A stretch of DNA of 64,000 nt, taken from assembly GCA_964531455.1 (NCBI GenBank), contig CAZHFZ010000010.1, forward strand, positions 8,806 through 72,805, read 5' to 3'. Origin of the DNA: an uncultured Bordetella sp. (GTDB taxonomy: Bacteria; Pseudomonadota; Gammaproteobacteria; Burkholderiales; SG8-41). The notes below the pieces were generated by a model. It was not told the DNA's origin and ran no database searches. It saw only the letters and a program-made list of their open reading frames with translations. Below are positions 1 to 64,000 of this stretch, one piece after another (position 1 is the first letter of the stretch; every line of letters starts with the position of its first letter). The position numbers and the translations under genes were made by a program.

Positions 1-1
1 G

Positions 2-958
2 TGGCAGGCCAATACCTTGCGCGATCATGAATGGCACGGTCGGGACCAGTCGCTCAAGTTTGCGGCGATCCGGGCCATGTCCCCCGGTATGGCTGAGCCA
101 CCACTCGGTGCCGCGGCATCGGGTTGGGGGCCGGCCTCGGAAGCCATACGAGGTACCGGTCCCGCTGTATTGCTGAACCTGAATGCGGATGTCGCAGTTC
201 AGGCGGCGTGGCTTGAGCAACATGCGCCGGGATATCTGTTGACCTACCCAAGCAATCTAACTGCACTGGTTGCGCATTTTTCACAAAGCGGCAGGCGTAT
301 TGCCGGTTTGCGCGCGGTGCTTTGTGTCGGCGAAACCGTTTCACCGGCGTTGCGCATGTCCTGTCGCAACGTGCTTGGCGCGGACATTGAGGATGTCTAC
401 AGCTCGCAGGAACTCGGCTACATCGCGCTGCAGTGCCCTGTCAGCAGTCAGTATCATGTGATGGCGGAGACCATGCTCGTTGAGGTAATCGACGTTAACG
501 GCAACCCCTGCGGGCCCGGCGAAACCGGGCGCCTTGTGGTCAGCAGCCTGCACAATATGGCGATGCCGCTGATCCGTTACGTCGTTGGCGATCTGGCAAC
601 GGTGGGCACCGCTTGTGCCTGTGGCCGTACGCTGCCGACGCTGGCACGCATCGCAGGCCGTGAACGTAATCTGGTGCGTTTGCCGGACGGTACGATGCAT
701 TGGCCGCTGGTCGGATTCCATCGTTTCCGGGAAATTGCTCCGATCCGCCAGTACCAGTTGATTCAGCAGACGCTGCATTCCGTAGAGGTACGACTGGTCT
801 GTGACCGTCCCCTGAGCGGCGAAGAAGAAGCGCAGCTTGCAGCGGTGATCTGTGAAGCACTGACATACGCGTTCAGTTTGCATTTCACGTATTTTGAAAG
901 GGAACTGCCCAGAGCAGCTAACGGCAAATTCGAGGAATTTGTCTGCATGATCAGGTAG
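2..958 (+). CDS. Adenylate-forming enzyme of the phenylacetate-CoA ligase (PaaK)/F390-synthetase-like family, C-terminal ~318 aa; 5' end outside window
   Basis: Frame is open from base 2 (no stop before the first ATG at 17). Motifs SSQELGY, GETGRLVVSSL, RYVVGDL and a C-terminal NGKFEEF resemble PaaK/CapK-type acyl-adenylate ligases. Confidence 0.55.
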   Translation, partial: WQANTLRDHEWHGRDQSLKFAAIRAMSPGMAEPPLGAAASGWGPASEAIRGTGPAVLLNLNADVAVQAAWLEQHAPGYLLTYPSNLTALVAHFSQSGRRIAGLRAVLCVGETVSPALRMSCRNVLGADIEDVYSSQELGYIALQCPVSSQYHVMAETMLVEVIDVNGNPCGPGETGRLVVSSLHNMAMPLIRYVVGDLATVGTACACGRTLPTLARIAGRERNLVRLPDGTMHWPLVGFHRFREIAPIRQYQLIQQTLHSVEVRLVCDRPLSGEEEAQLAAVICEALTYAFSLHFTYFERELPRAANGKFEEFVCMIR

Positions 959-1073
959 TGCCGGTTGGTAGTGGCATGGATGTTGCTGAGTCATCCGGAA
1001 CGTGTCACCGCGGTCGCAAGCCGCGGCTGTGACGCCATCCGCAACACGCCACTACAGAGGGAGAACGCCTGCC

Positions 1074-2072
1074 ATGCCTGTTCCCGGCCACCACGAACTG
1101 TCGACCATCTTGGTGCGCGCAGCACTATGTGCGTGCATGGCGGTTTCCACGGCTTTTGCCGCGGACCAGACTTATCCTAACAAACCGATTCGTCTGATTG
1201 TCCCGCTGGGACCAGGCAGTTCTGCCGATATCATTTCGCGCATCATCGGTGCAGAACTCACAAAATCGCTAGGGCAGCAAATCGTGGTGGATACCAGGCC
1301 CGGAGCCGGCGGAGCCATAGGTACGACACAGGCTGCGCGTGCCACCCCCGATGGTTATACCTTGCTGCTCGGAACCAACGGCACGCTGGCGATCAATATC
1401 GGCCTCTACAAGGATCTCAAGTACGATCCGGTGAAGGATTTCCAGCCCATCGTCAATCTCGGCGCCGTGGTCAATGCGCTCAGCGTTCATCCGTCCAATC
1501 CGGCTAAGGGGGTGATGGATCTCGTGGCGCAGGCCAAGATGAAGCCGGGGGTTCTCGGCTACAGCTCTGGCGGTTCGGGCACCTCGCACCATCTTTCGGG
1601 CGAATTGCTGAAGACGATGACCGGCATCGACATTGTGCACGTGCCTTACCGAGGTGCTGCCGAGGCTGCGGGATCGGTGATTTCCGGTGAAACGGCGATG
1701 ACGTTCCAGAACATCCCGGTGGTGCGCGGACACATCCAGCAGGGTCGTCTGAAAGGCCTGGGGACTACGGGACTCAAGCGCTCCGAATTTCTCCCGGACT
1801 TGCCGACTTTGGACGAGCAGGGCCTGAAGGGATATCAGGTTGATGCATGGTTCGGATTTTTTGCGCCGACCGGAACGCCAGCGCCCATCGTGACCCGGCT
1901 GAATGCGGAGGTGTTGCGCATTCTGGCCAATCCCGCAGCCCGGGCTTCACTGCAGAAAGCCGGATTCCAGCAGGTTGAACCGCTGCAACCCGCAGCGTTC
2001 GGCAAACTGCTGCAGGCGGAAATAGCGCGCTGGGTGCCGATCGTCAAAGCCGCAGGCGCGCAGGCGAACTGA
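1074..2072 (+). CDS. Bug/TctC-family periplasmic substrate-binding protein (tripartite tricarboxylate transporter family)
   Basis: Signal peptide (CACMAVSTAFA/AD). Motifs PNKPIRLIVP..GPGSSADI and VVDTRPGAGG are typical of Bug proteins. Start moved to ATG 1074, behind a GGGAGA Shine-Dalgarno. Confidence 0.85.
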   Translation: MPVPGHHELSTILVRAALCACMAVSTAFAADQTYPNKPIRLIVPLGPGSSADIISRIIGAELTKSLGQQIVVDTRPGAGGAIGTTQAARATPDGYTLLLGTNGTLAINIGLYKDLKYDPVKDFQPIVNLGAVVNALSVHPSNPAKGVMDLVAQAKMKPGVLGYSSGGSGTSHHLSGELLKTMTGIDIVHVPYRGAAEAAGSVISGETAMTFQNIPVVRGHIQQGRLKGLGTTGLKRSEFLPDLPTLDEQGLKGYQVDAWFGFFAPTGTPAPIVTRLNAEVLRILANPAARASLQKAGFQQVEPLQPAAFGKLLQAEIARWVPIVKAAGAQAN

Positions 2073-2099
2073 CGCGCCAGCGGACTGATTACCCGAAAA

Positions 2100-2777
2100 T
2101 CATTGCAGCGCGCCGAATACCTTCTTGACGATTGCGCTGCTGGCGCCGACCGGGTTCTGGCGGAATGATTTTTCCTGTTCGGCGATCATCAGGTACAGGC
2201 CGTCGAGCGCCTTGCGCGTGACATAGGTTTCGATCGAGGCATCATCCTTTTTCACAAGACCCAACGATGCGCCCTGTCCTGCGAGGCTGTTGTATTGCTG
2301 GGCAAGACCGACGCGGTCGGTCGACTTCTTGACGATGGGCAGGAAGCGCTGCGTCAGCTGTTCCTGGGTGGTGCGCCGGAAATAATCCGTGGCCGCCGTA
2401 TCGCCGCCGGTGAGGATGGCCTTGGCATCCTGAACCGACATTTTTTTCACGGCCTCGACCAGCAACTGCCGGGCCTCAGGAGCAGCGGCTTCGGCCGCAC
2501 GGTTCATCGACAGAACCAGCTCGTCCGCCTGTTTTTTCATGCCCATCATGCGCAGGCCGCTTTCAATTTTCTGCAAACTTGGCGGCAGTGGAATTTTGAC
2601 CTTGGCATTGCCGAAATAGCCGTTATCCTGCCCCAGCATTTTTACCGCCACTGCTGAACCATCGGTCAGCGCCTGCTTCAAACCGCTGACGGCATCAGCA
2701 TTGCTGAGGTCAGCAATGCCTGCTGCCGCCGGCAGGGCCATGACAAACGACAGCAGAACTCCGAGAATACGCAGCAT
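2100..2777 (-). CDS. DUF4197-like secreted protein
   Basis: Signal peptide (ALPAAAG/IADL). About 225 aa, with an LSNADAVSGLKQAL N-terminus and an MNRAAEAAAPEA core, as I remember for DUF4197 proteins. Confidence 0.65.
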   Translation of the reverse strand: MLRILGVLLSFVMALPAAAGIADLSNADAVSGLKQALTDGSAVAVKMLGQDNGYFGNAKVKIPLPPSLQKIESGLRMMGMKKQADELVLSMNRAAEAAAPEARQLLVEAVKKMSVQDAKAILTGGDTAATDYFRRTTQEQLTQRFLPIVKKSTDRVGLAQQYNSLAGQGASLGLVKKDDASIETYVTRKALDGLYLMIAEQEKSFRQNPVGASSAIVKKVFGALQ

Positions 2778-2807
2778 CTTGAACTCCTTGGCAGATAAGG
2801 TAGCGGC

Positions 2808-3311
2808 ATGACAAAAGCCGGAAATCTGATTTTAGCCGCGGTCGTTGCCGGTGCGATAGCTTTCGCGGCGTTCGCTTTGTGGAGCGCTCGCCCGCCTGCA
2901 CCGCAAGTGACTTTTGTTTCCCTCCAGGGAGAGAAAATTACTACTGCCAGCCTGCGCGGCAAGGTGGTGCTGGTCAACTTCTGGGCAACCGACTGCGTGA
3001 CCTGCATCAAGGAAATGCCGGATATCACTGCGACTTACAACAAGTATCGAGCGCAGGGATTCGAAACCATCGCGGTGGCGATGCGGCATGATCCGCCGAA
3101 CTATGTCCTGAATTATGTCGACAAGAACAAGCTGCCGTTTACGGTTGCGCTGGACCCCATGGGAGAACTGGCCAAAGCCTTCGGCGAAGTGAAGCTGACG
3201 CCGACTACATTTGTGATCGACAGGCAGGGCAAAGTGGTGACGCGGATTCTTGGCGAACCTGACTTTGCGAAGTTACATGCACTGCTGGAAGAAAAGCTGA
3301 AAGAAACCTAG
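2808..3311 (+). CDS. TlpA/ResA-like membrane-anchored thiol:disulfide oxidoreductase
   Basis: N-terminal TM helix and a thioredoxin fold with a WATDCVTC (CxxC) active site. Confidence 0.8.
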   Translation: MTKAGNLILAAVVAGAIAFAAFALWSARPPAPQVTFVSLQGEKITTASLRGKVVLVNFWATDCVTCIKEMPDITATYNKYRAQGFETIAVAMRHDPPNYVLNYVDKNKLPFTVALDPMGELAKAFGEVKLTPTTFVIDRQGKVVTRILGEPDFAKLHALLEEKLKET

Positions 3312-3359
3312 CCACGGAGATCACGGAGACCCCCCGGGTTTTTCTGCACAGCCGTTTTT

Positions 3360-3384
3360 AAAGGACATCTGGTTTTGTCCTTTT
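3360..3384 (+). terminator. Possible intrinsic terminator after the TlpA-like gene
   Basis: Hairpin AAAGGACA-(8 nt)-TGTCCTTT followed by TTCTTCC. Confidence 0.4.
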
Positions 3385-3452
3385 CTTCCCTGTGCTTTCT
3401 GTGCACCCCTGAGGAGGGTATTGAGATCCTATGGGGCTAAAGAGGGTTGTTC

Positions 3453-4391
3453 CTAAATCACCCCGGCATCATGCGCCTGCTGGTCGGCGTGGTAAGAAGA
3501 ACGCACCAGCGGTCCGCTGGCGGCATGGCTGAAGCCCATGCGTTCGGCTTCAGCGGCATACATGTCGAAGGTCTTCGGTTCGACATAACGCAGCACCGGC
3601 AGGTGGTGCCCCGAGGGCTGCAGGTACTGCCCGATGGTCAGCATGTCGACGTCATGTGCCCGCAGATCACGCATGGTGTCGAGTATTTCTTCGTCGGTTT
3701 CGCCCAAACCGACCATCAGGCCCGACTTGGTCAGGACATTCGGGAAACGCGCCTTGAAGTCCTTCAACAGCTTGAGCGAGTGTGCGTAGTCTGAACCGGG
3801 TCGTGCTTGTTTATACAGCCGCAGTACGGTTTCCAGGTTGTGGTTCATCACGTCAGGCGGCCCGGCTGACAGGATATCCAGTGCGATGTCGAGGCGGCCG
3901 CGGAAATCCGGCACCAGGATTTCGATTCGAGTCTGCGGCGACTGTTCGCGCACCGCGCGGATGCAGTCCTTGAAATGCTGGGCGCCGCCGTCGCGCAGGT
4001 CGTCGCGATCGACGCTGGTGATGACCACGTATTTGAGCTTCAGTGCAGCAATGGTTTCGGCCAAGTGACGCGGCTCGTCGGCATCAGGGGGCTTGGGCCG
4101 GCCGTGGGCGACGTCGCAGAACGGGCAGCGCCGAGTACACAGGTCGCCGAGGATCATGAAGGTGGCGGTGCCTTTGCCGAAACATTCACCGATGTTCGGA
4201 CAGGTCGCTTCTTCGCACACGGTGTGCAGCTTCTGCGAACGCAGGATGTCCTTTATTTCCTGGAAACGCGCGCTGTTGCCGAGGCGGACGCGGATCCAGT
4301 CGGGTTTTTTCAACGGAGTTGAAGGAACGATTTTGATCGGGATCCGGGCGGTTTTCGCCTGGCCCTTCTGTTTCTCGCCGGAGGTGGTCAT
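3453..4391 (-). CDS. lipA: Lipoyl synthase
   Basis: Radical-SAM CTRRCPFC plus the auxiliary-cluster motif [12 protein letters not shown]. Full-length LipA-like. Confidence 0.95.
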
Positions 4392-5035
4392 TGCAGTTTT
4401 TCCAGAAGGCAGTGGATCAGACGTTCGCCGATTTGGGTGCGATTGTCAGTGATGCCGAGATCAGCTGTGCGGGTGACTTCAAGCCCGGGATAGCCGCAGG
4501 GGTTGATGGCCGTGAAGGGTGCAATATCAACATCAACATTCAGTGCAAGGCCGTGATAACAACAGCCGTTGCGCACGCGCAGTCCGAGTGCGGCGATCTT
4601 GGCATCGCCCACGTAAACACCGGGGGCCTCAGGCCGGCCATGTGCCGTGATGCCGTAACCTGCCAGCACGCTGATCACAGCCTGCTCCATCAGCCGGACC
4701 AGCGGCCGAACCGACAGTCCGCGCCGGCGCAGATCAAGCAACAGATAGGCGATGAGTTGCCCCGGACCGTGGTAGGTGATTTGTCCGCCGCGGTCGATGC
4801 GTATTACTGGAACGCCATTGTCGATGCGCGGCCAGTGTTCGGTTTTGGCGGCAATGCCTGCGGTATAGACCGGCGGGTGTTCGAGTACCCAGAGTTCGTC
4901 GCGGGTGTTGTGGTCGCGGGCCAGCGTGAACTCGCGCATGCGTTCCAGCGTCGGGGCGTACGGCACTGTCCCGAGGCGGTGAACAAGCGGCGGTTGCGGA
5001 GTTACGGCAGCCGGCATGGCGGAGAGGTCAGACAC
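4388..5035 (-). CDS. lipB: Octanoyl/lipoyl-[ACP]:protein transferase
   Basis: [14 protein letters not shown] and NPCGY motifs. 4-nt overlap with lipA. Confidence 0.9.
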
Positions 5036-5108
5036 GGTGCGACCGGCAGGTCAGTGCCGGTAATGATGGGATAATGGCATGTGATTATAGGACGTTCGGG
5101 AGACTGCA

Positions 5109-5618
5109 GTGCGCACGTATGTGGCTGGAATATCGATATTGGCCCTGATGCTGGGAGTTGTTTTGCCTGCCGGAGCCGCGGAAAACAGCGGGAATCCGGA
5201 TTCCCGTTACGGGGCCAGCCTGAGCCGGATTTATCTGGCGCATCAGAAGGTGCTGGCTGTGCGCGATGCCTGCGCCCAGGCGTTTCCTGCGCAGGAAAAG
5301 GCTGGCGAAAAGGCCTACGCAACATGGCAGTCCCGGCACCGGGCACTGCTGAACGAGCTCGATACCCGTGTTGTCATGATGATCCGCGGCTCGTCCAGGG
5401 ACGAGAAAGACTACATGCGCAATATCGGCAAGTATGAAGGGTCGGTTCTCGAATACCGCAACGGGGAACGCGATGACCTGCTGGCGCAGCCGCGCGATGG
5501 AATGGAGCAGGGGTGCGCCGATTTTCGCAACTACCTCATCGGCTCCGGATCGGATTTCAACCGGGAATACGCCGACGAATTGCGTGTGCTGCGTCAGCGT
5601 AAATTGCCGCAACGATGA
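5109..5618 (+). CDS. Hypothetical secreted protein
   Basis: GTG start and a signal peptide (LPAGAA/EN). I recognise no family. Coding frame preferred over the antisense ORF 5085..5666. Confidence 0.45.
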   Translation: MRTYVAGISILALMLGVVLPAGAAENSGNPDSRYGASLSRIYLAHQKVLAVRDACAQAFPAQEKAGEKAYATWQSRHRALLNELDTRVVMMIRGSSRDEKDYMRNIGKYEGSVLEYRNGERDDLLAQPRDGMEQGCADFRNYLIGSGSDFNREYADELRVLRQRKLPQR

Positions 5619-5645
5619 GCCCCGCGAAGGGCGCGGTTTTCGTAC

Positions 5646-6272
5646 GTGATTGAAAAAGAGCGCCAAGTCTTCGTTGTCTGCCTGGTCTGGGCGATCGCCC
5701 TTGTCGCCTCAGGCATCTCACCGTACGACCGGCTGACCTGGCTGATGGAAGTGTTGCCGGTCCTGATTGCAGCGCCGCTGATGATTGCCACGCGGGGGCG
5801 CCTGCCGTTGACAACGCTGGTCTATGTGTTGATTACGGTTCATGGCCTGATCCTGGTTTACGGCGGGACATACACTTACGCCCGCACGCCGTTCGGGTTC
5901 TGGTTGCAGGATGTTCTTGGCTTCATGCGTAATCCCTACGACCGGGTCGGCCATCTCGCCCAGGGATTCGTGCCGGCCATGGTCGCGCGGGAACTGTTGT
6001 TGCGGGTGTTCGGCATCAGTGCCCGCAAAATCCTGTTTTTTCTCGTGGTTTGCATTTGCCTTGCGATCAGCACTTTTTACGAACTGATTGAATGGTGGAC
6101 GGCATTGCTGATCGGAGCTGAAGCGGACGAGTTTCTTGCCACGCAGGGTGATGTCTGGGATACCCAGTGGGACATGTTCCTTGCGCTGATCGGCGCAATC
6201 GCGGCGCAGTTGCTGCTGGCGCGATGGCACGACCGCCAGCTTGGGCGAATGGCGCCGGTTACAGGACCATGA
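5646..6272 (+). CDS. DUF2238 (YjdF-like) inner-membrane protein
   Basis: Multi-TM protein with DRLTWLMEVLPV, GGTYTYA and YDRVGHLAQGF motifs typical of DUF2238. Confidence 0.7.
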   Translation: MIEKERQVFVVCLVWAIALVASGISPYDRLTWLMEVLPVLIAAPLMIATRGRLPLTTLVYVLITVHGLILVYGGTYTYARTPFGFWLQDVLGFMRNPYDRVGHLAQGFVPAMVARELLLRVFGISARKILFFLVVCICLAISTFYELIEWWTALLIGAEADEFLATQGDVWDTQWDMFLALIGAIAAQLLLARWHDRQLGRMAPVTGP

Positions 6273-6543
6273 CCACCATCGGGTGATCGCACAGTTCCTG
6301 ATACAGCGCGTCCAGTTGTTCGCGCGAAGTGGCGCGGATCACGCAGGTCACGCTGAGATATTTCCCTTTTTTGCTGGTTTTCATTTCCAGAGAGGCGTCG
6401 TCAAAGTCAGGTGCATGGCGTTTCACGACCGCGAGGACGGCCTGTGCGAAACCGGCCTGGCTGTGACCAAGAATTTTCAGCGGAAAATCGCAGGGATACT
6501 CGATCAGCGACGGCTGTTCGCCGCCGGCGCCCGCTGTGTTCAC
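6259..6543 (-). CDS. ybeD: DUF493 protein YbeD
   Basis: YPCDFPLKILG signature, and the conserved position next to lipB. Confidence 0.8.
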   Translation of the reverse strand: MNTAGAGGEQPSLIEYPCDFPLKILGHSQAGFAQAVLAVVKRHAPDFDDASLEMKTSKKGKYLSVTCVIRATSREQLDALYQELCDHPMVVMVL

Positions 6544-7400
6544 GTCGCTTGTCTCATTTGATCCTGCTTGAACTGCTGATACAGCGCGTGCATGCGCCTG
6601 AACAGCGTGCCGGGCCGGCCATCACCGACGGGTTTGCCGTCGAGCGTTGTTACTGCAAGCACTTCCTTGGTCGATGAGGTGACCCATATTTCATCGGCGC
6701 TGCGCACCTCGGCTTCGCTGACCGCGCGCACTTCAAGTTCGAATTCACGGGCGCGGGCGATTTCGAGCACCACGTCGTAGGTGATGCCGGGCAATACGAG
6801 ATTGTCCTTGGGCGGAGTCAGCACGACGCCGTTTTTGACAATGAACACATTGCTTGACGACGCTTCGGTCAGTTTTCCGTCACGGAACAGGATGGTTTCA
6901 GTGGCGCCGACATCCGCCGACAACTGGCGCAGCAGGCAGTTGCCGAGCAGCGATACTGACTTGATGTCGCAGTTCAGCCAGCGGTAATCCTCAGCGCTGA
7001 CGCAGGCGACGCCGGAGTCGACCAGTGCGGGCGACGGTGTCACCAGCGGATTGCTCATCATGAATACCGTCGGCGTAACCCCCTTGGGGAACGCGTGGTC
7101 GCGTTTGGCCACGCCGCGGGTGATCTGGAAGTAGACCGACTGGTCGTTACCATCGTTGCGTTTGACGATCTCGTTGACCAATTGCGTCCACTCGGCGTCG
7201 CTGTGCGGATTGGTGATGCGCACCTTGTCGAGGCTGTATTGCAGCCGGCGCAGGTGTTCGGCGAGGCGGAACGGATGTTTTGAATAAACCGGTACCACCT
7301 CGTAGACGCCATCGCCGAAGATGAAGCCGCGGTCCAGTACGGGAACGTAGGCTTCGTCGATGGGCAGGAATTTGCCGTTCAGGTAAACGATGTCGGTCAT
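6540..7400 (-). CDS. dat: D-amino-acid aminotransferase (fold-type IV PLP enzyme)
   Basis: DRGFIFGDGVYEV and FQITRG motifs. 4-nt overlap with ybeD. Confidence 0.75.
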   Translation of the reverse strand: MTDIVYLNGKFLPIDEAYVPVLDRGFIFGDGVYEVVPVYSKHPFRLAEHLRRLQYSLDKVRITNPHSDAEWTQLVNEIVKRNDGNDQSVYFQITRGVAKRDHAFPKGVTPTVFMMSNPLVTPSPALVDSGVACVSAEDYRWLNCDIKSVSLLGNCLLRQLSADVGATETILFRDGKLTEASSSNVFIVKNGVVLTPPKDNLVLPGITYDVVLEIARAREFELEVRAVSEAEVRSADEIWVTSSTKEVLAVTTLDGKPVGDGRPGTLFRRMHALYQQFKQDQMRQAT

Positions 7401-7464
7401 GGTTGATCCGTTTTTGGTTTCGTTATGGATATGGGTCTTCAGTCAGAATCTCATGCCCGGGCGC

Positions 7465-8682
7465 TTATTTGAACAACAGCCGCAGCGAATCCCAGGCGCG
7501 ACCGAAGATGCCGGCGACCGGAACGGCTTCAAGTGCGAATACCGGCAACTCACGATACGGTTTGCCGTCGATTTCCAGTTTGAGTGTTGCCACTCGCTGG
7601 CCGGGCGAGACCGGTGCGAGCAGCGGCTGCACGCTTTCGACAGTGGCCTTGATTTTGTCGCTCTGGCCTTTGGGCAGCGCCACGAAGAGATCGCTGGTGA
7701 AGCCGGCTTTGAGCATGTCCGTAGAGCCTTTCCAGACACGCAGTTGCGTCACGGGCTGGTTCCGCGAATACAGTTTCACGCTGTCGAAGAACTGGAACCC
7801 CCAGTTCAACAGTTTCTGGCTTTCCGTGGCGCGGGCGCTTTCGGATGCGGTGCCCAGCACTACTGACACCAGCCGGCGGTCGCCGCGGCGAGCCGAGGTG
7901 ATCAGGCAGTAGCCGGCGTTTTCGGTGTAGCCGGTCTTGACGCCGTCGACTGTGGGGTCGAGCCACAGCAGCCGGTTGCGGTTGGCTTGGGTGATGTTGT
8001 TGTAGCGGTATTCTCTTTGTGAATACAGAGCGTAATGTTCCGGAAAATCGCGGATCAGCGCGACCACCAGCAGGGAGAGATCCTGGGCAGTGGAATACAG
8101 ATTGGGACCGGTGAGGCCCGTGGCGTTGGTGAAGTTGGTGTTGACCATGCCCAGACGTTTGGCTTCGCGGTTCATCATCTGCGCGAAAACCTCTTCGCTG
8201 CCGCCAATGGCCTCGGCCAGCGCGACACTGGCATCGTTGCCGGACTGGATGATCATGCCGCGCAGAAGGTCTTCGACGATGACAGGCCTGTTCGGTTCGA
8301 TGAACATGCGCGAGCCCTCGGCTTTCCATGCGCGGGTCGAAACCGGAATTACCTGATCGGGTTTCAGCGATTTCTGCTTCAGCGCGCTGAAAGTCAGATA
8401 GGCGGTCATCAGCTTGGTCAGCGATGCCGGTTCGAAGCGTTCGTTGGCATTATGGCTGGCGAGTACCTGTCCGCTGTTGAAATCGAGCAGCAGCCAAGCG
8501 CGTGCCTCGACGGAGGGGGCGGTGGGCGGCGCGAGCTGGGCTGTGGCGGAGAAAGCCAGGAAGCACCCGATCAGGGCGGCGAAGAAACGGGTGGTTGATC
8601 GGCAGAACAAGCGGGAGAATAAGTGGGGCACGGAGCGTTCCATTCGCGGAAAAGGTCGGATTATAGCCAAGGGTGCGTGCAT
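7465..8682 (-). CDS. D-alanyl-D-alanine carboxypeptidase (PBP5/6 class); start uncertain (alternative ATG 8643)
   Basis: Signal peptide, plus SLTK (SxxK), SGN and KTG (GVKTGYT) motifs. Confidence 0.85.
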   Translation of the reverse strand: MHAPLAIIRPFPRMERSVPHLFSRLFCRSTTRFFAALIGCFLAFSATAQLAPPTAPSVEARAWLLLDFNSGQVLASHNANERFEPASLTKLMTAYLTFSALKQKSLKPDQVIPVSTRAWKAEGSRMFIEPNRPVIVEDLLRGMIIQSGNDASVALAEAIGGSEEVFAQMMNREAKRLGMVNTNFTNATGLTGPNLYSTAQDLSLLVVALIRDFPEHYALYSQREYRYNNITQANRNRLLWLDPTVDGVKTGYTENAGYCLITSARRGDRRLVSVVLGTASESARATESQKLLNWGFQFFDSVKLYSRNQPVTQLRVWKGSTDMLKAGFTSDLFVALPKGQSDKIKATVESVQPLLAPVSPGQRVATLKLEIDGKPYRELPVFALEAVPVAGIFGRAWDSLRLLFK

Positions 8683-8730
8683 CCCGGCTTCAGGAAGTGA
8701 CCGGGCGCAGCCTGCGGAGTTCCCACGCCC

Positions 8731-8910
8731 CTAATCGCCGTCGCGATAACGTCTCAATGCTGTGCGCAGGAAATCAAACTGTGTGCTGACACGGCGGCAG
8801 CGCACGCAAATTGCGAGATGCGCACGCAGGCGCAAGCGCTCGACCAATCCGAGCGGCCGGTCTTGCGATTGCGATAGCAGCATCGATGACTGCTTGCAGG
8901 ATGGGATCAT
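8731..8910 (-). CDS. 59-aa zf-HC2-type putative anti-sigma factor (absent from the supplied ORF track)
   Basis: My reverse-strand translation is MIPSCKQSSMLLSQSQDRPLGLVERLRLRAHLAICVRCRRVSTQFDFLRTALRRYRDGD*. It contains H-x3-C-x2-C. Its ATG overlaps the sigma-factor stop (ATGA). Confidence 0.6.
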   Translation of the reverse strand: MIPSCKQSSMLLSQSQDRPLGLVERLRLRAHLAICVRCRRVSTQFDFLRTALRRYRDGD

Positions 8911-9491
8911 GGCTGTTGTCCGTCAAACCAGGTCATTTCCAGGCATTCACGCAGCATCAACCGCGCACGATGCAGCATGACCCAGCAGTTGGTCGTGGTG
9001 ATGTCCAGTTCCTGACAGATTTCATCGGTGGTCATTTCCATCACCTCACGCATCGTAAACACCTTTGCAGTGCGGGCGGGCAGTCGTTGCAGGCACAGCT
9101 CGAATGCCGACCAGAAGCGGCTGTTTTCGAAGGCTTTTGCCGGACTGCCCCACTGGGCGGGAAACTCGCGCCAGTGACCATCCTCCACAAAAAGCGCATC
9201 GACAGCGTCGGCTTCGGAACGGTCATCATCGGCGCTGACAAGGGGCTGTTCGCGGCCACTGCGCCGCAGGTGGTCGATGATCTTGTGTTTGAGTATCCCG
9301 GTGAGCCAGGTACGCAACGACGAGCGACCGGAGAAACGTTCACGGCCTTCCAGCGCGGCGAGCAAGGTTTCCTGGACGGCATCTTCCGCCTGCGCCGGAT
9401 TGCGCAACTGCAACAGCGCGTAACGCAGCAGATAAGCGCGTTCCTGTTCGATGGCGGCCGGCTGGGCAGCTGGAATTTTGTCAGAAGGCAA
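8907..9491 (-). CDS. ECF-type RNA polymerase sigma-70 family factor
   Basis: Region 2 (AEDAVQETLLAA..TWLTGILKHKIID) and a region 4 HTH (TTDEICQELDITTTNCWVMLHRAR). Confidence 0.85.
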   Translation of the reverse strand: MPSDKIPAAQPAAIEQERAYLLRYALLQLRNPAQAEDAVQETLLAALEGRERFSGRSSLRTWLTGILKHKIIDHLRRSGREQPLVSADDDRSEADAVDALFVEDGHWREFPAQWGSPAKAFENSRFWSAFELCLQRLPARTAKVFTMREVMEMTTDEICQELDITTTNCWVMLHRARLMLRECLEMTWFDGQQP

Positions 9492-9559
9492 ATAAAACCT
9501 TTAAAAACAATTACTTATAATTTAAATGTCCGTGCATGCGAACCGCAGTCGTCGCAGCC

Positions 9560-9588
9560 CTTGAAATGCTGTTTGCACCACCCATATT
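9560..9588 (+). promoter_or_regulatory. Sigma-32 (RpoH)-type heat-shock promoter for hsp20
   Basis: CTTGAAA, a 13-14 nt spacer, then (A)CCCATAT, compared with the consensus CTTGAAA-N13-15-CCCCATNT. It lies 45 nt upstream of the hsp20 ATG. Confidence 0.55.
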
Positions 9589-9632
9589 CCTTGCAACGGC
9601 GCAGGGCGCCACATTTATTCAAGGAGAACATC

Positions 9633-10061
9633 ATGGCGAATGTAACCCGCTTTAATCCGTTTGACGATTCGTTCGATGAACTGCTGCGTGGCTTTTTTGT
9701 GCGGCCGATGGCATTTGAAGGCACGCCCCAGGCGGCGCAACCGATCCGCATCGATGTCCGTGAAGACGAGAACGCCTATACGGTGCATGCCGAGATTCCC
9801 GGCGTGAAAAAGGAAGACATCCACGTCACCATCGACAACGAGCAAGTCGCGATCAGTGCCGAGACCCGCAGCGAGCGGGAGGTCAAGGATGGCGAGCGCG
9901 TGCTGCGCGCCGAGCGCCACTACGGCAAGGTCTATCGCGCATTCACATTGGCCCAGGCGGTCGATGAAGAGAAGTCGGCGGCACGCTATAACGACGGCGT
10001 GCTGGAACTGACGCTGCCGAAAAAGACGGCTGCCGCAAGCAAGCGTCTGACCATCAACTAA
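9633..10061 (+). CDS. Hsp20/alpha-crystallin small heat-shock protein
   Basis: ATG 9633 follows an AAGGAGA SD. Alpha-crystallin domain (YTVHAEIPGVKKEDIHVTIDN .. GVLELTLPK). The 8811 start in the track is an artefactual extension. Confidence 0.9.
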   Translation: MANVTRFNPFDDSFDELLRGFFVRPMAFEGTPQAAQPIRIDVREDENAYTVHAEIPGVKKEDIHVTIDNEQVAISAETRSEREVKDGERVLRAERHYGKVYRAFTLAQAVDEEKSAARYNDGVLELTLPKKTAAASKRLTIN

Positions 10062-10113
10062 CCGGCGATCCGGAAAGCGGCACGCCCGGCACCCACCCCC
10101 GGCGTTCGCCGCA

Positions 10114-10148
10114 GGGAGGCAGGTCGAAAGACCTGCCTCCCTTTTTTT
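10114..10148 (+). terminator. Rho-independent terminator after hsp20
   Basis: Perfect 12-bp stem GGGAGGCAGGTC/GACCTGCCTCCC, a GAAA loop and a T7 tail. Confidence 0.8.
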
Positions 10149-10164
10149 GGCTCAGGTAGAATGA

Positions 10165-11103
<939 letters not shown>

Positions 11104-11119
11104 CCGGGCCGGAGTGGGC

Positions 11120-11764
11120 ATGAGCAGCAATGTGGCGTGGATTTTCGACCTCGACAACACGCTGCACAACGCAACGCCGCATATCTTTCCGCACATCAAC
11201 CGGGCGATGACTGCCTACCTGCAGCAGCATTTGCAACTGGATGAGGCCGCTGCCGGCGCGCTGCGCAAAGACTACTGGCTGCGTTACGGTGCCACCCTGC
11301 TCGGCCTGATCAAGCATCACAAAACCGATCCGGCACATTTCCTCTGGCACACCCACCAGTTTCCCGATTTGAAGCGCATGGTCGTGCCGGAGCCGCAATT
11401 GCGTCACGTATTGCAGCGCCTGCGCGGCCGCAAGTATGTGTTTTCCAATGCGCCCGTCCACTACGCCCGGGCGGTGTTGAGTGTGCTCGGAATCAGCGAC
11501 CTGTTCGAAACGGTGTTTTCGATTGAAACCGCGCGCTTCCGCCCGAAACCCGATGCCTACGGTTTCCTGCGTTTGTGCCGTGCTCATCACCTGCGGCCGC
11601 GGCGCTGTATCATGGTCGAAGACTCGCTGGAGAACCTGCGTACCGCAAAACGGCTGGGGATGAAGACCGTATGGGTGTCGCAGGCGGAGCGGGCGCCCGG
11701 CTATGTCGACAGGCGCATTACCGGAATTACCGATCTTTCCATTCACGCAGCATCACTGTACTGA
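11120..11764 (+). CDS. HAD-superfamily pyrimidine 5'-nucleotidase-like hydrolase
   Basis: HAD motif I, IFDLDNTLH, with later SNAP and VEDS motifs. Confidence 0.7.
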   Translation: MSSNVAWIFDLDNTLHNATPHIFPHINRAMTAYLQQHLQLDEAAAGALRKDYWLRYGATLLGLIKHHKTDPAHFLWHTHQFPDLKRMVVPEPQLRHVLQRLRGRKYVFSNAPVHYARAVLSVLGISDLFETVFSIETARFRPKPDAYGFLRLCRAHHLRPRRCIMVEDSLENLRTAKRLGMKTVWVSQAERAPGYVDRRITGITDLSIHAASLY

Positions 11765-11771
11765 GGACGGC

Positions 11772-12356
11772 ATGGCACGTAGCGGAGAACGCAAGACCCA
11801 GATTCTGCAAACGCTTGCCCAGATGCTTGAAGGCCCTGCGGCCGAGCGCATCACCACTGCGGCGCTTGCGGCGCGCATCGGTGTTTCGGAAGCGGCGCTT
11901 TACCGCCATTTCAAGGGCAAGGCCGACATGTTTGCCGGTCTGATCGACTTTGTCGAAGACACGCTTTTTACGCTGATCAACAGAATCACCAGCGACGAGC
12001 AGAGCGGGCTGCGCCAGGCGGAAGCGATCATTGGCATGCTGCTGGGTTTTTCGCAAAAGAACCGCGGCATGACGAGGGTGTTGATCGGCGACGCGCTGGT
12101 CACCGAGGATGATGCTCTGCAGGCGCGAATCAACCAGATACACGACCGGCTTGAGGCTGCACTGAAGCAGGCGTTGCGTTTTGCCGCGACCCGCGGCGAA
12201 ATTGCTGCTGACGTCGATCCGGCGGCACAGGCCAATCTATTGATGAGTTTTGTTGCCGGCCGCTGGCATCAGTATGCCAAAAGCGGATTCCGTCGCGATC
12301 CGGTGGAGTATTGGCAGCAGCAATGGAAGCAGTTAACCGCGGGCATAATCATCTAG
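11772..12356 (+). CDS. slmA: Nucleoid occlusion factor SlmA (TetR family)
   Basis: The HTH ITTAALAARIGVSEAALYRHF closely parallels E. coli SlmA, and the similarity runs collinearly along the whole length. Start at ATG 11772. Confidence 0.8.
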   Translation: MARSGERKTQILQTLAQMLEGPAAERITTAALAARIGVSEAALYRHFKGKADMFAGLIDFVEDTLFTLINRITSDEQSGLRQAEAIIGMLLGFSQKNRGMTRVLIGDALVTEDDALQARINQIHDRLEAALKQALRFAATRGEIAADVDPAAQANLLMSFVAGRWHQYAKSGFRRDPVEYWQQQWKQLTAGIII

Positions 12357-12384
12357 CCGCTCAATTTGTAACGGAGATCCATTC

Positions 12385-12729
12385 ATGTCACAGATCACTA
12401 CACAGCAACTGGCGCAATTGATGCTCGGCATCGCCCGATCGCAGCTTGCGGTGGTCGATTCCATTGAAAACATGAAGGCGGGATTCAAATTCACCCATGT
12501 GCGGCCAACGCTGGAAACCGCGTCGCGCATCCGCTCCAATCATGCTGAAACGCTGGCGGATTTTCCGGCACGGCTTTTGTTGCAGATGCTGGGTCGCAAC
12601 GCTCCCGATTTGGAGCGTGTTGCCCGTGAACTTGAACACCTGATCAGCGGAGAGAGCACGACGCCCTCGCGCGAGGCGTTGGCGGAAGAAACGGCACCAC
12701 GGGCGCCGGATTCCCTGGATATGACCTGA
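12385..12729 (+). CDS. Hypothetical protein (114 aa)
   Basis: ORF with an SD-like GGAG upstream. No family recognised. Confidence 0.4.
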   Translation: MSQITTQQLAQLMLGIARSQLAVVDSIENMKAGFKFTHVRPTLETASRIRSNHAETLADFPARLLLQMLGRNAPDLERVARELEHLISGESTTPSREALAEETAPRAPDSLDMT

Positions 12730-12756
12730 TTTTTGCGGGGGCGTGAAAGTGCGTGT

Positions 12757-13506
12757 TTATCGCCCGCTGCACACCGCACAGTCCGGATCGCGCTGAAGTT
12801 TTACGGTCCGGACATCCATCGTCAGCGCATCAAGCAGCAGTAGCCGTCCGCTCAAGGATTCTCCGGCGCCCGACAGCAGTTTCAGTGTTTCGGCGGCTTG
12901 CATTGCGCCGATGACGCCGACCACCGGGGCAAATACCCCCATGACCGCGCAGCGCATCTCTTCAGTTTCCCCTTCTTCCGGAAACAGGCAGGCATAGCAG
13001 GGTGACTGCGCGCTGCGCAGATCGAACACGGCAAGCTGACCGTCGAAACGGATGCCGGCGCCCGATACCAGTGGTTTGCGCGCGGCGACGCAGGCGCGGT
13101 TGACCGCATGACGTGTCGCGAAATTGTCGCTGCCATCGAGCACGATGTCTGCTGTGGCAACCAGTTGTGCAAGTCGTGTGCCGTCGACGCGCTCGCCGAC
13201 CGTCTTGATGCTGACCCGGGGATTGATTGCTTTCAGGGTATCCCGGGCTGATTCGACCTTGGGCCGGCCGACTGCTGCTTCACGGTGCACGATTTGCCGC
13301 TGCAGATTGGTCAGGTCCACCACATCGCCGTCGCAAATGGTCAGCGTACCGACACCCGCCGATGCGAGATACAGCGCGGCCGGCGATCCGAGTCCGCCGG
13401 CACCGATCATCAGCACATGCGCGTCGAGCAGTCGCTGTTGGCCTTCAATGCCGATTTCTGGCAGCAGGATGTGGCGGCTGTAGCGCAGCAGTTGTTCGTC
13501 GTCCAT
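12757..13506 (-). CDS. moeB: Molybdopterin-synthase adenylyltransferase MoeB / ThiF-family E1-like enzyme
   Basis: IGAGGLGS Rossmann motif and two CxxC pairs (CYAC, CAVC). Confidence 0.8.
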   Translation of the reverse strand: MDDEQLLRYSRHILLPEIGIEGQQRLLDAHVLMIGAGGLGSPAALYLASAGVGTLTICDGDVVDLTNLQRQIVHREAAVGRPKVESARDTLKAINPRVSIKTVGERVDGTRLAQLVATADIVLDGSDNFATRHAVNRACVAARKPLVSGAGIRFDGQLAVFDLRSAQSPCYACLFPEEGETEEMRCAVMGVFAPVVGVIGAMQAAETLKLLSGAGESLSGRLLLLDALTMDVRTVKLQRDPDCAVCSGR

Positions 13507-13542
13507 GACGCCAGTCTCGTATTTTTGCGCGGCTGAAACAAC

Positions 13543-13565
13543 AACGCCCGGCGTTGCCGGGCGTT
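13543..13565 (-). terminator. Possible terminator hairpin downstream of the S41 protease gene
   Basis: 9-bp stem AACGCCCGG/CCGGGCGTT with a 5-nt loop. The tail on the minus strand is only moderately U-rich. Confidence 0.45.
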
Positions 13566-13583
13566 GGGCCGCAAAATCGGTAC

Positions 13584-15029
13584 TCAGTTGGGTTTTGAGA
13601 TGCCGCGGCTCTTCAGGAATGCAACAGCCTGGTTCAGTTCGTAGTCGTCAGGTGAAACAATTTCACCGGCTTCGCGCAGTGCGCGTAACTTCTCGCGTTC
13701 TTTTTCCCGGTCCTTCTCATCCGGTTCCTTCGGCCGCGCTGCCGGTGTGAATTTGTATTTCTCCGCTGCGCGTGCTGCGGCAACGGCCTTGTCCTCGGGT
13801 TTTTCCGTGGTCGCGGCTTCACCAAGGTGCTTGGTCAGGTCGGCCTCGCGCAGTTTTAACGTGCGGTCGGTTGCGCCGTCATCCAGCGGAATATCCGGCG
13901 TGATGCCCTTGGCCTGGATTGAACGGCCTTTGGGCGTGTAATAACGCGCGGTGGTGAGCTTGATCGCGGTGTTGTTCCCCAGCGGCAGGATGGTCTGCAC
14001 GGAACCTTTACCGAATGTCTGCTGGCCCATCACTACTGCGCGGTTATGGTCCTGCAACGCGCCTGCGACGATTTCCGAAGCGGAAGCCGAACCGCCGTTC
14101 ACCAGCACAACCATCGGCACGGTCTTGGCCTCGGGAGGCAGGCGTTTGAGGAAGTCTTCCTTGTTGCGGCCGCGCAGATAATGTTCCGGTGTCGCGTTGA
14201 GCTTCATCTTGGCTTCCTCGGTGCGGCCGTCGGTGTAGACCACCAACGCGTCTTTTGGCAGGAACGCTGCCGAGACCGCTACAGCACCATTGAGAAGGCC
14301 GCCGGGATCGTTGCGCAGGTCGAGGATCAGGCCTTTCATCGGGCCCTGGTTTTCCTTGAACATGCGCTCAATGGAACGCGCCATCGTGTCGCCGGTATGT
14401 TCCTGGAACTGCGAGACACGCACATAGGCATATCCCGGCTCCAGCAGTTTCGATTTGACGCTCTGGATTTTGATCACGGCACGGGTCAGCGTGATCACCA
14501 GCGGTTTGGTTTCCCCCTTGCGCACGATGGTGAGCACGATGGGCGTGTTGGGCTTGCCGCGCATGCGTTTCACGGCGTCGTTCAGCGTCATGCCTTTGAC
14601 CGAGGTGTCGTCGAGTTTGACGATCAGGTCGCCGGCCTTGATTCCGGCGCGTGAAGCGGGTGAATCGTCAATTGGCGAGACCACGCGAACGAAGCCGTCT
14701 TCCATGCCGACTTCGATGCCAAGGCCGCCAAATTCGCCCTGGGTGCCGACCTGCATTTCCTTGAAGGCTTCCTGGTCAAGATAGGCCGAGTGCGGATCGA
14801 GTCTGGTGAGCATGCCGTTGATCGCCTCGGTGATCAGTTTTTTGTCCTCGACAGGCTCGACATAATCACTTTTGACGCGACCGAAGACTTCGGTGAACGC
14901 GCGCAACTCTTCGATAGGCAGCGGTCCGGTAGCACCGCGCTGGGCGATCGCGGAGAAATTGAGGCTGATTGCCACGCCGATGACCACGCCACCAACGACT
15001 AGCCCTAACTGCTTGATTTTGCTGCGCAT
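13584..15029 (-). CDS. Carboxy-terminal processing protease (S41, CtpA/Prc-like)
   Basis: TM/signal anchor, a PDZ segment, the catalytic motif GGSASASEI and TFGKGSVQ. Confidence 0.9.
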   Translation of the reverse strand: MRSKIKQLGLVVGGVVIGVAISLNFSAIAQRGATGPLPIEELRAFTEVFGRVKSDYVEPVEDKKLITEAINGMLTRLDPHSAYLDQEAFKEMQVGTQGEFGGLGIEVGMEDGFVRVVSPIDDSPASRAGIKAGDLIVKLDDTSVKGMTLNDAVKRMRGKPNTPIVLTIVRKGETKPLVITLTRAVIKIQSVKSKLLEPGYAYVRVSQFQEHTGDTMARSIERMFKENQGPMKGLILDLRNDPGGLLNGAVAVSAAFLPKDALVVYTDGRTEEAKMKLNATPEHYLRGRNKEDFLKRLPPEAKTVPMVVLVNGGSASASEIVAGALQDHNRAVVMGQQTFGKGSVQTILPLGNNTAIKLTTARYYTPKGRSIQAKGITPDIPLDDGATDRTLKLREADLTKHLGEAATTEKPEDKAVAAARAAEKYKFTPAARPKEPDEKDREKEREKLRALREAGEIVSPDDYELNQAVAFLKSRGISKPN

Positions 15030-15065
15030 TTAAACTCCTGCCGAGGTCGGCAACTGATGTGACTG

Positions 15066-16274
15066 CTAACGTAGTTTGACCCAAGTGAGCGGGTCGAATG
15101 GCTTCCCTGCGTGACGCATCTCAAAGTATAGCCCCGATTCTGCATTGCCGCCGCTGTTGCCCACCGTGGCAATGGTGTCGCCGCCGCGGATGACTTCACC
15201 GACTTGTTTCAATAATGCTTCAGCATTGGCGTACAAGGTCATGTAGCTGTCTCCGTGATCAATGATCAGCAGATTGCCGAAGCCGCGCAGCCAGTCGGCG
15301 TAAACCACGCGGCCGCCCGCAACAGCTTTGACACCATCACCGGACTTGGCGGCAATGAATACGCCTTTCCAGGTAATTCCGCCGTCTGAACGTGGACTGC
15401 CAAACCGGCCTCCAAGTTCCCCGCGAACTGGTAATGCCAGCGTACCGCGCGTGGCGGCGAAAGCACCGCCTCCGGTATCTGCTGGCAAAGCTTCGTTGCG
15501 GGGACGGGGTTTGCCGCCGGAAGCCGGTTTTTGCGTCCGCTGCGGCTGTTGTTGCACCAGCCTGGATAATTGTTCGATCAGGCGGCCCAGCCGGTTCTCA
15601 TTATTCTGCATGACGCGGATTTGCTGCTGCTGGGCGCGGATGTCACGGGAAACCTTGGTCAACACGTCCGAGCGGGCGCGTTTTTCGCGTTCCAGGCGTT
15701 TTTTCTGCGCCGTCTGATCCTGGGCGATACGCGTTATGGCCGCGGTTTCTTCCGCAATTTCGCGGGTTAACCGGTCGAGCTCTGCAAGGTTGGTGCGCAA
15801 GCCGTCCACCAGCTGCGCACGGGCACGTGCAATGTAGGCGAGGTAGTGCAGCTGGCGCGCCATTTCATTGGGATTTTCCCGGGCCAGCACCAGCCGCAGT
15901 GCATCCGGTTCGCCTTGCTGGTATTGCCGGCGCAGCATGCGGCCTAGCAGTTCCTGTTGCGCCTGCATGCTTGACTTGGTTTCCTGGGAAGACTTGCGCA
16001 GCGAGCCGAGCTTGGCGCCAGCATCGCGCGCCTGACGATTCAGGTCGCGCAGTTCGCGGTTGGCTTCGGAGATGGCCTGTTCGGATTCGCGCAGCGCGTC
16101 TGAGGCTTCGCTTTTTGTTTCCTCGGCCGCAGCGAGTTTTTTCTGCATCGCCGAAATGCGCCCGCGCAGCTCCTGCAGCTCATCCTGGGCCTGTGTTGCC
16201 GTGGTTGCCGCCGCGCTGGCGATTGCCGGGGCGAACGCCAGCGCAAGGATCAATAAATGCGCAGTGCGGGTCAC
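15066..16274 (-). CDS. envC: Murein hydrolase activator EnvC-like (coiled coil + LytM/M23 domain)
   Basis: Signal peptide, a long Q/E/R-rich coiled coil, and a C-terminal LIIDHGDSYMTLYA M23 motif. 4-nt overlap with gpmI. Confidence 0.8.
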   Translation of the reverse strand: MTRTAHLLILALAFAPAIASAAATTATQAQDELQELRGRISAMQKKLAAAEETKSEASDALRESEQAISEANRELRDLNRQARDAGAKLGSLRKSSQETKSSMQAQQELLGRMLRRQYQQGEPDALRLVLARENPNEMARQLHYLAYIARARAQLVDGLRTNLAELDRLTREIAEETAAITRIAQDQTAQKKRLEREKRARSDVLTKVSRDIRAQQQQIRVMQNNENRLGRLIEQLSRLVQQQPQRTQKPASGGKPRPRNEALPADTGGGAFAATRGTLALPVRGELGGRFGSPRSDGGITWKGVFIAAKSGDGVKAVAGGRVVYADWLRGFGNLLIIDHGDSYMTLYANAEALLKQVGEVIRGGDTIATVGNSGGNAESGLYFEMRHAGKPFDPLTWVKLR

Positions 16275-17806
16275 GCAAACTCGAGAAGCGACCGTCCGGT
16301 CATCCCGGCGGGTTTGGGCAGGCCCATCATCGCCAGCAGCGTTGGGGCGACGTCCTGAAGTGCCCCACCCTCTGCGATACTGGCTTTGCGGCCGATGTAC
16401 AGCAGCGGCACCAGATTCAGCGTGTGCGCGGTGTGCGGCTGCTGCGACTCTGCGTCGCGCATGGTTTCAGCGTTGCCGTGGTCAGCGGTGATCAGTACTT
16501 CGCCGCCACATTCGCGCATGGCTTCGACGGCGCGGCCGATACATTCATCGAGCACTTCAATCGCACGGGTCGCAGCGTCAAGGTTGCCGGTGTGGCCGAC
16601 CATGTCGCCATTGGCAAAGTTGCAGATGATTGCGCTGTATTGGCGAGTTTTTATGGCGGCCACCAGCTTGTCGGTGACTTCGCGCGCGCTCATTTCCGGC
16701 TGCAGATCATAGGTCGCAACCTTGGGTGAAGGCACCATGATCCGGTCTTCCCCGGCGTACGGCGTTTCAACGCCGCCATTAAAAAAGTAAGTGACGTGGG
16801 CATACTTTTCAGTTTCGGCGATGCGCAGCTGCTTCAGCCCCTGCTTGGCGAGGTATTCGCCGAAGCCGTCGCGGATCTGCTGCGGTCCGAATGCGGCAGG
16901 AATCCGGGCGAAGTCCTCGCCGTAACTGGTCAGCGTGCAGTAATACCCGGGCTTCGGCGTGCGCTTGCGCGGGAAGCCGGAAAACCGGGCATCGGTCAGG
17001 GCGGTGGTCATCTGGCGCGCGCGATCAGAACGGAAATTCATGAAGATCACCGCATCGCCGTCTTGCATCGCGACCGGTTGTGCGCCTGCCGGCACGATGG
17101 CGGTGGCTTTAACGAATTCATCTGTTTCATTGCGCGCATACGCTGCGCGCAGGCCGGCCACTGCGTCCGGCGCGGTATATGCGCTTTCCCCAGCCGTAAT
17201 CAGGTCGTAGGCTGTCTGCACACGTTCCCAGCGCTGGTCGCGGTCCATTGCGAAATAACGGCCGCAGATTGATGCGATTCGCGCATTGCCCAATGCCCGG
17301 CACTTTTCCTCAAGCGCCTTCAGCGAAGCTTCGGCGCTTTGCGGGGGCGTGTCGCGACCGTCCAGGAATGCATGCACATATACTTTTTTCGCGCCGCCTT
17401 TGGCCGCGAGGTCGAGCAGAGCGTGTATCTGTGATTCGTGGCTGTGCACGCCGCCCGGGGACAGCAGACCGAGCACATGCAGTGCTCCGCTGCCGGCGGT
17501 CTTGATCAGTGTGCCGAGAACAGGATTGGTTGCGAATTCGCCGGTTTCGATCGCATGCTCGATCTTGGTGTAATCCTGATAAACCACGCGGCCGGCGCCG
17601 ATGTTCATGTGACCGACTTCGGAGTTGCCCATTTGCAGCGCCGGGAGCCCCACCCATTTTTCGGAGGCATCAATGATGGTGTGCGGGCAGGTTTTCCAAA
17701 GTACGTTCCAGTGCGGTTTGCGCGCCTGGCAGATGGCGTTGTCATCACAGGCTTCGCGGTGTCCGAAACCGTCAAGGATGATCAGCAGGGAGGGGGTTAT
17801 GTTCAT
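16271..17806 (-). CDS. gpmI: 2,3-bisphosphoglycerate-independent phosphoglycerate mutase
   Basis: LIILDGFG N-terminus and ITADHGNAE metal site. About 511 aa, full length. Confidence 0.95.
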   Translation of the reverse strand: MNITPSLLIILDGFGHREACDDNAICQARKPHWNVLWKTCPHTIIDASEKWVGLPALQMGNSEVGHMNIGAGRVVYQDYTKIEHAIETGEFATNPVLGTLIKTAGSGALHVLGLLSPGGVHSHESQIHALLDLAAKGGAKKVYVHAFLDGRDTPPQSAEASLKALEEKCRALGNARIASICGRYFAMDRDQRWERVQTAYDLITAGESAYTAPDAVAGLRAAYARNETDEFVKATAIVPAGAQPVAMQDGDAVIFMNFRSDRARQMTTALTDARFSGFPRKRTPKPGYYCTLTSYGEDFARIPAAFGPQQIRDGFGEYLAKQGLKQLRIAETEKYAHVTYFFNGGVETPYAGEDRIMVPSPKVATYDLQPEMSAREVTDKLVAAIKTRQYSAIICNFANGDMVGHTGNLDAATRAIEVLDECIGRAVEAMRECGGEVLITADHGNAETMRDAESQQPHTAHTLNLVPLLYIGRKASIAEGGALQDVAPTLLAMMGLPKPAGMTGRSLLEFA

Positions 17807-17889
17807 GATTTTAATGAATTATTCGGCATGCTCTGATAAAGTATAATTCTAATCCATTTCAACTGGCCTGAGTGCATCAGGGTGCCGAC

Positions 17890-18216
17890 ATGAACAATGC
17901 CGTTGCGTTGCGCGAACAATTGCTGAAAAAGCAGGAGCATATTGACCAGGCTTCGCGTGCCTTGAAGGCCATGGCGCATCCCTTGCGGTTAAAAATCCTT
18001 TGCATACTGGGTCCGGAAGAATTGAGTGTGCAGGAAATCGTCGACTGCGTCGGCACTTCCCAGAGCAACATTTCCCAGCATCTCGCCATCCTTCGCGAAA
18101 AGGGCGTGCTGCGTACCCGCAAGGATGCCAACCGGGTGTTTTACCGAATCGGCGACGAACGGATGCTGACACTGATCGGCATGATGCGTGACGTGTTCTG
18201 CGGCTCCGAAGACTGA
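17890..18216 (+). CDS. ArsR/SmtB-family winged-HTH regulator (no canonical metal site)
   Basis: The HTH is ELSVQEIVDCVGTSQSNISQHLAILREKGVL. It lacks the ELCVCDL motif. Alternative GTG start at 17872. Confidence 0.8.
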   Translation: MNNAVALREQLLKKQEHIDQASRALKAMAHPLRLKILCILGPEELSVQEIVDCVGTSQSNISQHLAILREKGVLRTRKDANRVFYRIGDERMLTLIGMMRDVFCGSED

Positions 18217-18264
18217 GGCGCCGCGCTGTTTTCCCCGCGCCGTGATGGCTTTCCGGCGCATTCC

Positions 18265-20022
18265 ATGACTGTTTCCAAAGTGCCTTTTTTTGCGCGCTTC
18301 GCCCTGTTGTGCACGGCGCTGCTGTGTGCGATACCGTTTCTCCAGCCCTATCACCGCAATCCGCTGACCGCGTTTTATTCGGAATGGTTTGCGATTGCGC
18401 TCGGCCTTGGCGTGGCGACGGTGTTGTTGAGTCGCAGGGCCTGGGCGCCGGCAGAGATGCCGTGGGTGGCACTGTCCCCGCTTGCACTGGCGCTGCTGCT
18501 GGTCGCGCATGGTTTGCTTGGATGGTCCCCGTATCTGGGTTCGGCTCTGAGCGCTGCGCTGGTGCTGATCTGGGCCGCGCTTTTGGTTGTGGCAGTCCGT
18601 GCGCTGGTCAGGCTCAGCAGTCTCCATGCAGTGCTCCAGATTGTTGCTGCCGGGATAGCGGTCGGCGCGCTGCTGAGTGCGCTGGTCGGTTGCCTGCAAC
18701 ACGCACAACTTGCGACGCTGGTTGATTCGCTGGTGGCACGAACTACAGGCGCTGCCATCTTCGGCAACCTGGCGCAGGCCAATCACTTCGCTTCGTATAC
18801 GGCTCTGGGGTTGCTGGCGCTGGCCTATCTGCATTTGCGCAGCCGCATCGGGCTCGTCGTGCTCGTACTGTCATCGGCGCCGATGCTGTTCGTGCTGGGG
18901 CTCTCCGGGTCCCGCACCGCTGCGCTGTACCTGCTGACGTCGTTTGCGCTTGCCGCATGGTTCCGGTGGCGCACCAATGATGAGGCCATGCGGCGACTGT
19001 TTCTCGTTTGCGCCTGTTATTTTTTTGGGTATTGCCTGATGCAGATTGGCGTGGGCGCGGGCTTGTTCCGTGTCGATGCGCGTTATTCAGTGACTGCAGT
19101 GGAAAGGATTGCCACCGGCGGGGCGAGCCTCAGCGACCGGATTTCATTGTGGCAATCCGCTTGGGCGATTTTTCTCGGCCAGCCACTGACGGGATCGGGT
19201 TGGGGCACGTTTGCCCTGCATACTTTTGAACGTGCCGGGGACGTTTTTCCGGCGGGTGGCTACCAGCTTTATCACAACGCGCACAACCTGGTGTTTCACC
19301 TGCTCGCAGAAACCGGCCTCGCCGGTATCGCCTGCGCGGGATTGCCCTTGCTCGCGGCAATCCGGTTTGGTTCCCTGCAAAGCGATACGCGTCCCGAGTT
19401 GTGGCTGATTGTTGCTGCGGCTGCTGTGCTCCTGCTGCACAGCCTGCTTGAATACCCGCTCTGGTATGCCTATTTTCTCGGCCTGGCAGCACTGCTGCTG
19501 GGGGTCGCGCCGTTGCGGGTGCACGCACTCAGGTTGTCCCGCTACTGGCAATGGATTGTGCTGGCAATGCTCTGTATCGGCGCGGTCAACCTGTCGGCGC
19601 TATGGCTGGACTATCGCCGTTTCGAGAGCCTGTTCCGGTCGCAGCACCATGCTCTTTATCCCCATCAAATTGCCGAGGTGATGATGCGCACCCATCAGAA
19701 CCTGCTGCTGCGGCCCTACGCTGAAGTCGCCATGGCATTGCCGATGACACTTGACGAGGCGGGGCTTGAACGGCAACTGTATATGAATGGCCGGGCGTTG
19801 CGTTTTGTTCCCGACGCAACACTGGTCTATCGCCAGGTGCTGTTGCTGGCGCTGGCGGACCGCCTGCCGGAAGCGCAGCAACTGCTTTTGCAGGCGCGGC
19901 ATGCCTATCCGGCGCCGCCGCCGGCGTTTGAAAGGGATCTGGCGCGACTCGCGCAGGCACAGCCGGCACGTTTCCGTCCTCTGTTAGAATCTGCACCTCG
20001 TCGCGCCGCGGCGCACCCTTGA
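18265..20022 (+). CDS. PglL-like O-oligosaccharyltransferase / O-antigen-ligase (Wzy_C) family membrane protein
   Basis: About 12 hydrophobic segments, the loop GSGWGTF...YHNAHNLVFHLLAETGLAG, and a ~150-aa C-terminal extension as in PglL/PilO-type enzymes. Confidence 0.7.
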   Translation: MTVSKVPFFARFALLCTALLCAIPFLQPYHRNPLTAFYSEWFAIALGLGVATVLLSRRAWAPAEMPWVALSPLALALLLVAHGLLGWSPYLGSALSAALVLIWAALLVVAVRALVRLSSLHAVLQIVAAGIAVGALLSALVGCLQHAQLATLVDSLVARTTGAAIFGNLAQANHFASYTALGLLALAYLHLRSRIGLVVLVLSSAPMLFVLGLSGSRTAALYLLTSFALAAWFRWRTNDEAMRRLFLVCACYFFGYCLMQIGVGAGLFRVDARYSVTAVERIATGGASLSDRISLWQSAWAIFLGQPLTGSGWGTFALHTFERAGDVFPAGGYQLYHNAHNLVFHLLAETGLAGIACAGLPLLAAIRFGSLQSDTRPELWLIVAAAAVLLLHSLLEYPLWYAYFLGLAALLLGVAPLRVHALRLSRYWQWIVLAMLCIGAVNLSALWLDYRRFESLFRSQHHALYPHQIAEVMMRTHQNLLLRPYAEVAMALPMTLDEAGLERQLYMNGRALRFVPDATLVYRQVLLLALADRLPEAQQLLLQARHAYPAPPPAFERDLARLAQAQPARFRPLLESAPRRAAAHP

Positions 20023-20033
20023 CCAGAGTATTG

Positions 20034-20468
20034 ATGGAATCCTTTTTCGCATATCTTCAGAAAAGCCCGTACAACATGATGTTGTTCGGCGGTGCCATTG
20101 CCAGCGGCGCGCTATTGCTGTGGCCCTTGCTGATGCGTCCGTTTCGCGCGGGCAGCGAAGTCAGCGCTTTTGAAGCCGTGCAGTTGATCAACCGCAAGGA
20201 CGCGGTGGTGATTGACGTGCGCGATATCGGCGAGTTCGAGGCCGGGCATGTTTCCGGTGCCAAACATGTTCCGGAGGCGCAGATTGCCGAGCGCATCAAG
20301 GAACTGGAGAAATTCAAGGATCGCCCGGTCATCATGATCTGCCGTTCAGGAGCGCGTTCAGGCTCTGCGGTGAAGATCCTGCGCAACAACGGATTCACCG
20401 AGGCGGTGAATCTGGGGGGCGGCATTGGCGCCTGGCAACAGGCCGGCATGCCGTTGCAGAAAAAATAA
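20034..20468 (+). CDS. Membrane-anchored rhodanese-domain sulfurtransferase
   Basis: N-terminal TM helix and the active-site loop CRSGARS. Confidence 0.8.
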   Translation: MESFFAYLQKSPYNMMLFGGAIASGALLLWPLLMRPFRAGSEVSAFEAVQLINRKDAVVIDVRDIGEFEAGHVSGAKHVPEAQIAERIKELEKFKDRPVIMICRSGARSGSAVKILRNNGFTEAVNLGGGIGAWQQAGMPLQKK

Positions 20469-20487
20469 CCGCGACGAAGAAAAAGAC

Positions 20488-20745
20488 ATGGCGAAAATCC
20501 GCATGTATTCCACCCAGGTGTGCCCGTACTGCCAGATGGCGGAGCGGTTGTTGCGCAGCAAGGGTGTTGCCGAAATCGAGAAAATTCTTATCGACAAGGA
20601 TCCGGCTCAGCGTGCGGAGATGATGGAAAAAACCGGCCGCCGTACGGTGCCGCAGATTTACATTGGCGAAACCCACGTCGGCGGCTACGACGATCTCGCC
20701 GCCCTCGACCGGGCCGGCGGGCTTGACCCGCTGCTTGCGGCCTGA
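20488..20745 (+). CDS. grxC: Glutaredoxin 3
   Basis: CPYC active site and TVPQIYIGETHVGGYDDL. Start at ATG 20488. Confidence 0.9.
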   Translation: MAKIRMYSTQVCPYCQMAERLLRSKGVAEIEKILIDKDPAQRAEMMEKTGRRTVPQIYIGETHVGGYDDLAALDRAGGLDPLLAA

Positions 20746-20767
20746 AAACTTCACAGGAATATTTGCA

Positions 20768-21238
20768 ATGAGCGAACAGCAGCAACCGCAATTCACGATC
20801 GAAAAGATCTATCTCAAGGATCTGTCGCTGGAAATTCCCAATGCGCCGCAGATTTTCCTGCAACTGGAAAACCCGCAGATTGAAATCAGCGTCCATAACG
20901 GCGCTGCCGCACTGGACCAGCCCGCCGGCCTTTACGAGGCAGTGTTGACGGTTACGGTTACTGCCAAGCTCAAGGACAAGACGGTTTTTCTGGTCGAAGC
21001 CGCACAGGCCGGCATTTTCCGCATCCTCAACCTGCCGGCGAGCGAGACCGATGCAGTGCTCGGTGTGCTGTGTCCGAATGCGCTGCTGCCCTATGCACGC
21101 GAGGCAGTGTCCAGCCTGCTGATCCGCGCCGGCTTCCCGCCTGTCGTGTTGCAGCACATGAGTTTTGATGCCGCGTATCAGGAACGGATGCGCCAGTTGC
21201 AGCAGGAACAGGCCGCGCCCGCGGGCGCCGCCAACTGA
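20768..21238 (+). CDS. secB: Protein-export chaperone SecB
   Basis: FTIEKIYLKDLSLEIPNAP N-terminus typical of SecB. Start at ATG 20768. Confidence 0.9.
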   Translation: MSEQQQPQFTIEKIYLKDLSLEIPNAPQIFLQLENPQIEISVHNGAAALDQPAGLYEAVLTVTVTAKLKDKTVFLVEAAQAGIFRILNLPASETDAVLGVLCPNALLPYAREAVSSLLIRAGFPPVVLQHMSFDAAYQERMRQLQQEQAAPAGAAN

Positions 21239-21248
21239 AGCACACGCC

Positions 21249-21692
21249 ATGCGCCGTCTGCTCACCGCAGTTGCGCTGGCACCCGCGCTGATCGCCGTTT
21301 CCGCGGCAGGCGCCGATTTTCGCTCGGCGGCTGAGGCCGCTGTTGTGTTGTACGACGCGCCATCCACCAAATCACGCAAGGTGTTCATCGTCAATCGCGG
21401 TTATCCGCTTGAGGTCGTGGTGCAGGTTGAAGGCTGGGTGAAGGTGCGCGACGCAACCGGAGCGCTATCCTGGGCTGAATCCAAAGCGCTTGATAATTCC
21501 CGTAACGTCCTGGTGCGGGCCCCGGCCGTGACCCTGCGCCAGAAGCCGGCCGAGGATGCGCCATCGGTTGCTGAATTCCGGCGCGACGTGTTGCTGAGCG
21601 TGGTCGAGCCGGTCGCCAACGGCTGGATTCAGGTCCGGCATCGTGATGGCGCAACCGGATTCCTGCGCGCAGCGGACGTTTGGGGCGACTGA
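21249..21692 (+). CDS. Secreted protein with two bacterial SH3-like repeats
   Basis: Signal peptide (AVSAAGA/DF) and two repeats ending GWVKVRD and GWIQVRH. Confidence 0.65.
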
Positions 21693-21709
21693 GTGCGTCC
21701 TCCGCGATC

Positions 21710-22720
21710 GTGAACATTGCCATACTCGGTGCCGGCGCCTGGGGCACCGCACTCGGCATCAATCTCAGTGCGACGCATGCCGTGACGTTGTGGGCGCGAG
21801 ATCCGCAGCAGATCGAAGCGATGCAACGCAGCCGCAGCAACGAACGTTATCTTCCCGGACACTCATTGCCCGCTGCACTGGCTCTTGATGCGGATGCCGG
21901 TCGTGCGCTGGCGGGGCGCGATTGCCTGATCGTTGCCGCAACAGTGGCCGGTTTACGTCCCGTGTTGCGCCTGATTCGCAATGCCGGCTGCAGGGCGCCG
22001 GTGATCTGGTTGTGCAAGGGTTTCGAACGACCTGATGCGCGGCTGCCCCACGAGGTTTTTGCCGAGGAGGCCGGCGGCAGTCCGGTTCGCTGCGCGGTGC
22101 TGTCAGGCCCCAGCTTTGCACAAGAGGTGGCTGCAGGCTTGCCGACTGCGCTGACGCTGGCGTCGACGGATCATGTTTTTGCCGCGGATACCGCGCATGC
22201 GTTTCACGGGCCGTCGCTGCGCGTGTATTCACATGACGATGTGATTGGCGTCGAAGTGGGAGGCGCGGTCAAGAATGTCATGGCGATTGCTGCCGGGGTT
22301 TGCGACGGACTGGGTCTGGGCCTGAATGCGCGTGCGGCGCTGATGACCCGCGGCCTTGCTGAAATGACTCGCCTTGGTGTTGCGCTCGGCGCACGCGCAG
22401 AGACCTTTACAGGCCTGGCCGGGATGGGCGATCTCATTCTGACCTGCACCGGTGACCTGTCGCGCAACCGTCGGGTCGGGCTTGCCATCGCTCGCGGCGA
22501 GGCGGTGGCCCGGACGCAGGCCAGCCTCGGGCATGTGGCCGAAGGCGTATTCACAGCGGCAGAAGTGCAGCGCCGGGCTCGCGCCTGCGGCATCGAAATG
22601 CCCATTACCGACGCCGTTTGCCGGGTGATTGATGCCCCCGGATCCGCTGCGACAGTGGTGCGCGAGTTGCTCGCTCGCAATGCCAAACCCGAACACGGGT
22701 CTGCGAGTCGCCAGGCCTGA
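21710..22720 (+). CDS. gpsA: NAD(P)H-dependent glycerol-3-phosphate dehydrogenase
   Basis: [11 protein letters not shown] dinucleotide fold and GGAVKNV motif. Start moved to GTG 21710. Confidence 0.9.
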
Positions 22721-22738
22721 GCCTGTGATGGCGGCTGT

Positions 22739-23203
22739 TCAGGCGCCGCCGCGAAAACCGGCCTGACGCCATGCTTCGTAGGCCACGATGGCCACTGCGT
22801 TGGCCAAGTTCAGGCTGCGGCTGTGTTCGCGCATCGGTAGCCGCAGTTGTCGGTCGGCGGGGAAAGTCCCGAGTACCGTTTGCGGCAAGCCGCGGGTTTC
22901 CGGCCCGAATACCAGCACGTCGTCTTCGGCGTAGTTCACGGTGTCGTAACGAGTGCTGCCGCGGGTTGTAATCGCGTAGAAGCGGCGCCGGCCGAGTGCT
23001 GCGAGGCAGGCGCTCCAGTCGTCATGGACCTGAAGCGCGGCGTGTTCGTGATAATCGAGCCCGGCACGGGCCAGTGTGCGGTCGTTCAGCGTATAACCGA
23101 GCGGGCGCACCAGGTGCAGGCGGGCACCACAATTGGCGACGAGTCGAATGACATTGCCGGTATTGGGTGCGATCTCGGGTTCGTAGAGGACGATATCAAT
23201 CAT
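22739..23203 (-). CDS. trmL: tRNA (cytidine/uridine-34-2'-O)-methyltransferase TrmL (SpoU family)
   Basis: MIDIVLYEPEIAPNTGNVIRL N-terminus and SLNLANAVAI knot motif. Confidence 0.85.
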   Translation of the reverse strand: MIDIVLYEPEIAPNTGNVIRLVANCGARLHLVRPLGYTLNDRTLARAGLDYHEHAALQVHDDWSACLAALGRRRFYAITTRGSTRYDTVNYAEDDVLVFGPETRGLPQTVLGTFPADRQLRLPMREHSRSLNLANAVAIVAYEAWRQAGFRGGA

Positions 23204-23262
23204 ATGGAACTTTCTCCCCCTTGCTTTGGTTGTCACCAGGGCCGGAAGGGGATATCCTTAAA

Positions 23263-23276
23263 TATCAATAACATGC
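23263..23276 (+). promoter_or_regulatory. 14-nt motif TATCAATAACATGC, copy 1 (upstream of mshE)
   Basis: An exact second copy lies at 26832..26845, upstream of the first pilin gene. The flanks are also related (ATATCCT vs ATATTTCCT). Confidence 0.35.
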
Positions 23277-23343
23277 GCGATGCGCGCAGATGCAGGGCAA
23301 CGGCAATGGTTGGCGTGCCCGGCATCATTTTGAGCGAAACTCT

Positions 23344-25050
23344 ATGGGTCGTCCTGAAAAAATCCGGCTGGGTGAAATCCTTGTCCAGCAGAAGCTGCTC
23401 ACCGAAGAGCAGCTGAAAGCGGCCCTTGATGAGCAGAAAAAAACCGGACGGCGTCTGGGCCGGGTTTTCATCGAGCGCGGCTTCATTACCGAAGAGCAGA
23501 TTTCCAAGGCTCTTGCGCGCCAACTCGGCGCCGATTACATCGACCTCAAGCACTACAACATCAAGCGTGATGTGGTCGCCCGCCTGCCCGAAACGCAGGC
23601 GCGCCGTTATCGCGCGATGGTGCTGCAAGATCGCGGCACGGCCTACCTTGTCGGCATGGCCGATCCCTCCGATCTCGCGGCCTATGACGAAATTGCGCGC
23701 ATTCTCAAGCGCGACATCGAGCTGGCGGTGGTCACCGAGACCGAACTGCTGCGCACCATCGACCGCAGCTATCGGCGTACCGAGGAAATCACCGGGCTCG
23801 CACAGGAGCTGCAGGCCGAAATCGGCGACTCCGGCGCAGTGGATTTCGGTGCGCTCTCGACAACACCGGGGCTTGAGGAAGCGCCGGTCGTCAAATTGCT
23901 GCAGACCGTGTTTGAGGATGCCACCCAGGCGCGCGCTTCCGACATTCACATCGAGCCGCAGGAGCGGCGTCTGCAGATCCGTTTCCGCATCGACGGCCTG
24001 CTGCACCTGCAAACTGAAGCCGACAGCAAGATTGCCTCGGCAGTGGTGCTGCGGCTGAAGCTGATGTCCGGGCTCGACATTGCCGAGAAGCGCATGCCGC
24101 AGGACGGACGTTTCAACGTCAAGGTGCGCAATGCGGCTGTCGATGTGCGGATATCGACGATGCCCACGCAGTACGGCGAATCGGTGGTGATGCGCCTGCT
24201 CAATCAAGGCAGCGGCATACTCGGACTTGAAAACATCGGCATGCCTGAAGCCATGCTCGACAAGGTGCGCGAGGTGATCCACCGCCCCAGCGGCATGGTG
24301 CTGGTCACCGGCCCCACCGGCAGCGGCAAGACCACCACGCTGTACGCCGCCCTCAATGAGCTGAACACCGCCGAACGCAAAATCATTACCGTTGAAGACC
24401 CGGTCGAATATCGCCTGCCCGGCATCAACCAGGTGCAGGTCAATGAAAAAATAGAACTGACATTTGATCGCGTGCTCCGCTCCGCGTTGCGTCAGGATCC
24501 GGACGTCGTGCTGGTGGGCGAAATGCGCGACGAGAATACGGTTGAAACCGGCCTGCGCGCGTCAATGACCGGCCACATGGTGTTTTCCACACTGCACACC
24601 AACGATGCGGTCAGCACACCGATTCGCCTGCTCGACATGGGGGCACCGCGTTACATGGTCGCGCTTTCGCTGCAACTGGTCATCGCTCAGCGCCTGCTGC
24701 GCGTGATCTGTGAAAGCTGCATTGAAGACTACGAACCGCTGCCGTCCGAGCATGAATGGCTGCGCAGCGAACTCGGCGACAGCGTTGATCAATACCGCTT
24801 CAAGCGGGGTCGCGGCTGTTCACACTGCAACGGCACGGGCTTTGTCGGACGCACGGGCGTGTACGAAATGCTGGAAATGACCAAGTCTGTGGTCGAAGCC
24901 GCCAACCAGGACGATGTACAGCAGTTCATGAAGATTGCCCGCGCGCAGATCGGCCGGGAGACATTGCGCCACCACGCCGCCGAGCTTGCGGCCAGCGGCC
25001 GCACCACGCCCAACGAGGCGATGCGCATCAGCAGCCAGCTCGACGAGTAA
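23344..25050 (+). CDS. mshE: MSHA-type pilus extension ATPase MshE (GspE/PilB family)
   Basis: Walker A GPTGSGKTT and a tetracysteine cluster (CESC ... CSHCNGTG). The N-terminus carries two tandem RLGxx..Q MshEN-type repeats. Start at ATG 23344. Confidence 0.9.
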   Translation: MGRPEKIRLGEILVQQKLLTEEQLKAALDEQKKTGRRLGRVFIERGFITEEQISKALARQLGADYIDLKHYNIKRDVVARLPETQARRYRAMVLQDRGTAYLVGMADPSDLAAYDEIARILKRDIELAVVTETELLRTIDRSYRRTEEITGLAQELQAEIGDSGAVDFGALSTTPGLEEAPVVKLLQTVFEDATQARASDIHIEPQERRLQIRFRIDGLLHLQTEADSKIASAVVLRLKLMSGLDIAEKRMPQDGRFNVKVRNAAVDVRISTMPTQYGESVVMRLLNQGSGILGLENIGMPEAMLDKVREVIHRPSGMVLVTGPTGSGKTTTLYAALNELNTAERKIITVEDPVEYRLPGINQVQVNEKIELTFDRVLRSALRQDPDVVLVGEMRDENTVETGLRASMTGHMVFSTLHTNDAVSTPIRLLDMGAPRYMVALSLQLVIAQRLLRVICESCIEDYEPLPSEHEWLRSELGDSVDQYRFKRGRGCSHCNGTGFVGRTGVYEMLEMTKSVVEAANQDDVQQFMKIARAQIGRETLRHHAAELAASGRTTPNEAMRISSQLDE

Positions 25051-25055
25051 GCGCC

Positions 25056-26285
25056 GTGCCTTTTTTTACCTACAAGGGACGCGATGGCCGGGGTGAGGCG
25101 GTGCAAGGCGTGCTGGAGGGTGCGGACAGCGGCGCCGTGGCGGGACAGCTGTTTGGTTCCGGCATCGTGCCGCTCGAAATCACACCATCGGCGCCGCCGC
25201 GTGAAAAAAACGAATTTCTCGACAAACTCTTCAACAAGGGCAAGGTCAGCCATACCGACGTGTTGCTCTACAGCCGCCAGATGTTCACGCTGCTCAAGGC
25301 CGGTGTGCCGATCATGGGTGCGTTGAAGGGGCTGGAAGATTCCACCGACAACAAGCGTTTTGCGGAAGTTGTGCGTGACGTTCGCGAGAGCCTCGACACC
25401 GGCCGCGAAATGTCAGCATCGCTGGCGCGCCATCCGGATGTGTTTTCGCAGTTTTATACGTCGATGGTCAGCGTGGGCGAGCAGACCGGGCGGCTGGAGG
25501 AGGTGTTTCTGCGGCTGTTCGAACACCTTGAGTTCGAGAAATTCATGCGCGAACAGATCAAGGCCGCCCTGCGCTACCCGTCGTTCGTGATTGCGACCAT
25601 GGGTGTTGCCATCGTTGTCATCAATATTTTCGTCATCCCCGCGTTCGCCAAGGTCTACCAAGGGTTCAAGACCGAGTTGCCGCTGATGACCAAGGTACTG
25701 ATCGGCTTTTCGAATTTCATGGCCGACAACTGGTATTTCATACTTGCTGCATTCATAGGTCTGGTATTTGCATTCCGGGCATGGACCGCCAGTGCCCGGG
25801 GTCGCATGCAGTGGGATCACATCAAGCTGCGCATTCCCATCGCCGGTCCGATAGTGCTGAAAGCGACGCTGGCGCGGTTTGCGCGGAGTTTCTCGATGGC
25901 CTTCCGCAGTGGCGTACCGGTGACCAGTGCGCTGGCCATGGTTGCCGGCACCGTCGACAACGTGTTTGTGGCCGAGCGCATCAATCGCATGCGCGAGGGC
26001 GTCGAACGTGGCGAATCAATACTGCGCACCGCGCGCGACGCCAAAGTGTTCACCCCGGTGGTGCTGCAGATGATCGCGGTGGGCGAGGAATCCGGCGCAC
26101 TGGACGACCTGACCTCGGAAATCGCCGACCTGTATCAGCGCGAAGTCGAATATGAAATCAAGAACCTCAGTGCGCAGATCGAACCCATCCTGATTGTCGC
26201 GCTGGGCATCATGGTGCTGATCCTTGCGCTCGGTGTGTTCCTGCCGATCTGGGATCTCGGCAATGCGGCTCTCGGCAAGAAATAG
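25056..26285 (+). CDS. mshG: Pilus platform protein MshG (GspF/PilC family)
   Basis: PFFTYKGRDGRGE N-terminus, two T2SSF repeats and three TM segments. Confidence 0.9.
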   Translation: MPFFTYKGRDGRGEAVQGVLEGADSGAVAGQLFGSGIVPLEITPSAPPREKNEFLDKLFNKGKVSHTDVLLYSRQMFTLLKAGVPIMGALKGLEDSTDNKRFAEVVRDVRESLDTGREMSASLARHPDVFSQFYTSMVSVGEQTGRLEEVFLRLFEHLEFEKFMREQIKAALRYPSFVIATMGVAIVVINIFVIPAFAKVYQGFKTELPLMTKVLIGFSNFMADNWYFILAAFIGLVFAFRAWTASARGRMQWDHIKLRIPIAGPIVLKATLARFARSFSMAFRSGVPVTSALAMVAGTVDNVFVAERINRMREGVERGESILRTARDAKVFTPVVLQMIAVGEESGALDDLTSEIADLYQREVEYEIKNLSAQIEPILIVALGIMVLILALGVFLPIWDLGNAALGKK

Positions 26286-26289
26286 GGGG

Positions 26290-26793
26290 ATGATCCGCAG
26301 CGCGCGCGGCTTTTCCCTGCTGGAACTGTCTGTGGTTGTCGCAGTGTGGGCTGTTCTGTTCGGTGTTTTTCTGGAACGCCTCACTTATTACCAGGAGGCT
26401 GCTGAACACGCACGCTTCGAATCCGAACTGCAGTCTTTTAAAACCGGTTTGCAGTTGCGCATGGCGGAACTGATTTCGACGAACCGGGAACGCGAGTTGC
26501 GGCAGATGGAAACTGACAACCCCTTGCTTTGGTTGGGTCAGGCGCCCGCGACTTATTCCGGTGAGTACCCGAGCAACCCCGAGCCTGGCAATTGGTACTA
26601 TGATTCAATGACCCGTGAACTGGTCTATGTGCCTAATTTGAAACGATTTCTGAAAATCAGTGAGTTCCGTCGACCTGTTCAGTTACGGTTTCGGGTCAAG
26701 ATCAGCTATCAGCCGGTGTATGCGCCGGGCGGGCAAATCAGCGGTGTCGCCGGAATCGGACTGGAAGCATCAACACTTTATCAATGGTTGTGA
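26290..26793 (+). CDS. MshF-like protein with prepilin-type N-terminus
   Basis: MIRSARG/FSLLELSVVV leader and hydrophobic helix. AGGGGG SD upstream. Sits after mshG, as mshF does in Vibrio. Confidence 0.6.
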   Translation: MIRSARGFSLLELSVVVAVWAVLFGVFLERLTYYQEAAEHARFESELQSFKTGLQLRMAELISTNRERELRQMETDNPLLWLGQAPATYSGEYPSNPEPGNWYYDSMTRELVYVPNLKRFLKISEFRRPVQLRFRVKISYQPVYAPGGQISGVAGIGLEASTLYQWL

Positions 26794-26831
26794 ATACAAT
26801 TTCCAGTATGCGCGGTCCATATTTCCTGTAT

Positions 26832-26845
26832 TATCAATAACATGC
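26832..26845 (+). promoter_or_regulatory. 14-nt motif TATCAATAACATGC, copy 2 (upstream of pilin genes)
   Basis: Exact repeat of 23263..23276, 27 nt upstream of the pilin ATG at 26872. Confidence 0.35.
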
Positions 26846-26871
26846 ATTCCATTTCGCGTGACAAAAATCAC

Positions 26872-27354
26872 ATGTCCAATTCCCGTCGCGTTTCCGGTTT
26901 TACATTGATTGAGTTGATTGTCGTCATCATCCTCCTTTCAATTCTTGCCGCAACAGCACTGCCACGCTTCGCCAACCTGCAGGTGCAGGCGCGTATCGCC
27001 AAGCTGAATGGTGCGCTGGGCGCGGTGAAAGGCGCTTCTGCATTGGCCCACGCGGCCTGCCTTGCGTCGACCCCGCAGTGCAGCGCGACGCTGTTGATGG
27101 AAGGCGTCAATGTCACCATGGTCAATACCTATCCGACCGCAGATGCGGCGGGTATTGTCACCGCAGCGGGTTTGAATGTAGGCCCTACCTCGGCTGATGG
27201 TTACAACATTCAGGGTGGAGGTGCTGCAGCCGGTACTCCGGTGACTGTAATGGTGCTGGGTAATGATCCGCCCAACTGCAGCTTTACTTACACATCGCCG
27301 GTTGCGGCCAGTCAATCGCCGGTATTTGGAATTCTGGTAACGTCGGGCTGTTAG
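26872..27354 (+). CDS. Type IV pilin, MshB-like (minor pilin by position)
   Basis: Prepilin leader MSNSRRVSG/FTLIELIVV with Glu5, and two Cys pairs. Confidence 0.8.
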   Translation: MSNSRRVSGFTLIELIVVIILLSILAATALPRFANLQVQARIAKLNGALGAVKGASALAHAACLASTPQCSATLLMEGVNVTMVNTYPTADAAGIVTAAGLNVGPTSADGYNIQGGGAAAGTPVTVMVLGNDPPNCSFTYTSPVAASQSPVFGILVTSGC

Positions 27355-27404
27355 CCCGGTACTTTTTGCAGCAGCGCATTTCGGTTTTGCTTAAGGAGGT
27401 CTCA

Positions 27405-27854
27405 ATGAAACGGCAACAGGGTTTTACGATTATCGAATTGATCGTGGTTATCGTCGTGCTGGGTATTCTGGCAGCGACTGCGATTCCGCGTTTTGCCAAT
27501 GTCGGCGTCGAGGCGCGCATTGCGTCGATGCGCGGCGTTGAGGGCAGCATGAATTCGGCGAAGGAAATCGTGCGTGCCAAATGGTATGCCGCGGGCTCGG
27601 CTACTCTGGCAACGGTGACTGCCGCTGACGGCACAAGTATCGGAGTACAGACAACGCCTGCGGCCCGTGCGGGTTATCCGACGGCTCAGGGTATGGATGA
27701 TGCTTTGAATGTCGGCGGCGGGATTGATTGCACTGTCGCTGCTGGTGTGACGACTTGCATCCCGCAAGGTTTTGCAGCTTGCACCGTGACCTACACCGAA
27801 GCCACGGCACTCGTAGATGCTGGTGCGCTGAACGCGACCAACTGCGGCGGCTGA
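27405..27854 (+). CDS. mshA: Type IV pilin, probable major subunit MshA
   Basis: Leader MKRQQG/FTIIELIVV with Glu5. It has the strongest SD in the locus (AAGGAGG) and is followed by a hairpin terminator. Confidence 0.75.
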   Translation: MKRQQGFTIIELIVVIVVLGILAATAIPRFANVGVEARIASMRGVEGSMNSAKEIVRAKWYAAGSATLATVTAADGTSIGVQTTPAARAGYPTAQGMDDALNVGGGIDCTVAAGVTTCIPQGFAACTVTYTEATALVDAGALNATNCGG

Positions 27855-27898
27855 TCGTAACAGCGCAACCGGCCCGCATCCGCGGGTGACAGCGCAGC

Positions 27899-27936
27899 GG
27901 GTGAGGGTGGCGATGAGCGACCTTCACCCGTTTTTA
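27899..27936 (+). terminator. Hairpin terminator/attenuator after the major pilin gene
   Basis: Stem GGGTGAGGGT/ACCTTCACCC (one mismatch), an 11-nt loop, then GTTTTTATTT. Confidence 0.6.
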
Positions 27937-27947
27937 TTTGTGGTGCC

Positions 27948-28409
27948 ATGACATACGCCAACCGCCAATGTAAACGAGGGTTCACGACCATTGAATTGGT
28001 CGTGACCATTGTTATGATCGGCACGCTGGCCGCATTGGCGGTACCGCGGTTCATCGGTCGGGACAGCTTCGACTCGCGCGGGTTTTACGATAAATCCGCT
28101 GCGATCGTCCGCCTAGCGCAAAAGACGGCTGTGGCCTGGCGCCGCAACGTGTTTGTCTGCGTGACGGCGACGCAGGTGACTGCAGGTACTGCCGTGGGTT
28201 GCGGCACGCCGCTGACCAATCCCGTCGGCGGTGGCGCTGCCACTGAAACGGCGCCTTCAGGTGTCACGCTGAATACAGTGACCTTCAGCTTCGACCGTCT
28301 TGGACGTCCGAGCGCGGCCGCGACCATCACGTTTTCCACCACGATTTCCGGCGACATCACGCGCCAGATCAGCGTTGCAGCAGAGACCGGTTATGTCGCC
28401 GCAAACTGA
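27948..28409 (+). CDS. Minor pilin, MshC-like (GspH/FimT-like)
   Basis: Leader MTYANRQCKRG/FTTIELVVT. Confidence 0.7.
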   Translation: MTYANRQCKRGFTTIELVVTIVMIGTLAALAVPRFIGRDSFDSRGFYDKSAAIVRLAQKTAVAWRRNVFVCVTATQVTAGTAVGCGTPLTNPVGGGAATETAPSGVTLNTVTFSFDRLGRPSAAATITFSTTISGDITRQISVAAETGYVAAN

Positions 28410-28998
28410 GCACCAGTCGCTATGGTCGCGGTGCCGCCAGTGCGGCGCGTCACTCGTTGAGTTGATCATGTTTATCGTGGTGATCGGTGCGGGGTTGGCC
28501 GGGATTATCGGCATATGGCAAACCACCGCGCAGGGCAGCGCCGATCCGCTGATCCAGAAACAGGCATTGGCCATCGCGGAGGCTTATCTTGAAGAAGCAC
28601 TGGCCATGCCGTTTACCTATTGCGATCCCAATGATGCCAATGCAGCGACGGCAACATCGGCGGCGCTGGGCATCGTGCCCACGCTTTGCGCAACGACACT
28701 GGAGAGCATCGGTCCCGAAGCCGGTGAAACGCGCGGCAGTGCGACGACGCCGTTCGACAACGTCAATGATTACAACGGGCTGGCCGGCGTGCCGGCGTCG
28801 ATTGAAGGCCTGGCGACTGCGGGGCTGGGCGCGTACCAGGTGTCGGTAGCCGTGGTCGGGCAAAACCTTGTGGCCACCACGGCCACCGTTGCCGCGGCTG
28901 CAAGCCAGCGTGTTACGGTCACGGTGACCGGCCCCGCCAATATCACGGTCAGGCTGGACGGGTATCGCACACGTTATGCGCCGAATGCGCTGCCCTGA
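28393..28998 (+). CDS. Minor pilin, MshD-like
   Basis: Leader ...RQCG/ASLVELIMFIVV, with Ala rather than Phe at +1 and Glu5 retained. Start at ATG 28393, overlapping the upstream gene. Confidence 0.65.
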   Translation: MSPQTEHQSLWSRCRQCGASLVELIMFIVVIGAGLAGIIGIWQTTAQGSADPLIQKQALAIAEAYLEEALAMPFTYCDPNDANAATATSAALGIVPTLCATTLESIGPEAGETRGSATTPFDNVNDYNGLAGVPASIEGLATAGLGAYQVSVAVVGQNLVATTATVAAAASQRVTVTVTGPANITVRLDGYRTRYAPNALP

Positions 28999-29002
28999 AC
29001 CC

Positions 29003-29833
29003 ATGCCGCATTTTCCCCTGAACCCGCAACGCGGCGTCACGCTCATTGAGCTGGTGATGGTGATCGTGGTCACCGGCATCATCGCTGCCGGGGTTGCGGT
29101 TTTTATCCAGCGCCCGGTTGAAGGCTATATCGATGCCGGCCGGCGTGCCACGCTGACCGACGAGGCGGACACTGCTCTGCGCCGCATCACCCGGGATTTG
29201 CGCACGGCCCTGCCCAACAGCGTGCGTGTTGATCCCAGCGGCAGGTTCATCGAATTCATCGAGACGGTCGGTGGCGGACGTTACCGCGCCGAGCTCGACA
29301 GTATCGGCGGTGGCCAGATACTTGATTTCACGGCGGCGGATACTACTTTTGATGTCCTCGGTCCGGTGCCGCCGCTCAGCGCCGGCAATCATATTGTTGT
29401 CTACAATCTGTTCAGCACCGGCACGGTATCGAACGCCTATCAGGGCAGCAACCGCGCCTCGTTTGTCAGTGTGGCTGCGCCGACCATCACGATTGCGCCG
29501 GTCATCAGTCTGCCGTTTCCGGAACCATCCCTGGCCAAGCGTTTTCACGTGGTCACAGGGCCGGTGACCTACGGCTGTGTCGGCACCCAACTGTTGCGTT
29601 ACTCCGGTTATGCCTACAACACCGCACAGGTGGCGCCCCCGGCGGGCGGCAGCAGTGCGGTACTGGCGGCGAATATCGATGCCGCAGCGTGCAATTTTGC
29701 CTATGCGGAAGGCTCCTTGGGGGAGCGTACTGGCACGGTGTCGATGATTCTGCAAATTAACAGCCTTGCTGCAGGCGGGGCCACCGAGAGGGTGCGACTG
29801 TTCCAGCAGGCGCAGATCAACAACTCGCCATGA
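29003..29833 (+). CDS. mshO: MSHA biogenesis protein MshO (pseudopilin-like)
   Basis: Leader MPHFPLNPQRG/VTLIELVMVIVV, followed by QRPVEGY..ADTALRRITRDLR as in MshO. Confidence 0.75.
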   Translation: MPHFPLNPQRGVTLIELVMVIVVTGIIAAGVAVFIQRPVEGYIDAGRRATLTDEADTALRRITRDLRTALPNSVRVDPSGRFIEFIETVGGGRYRAELDSIGGGQILDFTAADTTFDVLGPVPPLSAGNHIVVYNLFSTGTVSNAYQGSNRASFVSVAAPTITIAPVISLPFPEPSLAKRFHVVTGPVTYGCVGTQLLRYSGYAYNTAQVAPPAGGSSAVLAANIDAAACNFAYAEGSLGERTGTVSMILQINSLAAGGATERVRLFQQAQINNSP

Positions 29834-30345
29834 ACATGCGTTGCATTCCACAACACGTACGCGGCTTCAGCCTGATCACCGCAATTTTTCTGCTGGTGGT
29901 GCTGGCCTCGCTGGGCGCATTCATGGTGATTTTCACCGGGCTCCAGCAAAGCACGGTGCAGGCAGATGTGCTCGGCGTGCGCGCCTATTACGCCGCGCGC
30001 GCTGGGGCCGAGTGGGGGCTGTACCGCACCCTGGATCCCGACAACACCATCGCGCCGGGTCCTGCAGGGTTTGTGACCTGTCCGCAGGCGGCGGGAACCC
30101 TGAATACGATGGGCGGATCGCTGTCGCCGTTTACCGTGGTGGTGACTTGCCAGGTGACAGCGCCGGATCCTACCGAGGGTGCCAAGACCTTGCGCGTGTT
30201 CCAGATCACGGCAACCGCCTGCAACAGCGCGACTTGTCCTGCCGCATCGCCGCCGTCCGGATACGTAGAACGTCAGATTGCCGTCACTGTGGCGAAATGC
30301 AAAGACCCGGCTGCGCCGGCGCCGCGATACGAGTGCGGGTCTTAA
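29830..30345 (+). CDS. mshP: MSHA biogenesis protein MshP (pseudopilin-like, no Glu5)
   Basis: Leader ...QHVRG/FSLITAIFLLVV, followed by AYYAARAGAEWG. ATGA overlap with mshO. Confidence 0.7.
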   Translation: MNMRCIPQHVRGFSLITAIFLLVVLASLGAFMVIFTGLQQSTVQADVLGVRAYYAARAGAEWGLYRTLDPDNTIAPGPAGFVTCPQAAGTLNTMGGSLSPFTVVVTCQVTAPDPTEGAKTLRVFQITATACNSATCPAASPPSGYVERQIAVTVAKCKDPAAPAPRYECGS

Positions 30346-30458
30346 ATGTTATTAAAATCAATAGGTTATATTGAATCAGAAGTGGGCGCTGATACCAGTG
30401 ATCGTTTCAGGCGCAAACCTTGCTCGAGCAAGAAATGATCGAATTACCGATACCAACC

Positions 30459-33400
30459 ATGTTGATCAACTTGAGCGCACAGCTTTGCGTGGCCCATTGC
30501 TGGCGCATAGTCCGCAGACGTTTGTCAGCGCTATCAATCCTATCCGTGATGGTTCTGACGGTACTGTCTGCAAGCGACGTCCGGGCGCAAGCCGGGTTTC
30601 AGGCGGCAGGTGCAGCGCAAAGCGGAACGGGCGCGGTGACCGTACCCTGGCCCGCACACCAAGCAGGGGATATTGCATTGCTGTTCGTCGAAAGCCGGCA
30701 GGCTGAAGCCGTAACGCTGTCTACGCCGGCTGGATTCGCAGCGGTTGCAAACAGTCCGCAGTTCACGGCGTCCGATGCATTGGCCCCCAACACCGGTACC
30801 CGACTGACGGTGTTCTGGGCGCGCGCTACGTCAGCGGCGATGGCATCTCCTACCGTTGCAGATCCGGGTGATCATGTGCACGCGCGCATCCTCACATATC
30901 GACGCGTCGTCAGCAGCGGCACGCCTTGGGATGTCACCGGAGGCGGTGCCGAGAGCGGCGCGAACAACACGACGCTGAGCGTGACCGGCGTCACCACCAC
31001 CGTAGACAACACGCGTGTGGTTCAGGCGGCGTCGCGTAACAATGACAGCGCCACTACCGGATTTAGCGGCCAAACAAACCTCGGGCTGACGGGTATTGGC
31101 GAACGTTCCGATACGGGCACCAACCTTGGCGATGGCGGCGGCATCGGCGTCTGGGACGGTCTGCGGGTCGTGGCCGGAGTCATCGGTCCCACGGCGGTCA
31201 CGGTGACGAGTTCGGTTAATGCCTTCCTGACCATCGCGCTGCGCCCTGCCACCACGTATTACAGCCGGGCCTCGGCAGGCTGGTCTGTCGGAACCACCTG
31301 GAGCACCGAGGGCTGCAACGGCGTGACTGCCAGCGCGGCTCCGTATGCAGGCTCGGATGTAGTGATCTGTAATGGACACACGGTCACGCTGGACACAAAT
31401 TCGGCGAACCTCAATTCACTGAACATACAGACGACCGGGGTTCTGAATATCGGCAGCAGCGGAGCCGGACGTACGCTGACCGTAAGTCCCGCATTGCCAT
31501 CGCCCCCCGGAACCATCATCAATGATGGCACCTTGCGTTACAACACCGCGGGTAATCACACGATAACCACCAACGGCACATTCACCAACAACGGAACCTT
31601 TACCTCGGCAGCGGGCATTGCCGGTACCCGCTCGTTTACGGCGACGGGCCTGATCACCAATACCGGAACGATCCGGTTCAATGGTACAGCGGTAACCACC
31701 ATCAACGCCAACGGCGGGTTCACCAACAACGGAACATTTGATGTCGACGCCGCGTCGAATCTGACTCATACATTCAATGTCCGTTCGACGTTCACCAATA
31801 ACGGCACCGTGCAGTTCCGGCCGGATGGCAACAGTTTTGTATCGACCAATTTCACGACCGGCGCACCGGTCGTCGGCAGCGTGCTGACCGGCAGTGCTGG
31901 CAGCACGACGTTTTACAACGCCACAGTCAACAACAGCGGTGGCCTGACGCTGTCGGGCACGCACAACATGAATGTGCTCAACGCGCTGACACTGACAACC
32001 GGGCCAATCATTACCAATGCCAACTATGTCTATGTTGCCAGCACCACGGCGATCGCCAGTGTGGGTGGCAATGATTTTGTGATTGGCAATCTGCGCATGA
32101 ACTTCAATGCCGGCGCAAATATCACGCGCGTATTTGCGGTCGGAAGTGGTTTGGCACCGAACGCCCGATATACGCCGGTCAATATCCGTTTTGGCAGTGT
32201 AACCGCGACTGGTGATTTTACGGTCAGCACGACTGGTGCTGATCATCCGCAGATCGGTACATCTCCAATCAATCCGGCGCAGAGTGTGAATCGGTTTTGG
32301 ACGTTGACGAACGACAGTGTTGGCTTCCAGAGCGTTAACGGCAACAACAGAGTGATATTCACCTATGTCAACCCGGCGGACATTGATGTTGGTGTGGCGG
32401 TGCCGTTCGTGGTTGGTCGCTACAACGCGCCGACGTGGACGTCGATCACCCCGACCGTGGCGGTACCCAATGTGACTTTGCCGGCGGCTGCGGTAACCAA
32501 TGCAACGATGGCTGGATCGGCCGATTATGTAATAGGAGAGGCTGCGCCGGTGGTGCCGCCGCCCGGGGATTTGAATGCCTTTGAAACAACGACGGGTGCC
32601 GGTGCAATTACGGGACGTATTTTCACCAAGCTGGTCGGCACCAACTTCAACCTGGATATCGTCGCCATACTGGCGGGCGCACAGCACGCGACATTTACCA
32701 ATACTGTGTTGGTGGATCTGGTGACCGGTTCGACCGGTGGGCTGAACTGTCCTGGCGCACCGGTAGCGATTGCCGGCACTTCGCAGAACGTCAACCTTGT
32801 GAACGGCCGGGGTACCACGGGTGCTTTCAATATTGCGGCAACTGCTTATCGCGACGTGCGGGTACGGGTACGTTTTCCGGTCATTGCGCCAACGGTAACC
32901 AGTTGTTCGACGGATAACTTTTCGATCCGTCCGACCGCTTTGACCGTGACGTCATCGAATGCCACGCAAACCGGGACATCTGGAACCCCTGCCATCAAGA
33001 CCGGAGCGAATTTCAATCTTGCTGCAACCGCGATCCCGGGATACGACGGTACGCCAACCATCAATAACGCACTGGTGACCGGCACGCCCACAGCCGGCAC
33101 CATTGGCGGCAGCTTCGGCGTTGCGCCCATTGGAACCGGCATCGCGGCAGGCAACAGCTTTTTCTACAGCGAGGTTGGTCATTTTGGACTGGGCACCAAT
33201 GCGGTTTTTGATTCGGGATTCACCAGTGTCGATTCTGGGGGCGGTGACTGCACCAACGACTTCTCCAACGCGTTGGTGGGCGGGCGCTACGGCTGCAACT
33301 TCGGCAGCACCGCGGTGACTCAATCGACGGGCGTCAGCGGCTTCGGTCGTTTCATTCCCGACAATTTCAACGTGACCTACAACGTACCGGCGATTGCGCC

Positions 33401-34394
33401 GGCCTGTGCGGGTTTCAGTTATGTCGGACAGAGCTTCAACTATACAACCGTGCCGGTGATGACGATCACGGCGCGCAACGGCACGAACAACGGCCTCACC
33501 AATGCCACGACGGTCAACTACGCCGGCAGTTATGCGAAGTTCACCAATGCCCAGCTGGCGCTGGCGCCTTACGACACGAAGGCTGGCCGATATCTGCGCT
33601 TTGATACTTTGGGCGGGGGCAACACGCCGGACCTCGACCGCAGCGGCTTGCCGGATCCACTGACTGCAGACCCGGTGATCAGTGCATTCACTGCCGGTGT
33701 GGGAACGTTTACGTTTTCCGGGGGTACCGGGTTCGGTTTTGCGCGCAGCGCTGCGACGCCCAGCGCGCCTTTCGATGCCGACATCGCACTGCGCCTGAAC
33801 GTCATCGATACCGATAGTGTCGAATTTGCCGGCAATCCTGCTTCATTCGGCACCGCCAGTTCTGGTGGCGGCATCCTGTTCAGTGATGGTATTGCGGCAA
33901 CCACCACCGACAAGCTGCAGCGCTACGGTCGACTGCGCATCGGCGGCGCCAGCGGGTCGCAGGTGTTGCCGCTGCGACTGCCGGTGGAGGCGCAGTACTG
34001 GACCGGCACCGCATTCGTGACCAATACGCTGGATTCATGCACCACGCTGGCCGCGAACAATGTCGGGCTCGGCAATTACAGTGGTAGTCTCAATGTCGGT
34101 GAAACCACGCCGAGCATTGTCAGCAGTCCCTTGCAGGCAGGACGTAGCGCGATTCGGCTGAGTGCGCCGGGTTCCGCCAACCCGGGCAGCGTGGATGTCA
34201 CGCTGAATCTCGGCGGCGGCGCAACGGCGGATGCCTGTCCTGCATTTGCGCCGGCAGCTGTTGCGGGCAATAAAACTCATCTGCGTGGAGCCTGGTGCAA
34301 TCCCCCGGGCACTTACACCAAGGATCCTTCAGCCAGGGCGCGGTTCGGTGTCACGCGTGGGGCCGATCAGTCGATATATCGTAGGGAGCAGTAG
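30459..34394 (+). CDS. mshQ: MshQ-like giant pilus-associated protein (~1,311 aa); start uncertain (TTG 30420 / ATG 30435 / ATG 30459)
   Basis: Signal peptide (LTVLSASDVRAQA). Terminal position in the structural operon. The C-terminal third (..QRYGRLRIGGASGSQVLPL..AQYWTG...DPSARARFGV..IYRREQ) resembles the MshQ/DUF6701 C-terminus as I remember it. Confidence 0.7.
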   Translation: MLINLSAQLCVAHCWRIVRRRLSALSILSVMVLTVLSASDVRAQAGFQAAGAAQSGTGAVTVPWPAHQAGDIALLFVESRQAEAVTLSTPAGFAAVANSPQFTASDALAPNTGTRLTVFWARATSAAMASPTVADPGDHVHARILTYRRVVSSGTPWDVTGGGAESGANNTTLSVTGVTTTVDNTRVVQAASRNNDSATTGFSGQTNLGLTGIGERSDTGTNLGDGGGIGVWDGLRVVAGVIGPTAVTVTSSVNAFLTIALRPATTYYSRASAGWSVGTTWSTEGCNGVTASAAPYAGSDVVICNGHTVTLDTNSANLNSLNIQTTGVLNIGSSGAGRTLTVSPALPSPPGTIINDGTLRYNTAGNHTITTNGTFTNNGTFTSAAGIAGTRSFTATGLITNTGTIRFNGTAVTTINANGGFTNNGTFDVDAASNLTHTFNVRSTFTNNGTVQFRPDGNSFVSTNFTTGAPVVGSVLTGSAGSTTFYNATVNNSGGLTLSGTHNMNVLNALTLTTGPIITNANYVYVASTTAIASVGGNDFVIGNLRMNFNAGANITRVFAVGSGLAPNARYTPVNIRFGSVTATGDFTVSTTGADHPQIGTSPINPAQSVNRFWTLTNDSVGFQSVNGNNRVIFTYVNPADIDVGVAVPFVVGRYNAPTWTSITPTVAVPNVTLPAAAVTNATMAGSADYVIGEAAPVVPPPGDLNAFETTTGAGAITGRIFTKLVGTNFNLDIVAILAGAQHATFTNTVLVDLVTGSTGGLNCPGAPVAIAGTSQNVNLVNGRGTTGAFNIAATAYRDVRVRVRFPVIAPTVTSCSTDNFSIRPTALTVTSSNATQTGTSGTPAIKTGANFNLAATAIPGYDGTPTINNALVTGTPTAGTIGGSFGVAPIGTGIAAGNSFFYSEVGHFGLGTNAVFDSGFTSVDSGGGDCTNDFSNALVGGRYGCNFGSTAVTQSTGVSGFGRFIPDNFNVTYNVPAIAPACAGFSYVGQSFNYTTVPVMTITARNGTNNGLTNATTVNYAGSYAKFTNAQLALAPYDTKAGRYLRFDTLGGGNTPDLDRSGLPDPLTADPVISAFTAGVGTFTFSGGTGFGFARSAATPSAPFDADIALRLNVIDTDSVEFAGNPASFGTASSGGGILFSDGIAATTTDKLQRYGRLRIGGASGSQVLPLRLPVEAQYWTGTAFVTNTLDSCTTLAANNVGLGNYSGSLNVGETTPSIVSSPLQAGRSAIRLSAPGSANPGSVDVTLNLGGGATADACPAFAPAAVAGNKTHLRGAWCNPPGTYTKDPSARARFGVTRGADQSIYRREQ
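31581..31807 (+). repeat. Intragenic repeats encoding FTNNGT(F/V) beta-strand motifs in mshQ
   Basis: TTCACCAACAACGGAAC occurs exactly at 31581 and 31719. A variant, TTCACCAATAACGGCAC, occurs at 31791. Confidence 0.8.
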
Positions 34395-34449
34395 TTCGGG
34401 CACTAGCAGTAGTAGGTCATAAATGGATGATTTTTTAAATATTCAATTA

Positions 34450-34462
34450 AATCAATTGGTTA
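34450..34462 (+). promoter_or_regulatory. IHF-consensus-like site in the mshQ-mshI spacer
   Basis: AATCAATTGGTTA fits WATCARNNNNTTR at every specified position. Confidence 0.3.
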
Positions 34463-34486
34463 ATAATATTCATGCGATTTTGTAAA

Positions 34487-34514
34487 TTGACGCACATCAG
34501 AAAAGCATTATAAG
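34487..34514 (+). promoter_or_regulatory. Candidate sigma-70 promoter for the mshI-N operon
   Basis: TTGACG, a 16-nt spacer, then TATAAG, about 65 nt upstream of the mshI ATG in a 184-bp AT-rich spacer. Confidence 0.4.
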
Positions 34515-34578
34515 TATTTGACAACATTGGAAAATATGCTAGTTTTGGCCAATTTGGTGCAACACGGCTCAGGAACCC

Positions 34579-35511
34579 ATGAATCTGTTCGGTAAAAGTC
34601 GGCGTCCCGGCTGGTTGTGCCTCAACCTGCATCCTGATCGGGTGGACCTCTCGCACGTTCTGCTTGCAGGCAAGCCGCGCCCCGAAGTGTTGTTGTGCGA
34701 GTCGTTTCGCAAGGAAGGCGACGATGTCGTGACACTCAAACGGCTGCGGCGTGAACTCGGCCTTGACCGCTATCACTGCATGACCATGCTGAAGACGCAT
34801 GACTATCAGATGTTTCCGGTGGACGCTCCGAAGGTGCCGGAGGCCGAGGCCCGCAGCGCGGTGCGCTGGGCTATCAAGGACATGCTGGACTATCCCGTTG
34901 ATGCGGCGATGGTGGATGCCGTGAGCGTACCCGCGAACGAGGCTGGCGGACGGGCTGCGCAGATGCTGGCTGTGGCCGCGCGCAACGAACTGATCGCGTC
35001 GACAGTAAAGCCGTTTAATGACGCCAATATAGAACTCGATGTGATCGACATTCCCGAGTTTGCGCAGCGCAATGTTGCGAAGCAGCTTGAGGACCAAGGC
35101 CGCGGACTGGCGATGCTGTGTTTTGATGAGGCTGCGGCGACTCTGACATTTACCAGTGGTGGTGAACTTTATCAGTCGCGGCGAATCGATGTTTCGATGA
35201 AGGATTTCGCCGGCGATGCGCCTGCGGAAAGTCTTTACGACCGCGTCGCACTCGAATTGCAGCGTTCGCTCGACCATTTTGACCGGCAGTTCCGCAATGT
35301 TGCCGTGTCGCGCGTGGTGATCTCGCAGGTGCCGGGCGGGGATAAGCTGGCTGAATACCTCAACAGCAATCTGACGCTGCCGGTGGAAATGTTCGACCTG
35401 GAAAAGATCATGGATTTTCCGGGTGTGCCGGAGTTGCGCGACCCGTTGCGGCAGACACAATGTCTGCAACTCATCGGCGCAGCGATGCGCGAAGAGGTTG
35501 CGGCGCGATGA
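34579..35511 (+). CDS. mshI: MSHA biogenesis protein MshI (PilM-like)
   Basis: The N-terminus, ...GWLCLNLHPDRVDLSHV.. followed by PEAEARSAVRWAIKDMLDYPV, is typical of MshI/PilM-like proteins. The long antisense ORF 34447..35469 is rejected. Confidence 0.8.
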   Translation: MNLFGKSRRPGWLCLNLHPDRVDLSHVLLAGKPRPEVLLCESFRKEGDDVVTLKRLRRELGLDRYHCMTMLKTHDYQMFPVDAPKVPEAEARSAVRWAIKDMLDYPVDAAMVDAVSVPANEAGGRAAQMLAVAARNELIASTVKPFNDANIELDVIDIPEFAQRNVAKQLEDQGRGLAMLCFDEAAATLTFTSGGELYQSRRIDVSMKDFAGDAPAESLYDRVALELQRSLDHFDRQFRNVAVSRVVISQVPGGDKLAEYLNSNLTLPVEMFDLEKIMDFPGVPELRDPLRQTQCLQLIGAAMREEVAAR

Positions 35512-36188
35512 GCCAGTACATCAACCTTCTCGGCCCGTTATTCCGCAGACAGCGCCTGGCGCTGTCGTTGAATCGCGCAGCGCTGTTACTGGGTTTTACG
35601 CTGGCGGCTTTGCTGATGGTACTGGCGTATGAAGATCAGCGCGTCGAGGGTTTGCGCGAGGAACTGGCTTCAGCGCAGGCGCTGATGAAGGCGCAGAACG
35701 CCTATACCAGCCGGCTCAAGGGCGATGGTGCGGAAAAGGGCGCGACGGCAATCGACAATGACATCCAGAGGCTGGAGGCCGATTTGAAATCGGCGCGAGA
35801 CAGCATGGACGTGCTGGAAGGCGGCGCATTGGGCAACCGCGACGGTTTCGCGCGTTACATGCAGGCGTTTTCCCGGCAGGCCATTGACGGGTTATGGTTG
35901 ACTGGTTTCTCTGTCGGGGGCGCCGGCGATGTGAGCATTCAGGGGCGCGTCGTCAAAGCCGAGCTTGTGCCGACCTACATTCAGCGTTTGAACAACGAGC
36001 CGGCGCTGAAGGGCCGCGCATTTTCCGCCCTGGAAGTCCATCGGCCTGTGCCGAAAACCGGTGCTGATGCGGCAGGCGGTAAAGAGGTGCAGGCGGACCC
36101 GGGCGCCGCGCCGCGTTACTTTGAGTTTGCGCTGGCTACTTCCGAGCCTGCGGCTCAGGGCGCCGAAGCGCGCGGGGAGAAACGCTGA
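35508..36188 (+). CDS. PilN-like MshI2 component
   Basis: MSQYINLLGP (INLL motif), a single TM helix and a coiled coil. ATGA overlap with mshI. Confidence 0.7.
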   Translation: MSQYINLLGPLFRRQRLALSLNRAALLLGFTLAALLMVLAYEDQRVEGLREELASAQALMKAQNAYTSRLKGDGAEKGATAIDNDIQRLEADLKSARDSMDVLEGGALGNRDGFARYMQAFSRQAIDGLWLTGFSVGGAGDVSIQGRVVKAELVPTYIQRLNNEPALKGRAFSALEVHRPVPKTGADAAGGKEVQADPGAAPRYFEFALATSEPAAQGAEARGEKR

Positions 36189-36874
36189 TGCGCCGTTTCG
36201 CCGTAATGTGGCGGCAATTTAGCGATAAATTTGCCATTCGTTCACTGCGCGAACGTGCGCTGATGACGGGTGGTGCGATTGCTGTGGTGGTTCTGCTGTT
36301 CGATGCGCTGGCGCTGAATCCGCTTGCAGTCCAGCATAAACGGTTGAACGGGCAGGTTGCCGAGGCCCGTGCCGCGATCAAGGCTGGTGAGCAGGTGCTT
36401 GCGGCTGGAGGTGAAACGGCTGACCCGGATGAAGTGAAGCGCCGGTATCGTGACGGACTGCGCAAGCAGATTGCCGAAATTGACGGAAAATTGCAGGGTT
36501 TGCAGAAGCAACTGGTGCCGCCGGACCAGGTCGCAAACCTTCTTGAGGGCGTACTGGCGCGTGAGCGCGGTTTGGCGTTGGTGAGCCTGCGCAAACTACC
36601 GGTGCAGCAGTTCCAGACCACCGCAGGTTCAGCGGTCAAGAGCAGTGAAGGCAAGGGCGGCGCTTCGGCTGAGCGCAGCATTTATCAGCACAGTTTCGAA
36701 ATCGAGATCGAAGGCTCCTATGTCGAGTTGCACGGGTATCTGGCGCATCTCGAGAAGCTCCCCTGGCAATTATTCTGGGGCAAGGCTGAACTCGATGCGG
36801 GAAAGCATCCGCGCCTGATACTGAAGCTAACAGTGCATACTCTGAGCATGAACAAAGTCTGGTTGGTTGTATGA
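36188..36874 (+). CDS. mshJ: MSHA biogenesis protein MshJ (PilO-like)
   Basis: N-terminal TM helix plus a coiled coil, with a C-terminal FEIEIEGSY..L..LE motif. Overlaps its neighbours. Confidence 0.75.
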   Translation: MRRFAVMWRQFSDKFAIRSLRERALMTGGAIAVVVLLFDALALNPLAVQHKRLNGQVAEARAAIKAGEQVLAAGGETADPDEVKRRYRDGLRKQIAEIDGKLQGLQKQLVPPDQVANLLEGVLARERGLALVSLRKLPVQQFQTTAGSAVKSSEGKGGASAERSIYQHSFEIEIEGSYVELHGYLAHLEKLPWQLFWGKAELDAGKHPRLILKLTVHTLSMNKVWLVV

Positions 36875-37230
36875 AGTTATTGCTTGCACTGGTTTTGGGA
36901 ATAGCAACTACGGGTCTAGCGGCGGCGCAGGCCATGTCCGATCCAACGCGTCCACCCGGTGGGCTTGCGGACGCCTCCGAAGCTGTCGGTACAGGTGGTC
37001 CGGTGCTACAGTCCGTCATGTTGTCGCCATCGCGCAAGGTGGCGGTGATCAGTGGCGAAATGGTGGTGTTGGGCGGGCGTTATGGTTCATCCCGGCTGGT
37101 GCGTTTGACCGAGACCGAGGCAGTATTGAAAAATGGTGCAGACGTGACCGTATTGCGGCTGCATCCCCAGGTCGTCAAGCGCACGGCTGGTTCCGAAGCT
37201 GGTAAAAACGTCACGAAGACAACAAAGTGA
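36871..37230 (+). CDS. mshK: MSHA biogenesis protein MshK
   Basis: Signal peptide, a DPTRPPGG motif, and small size. ATGA/GTGA overlaps on both sides. Confidence 0.7.
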   Translation: MKLLLALVLGIATTGLAAAQAMSDPTRPPGGLADASEAVGTGGPVLQSVMLSPSRKVAVISGEMVVLGGRYGSSRLVRLTETEAVLKNGADVTVLRLHPQVVKRTAGSEAGKNVTKTTK

Positions 37231-39005
37231 ACATCATCAGGCGGAACAATATAAAACCTTGGGCAGCCCTTGCGATCATCGTGCTGATGGCGGGCTGTGC
37301 GGAGACCCCGCGCCAGCAGGGCAGCGCTACTCTGGATTCCATTAATCGCGAACTCGATCAGGCTGCGCAGAACCGCAAGGTTGTGCCGCCATCTGATGCG
37401 GTCAGTCGCGCATTGCTGCCGCCGCTGATGGTTGAAATGCCGCGGGCAGATACGCAAAAACCCGACACGCGTTTTGATCTGTCGGTCAGCAACGCCCCGG
37501 CCAGCCAGGTTTTTCTGGCGATCGTATCCGGTACCCGCTACAGCATGGTGCTGCATCCCGACGTCAAGGGCGACCTGTCGGTGAACCTCAAGGATGTGAC
37601 CGTCACCGAGGCCCTTGATACGCTGCGGGATCTTTATGGTTTCGATTACATTGCGCAGGGCAACCGCATCACGGTTCTGCCTGCGACGCTGCAAACCCGC
37701 ATTTTCAAGGTGAACTACCTGCAGGCGCTGCGTCGCGGTCAGACCGAAACCCGCGTCAGCTCCGGTTCCATTACCGACGGCTCGAGCAGCCCCGGTTCGC
37801 CGGCCCCCGGTGCGACACCTGTCCCGACAACGGGGCCGACCGGTTCGAGCGGCACCAGGGCAACGGAGAGTTCCCGGGTCACTACGACTTCTGATTCCAA
37901 TTTCTGGGGCGACACCCAGAAATCGCTGACCGCGATACTCGGTGGTGCACCAGGACGTAGCGTCGTGGTCAATCCGCAATCCGGCGTGATCGTTGTTCGT
38001 GCAATGCCGAACGAACTGCGCGGCGTCGAGCAGTTCCTCGGTGCAATGCAGCTGATTGTCGAGCGCCAGGTCATGCTGGAAGCCAAGATCATCGAGGTCA
38101 CGCTGCGTGACGGGTTTCAGGCGGGTATCAACTGGGCGGGCTTCCGTGATGGCAACACACGTTTCGGTGCCGGCGTCATAACACCTGGCACCGTTTTGCA
38201 GCGGGAAGGGGCCATCGGTTCGGCGACTGCCAGGGCTCCGGACGGCACGCTGCGGGCGGACTCAGTTTTTGCCGGGGGTTCTGTCGGTGCGGTGGCGAGC
38301 GGCCTTGCACTGGGCGCAGGCGCTGCGGGCGGATTGTTCGGTTTGGCCTTGCAGACCCAGAATTTCGCCGCTTTGCTGACGTTCCTGGAGACTCAGGGCG
38401 GCGTCAACGTGCTGTCGAGCCCGAGGGTGGCGACGATCAACAACCAGAAAGCCGTGCTGAAGGTGGGCACCGACGACTTCTTCGTCACTAACGTCAGCAC
38501 CACGTCGAGTACCAGCGGTACCAGCACCACCGTGACGCCGACCATTACCGTGGCACCGTTTTTCTCGGGCATCGCACTTGATGTGACGCCACAGATCGAC
38601 GACAACAGCAGCATCATCCTGCACATTCATCCGTCGGTCAGCAATGTTGTCGAGAAGAACAAGATCATCGATCTCGGGACGCTGGGCGTATTTACGCTGC
38701 CGCTGGCGTCGAGCGAAGTCAATGAAACCGATACCATCGTACGCGTCACCGACGGCAATATCGTTGCCATCGGCGGTTTGATGCGCCAGAAGTCGAGCAG
38801 CGAACGCAGTCAGGTTCCCGGCCTCGGGAATGCGCCCGGTATCGGGAATCTTTTCCGCCAGCGTGATACCACCAGCACCAAGAGCGAGCTCGTGATCCTG
38901 CTGAAGCCGACCATCATCCACAGTGATCGCAACTGGCAGGAAGATCTCGTGCAGACGCGTGAACGCATCCGGGCCATGAGCGCACCGCCAGAAGCGAAGC
39001 GGTGA
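37227..39005 (+). CDS. mshL: MSHA-type secretin MshL (lipoprotein)
   Basis: Lipobox LMAGC and secretin C-domain motifs (VLSSPRVATINNQKAVLKVGTD, VPGLGNAPGIGNLFR). Confidence 0.9.
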   Translation: MNIIRRNNIKPWAALAIIVLMAGCAETPRQQGSATLDSINRELDQAAQNRKVVPPSDAVSRALLPPLMVEMPRADTQKPDTRFDLSVSNAPASQVFLAIVSGTRYSMVLHPDVKGDLSVNLKDVTVTEALDTLRDLYGFDYIAQGNRITVLPATLQTRIFKVNYLQALRRGQTETRVSSGSITDGSSSPGSPAPGATPVPTTGPTGSSGTRATESSRVTTTSDSNFWGDTQKSLTAILGGAPGRSVVVNPQSGVIVVRAMPNELRGVEQFLGAMQLIVERQVMLEAKIIEVTLRDGFQAGINWAGFRDGNTRFGAGVITPGTVLQREGAIGSATARAPDGTLRADSVFAGGSVGAVASGLALGAGAAGGLFGLALQTQNFAALLTFLETQGGVNVLSSPRVATINNQKAVLKVGTDDFFVTNVSTTSSTSGTSTTVTPTITVAPFFSGIALDVTPQIDDNSSIILHIHPSVSNVVEKNKIIDLGTLGVFTLPLASSEVNETDTIVRVTDGNIVAIGGLMRQKSSSERSQVPGLGNAPGIGNLFRQRDTTSTKSELVILLKPTIIHSDRNWQEDLVQTRERIRAMSAPPEAKR

Positions 39006-39017
39006 TACGCTTGACCC

Positions 39018-39917
39018 ATGTACGAATCGCACTTCGGTCTGCGTGAACCCCCGTTCGGCATCACGCCGGACACCAGTTTTGCCTATGCCTGCAACTCCCA
39101 TCAGGAGGCGTTGAATACGCTTCTCGTTGCTGCGCGCAACGGCGAGGGGTTCATGAAGGTGACCGGCGAAGTCGGCACCGGCAAGACACTGTTGTGCCGG
39201 AGGTTTCTGGCGACCCTGGATGCGCGCTTTGTCTCAGCCTATATCCCCAATCCCTACCTGGAGCCGCGCACACTGATGTTTGCGCTGGCCGATGAACTCG
39301 GCATCACGCTGCCGCGTGAAGCGGATCAGCATCATCTGCTGAAGGAGCTTTCACGGGCGCTGCTCAATTTTGCCCGGCAGGGCAAGACCGTTGTGCTTTG
39401 CCTCGACGAGGCGCAGGCCATGCCGCAGGAAACGCTGGAGGCGTTGCGACTGCTGACCAATCTCGAGACCGAGAAACGCAAGCTGCTGCAAGTGGTGTTG
39501 TTTGGCCAGCCGGAACTGGACCAGCGGCTGGCGCAAACTTCGATACGCCAGCTGCGGCAGCGCATCACTTTTCAGTACCGCCTGTCGATGCTGAAAGAAA
39601 AAGAGGTTGATCACTATCTTTCCCACCGCTTGCGGGTCGCCGGTTACCGCGGCGGCCAGTTGTTTGTGCCCGCCGCCGTGCGGCGTCTGCATCGCGCCAG
39701 CGGAGGGGTGCCGCGTCTGATCAATATCATGGCGCACAAGTCCCTGTTGTTGGCGTTTGGCGAAGGCGTGCAGCAGGTGCTGCCACGGCATGTGCGCAGT
39801 GCTGCAGCGGATACTCCCGTGGCCGGAGCTGCGCGCTGGCGCTTGTTCGCGCTGTTTGCAGTGCTGACTGCTGTCGCCGCAGTTGCGATTGCCGTTTCCG
39901 TGGGGTGGCCGGCATGA
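39018..39917 (+). CDS. mshM: MshM (ExeA-like AAA ATPase)
   Basis: FGLREPPF N-terminus, Walker A GEVGTGKT, and a C-terminal TM segment. Confidence 0.85.
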   Translation: MYESHFGLREPPFGITPDTSFAYACNSHQEALNTLLVAARNGEGFMKVTGEVGTGKTLLCRRFLATLDARFVSAYIPNPYLEPRTLMFALADELGITLPREADQHHLLKELSRALLNFARQGKTVVLCLDEAQAMPQETLEALRLLTNLETEKRKLLQVVLFGQPELDQRLAQTSIRQLRQRITFQYRLSMLKEKEVDHYLSHRLRVAGYRGGQLFVPAAVRRLHRASGGVPRLINIMAHKSLLLAFGEGVQQVLPRHVRSAAADTPVAGAARWRLFALFAVLTAVAAVAIAVSVGWPA

Positions 39918-41074
39918 GCGTGATCAATCAGATGTTGCTGGATCTGGAGCGGCGCCGTGCGTCAGGTGAGGAATGCGACCGGATTCCCGACCACGTGCGG
40001 GCATTGCCGGGGAGTTCTTCTGCGCCACGTGACTATGCGCTGCAATTGATCGTTGTCGCCGTACTGGTGGTGCTGGCGGTGGCGGGCGGCGCTTACTGGT
40101 GGTGGCAATATGGAATCCCGGGCCTTGCCAAGCCGCCGCTGATCGCGCCCGTGAGTGAGCATGAAAATGCCGAGCGTATTGCACGACGCATGAGCCTGGA
40201 TCTGGCGAAGACGCCGCCGTTGGCGGACGCGCCGCCTGTGACCGATGCCGCTGCGCCGACAGGGATCCCCACGCAATCGGTTATCGTCAGCGAGCCGCCG
40301 GCATGGGCGACGTCCCGCGTTGAGCAGCCCCCGGTAGTTGCCCGCAGCGAACCAGCAGCCGAACCGGCGCAGCCTGCGAATGAACCAGAGCGCCGAGCTG
40401 TTCCGAAACCTGCGGCAAAGCCTGCTGCAGCGGTCGAGGCACCCGTTGTGGCTAAAACGACCGCAGTTTCGCCAGTGCCCGCCGGAATCGATAAGCGGAT
40501 GCGCGATCAGACTCCGCGGCAACGTGCTGAAGTGGAATACACGCGCGGCGCATCGGCCCTGCAACAGGGCCGGCTTGCCGAGGCACGCAGCGGATTCGAG
40601 GCAGCGCTGCAAACCGATCCGGCGTATCACGCAGCAAGGCAGGCGTTGGCAGGTGTGTTGCTTGATGCAGGTCAACCAGCCGAGGCGATGCTGATTCTGC
40701 AGGAAGGTTTGCAGCTCGCTCCAACACAATTCGGTTTTGCGATGATGGCCGCACGCCTGCATGTTGACCGCGGTGAAATCGATGCGGCCGTGCAGACGCT
40801 GGCGCGGAGTGCCGACTATGCCGGCAACAGCGCGGATTACGCAGGGTTCTACGCCGGCTTGCTGCAACGCCAGAAAAAACACGCCGAGGCAGTCGGCATG
40901 TTTGATCGTGCACTGCGTTTGCGACCCAATTCCGGTGTCTGGTTGCTGGGCATGGGGATCTCGCTGGAAGCGCTGGGGCGTGGCGCTGAGGCGCAGGAGT
41001 CGTTTCGACGGGCCAGGGCCACCGGCAATCTGACGCCGGAGTTGCAGACTTTCGCCGATCAGCGCTTGCGCTGA
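39914..41074 (+). CDS. mshN: MshN (TPR-repeat protein)
   Basis: MSVINQMLLDLERR N-terminus, one TM helix, a Pro/Ala-rich linker and C-terminal TPR-like repeats. ATGA overlap with mshM. Confidence 0.75.
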   Translation: MSVINQMLLDLERRRASGEECDRIPDHVRALPGSSSAPRDYALQLIVVAVLVVLAVAGGAYWWWQYGIPGLAKPPLIAPVSEHENAERIARRMSLDLAKTPPLADAPPVTDAAAPTGIPTQSVIVSEPPAWATSRVEQPPVVARSEPAAEPAQPANEPERRAVPKPAAKPAAAVEAPVVAKTTAVSPVPAGIDKRMRDQTPRQRAEVEYTRGASALQQGRLAEARSGFEAALQTDPAYHAARQALAGVLLDAGQPAEAMLILQEGLQLAPTQFGFAMMAARLHVDRGEIDAAVQTLARSADYAGNSADYAGFYAGLLQRQKKHAEAVGMFDRALRLRPNSGVWLLGMGISLEALGRGAEAQESFRRARATGNLTPELQTFADQRLR

Positions 41075-41080
41075 ACGGGT

Positions 41081-41815
41081 TTACCTGGTCGCTGCGCCAC
41101 TGGCGACCGTGCGTGCAACAACCCAGCCTGTGACGGATGCCGCGCCAGCGTGTTTAAGATTGCGCGACAGTTCATTGAGTGTCGCACCGGTAGTCAGTAC
41201 GTCATCAATCACGACCACGTGCAGCCCGGTGACATTTCGCAGTACGACGAATGCGCCGCGGATGTTCTTGCGGCGTTCTTTCCACGGCAGGCGGGTTTGC
41301 GGGGCGGTGTCGCGTGTTTTTACGCACAGTGTTGCTTCGATCGGCGCCCGTATCGACCCAGCCACCTCACGGGCGAGTTCAAGCGCCTGATTGAATCCAC
41401 GCTCGCGCAACCGCTGTGCCGACAGCGGCATAGGCACGATCAGATCGGCTTGCTGCGGTTTCTGGCGAGCGAGCATGCTGGCCAGTGCGCGGATGGTAGC
41501 GAGCCGCCCGCCGTATTTGCAGGACTGGATCAGGCCATCAACCGGGAACCGATAGCGGGCAGCGGCGATAACGTGATCAAAGTGGCGTGGTTCGCTCAGG
41601 CAGCGGCCGCAAACGCCGGACATGGCCAGAGGATGGGCGCAGATCGTGCAGCAGGGGGAAGTGTGCCAAGGTAATTCCGACCAGCAGTCTTCACAAATGC
41701 CGCGAGCAGGTGCCCGATTGCCGCAAAGCAGGCAGTGCGTTGCGAGGATTTCAGGCGATGCGCGGCGCCATTTGTTAAGCAGGGCGTTTCCAAAATTTGA
41801 CAAATGACCGGGCAT
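41081..41815 (-). CDS. comF: ComF-family protein (zinc finger + phosphoribosyltransferase domain)
   Basis: N-terminal Cys pairs (CLLCG..CEDC..CCTIC..CGRC) and the PRTase motif VVVIDDVLTTGAT. Confidence 0.8.
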   Translation of the reverse strand: MPGHLSNFGNALLNKWRRASPEILATHCLLCGNRAPARGICEDCWSELPWHTSPCCTICAHPLAMSGVCGRCLSEPRHFDHVIAAARYRFPVDGLIQSCKYGGRLATIRALASMLARQKPQQADLIVPMPLSAQRLRERGFNQALELAREVAGSIRAPIEATLCVKTRDTAPQTRLPWKERRKNIRGAFVVLRNVTGLHVVVIDDVLTTGATLNELSRNLKHAGAASVTGWVVARTVASGAATR

Positions 41816-41894
41816 CTGCGACGATAATAATAATTAAGTATTTGATTTTATTGATTATTTACAAGTTTTAAGCACTCAGTGAAAGCGACCACCC

Positions 41895-42905
41895 ATGGAC
41901 ACCTTGCCTGTCAACAATCCTGTTAACGAACGCGCGGCCTTCGCCGCCGACACTTCTGCACCGAGCGGCCGCTGGACCGTAACGGCCATCGAAGCCTTGT
42001 TTGCGTTGCCGTTCAACGATCTGCTGTTCCGGGCACAGCAGGTGCATCGAGAAAATTTCGATGCCAATGCGGTGCAGTTGTCGACCTTGCTGTCGATCAA
42101 GACCGGCGGCTGTTCCGAGGACTGCGGTTATTGCCCGCAGGCGGCGCGTTACCAGACCGGTGTCGAAAACCAGGACATGTTGTCGGTGGACGAAGTTGTT
42201 GCCGCTGCACGTGCGGCACGCGACCACGGCGCCACGCGCTTTTGCATGGGTGCCGCATGGCGTGGTCCGAAGCAGCGTGACCTCGACAAGGTGGTGGCGA
42301 TGGTCAAGGCCGTGCGTGGACTGGGTATGGAAACCTGTGCGACGCTGGGCATGCTCAAACCCGGCCAGGCTGACCAGTTGCGTGACGCGGGTCTCGATTA
42401 TTACAACCACAACATCGATACTGCCGAAGACAATTACAACAACGTGATCACCACACGTGATTACGGCGACCGCATTGATACGCTGACCCAGGTGCGCGAG
42501 GCCGGCATGCACGTCTGCTGCGGCGGTATTGTCGGCATGGGCGAGACGCGCACCGCGCGAGCGAAGCTGATCGCGCAACTGGCGAACATGGATCCCTATC
42601 CGGAGTCGGTGCCGATCAACAATCTGGTACAGGTGCCGGGCACACCGTTGCACGGCGCGGACAAACTGGATCCGCTGGAGTTTGTGCGCACGATTGCCTG
42701 CGCGCGCATCACCATGCCCAAGGCCTTTGTGCGTTTGTCGGCGGGGCGCCAGGAACTCGGCGACGGTGTGCAGGCACTGTGTTTTCTGGCCGGTGCAAAT
42801 TCGATTTTCTATGGTGAAAAACTGCTGACCACCGGCAACCCCGACGTTGAAAACGATCGGGCGCTGTTCTCACGCCTCGGCCTGAAACCGCTGAACCCTG
42901 CCTGA
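41895..42905 (+). CDS. bioB: Biotin synthase
   Basis: Radical-SAM motif [10 protein letters not shown]. Full length. Confidence 0.95.
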
Positions 42906-42929
42906 GCGCGATCGGGCGCAGCAACACCC

Positions 42930-44084
42930 GTGTCATTGCACACCGAGCTGGCTGCCGAACTGGCAGCGCGAGAAGCGCAAGGCCTGCGCCGATCGCGACG
43001 CCTGCTTGAGTCGCCGCAGCGGGCGCGAGTCACGGTGGACGGGCGCGGCTACGTGGCGTTCTGTTCCAACGATTATCTCGGTCTTGCCGCCGATCCGCGG
43101 CTGTCTGCTGCGGCTAATGAGGGTATCGCCCGTTATGGCGTCGGCGGTGGTGCGTCACATCTGATCCTTGGGCACAGTACCGCGCATCACGAACTTGAAG
43201 ACGCATTGGCCACATTCGTGCGCCAGCCTCGCGCCCTGTTTTTTTCCACTGGCTATATGGCCAACATGGGGGTGGTGAGTGCGTTGGTCGGGCGCGGTGA
43301 CGCGGTGTTTGCCGACCGGCTGAACCATGCTTCACTGAACGACGCGGTGCTGGTGTCCCGCGCGTCATTCAAGCGTTATGCACATAACGATCTGGATGCG
43401 CTTGCGCGTTTGCTGGCGACAACCCCGGCGCGCCGTCGACTGGTTGTCACTGACGCCGTGTTCAGCATGGACGGCGATATCGCGCCCATGGCCGAACTGC
43501 TCGAATTGTGTGATCGTCACGATGCGTATCTTTTCATCGACGACGCCCACGGCTTTGGTGTCCTCGGCGAAGCGGGCCGCGGCGCTCTTGCGCATTTCAA
43601 CATTAAATCGGATCGCATCATCTACATGGCGACCCTTGGCAAGGCGGCGGGGGTGGCAGGCGCGTTCGTGGCCGGCAATGAAACATTGATCGAGACATTG
43701 ATCCAGAATGCCCGGACCTACATCTACACCACGGCTACCCCGCCCCTGCTTGCACACACGCTGTTGACGAGCCTGCAAATCATCGAGCAGGAGGAGTGGC
43801 GGCGTGAGCGGTTGCGTGAGCTGATCAGGCAGTTGCGCCAGGGGCTTGGAGGTTCTTCATGGCGGTTGCTGCCTTCCGCGACGCCGATACAGCCGCTGCT
43901 GGTTGGTGGCAATGATGAGGCGCTGGCCTTGTCAGTGCGACTGGCTGAAGCGGGATTGCTGGTGCCTGCGATCCGGCCGCCGACGGTGCCGCAGGGCACG
44001 GCACGATTGCGCATTTCCCTTTCGGCAGATCATCAGGCTGAGGATGTGCTGCGCCTGATTGCTGCATTGGTGCAGCGGAAATGA
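42930..44084 (+). CDS. bioF: 8-amino-7-oxononanoate synthase
   Basis: PLP enzyme with an ATLGKAAG lysine motif. GTG start. Confidence 0.9.
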   Translation: MSLHTELAAELAAREAQGLRRSRRLLESPQRARVTVDGRGYVAFCSNDYLGLAADPRLSAAANEGIARYGVGGGASHLILGHSTAHHELEDALATFVRQPRALFFSTGYMANMGVVSALVGRGDAVFADRLNHASLNDAVLVSRASFKRYAHNDLDALARLLATTPARRRLVVTDAVFSMDGDIAPMAELLELCDRHDAYLFIDDAHGFGVLGEAGRGALAHFNIKSDRIIYMATLGKAAGVAGAFVAGNETLIETLIQNARTYIYTTATPPLLAHTLLTSLQIIEQEEWRRERLRELIRQLRQGLGGSSWRLLPSATPIQPLLVGGNDEALALSVRLAEAGLLVPAIRPPTVPQGTARLRISLSADHQAEDVLRLIAALVQRK

Positions 44085-44803
44085 GCGCATTGCCACTGGT
44101 GTTGCTGCATGGCTGGGGGGCGCACGCCGGTATCTGGGGCGAAGTAATTGCGCAGATGAATCTCGGTCAAACGGTGATTGCTCCCGATGTTCCCGGTGAA
44201 ACCGGGCTGGAGCCGGAAGAGGTGGTAGCCCGGATTGCTGCGGCAGCCCCCGAGCGCTGCGTTGTTGCCGGCTGGTCGCTGGGCGGGCAATTGGCGCTGG
44301 CGTGGGCGCGTCATCAGCCGCAGCAGGTTGCAAAGTTGATATTGATTTCCTCGACCCCGCGTTTTGTTGCTGCGCCGGATTGGCAGCATGGCATGGATGC
44401 CGCTGCGTTCACCGGTTTTGCCGCCGAGGTTGCCGCGGATCCGGCAGCAGCCCTGCGCCGTTTCATCCTGCTTGAAACCCAAGGCGACGTGCAGGCGCGT
44501 GCAGTGGCGCGCAAGATCGAAATGGCGCTTGCCGGTCGCCCGAGTGCCGAACGGTCAGTACTGGTGCGTACGCTGAATTGGCTGCGCGATACCGATCTGC
44601 GCCAGGCATTGTCAGATATCCGTCAGCCGGCGCTGGTGCTGCATGGTGATCGTGATCGCATTACCCCTCAGGGTGCAGGCGAATATCTGGCCCGGCACTT
44701 ACCGGATGCGCGCCTTGAGATGGTCCGTGGTGCGGGACATGCACTTTTTGTTTCCGAACCGGAAGCCATCAGCCGGCGGTTCACGGAGTTCTGCAATGAA
44801 TGA
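44081..44803 (+). CDS. bioH: Pimeloyl-[ACP] methyl ester esterase
   Basis: Alpha/beta hydrolase with LLHGWG and a GWSLGG nucleophile elbow. Operon position. Confidence 0.8.
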   Translation: MSALPLVLLHGWGAHAGIWGEVIAQMNLGQTVIAPDVPGETGLEPEEVVARIAAAAPERCVVAGWSLGGQLALAWARHQPQQVAKLILISSTPRFVAAPDWQHGMDAAAFTGFAAEVAADPAAALRRFILLETQGDVQARAVARKIEMALAGRPSAERSVLVRTLNWLRDTDLRQALSDIRQPALVLHGDRDRITPQGAGEYLARHLPDARLEMVRGAGHALFVSEPEAISRRFTEFCNE

Positions 44804-45671
44804 AAATGTGGTGTTCGATAAACGCGCAGTTCGCCGCTCGTTTGATCGGGCCTCAAGCACTTACGATGCGGCGGCGGTGTTGCAGCACGAGGTGTGCCGG
44901 CGCAGTCTGGAGCGTCTTGATTTCATACGTCATGCGCCGGCACGCATCCTTGACGCCGGTTGCGGCACCGGTAACGCCTGGAAAGGATTGGGTGCACGTT
45001 ATCCGGCTGCACGCATCATCGGGCTGGATCTGGCGCCCGGCATGCTGCGACAGGCCGGGACGACGGTGTCATGGCGTCAGCGTTTGATGCGGCGCGCGCC
45101 GCTGTTGGTATGTGGCGACCTCGAACGGCTGCCGCTGGCGACGGGCAGCATTGATCTGGCCTGGAGCAATCTGGCGCTGCAGTGGGTCAATGCGCTGCCG
45201 CAGTCGTTTGCCGAAATGCGCCGCGTGCTGGCGCCGGGCGGTTTGTTCATGTTTACGACCTTCGGCCCCGATACGCTGAAGGAATTGCGCGCAGCGCAGA
45301 CGGATACCGATGGACATCGCCATGTCAGCCGCTTCATTGACATGCACGATATCGGCGACATGCTGGTCGGGTGCGGTTTTGCCGATCCGGTGATCGATAT
45401 GGAAACCTTTACCCTGACCTACGACGATGCGCGTGCAGTGATGCGTGATCTCAAGTCGATCGGTGCACACAATGCCGCCACTGATCGTCCATCCACGCTT
45501 TCCGGCAAACAATGGCTGGCGGCGGTTGAGCGCAAATACGAGGTTTTTCGCCGTGACGGCAAACTGCCGGCAACCTTTGAGGTCATTTACGGCCACGCGT
45601 GGCTTCCTGCTCCGCGGCTGGGGCCTGGGGGCAAGCCGGTGATCGAGATCAAAGCGGTCGGCGGGAGCTGA
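44796..45671 (+). CDS. bioC: Malonyl-[ACP] O-methyltransferase
   Basis: SAM motif ILDAGCGTG. ATG 44796 overlaps bioH by 8 nt. Confidence 0.85.
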   Translation: MNENVVFDKRAVRRSFDRASSTYDAAAVLQHEVCRRSLERLDFIRHAPARILDAGCGTGNAWKGLGARYPAARIIGLDLAPGMLRQAGTTVSWRQRLMRRAPLLVCGDLERLPLATGSIDLAWSNLALQWVNALPQSFAEMRRVLAPGGLFMFTTFGPDTLKELRAAQTDTDGHRHVSRFIDMHDIGDMLVGCGFADPVIDMETFTLTYDDARAVMRDLKSIGAHNAATDRPSTLSGKQWLAAVERKYEVFRRDGKLPATFEVIYGHAWLPAPRLGPGGKPVIEIKAVGGS

Positions 45672-45672
45672 G

Positions 45673-46362
45673 ATGCGGACGCGCGGCATATTCATCGCAG
45701 GAACGGATACCGGTGTCGGTAAAACACTGATTGCCTGCGCTGTGCTGCGCGGTCTGGCAGGGACGGGTTTGCGCGTGGTCGGGATGAAACCGGTTGCCGC
45801 TGGCGCGACACGCCGTCGTGGTGTCTGGATCAATGATGATGCGGAGCAACTGCGGGCTGCATCCAGTGTGGAGGCGCCGCAGAGTTCGATCAATCCCTAT
45901 TGTTTTGCGCCGCCTGTGGCGCCTCATCTGGCTGCACGCGAGGCGCGGACTGTAATCCGCATGTCTGTGCTTGTCCGCCATTACGCACGGCTTGCGGCGC
46001 TTGCTGATGTGGTCGTGGTTGAGGGTGTGGGCGGGCTGCTGGTCCCGTTGGGGCCGCGATTGAGCGCTGCGGCCATCCCTGAGCGGCTGAATCTGCCGGT
46101 GGTGCTGGTTGTCGGCATGCGCCTCGGTTGTCTTAACCACGCACTGTTGACGGTGGAGGCGATGCAGGTTCGCGGGATGCGTCTGGCGGGCTGGATTGCA
46201 AACGTCATCGATCCGGCCATGGCGCGCCGGGAAGAGAATCTCCAGACTTTGAAACGGCGTATTGCAGCTCCTTTGCTGGGGGTCGTAAACCATTCAACCA
46301 AACCGGACGTCGTCCGTGCCGCGCGATCTCTAGACATCAGTCGCATTAATGTGGTTATTTAA
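45673..46362 (+). CDS. bioD: Dethiobiotin synthase
   Basis: P-loop GTDTGVGKT. Confidence 0.9.
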   Translation: MRTRGIFIAGTDTGVGKTLIACAVLRGLAGTGLRVVGMKPVAAGATRRRGVWINDDAEQLRAASSVEAPQSSINPYCFAPPVAPHLAAREARTVIRMSVLVRHYARLAALADVVVVEGVGGLLVPLGPRLSAAAIPERLNLPVVLVVGMRLGCLNHALLTVEAMQVRGMRLAGWIANVIDPAMARREENLQTLKRRIAAPLLGVVNHSTKPDVVRAARSLDISRINVVI

Positions 46363-46457
46363 GAGGGAAAACCGACTGCTTTTAAAGGGCTTTTTGGTTG
46401 CGATGGACCCTCCCATTGTGCTAAAGTCCGCGCGGTTGAAAAGGATAGTCGGCGCCG

Positions 46458-46940
46458 GTGACGACAGAGCCCCATTACGATGCGGATTTGGCGGGATGCG
46501 GCGCCGAATTTACATATTTCAAGCGTCATTGCAGTTCTCTGGACTGGCGTTTGCTGTGTCTTGTGTTCGGTTCGCTGTCCCTGTTTTTGGTGTTGGTAGC
46601 GTCTGCATTTGCCGCCGCGGGAGCATGGATGATCATCCCGTTTGCCGGCGTCGAGATTGCTGGTCTGGGTGTCGCAGCATGGTGGACGCTGAAACGTTCG
46701 GGCGATTTCGAGCGGCTGGCGTTTGTTGGTGACCGCATTCTTGTCGAAATCAGGGAACAGGGTTTTTCGAGTCAGTTTGAGTTCAACCGCTGCTGGGTGC
46801 GGCTGGTGAACGGGAATGCCGGCGGGTTTGCCTTGCGTTCCCACGGCCGTGAAGTCGCCATCGGGCGGTTTTGCGGCGAGGAAAGCCGGCAGGAGCTGGC
46901 GCGCGAGTTGCGCAGCCGTCTTGGCGGTCAACGGATTTAG
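46458..46940 (+). CDS. DUF2244-like integral membrane protein (cytochrome-oxidase-associated)
   Basis: Two TM helices followed by a soluble domain. It sits directly upstream of coxB, as DUF2244 genes do. Confidence 0.6.
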   Translation: MTTEPHYDADLAGCGAEFTYFKRHCSSLDWRLLCLVFGSLSLFLVLVASAFAAAGAWMIIPFAGVEIAGLGVAAWWTLKRSGDFERLAFVGDRILVEIREQGFSSQFEFNRCWVRLVNGNAGGFALRSHGREVAIGRFCGEESRQELARELRSRLGGQRI

Positions 46941-46972
46941 CGGATCAATCGGGTTACAGGAGTGGGGGAAGA

Positions 46973-48112
46973 ATGAGCATCAAGGGGATCAAGAGTTGGG
47001 TTTTAGCGGGCGCGCTGTATTTCTGGTCATTTGCGGCGTGGGCTGAATACAAGCTCAACCTGCAGACACCGCAGACGCTGCTCGGCGAAAAAATCTACAA
47101 CCTGCACACGATCATCACGATCATCTGCTTCATCATTTTCGTCGGCGTTTTCGGCTTCATGTTCTATTCGGTGTTCAAGCACCGCAAGTCGGTTGGACAC
47201 AAGGCGGCCCAGTTCCATGAAAACACCGCGGTCGAGGTGGCGTGGACCCTGATCCCTTTCGTGATCCTGATCGCGCTGGCGGTTCCGGCAACAGGCACGT
47301 TGATTGCGATGCGTGACACCTCCGAGCCCGATATCACCATCAAGGCCACCGGTTACCAGTGGAAATGGGGCTACGACTATCTGAAAGGCGAAGGCGAGGG
47401 CATCAGCTTCTACAGCACTTTGTCGACCCCGCGCGCCCAGATTGACGGTACGGATACCGCCGGCCGCAATGCGAATCCCCATTACCTCCTCGAAACCGAT
47501 AATCATGTCGTGGTTCCCGTAGGCAAGAAAATCCGCATTCTTACGACCGCCGCTGACGTGATCCATGCTTGGTACGTGCCCGCGCTGGCGGTCAAGCAGG
47601 ATGCAATTCCCGGATTCATACGCGACACCTGGTTCAAGGCGGAAAAAGCAGGCATCTACCGCGGCCAATGCGCCGAACTGTGCGGCAAGGATCATGGCTT
47701 CATGCCGATCGTGGTTGAAGTGATGGAGCCCGCCCAGTACACCGCATGGGTTGGCGCGCAGCAGAAAAAAGTGGCGGCTGCCAAGGTTGATCCCAACAAG
47801 ACCTGGACCATGGAAGATCTGAAGGCGCACGGCGACAAAATCTACGCGCAGAATTGCGTGGCTTGCCACCAGGCCACCGGCATGGGCGTGCCCGGCGCCT
47901 TCCCGGCATTGTCTGGCTCCAAGGTTGCTGTCGGGCCCAAACCAGACCAGATCAAGCTGATGCTGAATGGCAAGCAGGGAACGGCCATGGCCTCATTCAA
48001 GCACTTGTCGGATGTTGATCTGGCAGGGGTTATCACCTATACCCGCAACAGCTGGTCGAACAAGACCGGCGACGCGGTGACCCCGGCCGAAATCAAGGCT
48101 GCACGGAACTAA
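46973..48112 (+). CDS. coxB: Cytochrome c oxidase subunit II with fused cytochrome c domain
   Basis: CuA site (HAWYVP ... CAELCGKDHGFM) and a C-terminal CVACH heme motif. Start at ATG 46973. Confidence 0.95.
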   Translation: MSIKGIKSWVLAGALYFWSFAAWAEYKLNLQTPQTLLGEKIYNLHTIITIICFIIFVGVFGFMFYSVFKHRKSVGHKAAQFHENTAVEVAWTLIPFVILIALAVPATGTLIAMRDTSEPDITIKATGYQWKWGYDYLKGEGEGISFYSTLSTPRAQIDGTDTAGRNANPHYLLETDNHVVVPVGKKIRILTTAADVIHAWYVPALAVKQDAIPGFIRDTWFKAEKAGIYRGQCAELCGKDHGFMPIVVEVMEPAQYTAWVGAQQKKVAAAKVDPNKTWTMEDLKAHGDKIYAQNCVACHQATGMGVPGAFPALSGSKVAVGPKPDQIKLMLNGKQGTAMASFKHLSDVDLAGVITYTRNSWSNKTGDAVTPAEIKAARN

Positions 48113-48133
48113 TTCAGGCTCCAGGAGAACTCA

Positions 48134-49720
48134 ATGGACGCAGCACACGCAAACTCTCACGACCACGACGATCACGGGCATAAACCGAGCGGAATCGCGC
48201 GCTGGGTGATGTCAACCAACCACAAGGACATCGGCACGATGTATCTGTGGTTCAGTTTCACGATGTTCCTCGTGGGCGGCGTGATGGCTTTGATCATCCG
48301 TTCCGAACTGTTCCAGCCCGGTCTGCAAATCGTGCAGCCGGACTTCTTCAATTCGATGACCACCTACCATGGCCTGATCATGGTGTTTGGCGCGATCATG
48401 CCGGCATTCGTCGGGTTTGCTAACTGGCTGATCCCGATGCAGGTTGGCGCGCCTGACATGGCGTTCCCGCGGATGAACAACCTTTCGTTCTGGCTGTTGC
48501 CCCCCGCAGCGTTGCTGTTGATCGCCGCGCAGTTCATGCCGGGCGGCGGTGCAGGTGTAGGCTGGACGATGTACGCGCCGCTGTCGACTCAGGCCGGCCC
48601 CGCGATGGATCTGACCATTTTTGCCGTGCACATCCTCGGCATCTCGTCGATCATGGGTTCGATCAACATCATCACCACCATCCTCAACATGCGCGCTCCC
48701 GGGCTGACGCTGATGAAGATGCCGCTGTTCTGCTGGACCTGGCTGATTACCGCCTATCTGCTGGTCGCCGTAATGCCGGTGCTCGCCGGTGCGGTCACGA
48801 TGACACTGACCGATCGTCACTTCGGAACGCATTTTTTCAATGCGGCCGGTGGCGGTGACCCCGTCCTTTACCAGCATATTTTCTGGTTCTTTGGTCATCC
48901 CGAGGTTTACATCATCGCAATCCCTGCGTTCGGTGTGGTGTCGCAGGTGATCCCTGCGTTCTCCCGCAAGCCCCTGTTCGGCTACGCTTCGATGGTCTAC
49001 GCAACAGCTTCGATCGCGATTCTGTCGTTCATGGTCTGGGCGCATCACATGTATACCTCCGGCATGCCGGTTGAGGCGCAGCTCTACTTCATGTACGCGA
49101 CAGTGCTGATTGCCGTACCCACGGGAGTCAAGGTGTTCAACTGGGTCGCCACGATGTGGAGGGGCTCACTGACATTCGAGACCCCGATGTTGTTTGCACT
49201 TGGCTTTCTGTTCCTGTTTACACTTGGCGGCTTTACCGGTCTTGTGCTATCGATCACACCGGTAGACGTGCAGCTGCACGACACCTACTACGTGGTGGCG
49301 CATTTCCACTACGTCATGGTTGCGGGCGCCCTGTTCTCCGCGTTTGCCGGCATCTATTTCTGGCTGCCGAAGTGGACCGGCAAGATGTACAACGAGACGC
49401 TGGGCAAGTGGCACTTCTGGCTGTCGCTGGTGTTCTTCAACGTCACCTTCTTCGTGCAGCATTTCCTGGGTCTGGCCGGCATGCCGCGCCGCATTCCGGA
49501 CTACGCGGTGCAGTTCACCGAGTTCAACATGATTTCGTCGATCGGTGCCTTCGGTTTTGGCCTGTCGCAGCTCCTGTTCCTCTACATCGTGATCAAGTGC
49601 ATCACCAGTGGAGAGAAAGCGCCCGACAAACCCTGGGAGGGCGCTGACAGCCTGGAATGGACGCATCTGCCCACCCCGGCGCCGTGGCACAGTTTTGAAA
49701 CACCTCCAGTCATCAAGTAA
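48134..49720 (+). CDS. coxA: Cytochrome c oxidase subunit I
   Basis: 12-TM protein with WFFGHPEVY and WAHHMYT motifs. Confidence 0.97.
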   Translation: MDAAHANSHDHDDHGHKPSGIARWVMSTNHKDIGTMYLWFSFTMFLVGGVMALIIRSELFQPGLQIVQPDFFNSMTTYHGLIMVFGAIMPAFVGFANWLIPMQVGAPDMAFPRMNNLSFWLLPPAALLLIAAQFMPGGGAGVGWTMYAPLSTQAGPAMDLTIFAVHILGISSIMGSINIITTILNMRAPGLTLMKMPLFCWTWLITAYLLVAVMPVLAGAVTMTLTDRHFGTHFFNAAGGGDPVLYQHIFWFFGHPEVYIIAIPAFGVVSQVIPAFSRKPLFGYASMVYATASIAILSFMVWAHHMYTSGMPVEAQLYFMYATVLIAVPTGVKVFNWVATMWRGSLTFETPMLFALGFLFLFTLGGFTGLVLSITPVDVQLHDTYYVVAHFHYVMVAGALFSAFAGIYFWLPKWTGKMYNETLGKWHFWLSLVFFNVTFFVQHFLGLAGMPRRIPDYAVQFTEFNMISSIGAFGFGLSQLLFLYIVIKCITSGEKAPDKPWEGADSLEWTHLPTPAPWHSFETPPVIK

Positions 49721-49726
49721 TTCGCG

Positions 49727-49840
49727 ATGACCCAGCTAGAAGTCAAACGCAACAACCGTCGCACTGCCGCTGTGCTGTGGCTGATTGTTGCTGCGTTTTT
49801 CTTCGGCATAATGGCTAAATACTACTTTCTGGCCCGATGA
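49727..49840 (+). CDS. 37-aa single-TM small protein (absent from ORF track); probable cytochrome oxidase small assembly protein
   Basis: My translation is MTQLEVKRNNRRTAAVLWLIVAAFFFGIMAKYYFLAR*. Its stop overlaps the ctaG ATG (ATGA). Confidence 0.5.
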   Translation: MTQLEVKRNNRRTAAVLWLIVAAFFFGIMAKYYFLAR

Positions 49841-50385
49841 ACAAAGAACGCGCCAATCGCCGGTTGTTGACCCGGCTGTCCATATTTGCCGTGGCAATGT
49901 TTGGCTTCGGATTCCTGCTGGTGCCGTTTTACGAAAAAATATGCGAAGTCACCGGGATCAATAATCTGATCAAGCCGGCGGCTGCTGTCGAGAACACGCA
50001 GGTCGACAAGACACGCTGGGTTACGCTGGAGTTTGATTCCAATGCCCACGGCCTTGAATGGGATTTCAAGCCGGTTCAGCGCAGCGTTCGGGTGCATCCG
50101 GGCGAGATGGTCCAGATTGAATACCAGGTCCGCAACAACGGTGAAAATGCGATCGTCGGACAGGCAATCCCGAGCTATGGCCCGAAACATGCCGCACCCT
50201 ATGTCAAAAAACTCGAATGTTTCTGCTTCAAGCAGCAACCGCTGCAGGCGGGCGAGGGCAAAATAATGCCGGTTCAGTTCGTCATTGATTCGACACTGCC
50301 GGCCGACGTGAATACGATTACGTTGTCTTACACCTTTTTCGAGGTCAAGGGCGCGGCAATACCCAAAGCCGGCGGCCAGGGATGA
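49837..50385 (+). CDS. ctaG: Cytochrome c oxidase assembly protein CtaG/Cox11
   Basis: Single TM helix and the Cu-binding motif LECFCF. Confidence 0.9.
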   Translation: MNKERANRRLLTRLSIFAVAMFGFGFLLVPFYEKICEVTGINNLIKPAAAVENTQVDKTRWVTLEFDSNAHGLEWDFKPVQRSVRVHPGEMVQIEYQVRNNGENAIVGQAIPSYGPKHAAPYVKKLECFCFKQQPLQAGEGKIMPVQFVIDSTLPADVNTITLSYTFFEVKGAAIPKAGGQG

Positions 50386-50588
50386 TGCAGGTAATGGCTG
50401 AGGTTCCGCAAAAAGCGACGCTGTTGCAGGTTGTGCGAATGGTTTTTTCGGCGTTTCTCGGCATACGCAAGCGCGTCGACCACGAGAGCATTGTTGTGAC
50501 GCCAGTTCAGGTCATCATCGTAGGCCTTATGGCAGCGGCGGTATTCGTCGGCACGGTGGTTTCTGTGGTGCGACTGGTCATACGCTGA
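50382..50588 (+). CDS. DUF2970-like small membrane protein
   Basis: LQVVRMVFSAFLGIRKR followed by one TM helix. ATGA overlap with ctaG. Confidence 0.6.
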   Translation: MMQVMAEVPQKATLLQVVRMVFSAFLGIRKRVDHESIVVTPVQVIIVGLMAAAVFVGTVVSVVRLVIR

Positions 50589-50637
50589 CCTGTTGCGCAA
50601 GTAGGATTCAACGCAAGGATTCAGGGGAGAAGTGGAA

Positions 50638-51492
50638 ATGTCGAATCAAGCATCAGGCAACTATTACCTGCCGCAGCCCTCGCACTGGCCGATTGTCGCT
50701 TCGGTTGCTCTGGGCTTCATCGGTTTTGGCGCCTCGTTTTCAGTCAACAAAATGCCGTTGGGCTATGTGTTGCTCGGCATCGGATTTCTGATCCTTTTCT
50801 TCATGTTTGCGGGCTGGTTTACTGCCGTTGCCCAGGAGTCGCAGGGGGGGCATTACAGCAAACAGGTTGACACGTCATTCCGCTGGGGCATGGGATGGTT
50901 CATATTCTCCGAGGTGATGTTTTTTGCCGCTTTCTTCGGCGTGCTGTTTTATATGCGGGTAATCTCCGTCCCTGACCTGGGATCACTGATTCACCAGGAG
51001 TTGCTGTGGCCCGGGTTCAAGTCTGCCTGGCCGGCGACCGGCCCCGGCATCAAGGAGACCTTCTCGCCGATGGGCGCATGGGGTATTCCGGCACTGAATA
51101 CGGCGCTGTTGTTGATGTCGGGTGTGACGCTGACCTGGGCGCACTGGGGATTGTTGAAGAATAAACGTTCACACCTCATCTGGGGCCTTGTCCTGACGAT
51201 CGCATTGGGCATGGTCTTCATGGGATTCCAAGTTTATGAGTATGTGCATGCCTACAATGACCTGAATCTCAAACTGACGATGGGCGCTTATGGCGCGACC
51301 TTCTTCATGCTGACGGGCTTCCATGGTTTCCATGTAACGATCGGCACCATCATGCTGTGGGTAATCCTGTTCCGGAGCGTGGCAGGACATTTCACCCCGG
51401 AGAGCCATTTTGGTTTCGAGGGCGTGGCCTGGTACTGGCACTTCGTCGACGTCGTCTGGCTGGTCCTTTTCGTGGTTGTCTATTGGCTTTAA
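50638..51492 (+). CDS. coxC: Cytochrome c oxidase subunit III
   Basis: 7-TM protein with an FHGFHVTIGT motif. Alternative GTG start at 50632. Confidence 0.95.
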   Translation: MSNQASGNYYLPQPSHWPIVASVALGFIGFGASFSVNKMPLGYVLLGIGFLILFFMFAGWFTAVAQESQGGHYSKQVDTSFRWGMGWFIFSEVMFFAAFFGVLFYMRVISVPDLGSLIHQELLWPGFKSAWPATGPGIKETFSPMGAWGIPALNTALLLMSGVTLTWAHWGLLKNKRSHLIWGLVLTIALGMVFMGFQVYEYVHAYNDLNLKLTMGAYGATFFMLTGFHGFHVTIGTIMLWVILFRSVAGHFTPESHFGFEGVAWYWHFVDVVWLVLFVVVYWL

Positions 51493-51586
51493 TGGTTTAA
51501 GGCGGCGAACCGCGCAGCCGGGCAGATACAAGCCGGTGAAGTGCGGTTTGCACGGGGAGGAGGTACCCCCGATTCGGGGATTTGAG

Positions 51587-51614
51587 CGCCGCGCGAGATC
51601 GCGGCGTTTTTTTT
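51587..51614 (+). terminator. Rho-independent terminator after coxC
   Basis: Stem CGCCGCG/CGCGGCG, a 6-nt loop and a T8 tail. Confidence 0.7.
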
Positions 51615-51662
51615 AGATGCAGCCCCGTGCCGGTTGCCGGAACGACAGGGACCAGTCCGTGT

Positions 51663-51857
51663 CTACAGTCGTGTGGTGATAAAGCCGAAATGAAAGCTCA
51701 GCATCAGCAGCAGGAACAGCGTGACGGACAGGGCGATCCTGACCGTCAACGCCTTGACCGTGCGTTCGGTAGTGCCGCGATCACGGATCATGTAATACAG
51801 CGCGGAACCGAGGCTGCCAAGTATGACAATGATGAAAAGTATGACGATTATGCGCAT
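51663..51857 (-). CDS. Twin-TM-helix small protein (DUF2909-like)
   Basis: 64 aa with two hydrophobic helices (MRIIVILFIIVILGSLG ... IALSVTLFLLLMLSF). Divergent from SURF1. Confidence 0.6.
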   Translation of the reverse strand: MRIIVILFIIVILGSLGSALYYMIRDRGTTERTVKALTVRIALSVTLFLLLMLSFHFGFITTRL

Positions 51858-51895
51858 GATGTTATGCGCCGAAGTGTAACCCAACCGGTATTCCA

Positions 51896-52624
51896 ATGGC
51901 GGCGATCAGTGTAGGTGCATTTACGTTCCAGCCCCGGATCTGGACGACGCTGCTGGCGACGGCAGGTGTGGTCCTGACTTTTTTTCTGGGCGAGTGGCAG
52001 ATTGGCCGCGCAGATTTTAAACAGGGTTTGCAGGACCGTCAGAATGTGATGGCGCTGGAACCTGCGATCACCATCGGCACCGCTACCCTGCCAACAGATG
52101 ATGTTCTGTTGCGCAAAGTGGAGGTTCGCGGCGAATTCGCCCCCCAATACACCGTGTTTGTCGACAATCGGCTGTACAAGCATCAGCCTGGATACCACGT
52201 GGCAACGCCGCTGCGCATTGCCGGTTCGCAGCGGTATGTCCTGGTCAATCGCGGCTGGATGCCCGCCAGCCGCGACCGCAGCATGCCGGTGGTGGAAACT
52301 CCCGCAGGTGAGCAGCTCATCAAAGGTACTGCTGTGGGGTTCAGCGAACGCTACCTTGAGCTTTCAACGAAGGTCGCCGAGGGCAACGTGTGGCAGAACC
52401 TGGTGTTCGAGCGTTATCACCAGGCAACCGGGCTTGATCTTCAGCCGTTCGTGATCCAGCAGGATAGCGCTGTGGATGACGGTATCAAGCGCGAATGGAG
52501 CCGCCCCGATCTCGGACGCAACACGCATCTTGCCTATGCATTCCAGTGGTATGCGTTAAGTCTGGCCATTCTTATTTACTACCTGGTAACCCATGTCAAA
52601 AGACGTTCAGCCCCAAAGCCGTAA
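51896..52624 (+). CDS. SURF1-family cytochrome oxidase assembly protein
   Basis: N- and C-terminal TM helices, with GEWQIGRADFK and LAYAFQWYAL motifs. Confidence 0.85.
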   Translation: MAAISVGAFTFQPRIWTTLLATAGVVLTFFLGEWQIGRADFKQGLQDRQNVMALEPAITIGTATLPTDDVLLRKVEVRGEFAPQYTVFVDNRLYKHQPGYHVATPLRIAGSQRYVLVNRGWMPASRDRSMPVVETPAGEQLIKGTAVGFSERYLELSTKVAEGNVWQNLVFERYHQATGLDLQPFVIQQDSAVDDGIKREWSRPDLGRNTHLAYAFQWYALSLAILIYYLVTHVKRRSAPKP

Positions 52625-53168
52625 GACGCTGTGGCTGGTGGCGGCGGTCTGCATTGCGCCGTTCATCGCCTCATTCGCGACCTATTATTTCTACAAGCCG
52701 GAAGGGCGCATTAACTACGGACAGTTGATGGAGGCGAAGAAGCTTCCTGTCGAACCGCTGATGCAGTCGGCCGGCGGCGGGTTCACGCTGCGTCAGCTTG
52801 AAGGCAAGTGGATTTTTCTGGTTGTCGATGAAGCCGCCTGCGATGCGTACTGCGAAAAAAAGCTGTGGCAGATCCGCCAGATCCGTAAAACCCAGGGCAA
52901 ATACCCGGAGCGCATCGAACGGATGTGGCTGATCACCGGTAAAGGCGAGCCGGCGCAGCGCTTGCGTACGGAATTTGAAGGCACGTGGATGATCAACGCC
53001 CAGGGCAGCGGTTTGCTGGAGGCCTTGCCTTATGAAGGTGCGCGCACGGATCACATTTATGTGATCGACCCGCTTGGAAATCTGGTACTTCGGTATCCGC
53101 GTGACGCCGATCCGAGCCGTATCCGCAAGGACATCGAGCGCTTGCTCAAGGTCTCTCGTATAGGTTGA
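52593..53168 (+). CDS. Membrane-anchored thioredoxin-fold-like protein with a CxxxC motif (cox-cluster associated)
   Basis: One TM helix and the motif FLVVDEAACDAYCEKKLW (C-x3-C). Conserved slot between SURF1 and ctaA. Confidence 0.5.
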   Translation: MSKDVQPQSRKTLWLVAAVCIAPFIASFATYYFYKPEGRINYGQLMEAKKLPVEPLMQSAGGGFTLRQLEGKWIFLVVDEAACDAYCEKKLWQIRQIRKTQGKYPERIERMWLITGKGEPAQRLRTEFEGTWMINAQGSGLLEALPYEGARTDHIYVIDPLGNLVLRYPRDADPSRIRKDIERLLKVSRIG

Positions 53169-53197
53169 TGTAAATAACTGTTTTTATTGGATATTTA

Positions 53198-54181
53198 ATG
53201 TTCCGCAAGCTCGTTTGGTTTGCCACCATCTACACCTTTGTGGTCGTGGTGGTTGGTGCGTATGTCCGTCTGTCCGACGCAGGATTGGGCTGTCCCGACT
53301 GGCCAGGCTGTTACGGCGAACTGACACCGCACCATGCACTGGACGATATCGCCAAGGCTGTTGAGGAGCAGGGCGGCACTCATGGTCCGGTATCGCTGAG
53401 CAAGGCGTGGAAGGAAATGTTCCATCGCTACATCGCGGGTGGATTGGGACTGCTGATTCTGGCCATTGCTGCCACGGCATGGTTGCGTCGTCGCGAATTG
53501 CAGCAGTCTCCGTTGCTGGCCACCGGCCTGGTGGCGCTGGTGATGTTCCAGGGGGCGCTGGGAATGTGGACGGTGACCATGCTGCTCAAGCCGGTGATCG
53601 TTACGTTACATCTGCTTGGCGGCGTTGCGACGCTGGCCTTGCTCGCGTTGCTCGGCCTGCGCCAGGAAAAATTTCAGGCGGTTCCGGGCGCAGCCCGGCT
53701 GCAACCCTGGGCGATGCTGGCATTGATGATTGTGGTCGTACAGATCCTGCTCGGCGGTTGGGTATCCACCAATTACGCCGCGCTGGCCTGCATCGATTTT
53801 CCCACCTGCCACGGCGAATGGTTGCCGCAAATGGATTTCCGCCATGGCTTCCAGCTGGTGCGGGAGCTGGGTATGACAGCCGCGGGTACCCACTTGAGCT
53901 ATGACGCCATTACCGCGATTCACTGGACACACCGCGTTGGTGCTTTGGTGACTTTCCTCTATGTTGGTGGCTTCGCCCTGTATCTGATGCGCAGTGCCGG
54001 ATTGGTCCGTTACGGAGTTGCCCTGCTGGCGGTTCTGCTGCTGCAGATTGCACTGGGTATCGCCAATGTGCTGGCAGGGCTGCCACTGGCAGTGGCGGCA
54101 GCGCATAATGCCGGCGCGGCGATTTTATTGCTTACCATGGTGGTGATAAACTTCGCCCTCCGCCAGAAACCCGCACCCTGA
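53198..54181 (+). CDS. ctaA: Heme A synthase (COX15/CtaA)
   Basis: 8 TM helices, a [12 protein letters not shown] motif and conserved His residues. Confidence 0.85.
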
Positions 54182-55080
54182 TGTCTTCCACCGTCGCCGA
54201 TACCTCATTGTCGTCCCGCATCCAGCAGTTCTACGCGCTGACCAAGCCGCGCGTGGTGTCGCTGATCGTCTTTACCGCGGTGATCGGCATGTTCCTGGCG
54301 ACTCCGGGCATGGTGCCGGTCGTCATTCTTTTTGCGGCAACCGTGGGCATCGCGCTGGTAGCGGGCGCCGCCGCTGCTGTGAATTGCCTGGTGGAACAGA
54401 AAATCGATGCGCTGATGACGCGCACCAAATTCCGTCCATTGCCGCGCGGGCAGATCACGACGCTGGAGACGCTTGTTTTTTCCGGCATTGTCGGCGGCAT
54501 CGGACTGGGATTGTTGTATCACTGGGTCAATGCGCTGACGATGTGGCTGACACTGGCGACCTTTGTCGGTTACGCCGTCATCTACACGGTAATCCTCAAG
54601 CCAATGACCCCGCAAAACATCGTTATCGGTGGCGCATCCGGTGCGATGCCGCCGGTGCTGGGCTGGGCTGCCGTTACCGGAGACGTCACGCCGCAGGCGT
54701 TAACCCTGTTCCTGATCATTTTCGCGTGGACCCCGCCGCATTTCTGGGCGCTTGCGCTGTACCGCAAGCACGAATATGCCAAGGCCGGCGTACCGATGCT
54801 GCCGGTTACCCATGGCGATAAGTTCACCCGGCTGCATGTGCTGCTCTACACCATCGTGCTGCTGGCCTGTTCAGCGCTGCCGTTCGTAACCCGCCTGAGC
54901 GGGATGCCTTACCTGATCGCGGCGATGGTGCTCGGTGCGGTGTTCCTGTTTTATGCAGTGAAGATCTATACCGAATACAGCGATGCGCTTGCGCGGCGTA
55001 CTTTCCGTTATTCGATTCTCTATCTGACGCTTATATTTGCCGCGCTGCTGATTGATCATTACCTGCAGCTGTTTTTCTGA
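54181..55080 (+). CDS. ctaB: Protoheme IX farnesyltransferase (heme O synthase)
   Basis: UbiA-family polytopic membrane protein. YALTKPRV N-terminus and a [11 protein letters not shown] motif. Confidence 0.9.
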
Positions 55081-55087
55081 TCAACTT

Positions 55088-55675
55088 ATGAAGATTTTTT
55101 TCGCGGCACTGATGGCAGGTCTGGTTTTTTCTTTGGCCGGTTGTGGCGAACAGGGCGAAAAACCCGTGTTCAAACTGACTGATGTCACCGGCGCCTCGTT
55201 TGGCAAGACGCTGGAACTCAGCGACCACAACGGACAGCGGCGTACGCTGGCTGATTTCAAGGGCAAGGTTGTTGCGGTTTTTTTTGGTTTTACACATTGT
55301 CCTGACGTGTGTCCCACGACCCTGGTCGAGATGGCCAACGTGATGAAGGAACTTGGTGGCGATAGCGGTCGTTTGCAGGTGTTGTTTGTCAGCGTTGATC
55401 CGGAGCGTGATACTGCCGAGGTACTCAAGCGGTATGTGCCGGCATTCCATCCGTCATTTCTGGGGTTGACCGGGAATGCCGACGAAATCGCCCGTGCCGC
55501 CAAGGAGTTCAAGATCTATTACCAGAAGCAGAAATTGCCGAGCGGGGGATATACGATGGACCATTCCGCGGGCACCTTCATTCTCGATGACGAGGGCCGG
55601 CTTCGGTTATTCGCCCAGTACGGTGCGGGAACTCCCACGCTGTTACACGATATCCGCCAGTTGTTGAAAAAATAA
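55088..55675 (+). CDS. SCO1/SenC-family copper chaperone (lipoprotein)
   Basis: Lipobox SLAGC, the motif GFTHCPDVCP (CxxxC), and a downstream DHSAG His. Confidence 0.85.
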   Translation: MKIFFAALMAGLVFSLAGCGEQGEKPVFKLTDVTGASFGKTLELSDHNGQRRTLADFKGKVVAVFFGFTHCPDVCPTTLVEMANVMKELGGDSGRLQVLFVSVDPERDTAEVLKRYVPAFHPSFLGLTGNADEIARAAKEFKIYYQKQKLPSGGYTMDHSAGTFILDDEGRLRLFAQYGAGTPTLLHDIRQLLKK

Positions 55676-55702
55676 AAAAGCCCCGGTGCTCCGGGGCTTT
55701 TT
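55675..55702. terminator. Bidirectional terminator between the SCO gene and rpoH
   Basis: A-run, stem GCCCCGG/CCGGGGC with a 4-nt loop, then a T5 tail. Confidence 0.7.
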
Positions 55703-55721
55703 GTTGGGTCAGTGAGGCTGG

Positions 55722-56567
<846 letters not shown>

Positions 56568-56607
56568 CGTTAGCTCCTTCATGTGAATGAGTTTAGCACT
56601 CCTCATC

Positions 56608-56636
56608 TAAGAGTGCCAATAACCCCACGAAGTTCC
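56608..56636 (-). promoter_or_regulatory. SigmaE-type (ECF) promoter candidate upstream of rpoH
   Basis: The minus strand reads GGAACTT, a 17-nt spacer, then TCTTA. This compares with E. coli rpoH P3, GAACTT-N16-TCTGA. Confidence 0.4.
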
Positions 56637-56712
56637 CGCCGCGCCTGTGGAGTGACAGTTTAAAGTGTTGAAAACGACAATTTAAATTGAAGGATGGGTG
56701 TAAATTAAGTGA

Positions 56713-56735
56713 TTGAATATATTAATATTATTCAA
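56713..56735. repeat. Imperfect inverted repeat in the AT-rich junction
   Basis: TTGAATA-(9 nt)-TATTCAA, embedded in ~120 bp of very AT-rich DNA. Confidence 0.3.
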
Positions 56736-57079
56736 TAATTTCAATTAACCATCATTAAATTATAGTTAGCCACTTTCCCGAAAAGCACTTGCACCAAGCC
56801 TCGTATCCGAGAAGCCCTTCGGCTCGAAGTCGAAACAAGCGCTATCGGGTGGTGGCGGACGTCGTCGAGGTGGCTCGGGATCGGGCGAACGGTCTCGAGG
56901 GTGAGTTGCAGTGGCCAGGATGTGGCGACGTCGCTGGTCAGGGGCGGGATGGCTTGGGTGTATGACCGGTATTCGAGGGCGGATTCGCCACTTTACGGAG
57001 AGCAGGCTGCGCGGCGGGGGTTATGGGCGGACAAGGCGCCGATGGTGCCGTGGGAGTGGCGTCGAAAATAACTTCGTCA

Positions 57080-58453
57080 TTACCCTCCAAGCATTTCCGC
57101 AAATTGAGAAATGTCTTTTTCATGCTCAATCAGCTTCGTTTTCTCAATAATTCTTTGAGCCAATGCGTCATCAATTAAGTTATTCGATTGTCTTAGGAAT
57201 TTATCCGTAACATCACCCCAACCCATAGGATTGTTGGGATCCCCTTTGGGATAAAGAATTTCCTTCAGGAACGTGCCGCGTTGTGTTGTTATCTCCACAG
57301 CAGCCGGTCGCGCACCTTTCTTGAACAATGCCGTCAAATGCGGCTTGGCCTCAAGAGAGCACAATTTCATCAAATTGATGACATCCGCATTTTGCAGCCA
57401 CTTTTGTTCAAACTGTTCAGAAGTGCACTCACCAGCAACAAGTCCAACCACTGTGCAGTAGTAAAAACTATGGTCGGCCGTTTCCTTGTTTTGTGGGGCG
57501 TGCTTGTGATCATCCCAGCTGGGCTTGGTGACAGCTTCTTCATGAGCAAAGATGCGAATGCGTTGCACTTCATTGGGCTTAATGTTGTGCTCATTGCGGA
57601 GCTCAATGGCTGCCTGAACCATTGCTGGGGTCATGCCTTCTACAGGGTAGGGTTTAAGTCCGATCTTCATGATTCTGAAATCATCTAATGTCGGTACAAG
57701 AGGCTTCGCATCAACACCTCCAGCAACGGAATTGACGAATCCGTATGGCCCCTCTATCAAGGTTTCGCAACCCGTAAACCCTTTCTTCGCAAGAATGGCG
57801 TAGAGGATTGACTGGCTCGCCACTATCGGTGCGGAAAGAGCCTTATCCATCGGTATATTGCCGTGGCGTATTTCCGAGAAAGTATTTGCCCTTGCCCCGG
57901 AAAGCGCGATTGCATGACCAAGCTGGGTCTGGTTCAGCCCTAAGACACGTCCTGCCCCAGCTGCTGCTGCATATGAACAGGCTGCCGTGTGATGCCAGCC
58001 TCGATGCCATAGATTCTTTGGCACCGGTAGATCGGAGAATCGCAACTGCACTTCATACGCAACGATCAAGCCAAGCAGAAAATCAATACCAGAACACTTT
58101 TTCCATTCAGCCGCTGCAAGCACTGAAGCAATAGTGTCGCTTGGGTGCGCGGTCCATGCTGGTCCAAAATAAACGTCGTTGTAATCCTGATAGCGAATGG
58201 CAACCCCATTTGCAAGAGCCGCGAACTGGGTGTTGGTTTTGATGCCCTTTCCAAGAATTGTGGCTTGGGGATGCCCTCCCAATTCAGATACACCCTCACG
58301 CACAATGCACGCAGGCTGACTATTGAGACCCCCAAAACCGCAAGCAAGACTGTCAAGCAGTATGCGCTTGGCATAGTCGATAACATTTGGAGCTAAGTGC
58401 TCCGCGCTTAAGCCAGCGGCGTATTCGCCGATGGATTCTACGATCGTCCCCAT
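57080..58453 (-). CDS. MmgE/PrpD-family protein (2-methylcitrate dehydratase superfamily)
   Basis: 457 aa with collinear PrpD-like motifs (LLDSLACGFGG, AHPSD, GWHHTA..). Lower GC than the core. Confidence 0.85.
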   Translation of the reverse strand: MGTIVESIGEYAAGLSAEHLAPNVIDYAKRILLDSLACGFGGLNSQPACIVREGVSELGGHPQATILGKGIKTNTQFAALANGVAIRYQDYNDVYFGPAWTAHPSDTIASVLAAAEWKKCSGIDFLLGLIVAYEVQLRFSDLPVPKNLWHRGWHHTAACSYAAAAGAGRVLGLNQTQLGHAIALSGARANTFSEIRHGNIPMDKALSAPIVASQSILYAILAKKGFTGCETLIEGPYGFVNSVAGGVDAKPLVPTLDDFRIMKIGLKPYPVEGMTPAMVQAAIELRNEHNIKPNEVQRIRIFAHEEAVTKPSWDDHKHAPQNKETADHSFYYCTVVGLVAGECTSEQFEQKWLQNADVINLMKLCSLEAKPHLTALFKKGARPAAVEITTQRGTFLKEILYPKGDPNNPMGWGDVTDKFLRQSNNLIDDALAQRIIEKTKLIEHEKDISQFAEMLGG

Positions 58454-58527
58454 AATTTCAAACCCCGTTGGTTTTAATCAATCACATTCATCGGCGCTGC
58501 GGATAAAGCAGAACGTGACCTTTCGAA

Positions 58528-59505
58528 TTACTGCTCTTTGATACCGGCATCCTTGATTACTTTTGTCCAAATATGGAGCTGATCAGCAAGGAGTTTTCCA
58601 AGTTCTTGGGGCGTACTTACAACGATTTCAATGCCATGAGACGCCATCATCTTCTTGACGTCATCAGTCGGCAGTTGCTTCACGATCTCCTGATTCAGAC
58701 GATTAATTACATCCTGGGGTGTGCCGGCCGGTGCAACAACTGAATAGATCTGGCGCATTTCGAAGCCAGGCAAACCACTTTCACTAATCGTTGGAATATC
58801 CGGTGCCAGCGGTGAACGTGCTGGAGTTGTCTGCCCAAGCGCTTTCAAGCGACCAGATTTAACCTGTGCAAGTATTGCTTGGTAGTTGCCAAACATGATG
58901 TCGATTTCACCAGAGGCAATCGATACCATCGCCGGTGTGGTGCCCTTAAAAGGAACATGAATGAGTTCAATCTTCGCCATAGACTCCAATAACTTCATGC
59001 CCAAGTGTGCGGCACTGCCGGGACCCGTGCTGCCGTAAGTCAGGCTGTTTTTTCTTGATTTCGAGAGACTGATTACATCTCTGACTGATTTGGCCGGCAC
59101 GGATGGATGAGCAGCAAGCATATACGCCGTCGTTGCAGCTAATGAAATGGGGGCGAAATCCTTGATTGGGTCATAGTTGATATTTGAATATAGTGCTGGG
59201 CCGGTGATTAGTGCGCTCGCACTTGCTTGAAAGATCGTGTATCCATCCTTTGGTGCTCTTGCCACCAGTTCAGCTGCAATTCGTCCACCACCACCTGGGC
59301 GATTGTCTACAACGATTTGCTGACCCAATGCAGGACCGACTTTCTGGGAGATCAGCCTCGCTATGGTGTCAGTGCCGCCCCCCGGGGGGTTGGGTACGAT
59401 CAAACGAATTGTTCTGACTGGAAATGCCTGCCCAAGTACTGGAGGGGCAATCCCCGTGTAGATCAATCCAAATATCATCAAACCTATTGAGCTTTTAGAA
59501 ATCAT
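58528..59505 (-). CDS. Bug/TctC-family periplasmic substrate-binding protein
   Basis: Signal peptide, plus PVRTIRLIVPNPPGGGTD and VVDNRPGGGG motifs. Confidence 0.85.
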   Translation of the reverse strand: MISKSSIGLMIFGLIYTGIAPPVLGQAFPVRTIRLIVPNPPGGGTDTIARLISQKVGPALGQQIVVDNRPGGGGRIAAELVARAPKDGYTIFQASASALITGPALYSNINYDPIKDFAPISLAATTAYMLAAHPSVPAKSVRDVISLSKSRKNSLTYGSTGPGSAAHLGMKLLESMAKIELIHVPFKGTTPAMVSIASGEIDIMFGNYQAILAQVKSGRLKALGQTTPARSPLAPDIPTISESGLPGFEMRQIYSVVAPAGTPQDVINRLNQEIVKQLPTDDVKKMMASHGIEIVVSTPQELGKLLADQLHIWTKVIKDAGIKEQ

Positions 59506-59668
59506 GGTGCGGTCTCCTCCTATCAGAATTGATTCCGAATGTATGTTTTTGACCGACTATTAAAATAGTTTCTTTAAATCTTTTACGTTTCAGATTCCTA
59601 ACAAAACATGTTTAGATTTCTTAAATCACTTTACTGCTTACCTGCGAAGGGCTTAGGTCTGTGGCTAC

Positions 59669-60247
59669 CTACAGGCCTTCCAAGAAAGTTACGGTCGTTG
59701 ATGTCAGTATTGTCGACATCCGCTTTGTTTGATCGATTACAGCCTGATGCTGTTCTTCGCTCAACGCACAACAACAATCATCCAAGATGTAAACATCGTA
59801 GTCGCGGTCATGCCCATCTTTAGCGCCGGATAGCACTGCGCCACTTGTCGAAACGCCGGAGAGATACAAACGACTAATACCGTTTGCTTTCAATATGGGT
59901 TCGAGGCTAGTGGCATAAAATGGGCTTACTCGATGCTTTACGATGTCAAAGTCACCAGGCATCGGTTTTAAAGCCGGGTGTACTTCAGTCCCCCATGTGC
60001 CGAGCTTGAATATTCCTGCCTTTTTTGCGCCTTGAAATATTCGAGATGTCGGGGGGCACTCTCTGTAATCTGGCGAAAACCCGATGCGCACATAGCCCAC
60101 TTGAACATTTATCGCACGGGCTTTGCGTATCGCTTCTGCGGTATTCGCGATCGTATTGCGTCGGTGTAGCTCTGGGCCGTAGCCTTTCTGTCCATTCGGG
60201 CCATCGTCATGAATCAGGTCATTGATCATATCGAGAACCAAATACAT
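59669..60247 (-). CDS. Isochorismatase-family hydrolase lacking the cysteine nucleophile
   Basis: MYLVLDMINDL supplies the Asp and IVKHRVSPFYATSL the Lys. At the T-x-x-C-V position the sequence is TSGAV. Confidence 0.7.
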   Translation of the reverse strand: MYLVLDMINDLIHDDGPNGQKGYGPELHRRNTIANTAEAIRKARAINVQVGYVRIGFSPDYRECPPTSRIFQGAKKAGIFKLGTWGTEVHPALKPMPGDFDIVKHRVSPFYATSLEPILKANGISRLYLSGVSTSGAVLSGAKDGHDRDYDVYILDDCCCALSEEQHQAVIDQTKRMSTILTSTTVTFLEGL

Positions 60248-60324
60248 CGCTTTTCCTGACACATTTACCCCCGATCGAAAAATGCCAGATCCATCTTTAG
60301 AAAATCGTTACACAAATAAATCCA

Positions 60325-60360
60325 GACATGGATCTCCGTTCAATGGCTGAGATCCATGTC
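60325..60360 (-). terminator. Strong hairpin between the hydratase and isochorismatase-like genes
   Basis: Perfect 12-bp inverted repeat GACATGGATCTC/GAGATCCATGTC with a 12-nt loop, followed on the minus strand by TGGATTTATTTGTG. Confidence 0.55.
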
Positions 60361-60405
60361 CTTAAGGCAGAACCATTAACTACAATGTATTTCTAACTAC
60401 CCAAA

Positions 60406-61608
60406 TTAGCGAACAACCGGGAGCTCAAGATCACATACGGTTCCATCAAGAGGGACCTTTGTCGTCACATCTTTTGAAGGGAGCATCACTGTTGCAAAAC
60501 CTGGTGAAGACAGATCCCCTCGTTGGTTGATGCCCTTCATTTCGATATCAATCAGAGCGCAGCGGTCTTTGACATATTTCTTGACTATTTTCCCGGTAAT
60601 AAATGTCGTATCACCTTGGCAGTTGAAAAGCCTGGCTTCCATTCGGAGGCGCTTAAGAACTGCATCATCCCCCATCCAGTTGGTAATGGCTGTGGCGAAC
60701 CAACATGCCCTTTGCGGGAGATAGTCATACATGCCAGGAACGCCGACTTCTTTAGCAAAGTCCTCGCGGTGATGCCCGATGCCGGTATATTCGATTCCAC
60801 CCCCCGTTTTTTTATTGCGGATGTAGTGTTTCGGGTGTTTTGCGGCGTGCCTCAAAAGGACGCCGTGAGCAGCTCCGCGGCCTGAAGCGATCACGAATGC
60901 CATCGTGTCGGAGGAGGAAAGCGGACCCCGAGCTATTTCGTCGATGGAGTCGCCGACATTTACATCCTCCCAGTGCCGTGTATTTTGACCCCGGATTCTG
61001 TCTTGCTCGGTCAATACCATCTCGTCAATTCGCTCACGCTCTGCCGAGGTGTAAACATGCGTCTTTACCTCCTTGTATTTGCCGGTATCGCGTGAAGCTT
61101 TACGCTCATGGCGTGCAGTCATGCCGAGAGCGCGGCAAAGAACTTCGTCCCTTTGATTGATGTACGTTGACTCCAGATACTGCATGGCCATCTTTCCAGA
61201 GAATTTTGATGCTTTCTCATGGATATCGATGACGCGGTTCCAGATGCTGATGCGATCACCCGGACGCACGTTTCTGTAGTACTCGCAATCAATGGCAACA
61301 CCAAAGCCGTGTACACCAGGAAGCCCCCAATATGAACGCCCCGGCCAATGGTGGGTCCACGGGAAGCACGGATGCGCGATCAAACCACCGAATCGCGTCC
61401 AGCGAGCATATTCCTGATCCCGATACAGGGGATTGAGGTCGCCGATTCCGTTGGAGAAAATTGTGATGCTGTCCAGGCTGGCATCACGTAGATATTGTTC
61501 GGGACGCAACTTGCATCCGATCAACTCACGCGCCGCTGACATTGAAGCTTCGTTGATTTTGCCTTCTGGTGCTTCTTCGTTGATGTCTAATTCGATTCTC
61601 TTGTTCAA
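60406..61608 (-). CDS. Double hot-dog (FAS1-type N-half + MaoC-type C-half) acyl-CoA (de)hydratase
   Basis: 400 aa with two hot-dog-like halves. The size and layout resemble mesaconyl-/itaconyl-CoA hydratase-type enzymes. Assigned by eye. Confidence 0.6.
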   Translation of the reverse strand: MNKRIELDINEEAPEGKINEASMSAARELIGCKLRPEQYLRDASLDSITIFSNGIGDLNPLYRDQEYARWTRFGGLIAHPCFPWTHHWPGRSYWGLPGVHGFGVAIDCEYYRNVRPGDRISIWNRVIDIHEKASKFSGKMAMQYLESTYINQRDEVLCRALGMTARHERKASRDTGKYKEVKTHVYTSAERERIDEMVLTEQDRIRGQNTRHWEDVNVGDSIDEIARGPLSSSDTMAFVIASGRGAAHGVLLRHAAKHPKHYIRNKKTGGGIEYTGIGHHREDFAKEVGVPGMYDYLPQRACWFATAITNWMGDDAVLKRLRMEARLFNCQGDTTFITGKIVKKYVKDRCALIDIEMKGINQRGDLSSPGFATVMLPSKDVTTKVPLDGTVCDLELPVVR

Positions 61609-61620
61609 GATCTTCTCCTG

Positions 61621-62499
61621 TTATTCTGCTTGCTGTAATGCTTCCCGTGCTTTTGCGACAACGTTGGTGATGCCTTTTGCAGTGAGCACACCAGCTCGAC
61701 GCAGAACCTTGTTCTTCTCTTCATGAGTGTCATTTTTTCCACCCACAAGTGCGGCTGCGTGCCCCATCTTCTTGCCTGGGGGGGCAGTGGCCCCAACAAT
61801 CAGTGCGGCTACCGGTTTGGCTCCTGGCCTTCTTGCGTAGTCAGCAACGGCTGCTTCTTCGGTGCCACCAATCTCGCCGAGATACATCACCGCTTTTGTT
61901 TCAGGGTCCTTATGAAACAACTCAAGGGCCTCAAGTGCCGTCGTCCCCTTGACGGGGTCGCCCCCGATCCCGACTACAGTTGTCTGACCAATGCCTGCGA
62001 CCGTTAATCGTTTGCAGGCCTCATAGGACAGAGAGCCGCTTCTTGAAATGACCCCCATCTTTCCCTTCATGAAACAGAAGGACGGCATGAAACCCATCTT
62101 CGCCTTGCCTGGAGAGATGATTCCTGGGGTGTTCGGTCCGATGAAATGTGCGCCGTTTGCTCGAGCTGCTGCGCGAATCTCGATGGCATCGCGGACCGGG
62201 AGTTCATCCGCAGTTGCGACCACGAGTTTGCATCCTGATTCGATTGCCTCTATTGCTGCGCTACGAACAGACGCCGGAGGCACAAAAACCATTGCAGTGT
62301 CCGCCCCCGTATTTCTGACTGCTTCGGCAACACCCTCAAAAACGGGAACCCCTTCAACGTTATTTCCACCTCTTCCTGGTGAAACACCGGCAACGATTTG
62401 GGTTCCATAACCCCGCGAGTCGGTTACAAAGAAGGTTCCCATTGCCCCGGTAATACCCTGGACCACTACTCGATTGCCCTTATCCAGAAGGATGCTCAT
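61621..62499 (-). CDS. Succinyl-CoA-synthetase alpha-like subunit (CoA-binding, phosphohistidine)
   Basis: VVVQGITG, SRSGSLSYE and a catalytic-His motif KKMGHAAA. Confidence 0.85.
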   Translation of the reverse strand: MSILLDKGNRVVVQGITGAMGTFFVTDSRGYGTQIVAGVSPGRGGNNVEGVPVFEGVAEAVRNTGADTAMVFVPPASVRSAAIEAIESGCKLVVATADELPVRDAIEIRAAARANGAHFIGPNTPGIISPGKAKMGFMPSFCFMKGKMGVISRSGSLSYEACKRLTVAGIGQTTVVGIGGDPVKGTTALEALELFHKDPETKAVMYLGEIGGTEEAAVADYARRPGAKPVAALIVGATAPPGKKMGHAAALVGGKNDTHEEKNKVLRRAGVLTAKGITNVVAKAREALQQAE

Positions 62500-63623
62500 G
62501 ATTTTTTCGCCAATTTAATGGCCTCCCTTACGGCATGTTCAAGGGACTCGTGATTGATCGCGCCGAAGGTTTCAAAAATCCCTGGAACTTGATCGACATA
62601 TGTACCGTCGAGTCGAAAGATGACCGGTTTTTTGCTTTTTCGCATCGCCATGTTTTCTTTCATGGCATTTGCAACGCGATTCATCTGTGTTCCGCCACCA
62701 AAAACGCTGACCAGAATCACTTTAACGGCAGGGTCGTGGTCGAGCAGGGCAAAAGCTGGTTTATAGCCTCGCGTGGATGTCGGTCCGGGGCTGCAGTCAA
62801 AGAAGCATGCGGGTTTTCCGCCAAATTCATGGATGAGATCCATCGCCCCCATCGTCATGCCTGCACCGCCAGATATCAGTCCGATATCTCCATCCAGCTT
62901 GACGTACATGTGCTGCATGTCCAGACAAGCTTTCAGCCACTTGTCTGCGCGCGCCCTGTTTTTTGATTGCTGCTCTTTGATGTCCGCATTACGGTAATGC
63001 GCCCATTCGTCGTAAACGATCTTTGCATCCAGCGCCATGAGCTCACCGGATTTGAGCTTTGCGAGGGGATTAATCTCCACCGTCGTGCAGTCATTTGCAG
63101 TCGCTATATCCACCAGTCTTTGTGCCAGTGCGATGACCTTCTCGCGCAACTGAAAGTCTTTCTCTACCGGACTCAGGATGGCGCGCAGTTTGTGCGCTCG
63201 AAATAGCCACGGGGCACCGATCGGATATCGAACTGGCGGTTTTCCGTTTTCAATATCTACACCCCCCTCAGGGGAATACATCACGACGTAGCCTTCCGCA
63301 GCAGCGTCCACCGTTACGGAGAGGTAAAGTTCGCGATCTATTGCCAGCCACGGATCAGCCAGTAGTGATTCAGCCTTCTCGCCATTGAACTCCGTTCCGA
63401 AAAGCTTTTTGACAGCACTTTTCAGTGAAGCTGAATTGACGGCCTTGACTATCCCCCCTTGCTTTCCGCGTCCTCCGCTTCGGACCTGTGCTTTCACTGC
63501 AACAGGAAAAGTCTTCACTCGCTTGAGTGAGTTCGAATTGGCGTTTCTTAATAGCACGCCTTTGGGTACGGATATTCCCGCTGATGCAAGCAGATGCTTT
63601 GCCTCATATTCCAGAATCATCAT
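62496..63623 (-). CDS. Succinyl-CoA-synthetase beta-like subunit (ATP-grasp)
   Basis: MMILEYEAKHLL start behind an AAGGAGGAG SD (SucC starts MNLHEYQAK). PVAVKAQV..GGRGK motif. ATGA overlap with the alpha subunit. Confidence 0.8.
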   Translation of the reverse strand: MMILEYEAKHLLASAGISVPKGVLLRNANSNSLKRVKTFPVAVKAQVRSGGRGKQGGIVKAVNSASLKSAVKKLFGTEFNGEKAESLLADPWLAIDRELYLSVTVDAAAEGYVVMYSPEGGVDIENGKPPVRYPIGAPWLFRAHKLRAILSPVEKDFQLREKVIALAQRLVDIATANDCTTVEINPLAKLKSGELMALDAKIVYDEWAHYRNADIKEQQSKNRARADKWLKACLDMQHMYVKLDGDIGLISGGAGMTMGAMDLIHEFGGKPACFFDCSPGPTSTRGYKPAFALLDHDPAVKVILVSVFGGGTQMNRVANAMKENMAMRKSKKPVIFRLDGTYVDQVPGIFETFGAINHESLEHAVREAIKLAKKS

Positions 63624-63727
63624 TTGAATGGGCTCCTCCTTCAGCGTGCTGAATATAGGTCCCTCAAACCATGCCAACAAACAATAATTAATCATAGGAA
63701 TATGCTGTTTAGGCATATACTTTTGGA

Positions 63728-64000
63728 ATGACGCTCAAACAACTTCGATGCCTCAGGGCCATAGTCCGGTCTGATTTCAGCATTTCTGCGGCGGCTCAAG
63801 CGCTGCATGCCACCCAGCCTGGGTTGAGTCGCCAACTTCAACTCCTGGAGCAGTCTCTTGGCATTTCACTGTTTGTTCGGCGAGGAAAACGGTTATTGGC
63901 CCTTTCAACCGCAGGCCAAAATATCCTGTTGATTGCAGAACGCATGCTTCAGGATGCGGAAAATATTCAAGAGTCCGCACGGGAGCAAACCGACAATAGT
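63728..64000 (+). CDS. LysR-family transcriptional regulator, N-terminal 91 aa (runs off window; not in ORF track)
   Basis: My translation is MTLKQLRCLRAIVRSDFSISAAAQALHATQPGLSRQLQLLEQSLGISLFVRRGKRL..., a canonical LysR HTH. Divergent from the ligase operon. Confidence 0.75.
   Translation, partial: MTLKQLRCLRAIVRSDFSISAAAQALHATQPGLSRQLQLLEQSLGISLFVRRGKRLLALSTAGQNILLIAERMLQDAENIQESAREQTDNS

Follow-up and report, generated by a model that had tools for sequence, protein, structure and literature searches.

An MSHA-type type IV pilus locus between trmL and comF-bioB in an uncultured freshwater betaproteobacterium

Whether a run of 17 co-oriented genes in an uncultured freshwater betaproteobacterium encodes a working adhesive pilus, and whether its gene order sets it apart from related loci, is the question raised by this locus. 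The window, that is the whole stretch of DNA analysed, comprises 64 kb. ORF reading places the 17 intact genes on the forward strand at ~23344-41074. The longest ORF of the first gene, mshE, begins at 23290, and its likely start is 23344 (MGRPEK, conserved in the related locus L012), so that the locus start of 23263 in the initial annotation probably lies too far upstream. Gene calls in near-identical public contigs yield the same 17 genes. Judged from its sequence, the cluster is an MSHA-type adhesive type IV pilus locus that is real and probably functional. A complete, functional MSH-class pilus cluster, vertically inherited at a fixed site between trmL and comF-bioB in Betaproteobacteria, is the reading favored here, with a probability of about 0.9.

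Gene content and family assignment

The locus is flanked upstream by gpmI, gpsA and trmL and downstream by comF/gntX and bioBFHC, followed by cox genes. Its GC content (0.56-0.63) matches that of the surroundings (0.58-0.62), in agreement with the proposed embedding in the core genome. The products were compared with the MSHA/Bfp locus of A. caviae (NZ_AP026896, L089). All products but F have matches in this locus (E-values between 3e-4 and 0); 14 products match the component at the equivalent position, and both MshB and MshA are matched by A as well as by B. In IMG (JGI), the exact proteins are already labelled MshE, A, C, D, O, P, Q, I, J, K, M and N. ORFs, family HMMs and Aeromonas matches thus agree on a complete MSHA-type locus of 17 same-strand genes, as initially annotated. 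The further statement that every Msh component can be matched holds for the 14 positional counterparts; it has to be relaxed for F, which is assigned by position, and for A and B, which are not assignable one-to-one. The mandatory genes of the MacSyFinder MSH model are mshA, E, G, L and M (PMC6668835), and all five are found in this one locus without a prepilin peptidase.

The extension ATPase gene mshE (23344-25050) encodes a T2SSE domain (PF00437, 1e-131) and an N-terminal MshEN c-di-GMP-binding domain (PF05157). The protein scores 76.6 bits against NF053729 ('MshE-related c-di-GMP domain', cut-off 38), its N-terminal domain matches that of V. cholerae MshE (PDB 5HTL, 8e-24), and it is 53.5% identical to Aeromonas MshE. 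The inner-membrane platform protein MshG (25056-26285) belongs to the GspF/PilC family (T2SSF PF00482, 3e-57) and shares 45% identity with Aeromonas MshG (7e-123). The outer-membrane secretin MshL (37227-39005) is probably a lipoprotein, as suggested by the motif LMAG/C with Cys24 invariant in the alignment. It passes the MshL equivalog model TIGR02519 (257.3 bits, cut-off 250.2), is 37% identical to Aeromonas MshL, and its homologues carry the name MshL at NCBI and JGI.

T2SS and T4aP share a core with this locus, consisting of the ATPase, platform, secretin, prepilins and a PilM/N/O-like alignment complex. The cluster could therefore be read as a type II secretion system, in which a periplasmic pseudopilus pushes folded proteins through the secretin and no surface pilus is formed. 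The solved secretin structures closest to MshL are those of GspD (1e-24), ahead of PilQ (3e-18), the GspE and GspF scores nearly equal those of PilB and PilC, an origin of MSH from T4aP, alongside T2SS, has been reported (PMC6668835), and C, D, O and P are the counterparts of GspH, GspI, GspJ and GspK (PMC13533445). The equivalog models nevertheless separate the systems: MshL passes its own model, whereas GspD (188 vs 351), GspE (525 vs 630) and GspF (329 vs 424) all stay below their cut-offs. No recognisable GspC or fused GspL is present in the locus, which has a separate PilM-like/PilN-like pair instead, and both a 1281-residue MshQ and an MshM/MshN pair belong to the features of MSH systems. 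Together with the Aeromonas matches, this makes a secretion system highly unlikely.

The alignment proteins are encoded in the second part of the locus. The first, mshI (I1, 34579-35511), specifies a cytoplasmic PilM-like actin-fold protein (PilM_2 PF11104, 32.3 bits, cut-off 27) that matches the PilM structure 2YCH (8e-12) and Aeromonas MshI (1.6e-10). I2 (35508-36188), the equivalent of Aeromonas mshI1 (3e-4), is a bitopic PilN-like protein with the N-terminus MSQYINLLG and a below-threshold match to PilN (PF05137, 7e-4). At least 53 of 71 relatives share its INL[LYF] motif. It is followed by PilO/GspM-like MshJ (36188-36874; weak match to PF04612, Aeromonas MshJ 2e-14) and by MshK (36871-37230), a small, putatively secreted periplasmic protein in which a signal peptide was read (Aeromonas MshK 5e-6). 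Downstream of mshL, mshM (39018-39917) encodes an ExeA/GspA-like AAA ATPase (AAA_22 PF13401, 4e-31; 55% identical to Aeromonas MshM) and mshN (39914-41074) a TPR protein (TPR_19, 1e-19) that matches Aeromonas MshN over its full length (2e-25); MshN is TadD-like according to Denise et al.

The initial annotation treated the PilM-like and PilN-like proteins as a split MshI. The pair is indeed seen, but it is not distinctive: the two genes are likewise separate in Aeromonas, where MshI1 carries an INLY motif at its N-terminus, and the best 150 of the 2395 cluster representatives that match the I2 family are all stand-alone proteins.

The same pair would also suit a standard type IVa pilus that serves twitching or the uptake of DNA, with the adjoining comF as a possible hint at competence. 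PilB is the best-scoring ATPase model (551 bits), and comF/gntX lies in convergent orientation 6 nt 3' of the locus end. This score, however, falls short of the PilB cut-off of 676, as do those for PilQ (135 vs 284), PilM (35 vs 133) and PilC (325 vs 700). The adjacency of comF is probably incidental, because comF keeps to the bio genes, being away from mshN in 19 of 62 species loci, and because comF/gntX is paired with bioH in E. coli, too. Neither T2SS nor T4aP shares MshQ, MshM, MshN or the one-locus organisation. A single locus without PilT, PilD, PilO, PilP and PilY1 is the pattern of MSH and not of the multi-locus T4aP (PMC6668835), and a type IVa system is accordingly very improbable.

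Within the MSHA-type reading, seven prepilin-like proteins are encoded (F, B, A, C, D, O and P), and the N_methyl prepilin motif was detected in F, B, A, C and O. The protein at the mshF position (26290-26793, leader MIRSARG/FSLLELS) scores 20.9 bits against TIGR02532 (cut-off 16.3), is labelled 'prepilin-type N-terminal cleavage/methylation domain' by JGI and is kept in relatives. Comparison with Aeromonas MshF gave no match by tblastn and an E-value of 0.06 by hhalign; F is MshF by position alone. The mshB-position pilin (26842-27354, likely start 26872; leader MSNSRRVSG/FTLIEL) and the mshA-position pilin (27405-27854; leader MKRQQG/FTIIEL, AAGGAGG ribosome-binding site) have N_methyl matches of 8e-8 and 3e-9. 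They cannot be named one-to-one from their sequences, because each of them matches MshB as well as MshA of Aeromonas and the two have the same name, 'MshA', at JGI. The gene at 27405-27854 probably encodes the major pilin. The minor pilins, counterparts of GspH, I, J, K or FimU, PilV, W, X (PMC13533445), are GspH/FimT-like MshC (27948-28409; N_methyl and weak GspH matches, Aeromonas MshC 2e-4), GspI/PilV-class MshD (28393-28998; leader ending in RQCG/ASLVEL, Aeromonas MshD 1e-10), GspJ/PilW-class MshO (29003-29833; N_methyl 2e-6, Aeromonas MshO 1e-12) and GspK/PilX-class MshP (29830-30345; Aeromonas MshP 1e-7), which is without Glu5 (G/FSLITA). The large mshQ (30549-34394) encodes a G8 domain (PF10162) and DUF6701 (PF20419, 1.5e-61). 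By analogy, MshQ is a putative tip-associated adhesin (PMC13533445, PMC7096442). Its C-terminal part is conserved and its N-terminal part variable across relatives; members of its cluster are named MshQ by JGI, and the Aeromonas MshQ match is 1e-13.

Gene order, conservation and selection

The V. cholerae MSHA locus (mshHIJKLMNEGF and mshBACDOPQ) comprises the same component families as the window: MshEN-bearing MshE, MshG, the pilins B, A, C, D, O and P, DUF6701 MshQ, the MshL secretin, MshI/J/K, MshM and MshN. It differs in lacking a true prepilin-like protein at the MshF position and in possessing mshH, and it presumably has no separate PilN-like gene after mshI. Aeromonas MshF has no prepilin motif either, and a 647-residue ORF is located upstream in Aeromonas, at the mshH position. 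According to Pfam/NCBIfam labels of the flanking genes, neither an mshH-like gene nor a prepilin peptidase nor a PilT-like ATPase is encoded in the whole 64 kb. The latter two were not seen since only 64 kb of the genome are covered. The initially noted absence of all three hence stands for the window, but that of peptidase and PilT is the typical arrangement: a missing prepilin peptidase has been described as characteristic of every MSH locus (PMC6668835), and V. cholerae likewise has a single locus without peptidase or retraction ATPase, PilT and PilD being unlinked to it (PMC7096442, PMC6668835).

The blocks themselves are swapped in the window, with E-Q ahead of I-N. In Vibrio, the I-N block reportedly precedes E-Q (Marsh and Taylor 1999), and the same order is found in Aeromonas. 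The inversion recognised in the initial annotation is therefore real relative to these genera, but it is not novel. Among species loci, E-Q followed by I-N is kept at the trmL side in 53 of 59, the comF-bioB side is kept in 43 of 62, and the Vibrio block order occurs in none of 59. Betaproteobacteria thus usually have E-Q ahead of I-N, with trmL and comF-bioB on either side. Loci of this order are found in Gallionella, Ferrigenium, Rhodocyclaceae, Thiobacillus, Dechloromonas, Accumulibacter and Oxalobacteraceae, many of them at the same trmL/comF-bioB site, and different families have thus kept both the gene order and the site. Culturable relatives with this layout include Sideroxydans lithotrophicus ES-1, Noviherbaspirillum aridicola and Keguizhuia sedimenti. 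Compared with Vibrio and Pseudoalteromonas, the clusters of Sideroxydans ES-1 and Gallionella ES-2 have been described as showing 'a significant gene rearrangement', and MSH function there was stated to be unknown (Emerson et al. 2013, PMC3770913); MSH clusters also occur in Gallionellaceae MAGs (PMC10734482). These and other betaproteobacterial loci represent the same lineage as the window, with species-level divergence only. No experimental work on MSH pili in Betaproteobacteria was found in the literature, and function there is therefore inferred. The identification is thus correct but its novelty, as implied initially, was overstated, since the same cluster with the same gene order is present in dozens of related species and already labelled by public pipelines.

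A decaying or silent remnant without current function is a further reading. It would be in line with the deviation of MshEN motif I at a conserved Gly and with a few relatives (L050, L055, L059, L072) in which MshQ is absent or weak. Against it, none of the 17 ORFs is disrupted, their coupling is tight, and the metagenome collection contains identical Msh proteins in 86-88 blocks. Among the species representatives of the genome collection, L007 is the closest, its MshL being 86% identical. Relative to L007, the 14 genes compared all have a dN/dS of 0.02-0.22 at a dS of ~1, which points to maintained function; values are 0.024 for mshM, 0.057 for the mshB-position gene and 0.22 for the mshA-position gene (69% amino-acid identity), the most divergent of six pilin-like genes compared. 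Of the products compared, MshQ and the A pilin diverge most. With genes intact in relatives, under purifying selection and kept in order and position across families, a decaying or silent remnant is extremely unlikely, and the synteny expected of a maintained MSHA-type locus is observed.

Predicted assembly and candidate regulatory elements

For a functional MSHA-type pilus, the following model is drawn from homology, while gene content, families, order, conservation and purifying selection were computed. Cleavage of the seven prepilins would depend on a prepilin peptidase with its gene at another genomic site. The minor pilins (C, D, O, P) would initiate filament assembly and hold the large MshQ at the tip, and c-di-GMP bound to the MshEN domain would let MshE drive polymerisation of the major pilin via MshG. 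PilM-like MshI may clamp the N-terminal INLL peptide of I2, which would pair with MshJ and connect via MshK to the secretin MshL, with MshM and MshN aiding secretin assembly. Retraction, if any, would be due to an unlinked PilT. By analogy, c-di-GMP-controlled surface attachment or aggregation is the expected role. Motif II of the MshEN domain fits the relaxed form of the published 24-residue motif, with two hydrophobic substitutions relative to the strict form (PMC5013675), and the spacer is 5 residues long. Motif I (RLGEILVQQKLL...) has Lys in place of the conserved turn Gly, a difference from V. cholerae that places it outside even the relaxed motif, and c-di-GMP affinity is therefore uncertain. 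Aeromonas MshE has Gln at this position.

The claimed overlaps at the gene junctions can be read directly: ATGA at O/P, I1/I2, J/K and M/N, TGATG at I2/J and GTGA at K/L. The C and D ORFs overlap by 17 nt, and E/G, G/F and D/O are spaced by 4-5 nt. Gaps of at least 100 nt within the locus are limited to P-Q (203 nt, ending at the mshQ start at 30549) and Q-I1 (34395-34578, 184 nt). The latter region is AT-rich (37% GC), as is the region 5' of I1 in most relatives, and contains TTGACG-N16-TATAAG, picked out by eye; it is probably an internal promoter region. Two copies of a motif of repeat family D7, for which none is expected in shuffled sequence, lie on the forward strand. Copy 1 (ATATCCTTAAATATCAATAACATGC, 23252-23276) is located in the trmL-mshE intergenic region, is also kept 5' of mshE in L012 and could possibly be a promoter or operator. 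Copy 2 (ATTTCCTGTATTATCAATAACATGC, 26821-26845) lies directly 5' of mshB. The equivalent site in L012 overlaps a sigma-54-like match (TGGCAC-N5-TTGCT) that is degenerate in the window. A terminator-like site, a hairpin followed by a T-run, spans the mshB stop codon (27342-27360).

Gene content, junctions and upstream motif

The msh locus comprises 17 uninterrupted plus-strand ORFs, read in the window between trmL upstream (22739-23236, minus strand) and comF/gntX downstream (41081-41815, minus strand), all of them intact. The same 17 genes are called on near-identical public contigs (99.9% DNA identity), as counted in the initial annotation. The tight junctions that it had described were confirmed by direct reading: ATGA overlaps are present at O/P, I1/I2, J/K and M/N, a GTGA overlap at K/L and a TGATG overlap at I2/J. 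C and D overlap by 17 nt, and E/G, G/F and D/O are separated by 4-5 nt. Within the locus, gaps of at least 100 nt are confined to P-Q (203 nt) and Q-I1 (184 nt, 37% GC). Since ORFs, public gene calls and junctions agree, the earlier description of the locus is accurate. The mshE start is most likely located at 23344 (predicted N-terminus MGRPEK) because the Burkholderiales MAG ACE_PRO63 (L012) conserves both this start and the 5' leader; the mshB start is most likely located at 26872.

From a search for two-copy repeats, a single one, termed D7, was retained because both of its copies lie in short intergenic regions; the other repeats were mostly chance-like. The 25-nt D7 motif AT(A/T)TCCT..A..TATCAATAACATGC is found just upstream of mshE (23252-23276) and just upstream of mshB (26821-26845). 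The two copies are identical at 21 of 25 positions, and none is expected in shuffled sequences. In L012, the mshE copy of D7 is conserved. The mshB copy is conserved in part and coincides there with a perfect sigma-54-like site, TGGCAC-N5-TTGCT. D7 might serve both sites as a common promoter or operator and so define E-G-F and B-Q as separate transcription units. A candidate sigma-54 promoter upstream of mshI (TGGC-N8-TGCA, 33 nt before the start) was rejected, as its conservation is limited to the two closest relatives. A GC-rich hairpin with a T-run (27342-27360) overlaps the stop codon of the pilin gene in the mshB position. It could act as an attenuator setting pilin stoichiometry; terminator-like sites in the region are no commoner than in shuffled sequences.

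Family assignment of the products

The products were assigned with family models and by comparison with known structures. The MshL secretin passes the MshL equivalog model TIGR02519 of NCBIfam (257.3 bits, cut-off 250.2) and carries an invariant lipobox cysteine, Cys24. The MshE ATPase is recognized by NF053729, a model of the MshE-related c-di-GMP domain (76.6 vs 38), and by the Pfam MshEN model PF05157 (65.5 vs 23.1); the structure of the V. cholerae MshE N-terminal domain (5HTL) matches with an E-value of 8e-24. Prepilin motifs were read in the B-A-C-D-O-P block, which is followed by a large MshQ with DUF6701 (1.5e-61) and G8 domains. I1, the PilM-like MshI (34579-35511), scores above the PilM_2 threshold; among solved structures, T. 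thermophilus PilM (2YCH) is its best match. Pfam matches of I2 (the PilN-like product, 35508-36188), J and K are sub-threshold or missing. The exact window sequences are named MshE, MshA (twice), MshC, D, O, P, Q, I, J, K, M and N in JGI/IMG, and the homologues of the secretin carry the name MshL at both NCBI and JGI.

[quoted passage not shown] A T2SS identity is rejected by the equivalog scores of GspD (187.9 for MshL, cut-off 351), GspE (525 for MshE, cut-off 630) and GspF, all below cut-off. Neither GspC nor GspL was found, and the single T2SSM match is sub-threshold and falls on MshJ. A T4aP identity fares no better: PilQ (135.3 vs 284, MshL), PilB (551 vs 676, MshE), PilC (325 vs 700) and PilM (35 vs 133) all score below their cut-offs, and the window encodes neither PilT nor PilD. 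The family models, which the initial annotation had proposed as a check, thus do not assign the proteins to T2SS, Tad or T4aP families, as the MshL and MshE-domain models are passed and those of GspD, PilQ, PilB and GspE are not. [quoted passage not shown] All five are located together at 23344-39917, as identified by HMMs, similarity to Aeromonas Msh proteins and JGI names rather than by MacSyFinder profiles. Judged by its sequence, the locus is an MSH-class (MSHA-type) pilus cluster, and the original identification is correct.

The initial observation that mshH, a prepilin peptidase and a retraction ATPase are missing from the locus also holds, as no mshH, prepilin peptidase or PilT-like gene was found across the whole 64 kb window. 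The lack of peptidase and PilT is nevertheless the norm for MSH systems and not a peculiarity of this one: a prepilin peptidase is reported to be absent from all MSH loci (PMC6668835), and the V. cholerae MSHA pilus uses unlinked PilD and PilT (PMC7096442).

Gene order and genomic residence

For comparison, the MSHA locus of Aeromonas caviae (NZ_AP026896.1) was taken from PLSDB. Although labelled 'plasmid pKAM479_3', this 4.94-Mb record includes the chromosomal MSHA locus and is evidently a misfiled chromosome. The mshQ region of the record is split among several ORFs. Every window product except F matches the Aeromonas locus. Identities to the counterparts are 53.5% for E, 45% for G, 37% for L and 55% for M (2e-88). 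E-values in the remainder of the I-N block are 1.6e-10 (I1), 3e-4 (I2), 2e-14 (J), 5e-6 (K) and 2e-25 (N), and those in the pilin/Q block are 2e-4 (C), 1e-10 (D), 1e-12 (O), 1e-7 (P) and 1e-13 (Q). The A and B pilins each match both Aeromonas MshB and MshA, so that orthologues are indistinguishable. The F product is prepilin-like, conserved in relatives and occupies the MshF position, but it gives no tblastn match to Aeromonas MshF and no significant hhalign profile match (E 0.06). The initial claim of a counterpart for every Msh component is therefore supported by similarity for all but F, which is assigned by position alone, and A and B do not correspond one-to-one.

In Vibrio, mshH is located upstream and the I-N block precedes the E-Q block. 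Aeromonas shares this order (I, I1, J, K, L, M, N, E, G, F, B, A, C, D, O, P, Q). The window differs from it in lacking mshH and in having the two blocks swapped. A scan of one genome per species yielded at least 499 secretin relatives, of which nearly all among the best 80 carry betaproteobacterial labels. The pilin/MshQ block is located directly before mshI in 53 of the 59 loci with enough upstream sequence, comF follows mshN in 43 of 62 loci, and in none of the 62 is mshN followed by mshE. The arrangement with E-Q before I-N is also found in Gallionella, Ca. Ferrigenium, Rhodocyclaceae, Dechloromonas, Thiobacillus, Noviherbaspirillum and Keguizhuia. Synteny across relatives, suggested earlier as a further check, is accordingly conserved in order and site in most loci. 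The permuted block order is real with respect to Vibrio and Aeromonas, although it is not unusual: the layout of the window is the usual one in Betaproteobacteria, among them iron oxidisers, Accumulibacter, Dechloromonas and Oxalobacteraceae. Given its presence in 53 of 59 betaproteobacterial loci, the swapped order is regarded as a lineage trait that does not define the class, as is the absence of mshH. Emerson et al. (2013) had noted that MSH clusters of Sideroxydans and Gallionella, of unknown function, show 'a significant gene rearrangement' relative to Vibrio and Pseudoalteromonas (PMC3770913).

The MSH locus of Legionella adelaidensis has a third order. Block shuffling continues within the betaproteobacterial lineage. 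In L012 (2716-21752), the order is Q, I-N, gpsA, trmL (minus strand), E, G, F, B, A, C, D, with the blocks rearranged around the trmL junction, and in two Sterolibacteriaceae loci (L065, L085) C, D, O and P are located after comF-bioB.

The exact window proteins recur in 86-88 blocks of a metagenome collection. When 14 genes were compared with the closest species representative in the genome collection (L007), all gave dN/dS values of 0.02-0.22 (0.04 for bioB). These low values and the intact ORFs speak against pseudogenisation in relatives, which the initial annotation had named as a possible objection. The least constrained genes are those of the A pilin (0.22), MshQ (0.22) and I2 (0.21); the values of the A pilin and MshQ fit surface exposure.

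The GC content of the locus matches that of its flanks. A search for tRNAs found none, and a riboswitch/RNA search of the whole window against Rfam gave nothing at gathering thresholds, with one chance-level match (E 0.28) in the locus. Because of these features, the msh locus is considered an old resident of the core genome. Recent horizontal acquisition was rejected, as there is neither a GC anomaly nor a tRNA, no integrase or other mobile-element gene is found among the Pfam/NCBIfam labels of the flanking genes, and the insertion site is the same across families.

Components and proposed function

The two-gene composition of mshI, reported earlier as a split, is confirmed in the form of separate PilM-like and PilN-like genes, although it is not unusual: Aeromonas likewise has separate mshI and mshI1, and 70 of 71 relatives encode I1 and I2 separately. 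An exhaustive search with I2 gave 2395 cluster representatives; each of the best 150 is a stand-alone protein, about 160-340 residues long, and the match starts at residue 1 in most of them. I2 begins with MSQYINLLG, and at least 53 of the 71 relatives retain an INL[LYF] motif. It resembles the N-terminal PilN peptide bound by PilM in 2YCH. Given the separate genes, the stand-alone I2 relatives and this motif, I1 and I2 are best read as a putative PilM/PilN pair.

MshQ (30549-34394) has a conserved C-terminus, and relatives show swaps or duplications of the N-terminal parts. Three loci (L011, L012, L021) encode tandem MshQ paralogues, with an extra Q-like gene upstream of the main mshQ (around 1960-7230). 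The last ~155 residues of the window MshQ are 66-70% identical to the C-terminus of the extra copy; the N-terminal regions are unrelated or partly shared. MshQ is not detectable in several other relatives (L050, L055, L059, L072). MshQ has been proposed to be a PilY1-like tip protein anchored by its C-terminus (PMC13533445, PMC7096442), and a conserved C-terminus with a variable N-terminus is consistent with this proposal.

A PglL-like membrane protein of 585 residues is encoded 3.3 kb upstream of mshE (18265-20022, plus strand). It contains PglL_A, Wzy_C and Wzy_C_2 domains, the domain architecture of PglL-type O-oligosaccharyltransferases, and is named 'O-antigen ligase' by JGI. It could glycosylate the pilins.

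The published c-di-GMP motif of MshEN domains consists of two 24-residue motifs and a 5-residue spacer (PMC5013675). In the window MshE, motif II fits a relaxed form of this motif, and the spacer has 5 residues, but motif I carries a Lys at the conserved turn Gly; c-di-GMP binding is predicted, with uncertain affinity. In the proposed mechanism, c-di-GMP would bind the MshE N-terminal domain, and MshE and MshG would then polymerise the major pilin. MshI, I2, J and K would provide the connection to the lipoprotein secretin MshL, the assembly of which is probably assisted by MshM and MshN. MshC, D, O and P correspond to GspH, I, J and K or PilV, W and X (PMC13533445).

An abundant uncultured freshwater betaproteobacterium can thus probably make a c-di-GMP-controlled adhesive pilus. 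Candidate ecological roles of betaproteobacterial MSH pili are attachment in flocs or biofilms and attachment to minerals or hosts. The literature searched contained no genetic or biochemical study of such pili in a betaproteobacterium. The locus itself is widespread, annotated and noted in the literature. Its layout, split MshI, missing peptidase and PilT and betaproteobacterial host are all usual for a widespread lineage that had been annotated before. In genomic terms, the finding is routine and of modest value. A more far-reaching interpretation, which we consider rather unlikely, is that betaproteobacterial MSH loci form a distinct, ancient and vertically inherited sub-lineage. It would be characterized by a fixed site between trmL and comF-bioB, E-Q before I-N, MshI with a stand-alone PilN-like protein bearing an INLL clamp peptide, a prepilin in the MshF position and swappable MshQ heads. 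Such a sub-lineage might represent an intermediate state from T4aP to MSH/T2SS, with substrate-specific attachment (mineral, floc, algal) unlike that of the Vibrio pilus, co-regulation through a shared motif and PglL-like modification.

The gene at 27405 is the likely major pilin candidate, because it encodes the leader MKRQQG/F, is preceded by the ribosome-binding site AAGGAGG and is the most divergent among the pilin-like genes that were compared between the window and L007. In a Gallionella sp. locus (L072, 2188-4400), four tandem MshA-like pilin genes are located before mshC, suggesting that some lineages have expanded or varied their pilin repertoire.

Follow-up and report, generated by a model that had tools for sequence, protein, structure and literature searches.

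A low-GC island beside rpoH carries a widespread ligase and hot-dog enzyme set, possibly a branch of itaconate-family catabolism

The Mch-Mct-Meh-Mcl set of the 3-hydroxypropionate bi-cycle and the methylaspartate cycle comprises a mesaconyl-CoA hydratase, a family-III CoA-transferase, a mesaconyl-C4-CoA hydratase and an HpcH-type lyase. EntB and PhzD, the true isochorismatases of the isochorismatase-like hydrolase superfamily, are vinyl-ether hydrolases without a Cys nucleophile. The P. aeruginosa-type itaconate cluster PA0878-PA0883 was reportedly described by Sasikaran in 2014. This itaconate/methylsuccinate cluster encodes Ich, Mcd, the lactonase Rdo, Msi, Ict and Ccl (PMC9875883; PMC12290011). 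Citraconate and (R)-citramalate are not used by it (PMC9875883); succinyl-CoA synthetase (SCS) can activate itaconate, and some itaconate clusters lack ict (PMC12290011). Recruited SucCD-like ADP-forming ligases include SauCD, acting on sulfoacetate (PMC10413351), HpfYZ, acting on 3-sulfopropionate (PMC11489063), and malate thiokinase MtkAB.

The window analysed here, a 64,000-nucleotide stretch of DNA, ends in a block of seven genes. No paper or curated model was found that assigns a function to its conserved enzyme set, in agreement with the first-pass annotation, which could fit the genes to no described pathway. Transcription runs from the SucC'D' ligase through HD400, Iso and TctC1 to PrpD1, with a divergent regulator:

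57080..58453, minus strand: PrpD1, MmgE/PrpD family, 457 aa, last gene of the operon
58528..59505, minus strand: TctC1, Bug/TTT periplasmic solute-binding protein, 325 aa, signal peptide
59669..60262, minus strand: Iso1, isochorismatase-like protein without Cys nucleophile, 197 aa (GTG at 60262) or 192 aa (ATG at 60247)
60406..61608, minus strand: HD400, predicted double hot-dog (MaoC-like) hydratase/dehydratase, 400 aa, TTG start after AGGAGA
61621..62499, minus strand: SucD', alpha subunit of an ADP-forming SucCD-like acid-CoA ligase, 292 aa
62496..63623, minus strand: SucC', beta (ATP-grasp) subunit of the ligase, 375 aa
63624..63727, no strand: divergent promoter/operator region between sucC' and lysR, with palindrome
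63728..64000, plus strand: LysR1, CysB-family regulator, N-terminal 91 codons, gene cut by the window end

All seven family assignments made earlier held, as did every gene call except the start of the ligase beta subunit. The mechanical sucC' ORF, reaching 63716, is 31 codons too long; the true ATG is at 63623, where GGAGGAG lies 9 nt 5' of ATGATG. Orthologues all begin with MMM or MMI followed by LE, and the NCBI annotation of the MAG also gives SucC' 375 aa. An ATGA overlap joins sucC' to sucD', confirming the proposed translational coupling.

The first-pass annotation had reported an abrupt change in GC and codon usage right of ~57.08 kb and suggested a sliding GC and codon-adaptation profile. 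Once computed, the profile showed the discontinuity in GC, GC3 and CAI. GC falls from ~0.59 to ~0.50 at 57.08 kb: 1-kb windows span 0.54-0.65 (mostly ~0.59) over 1-57 kb versus 0.48-0.53 over 57-64 kb, and 300-bp windows within the island range from 0.40 to 0.56. The break lies ~20 bp or less from the PrpD1 stop codon at 57080, GC being still core-like at 56.80-57.07 kb, immediately to its left. GC3 of the six complete island genes (0.472-0.554, z -2.8 to -4.5) is below that of every one of 52 core ORFs (0.686 +/- 0.047, minimum 0.581), and their self-referenced CAI is 0.51-0.59 versus 0.682 +/- 0.048 for the core (z -1.9 to -3.5). The island adjoins rpoH/SCO1/ctaAB, a position found for no other cluster-bearing locus. 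Because of this sharp compositional break and unique site, the low-GC block is probably a horizontally acquired island.

Contigs of the same population carry the island at least 9.5 kb beyond the window end, so the unit extends past the seven genes. The block in the window is best explained as the left portion of a catabolic island that spans at least 16 kb and was inserted next to rpoH. The genes past the window encode a true PrpD (PrpD2), an Ich homologue, a SUGCT-like family-III CoA-transferase, a crotonase, a second Cys-less isochorismatase-like protein and a Ccl/CitE-type lyase. The hot-dog protein neighbouring PrpD2 is an orthologue-level match to PaIch (233 bits, E 2e-68). It had been noted that no lyase is visible before the window ends; this is true of the window, but the "missing" lyase exists, since these contigs encode it. 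The suggested rightward extension thus found the lyase and stopped short of the far boundary, neither that boundary nor mobility genes being found in the contigs reaching at least 9.5 kb past the window. The top score of the lyase fragment, 92 bits, is to 8khl, which we take to be P. aeruginosa Ccl; CitE is matched at 77 bits, and the fragment is nearer to 8khl and RipC than to CitE in 2/3 comparisons.

The catalytic motifs of SucC'D' are intact. SucD' carries GHAAA as phosphohistidine motif and QGITG as CoA-binding motif, and its distal-carboxylate Tyr lies in SGSLSYE; against the NCBIfam succinate-CoA ligase alpha model it reaches 335.3 bits (cutoff 336), and SucC' scores 265.5 bits against the SucC equivalog (cutoff 370). 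In SucC' the canonical NGAG reads GGAG and FGGIV reads FGGGT; the GIV motif for the succinate C4-carboxylate (defined after PMC11489063) is G-G/A-T in 37/37 members of the ligase family. Because of this family-wide replacement, SucC'D' appears to be a dedicated, non-housekeeping ADP-forming ligase rather than a spare succinyl-CoA synthetase; the first-pass annotation had named the latter as the case that would undo its proposal, and the altered motif disfavours it. SucC'D' resembles SauCD, HpfYZ and MtkAB as a two-subunit SCS homologue inside a catabolic operon, and both the TTT binding protein that partners SauCD and the altered distal-carboxylate site of HpfYZ have parallels in the island. 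It differs from them in its partner enzymes, in scoring 181.7 bits against the malate-CoA ligase equivalog (cutoff 604), and in combining G-G/A-T with a retained alpha Tyr, where HpfYZ has GIN and an alpha His.

HD400 matches Pfam FAS1_DH_region at 54 bits and MaoC at 21.7 bits, under the MaoC cutoff; it has no match to the MC_hydratase family. The double hot-dog fold proposed earlier for this 400-aa protein is upheld by its AlphaFold model (pLDDT 84.7, pTM 0.88) and by Foldseek, whose top matches were the MaoC-like dehydratases 4v12 and 5i7n, the mesaconyl-CoA hydratases 4e3e and 8hgn, and the itaconyl-CoA hydratase 8huc/8khg, at 8-15% identity (11-15% to Mch and Ich structures). Its orthogroup is a single cluster at 50% identity, scoring 776 bits, and the next cluster of full-length proteins scores 476 bits. 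Relatives occur in 386 GTDB species, distant ones adjoining family-III CoA-transferases; the enzyme set is widespread and has never been studied before. We regard HD400, by its modelled fold a novel double hot-dog (de)hydratase, as the signature enzyme of the module.

Iso1 (Pfam Isochorismatase, 128.5 bits) had been described as lacking the catalytic Cys, and alignment to cysteine hydrolases agrees: Asp11 and Lys109 are retained, and TSGAV stands in place of TxxCV. Among orthologues D and K are invariant (69/69); at the nucleophile position 36 have A, 33 have V and none has C. Iso has the same fold as EntB and PhzD, keeps Asp and Lys from the triad as they do and likewise lacks the Cys, but it differs in its acyl-CoA context, theirs being siderophore or phenazine synthesis, and in its nearest sequence relatives, the cysteine amidohydrolases biuret hydrolase, RutB and YecD. 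No EntB- or PhzD-specific NCBIfam or Pfam model matched Iso1.

Comparison of 80 HD400 loci distinguished two architectures, type A (42 loci; sucC'-sucD'-HD400-Iso) and type B (38 loci; HD400-CoAT3-CoAT3-Iso). sucC' adjoins HD400 in 37/42 type-A loci, and many type-A operons terminate in a crotonase. In type B an Ich-like hydratase is present in 29/38 loci and an HpcH lyase, for which the RipC/Ccl model gives the top score, in 22/38; a lactonase and two dehydrogenases are added upstream. Ligase and CoA-transferases thus replace each other, which assigns the ligase to substrate activation. Iso is nearly always the companion of HD400 (61/76 loci), and Ich-like and Ccl-like genes often occur alongside.

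The seven genes had been seen as one coherent set; they are composite, with sucC'D'-HD400-Iso as the conserved core and TctC1-PrpD1 as an add-on found elsewhere usually in a CoA-independent tandem-PrpD unit. PrpD1 orthologues lie in LysR - PrpD paralogue - PrpD1 - TctC units in at least 10 loci and share the sucC'D'-HD400 operon in two (L133 and L130). PrpD1 matches Pfam MmgE_PrpD_N (205 bits) and MmgE_PrpD_C (119 bits), and keeps the carboxylate and catalytic residues (DxxD, AHPS His, GWH His, MxK Lys). It is not a true PrpD (101.7 bits against the NCBIfam equivalog, cutoff 575), nor does it show the two-base epimerase pattern of methylsuccinate isomerase, the Tyr145 position being Trp; among solved structures it comes closest to cis-aconitate decarboxylase, PrpD and IDS epimerase, at just 57-84 bits. 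TctC1 (Pfam TctC, 217.5 bits) has as best solved relatives BugE, AdpC, Bug27, TphC and BugD (173-206 bits), the named ones of which bind carboxylates. TctA and TctB are absent among the genes from 57 kb to window-equivalent ~73 kb. The reported lack of TctAB partners was therefore correct, yet it carries no signal, orphan Bug proteins being normal.

How does the island relate to the described systems? With the P. aeruginosa itaconate cluster it shares a predicted setting of CoA-dependent catabolism of 2-substituted succinates, an Ich orthologue, a Ccl-like HpcH lyase, a family-III CoA-transferase, a PrpD-family protein and a LysR regulator (type-B relatives also a lactonase), and with the C. 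necator itaconate cluster a Bug binding protein. Unlike the P. aeruginosa cluster, the operon in the window has no Ict, Ich or Ccl, Mcd is absent and the PrpD-family members are not Msi; the SucCD-like ligase, HD400 and Cys-less Iso are absent from the consulted descriptions of characterised itaconate clusters, and HD400 belongs to a different family from PaIch (11-12% identity in structural alignment). The folds of Mch-Mct-Meh-Mcl recur as a large double hot-dog hydratase, family-III CoA-transferase(s), a ~280-aa hot-dog hydratase and an HpcH lyase, with mesaconyl-CoA hydratases among the best structural matches of HD400. Unlike Mch, however, HD400 has no MC_hydratase match and just 11-12% identity; both type-B CoA-transferases score 47-81 bits against the mesaconyl-CoA isomerase model (Mct; cutoff 725); and the setting is catabolic, with uptake proteins and Iso.

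On balance we lean towards the view that the island is a peripheral and uncharacterised branch in the catabolism of C5-branched, itaconate-family dicarboxylates that feeds a CoA ester into Ich and the lyase. The general idea of the first-pass annotation is supported, namely that an acid of the itaconate, mesaconate or citramalate type is taken up, activated with CoA and hydrated. TctC1 would capture a substituted C4-dicarboxylate resembling succinate, and PrpD1 might isomerise, dehydrate or decarboxylate the free acid at C2. SucC'D', judging by its intact motifs, would turn the acid into its CoA thioester, which HD400 would hydrate, dehydrate or isomerise; Iso, lacking the Cys, may serve in some step other than cysteine-dependent amide hydrolysis. 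The product could then pass to the adjoining Ich and citramalyl-CoA-type lyase homologues, yielding acetyl-CoA and pyruvate. The substrate is most likely an itaconate-family C5-branched dicarboxylate not directly usable by the classical Ict-Ich-Ccl cluster; candidates are citraconate, (R)-citramalate, beta-methylmalate or mesaconate activated at C1, and itatartarate. HD400, Iso, SucC'D' and PrpD1 are without characterised orthologues. Against the C5-branched reading, any double hot-dog hydratase would score similarly to Mch and Ich, and in the nearest type-A relatives (~90% identity) a crotonase ends the operon, with no Ich or lyase in cis.

A variant itaconate/methylsuccinate cluster, with SucC'D' replacing Ict and HD400, Iso and PrpD1 accessory or redundant, seems rather unlikely to us. 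It would account for Ich, a Ccl-like lyase and a CoA-transferase all within 10 kb, SCS activation of itaconate and the lack of ict from some clusters (PMC12290011) are precedents for it, and the P. aeruginosa-type cluster includes a PrpD-family protein. It leaves aside the tightly conserved HD400-Iso pair, missing from the consulted accounts of characterised clusters, and the absence of an acyl-CoA dehydrogenase (Mcd), although Msi always adjoins one; PrpD1 is without the epimerase Tyr, PrpD2 is a true PrpD, and the type-B lactonase and dehydrogenases imply another entry substrate. PrpD2 passes the true PrpD equivalog (514 bits, cutoff 458) and therefore points to tricarboxylates, against the C5-branched reading. 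An aconitate-, methylcitrate- or tricarballylate-type acid would then be imported by TctC, PrpD2 and PrpD1 would interconvert citrate-/aconitate-type acids, the ligase, as a relative of citryl-CoA synthetase, would make the CoA ester, HD400 would hydrate this ester to a citryl-CoA-like intermediate, and a CitE-type lyase would split it into acetyl-CoA and an oxo-acid. Three or four TctC genes in the island, the CitE match and a roomier distal pocket in SucC' (Ile to Gly), which could hold a third carboxylate, agree with this; still, we judge it improbable, as Bug proteins take many kinds of carboxylate, the hot-dog protein beside PrpD2 is an Ich orthologue, the lyase is mostly nearer to 8khl and RipC, and PrpD2-like genes do not recur with HD400 among the 80 loci.

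The two island regulators are CysB-like (408 bits for the full-length LysR1 of L001 against the NF009327 cutoff of 402; 317 bits for the second), and the only characterised recruited SucCD-like ligases, SauCD with its TTT binding protein and HpfYZ, act on sulfonates; both points count against the C5-branched reading. A sulfo- or thio-carboxylate (sulfosuccinate, 3-sulfopropionate) might thus be converted to its CoA ester, from which HD400 would beta-eliminate sulfite, leaving an enoyl-CoA for the crotonase of type-A operons to hydrate. This is quite improbable: no sulfite exporter, sulfite dehydrogenase or desulfonating enzyme was seen in the loci examined, Ich- and Ccl-type enzymes are consistent company, and SucD' retains the alpha Tyr, which HpfYZ has changed to His along with GIV to GIN. 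Hardly credible is a redundant SCS among neighbours without a common pathway. The alpha subunit falls just below its cutoff and overall identity to solved SCS structures is moderate, but the beta subunit falls far short, the substrate-site motifs are altered family-wide, the type-A order is kept in 37/42 loci across several phyla, and CoA-transferases take the place of the ligase in type B.

The divergent CysB-family LysR1 (Pfam HTH_1, 61 bits; 306 aa at full length, L001) would control the operon in the window. In at least 11 type-A loci its orthologues (49-74% identity) lie upstream of sucC' in divergent orientation. Within the intergenic region, positions 63700-63718 form a perfect palindrome, ATATGC-N7-GCATAT, that matches the T-N11-A form of LysR boxes. 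The window contains this palindrome once, versus 0.12 copies expected by chance, and its conservation in L133 and L031 is partial. In the orthologous intergenic regions a second common motif, TTGTTTGT..GCAT, is located upstream of a TATAGT/TATATT box.

The first-pass annotation had reported a fall in GC content near 57.08 kb from hand counts of single lines, and the computed profile agreed. In 1-kb windows, GC was 0.54-0.65 (mostly ~0.59) at 1-57 kb versus 0.48-0.53 at 57-64 kb, and 300-bp windows gave 0.40 to 0.56 within the low-GC block that starts at 57080 beside rpoH and runs past the window end (hereafter the island). The six complete island genes had GC3 values of 0.472-0.554 (z -2.8 to -4.5) compared with 0.686 +/- 0.047 (minimum 0.581) for 52 ORFs of the remaining window, the core. 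Their codon adaptation index relative to the core was 0.51-0.59 versus 0.682 +/- 0.048 (z -1.9 to -3.5). All six genes therefore deviate from the host in both GC3 and codon adaptation, as expected of a horizontally acquired genomic island, and the switch in composition occurs within ~20 bp of the stop codon at 57080.

We followed the island rightwards on contigs from freshwater metagenomes and MAGs (e.g., JGI Ga0335013_0001359 and GCA_044352615.1) which encode proteins exactly identical to those of the window. In total, 19.6 kb was read, and the right boundary lies beyond it. GC3 was strongly low (0.45-0.53) in genes out to ~window-equivalent 68 kb and near core values (0.58-0.67) in the outermost genes; the island may thus be a mosaic. 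With the outermost gene product, a lyase fragment, as query for flanking sequence, the best match was 63% identical and the exact protein was not returned; likewise, a 47-nt stretch at the end of L001, a contig of the same population, had no exact match among metagenome contigs. The island was present on every contig with an identical RpoH (ORF of 294 aa versus a called gene of 286 aa), and the cluster lay beside rpoH in no other locus.

At the junction, scans detected neither a tRNA, an Rfam family or a terminator nor significant direct repeats, a stable RNA structure or an attachment site. No tRNA was present at 50-64 kb, no mobility gene within the 19.6 kb read, and RNA folding of the GC-rich junction stretch was no better than that of shuffled sequence (z -0.23). 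Two features were identified on the core side:

56744-56716: strong promoter-like site TTGAAA-17-TATATT in the rpoH upstream region, on the core side of the junction
56901-57071, + strand: staphylococcal-nuclease-like remnant, 5'-truncated and of core-like GC, matching PF00565 positions 59-106 of 107 (19.3 bits, E 1.6e-3)

The remnant is probably also frameshifted. It ends in '...GLWADKAPMVPWEWRRK' followed by a stop 8 bp from the first stop codon of the island.

All seven gene-family assignments of the first-pass annotation hold:

57080-58453: PrpD1, MmgE/PrpD family
58528-59505: TctC1, TctC/Bug binding protein
59669-60262: Iso1 (Iso), isochorismatase-like
60406-61608: HD400, 400-aa FAS1_DH/MaoC protein
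61621-62499: SucD-like subunit (SucD')
62496-63716 (ORF, - strand): SucC-like subunit (SucC'), 375 aa, with its true start at ATG 63623
window end: LysR1, divergent and truncated

The proposed translational coupling of the ligase genes was borne out, sucC' and sucD' overlapping by ATGA. HD400 starts with TTG, preceded by the ribosome-binding site AGGAGA. The mechanical sucC' ORF to 63716 encodes 406 aa, 31 codons too many. The start at 63623 has GGAGGAG upstream of its ATG, and SucC' begins with MMM or MMI, then LE, in all orthologues; gene calls differ, 375 aa in the NCBI MAG versus 406 aa at JGI. With this start, the divergent control region spans 104 bp (63624-63727). It contains a perfect palindrome, ATATGC-N7-GCATAT, of the T-N11-A LysR-box type; it occurs once in the window versus 0.12 expected, and is partly conserved at orthologous loci. 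At one such locus (L035), the LysR-sucC' intergenic region carries an inserted short tandem repeat (GGTGTTTCCTC / GGCGTTTCTTC, ~six copies) in the divergent promoter region. The SucD-like subunit is polymorphic in the population, with 287 aa in some contigs (L001/L139) versus 292 aa in the window and others, due to a 15-nt in-frame indel.

Beyond the window, the outward gene order is LysR1, PrpD2, a 281-aa hot-dog protein, TctC, a family-III CoA-transferase, a crotonase, a frameshifted TctC, a second LysR, Iso2 and a lyase. Those characterised further were as follows:

LysR1, full length, 306 aa: CysB-family subfamily model, 408 bits (cutoff 402)
PrpD2, L001 7154-8602 (~window-equivalent 64.7-66.1 kb): second PrpD-family protein, 482 aa, of the 2-methylcitrate dehydratase type; TIGR02330, 514 bits (cutoff 458)
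281-aa hot-dog protein, L001 6260-7105: 233 bits, E 2.4e-68 against 8khg, the P. aeruginosa itaconyl-CoA hydratase (PaIch), residues 10-268
Family-III CoA-transferase: nearest SUGCT, 266 bits
Frameshifted TctC, L001 2197-3175 (~window-equivalent 70.1-71.1 kb): 95-aa N-terminal piece with signal peptide and 251-aa remainder in another frame
Second LysR: CysB-like
Iso2: second Cys-less isochorismatase-like protein, 52.6% identical to Iso1
HpcH/CitE-type lyase, L001 27-449: 140-aa C-terminal fragment

No lyase had been visible before the window end, yet an HpcH/CitE-type lyase is present past it, together with probable core enzymes of the itaconate trunk. Extension of the sequence therefore supplied the lyase that the first-pass annotation had sought there, but not the far boundary. 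The 281-aa protein aligns over nearly its full length with the characterised PaIch and is its orthologue-level homologue. The best solved match of the lyase fragment was 8khl (92 bits), followed by CitE (62), Rv2498c (57), CLYBL (48) and RipC (47 bits); the NCBIfam models CitE (77 bits) and RipC_Ccl (67 bits) both scored far under cutoff. The depositor name of 8khl, 'probable acyl-CoA lyase beta chain', is presumably the PAO1 annotation of PA0883, the (S)-citramalyl-CoA lyase (Ccl). The frameshifted TctC is probably a real pseudogene, since the same split calls were found in L002, L003 and L139 (the last being the L001 contig). PrpD2, a true PrpD, lies next to the itaconyl-CoA hydratase (Ich) orthologue with no prpB or prpC nearby, an unusual pairing.

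Iso was said to lack the catalytic Cys of its family. Alignment to solved cysteine hydrolases confirmed this: Asp11 and Lys109 are kept and the nucleophile position is Ala, so that the Asp-Lys-Cys triad is incomplete. Asp and Lys are invariant among the orthologues, and all 69 of these have A (36) or V (33) in place of the Cys. We therefore rejected Iso as an amidase: it is not a cysteine amidohydrolase, and its RefSeq name, 'cysteine hydrolase', exposed as wrong by this module, is misleading. The true isochorismatases EntB and PhzD have the same Cys-less pattern of Asp and Lys.

HD400 is a double hot-dog protein. A model from 15 sequences (pLDDT 46) was discarded, and a confident AlphaFold model was obtained only when type-B homologues (see below) were added (70-sequence alignment; pLDDT 84.7, pTM 0.88). 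Foldseek recovered a complete double hot-dog fold (E 1e-17 to 1e-11 against 4v12, 5i7n, 4e3e, 8hgn and 8huc; target-normalised TM 0.57-0.73). The best structural matches were mycobacterial MaoC-like dehydratases (4v12, 5i7n), mesaconyl-CoA hydratases (4e3e, 8hgn), PaIch (8huc, 8khg) and, from fungal FAS and MFE-2, the respective dehydratase domains, all of them 8-15% identical to HD400. At 11-12% identity to Ich, HD400 is not an Ich orthologue, and Pfam MaoC_dehydratas scored 21.7 bits (cutoff 27). An intact hydratase-2 motif, in its consensus an Asp and a His in one domain, is absent. Mapped onto that consensus, the alignments place complementary half-motifs in the two domains. The N-domain sequence GIGDLNPL[Y/F]RD has the Asp, with Y or F at the His position in 15/15 sequences, and L58, N59 and L61 are invariant in a second alignment; the C-domain sequence EYTGIGHHRED has the His, with Thr at the Asp position.

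The ligase (SucC'D') is intact, with an altered substrate site. SucD' has the motifs of the alpha subunit of succinyl-CoA synthetase (SCS), namely the phosphohistidine motif GHAAA, the CoA-binding QGITG and the distal-carboxylate Tyr in SGSLSYE, and scored 335.3 bits against NF004230 (cutoff 336). SucC', in contrast, fell well below the SucC equivalog models (NF001913, 265.5 versus 370; TIGR01016, 260.9 versus 375.55). In 5CAE, the backbone of the GIV motif binds the C4 carboxylate of succinate (PMC11489063). In SucC', FGGIV reads FGGGT and NGAG reads GGAG, and the former motif is G-G/A-T in 37/37 orthologues. The kept catalytic motifs and altered GIV and NGAG suggest that the ligase is active and that its distal pocket is roomier and more polar. 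No second SucCD was found within the window; given the equivalog scores of SucC' and the family-wide change of GIV, we rejected the view of the ligase as a spare SCS, a redundant enzyme being very improbable. Among SucCD-like ligases, SucC'D' represents a new specificity class that can be recognised by a simple sequence signature.

PrpD1 keeps the carboxylate-binding residues and the catalytic His and Lys of its family, but is not a PrpD equivalog (NF006943, 101.7 versus 575; TIGR02330, 83.5 versus 458). Methylsuccinate isomerase (Msi), also of the PrpD family, has a two-base site of His and Tyr, and its gene is always found next to that of the acyl-CoA dehydrogenase Mcd (PMC12290011). In PrpD1 the position matching Tyr145/148 is Trp, and no acyl-CoA dehydrogenase was found in the 19.6 kb read, so that we rejected PrpD1 as an Msi; PrpD2 is a true PrpD. 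Orthologues of PrpD1 (61-79% identity) share the same operon in loci L133 and L130, whereas in at least 10 other loci they occur in a LysR - PrpD paralogue - PrpD1 - TctC unit with no CoA enzymes. The in-window operon thus combines a conserved core with an add-on.

In ten tandem-PrpD loci (L106, L108, L109, L111, L112, L115, L118, L120, L126 and L132), the PrpD1 orthologue usually directly follows a 24-28%-identical PrpD-family paralogue, often with TctC nearby, and about half (L111, L112, L115, L118 and L126) have LysR upstream. Such loci seem to represent an uncharacterised unit of their own, with free acids as substrates.

As claimed previously, the solute-binding protein has no TctAB partners: TctC is present (217 bits), and TctA and TctB are absent from the island as read, leaving the TTT system incomplete. 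TctC1 presumably relies on a transporter encoded elsewhere. The core encodes another Bug/TctC paralogue (1167-2057, +; 39% identity to TctC1), which fits a Bug-rich betaproteobacterial host.

HD400 had 1436 database homologues, and the names of the best 120 were generic only. In a profile search of 1.84 billion cluster representatives, the whole HD400 orthogroup fell in one 50%-identity cluster (776 bits); scores then dropped sharply, to only 476 bits for the next full-length cluster, and the wider superfamily comprised 514 clusters at E <= 1e-30. With each GTDB species represented by a single genome, relatives were detected in 386 species. We mapped the island protein families on the best 80 HD400 loci and clustered all their ORFs, which revealed two architectures.

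Type A (42/80 loci; HD400 at least 63% identical to the window protein) is found mostly in uncultured Betaproteobacteria/Burkholderiales, with a few loci from other phyla. Its order is sucC'-sucD'-HD400-Iso, usually then TctC, and the locus continues with a crotonase in 15 cases and otherwise with a PrpD-family gene or with Ich-like and HpcH lyase genes; a divergent LysR1 orthologue is often present upstream. Type B (38/80 loci; HD400 ~57% identical) includes loci from cultured Achromobacter, Bordetella, Variovorax, Diaphorobacter, Pusillimonas, Cupriavidus, Agrobacterium, Rhizobium, Ochrobactrum and Maritimibacter. Its genes bear only generic RefSeq names throughout:

HD400: 38/38 loci
Iso: 33/38 loci
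Two family-III CoA-transferases: 32/38 loci
Ich-like hydratase: 29/38 loci
GntR regulator: 28/38 loci
Beta-hydroxyacid dehydrogenase: 27/38 loci
Liv-type ABC transporter: 27/38 loci
HpcH lyase: 22/38 loci
SDR: 22/38 loci
SMP-30 lactonase: 14/38 loci

What stays constant is thus the pair of HD400 and Iso, and the enzyme of CoA activation can be exchanged. It is this exchange of ligase and CoA-transferases beside HD400 and Iso that identifies the role of the ligase as CoA activation. Distant HD400 relatives (~35% identity) also adjoin family-III CoA-transferases. HD400 is linked to Ich-type and Ccl-type genes, whose products, as classed by homology, are the usual downstream partners; the island of this genome has all these elements. 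In type B, the lactonase is of SMP-30 type in Betaproteobacteria (L091, C. pinatubonensis p2; L079, A. spanius) versus an unrelated metallo-beta-lactamase type in Agrobacterium (L094, A. pusense plasmid), and this displacement by a non-orthologous enzyme speaks for lactone opening as a genuine type-B step. The C. pinatubonensis operon continues with a DUF2889 gene and pyruvate carboxylase.

The island operon is a CoA-dependent organic-acid catabolic operon with two enzyme families that have no described reaction. In the proposed pathway, TctC1 would bind a substituted C4-dicarboxylate, which PrpD1 may modify first; SucC'D' would ligate it to CoA, HD400 and Iso would transform the CoA ester, and the product would pass to Ich and the lyase to yield acetyl-CoA and pyruvate. 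The itaconate family is the best-supported substrate class, considering the downstream partners, the ability of SCS to activate itaconate (PMC12290011), and citraconate and (R)-citramalate, which the characterised P. aeruginosa cluster leaves unused (PMC9875883). The gene set had been said to match no known pathway, and we found no function for HD400, Iso or the ligase in the literature searched or in curated NCBIfam/Pfam models; no relevant paper on this combination of genes came up in the literature searched.

The closest known system, the P. aeruginosa-type itaconate/methylsuccinate cluster, has Ich, a probably Ccl-like lyase and a CoA-transferase in common with the adjoining module, but no enzymes in common with the in-window operon, and the Ich orthologue lies only outside the window. 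We consider it unlikely that the island is just a plain itaconate cluster in which the other genes are accessory. The Mch-Mct-Meh-Mcl segment of the 3-hydroxypropionate bi-cycle combines similar folds, but the proteins here fall outside its families. The similarity of TctC1 to solved Bug proteins does not separate ligands. A tricarboxylate route is unlikely, and an organosulfur acid route quite improbable.

A tentative possibility is that HD400 and Iso together perform undescribed chemistry, providing a new CoA-dependent entry into the Ich/Ccl trunk for an itaconate-related natural product outside known pathways. Candidate substrates are citraconate, (R)-citramalate, and the fungal antimicrobial 2-hydroxyparaconate or its product itatartarate, for which no published route was found in the literature. 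HD400 would then use split catalysis by an Asp-only half-motif in one hot-dog domain and a His-only half-motif in the other. Iso, rather than serving as an amidase, would attack a 2-substituted acrylate in the manner of PhzD, and the lactonase and dehydrogenases that the route needs would come from type-B operons.

Itaconate, mesaconate and citraconate are immunometabolites, antimicrobials and monomers of bio-based polymers, and their bacterial breakdown is only partly mapped. HD400 and Iso, a conserved and unstudied pair, are genetically tied to Ich and Ccl in many species, including culturable Achromobacter, Bordetella, Variovorax, Cupriavidus, Agrobacterium and Rhizobium, and so give concrete, testable access to a branch still missing from the map of this metabolism. 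The module is real, widespread and testable in cultured bacteria, if conceptually not surprising.

Seven MAGs (L011, L012, L016, L018, L021, L035 and L047) carry the cluster under the record title 'Bordetella parapertussis', almost certainly a taxonomic mislabel.
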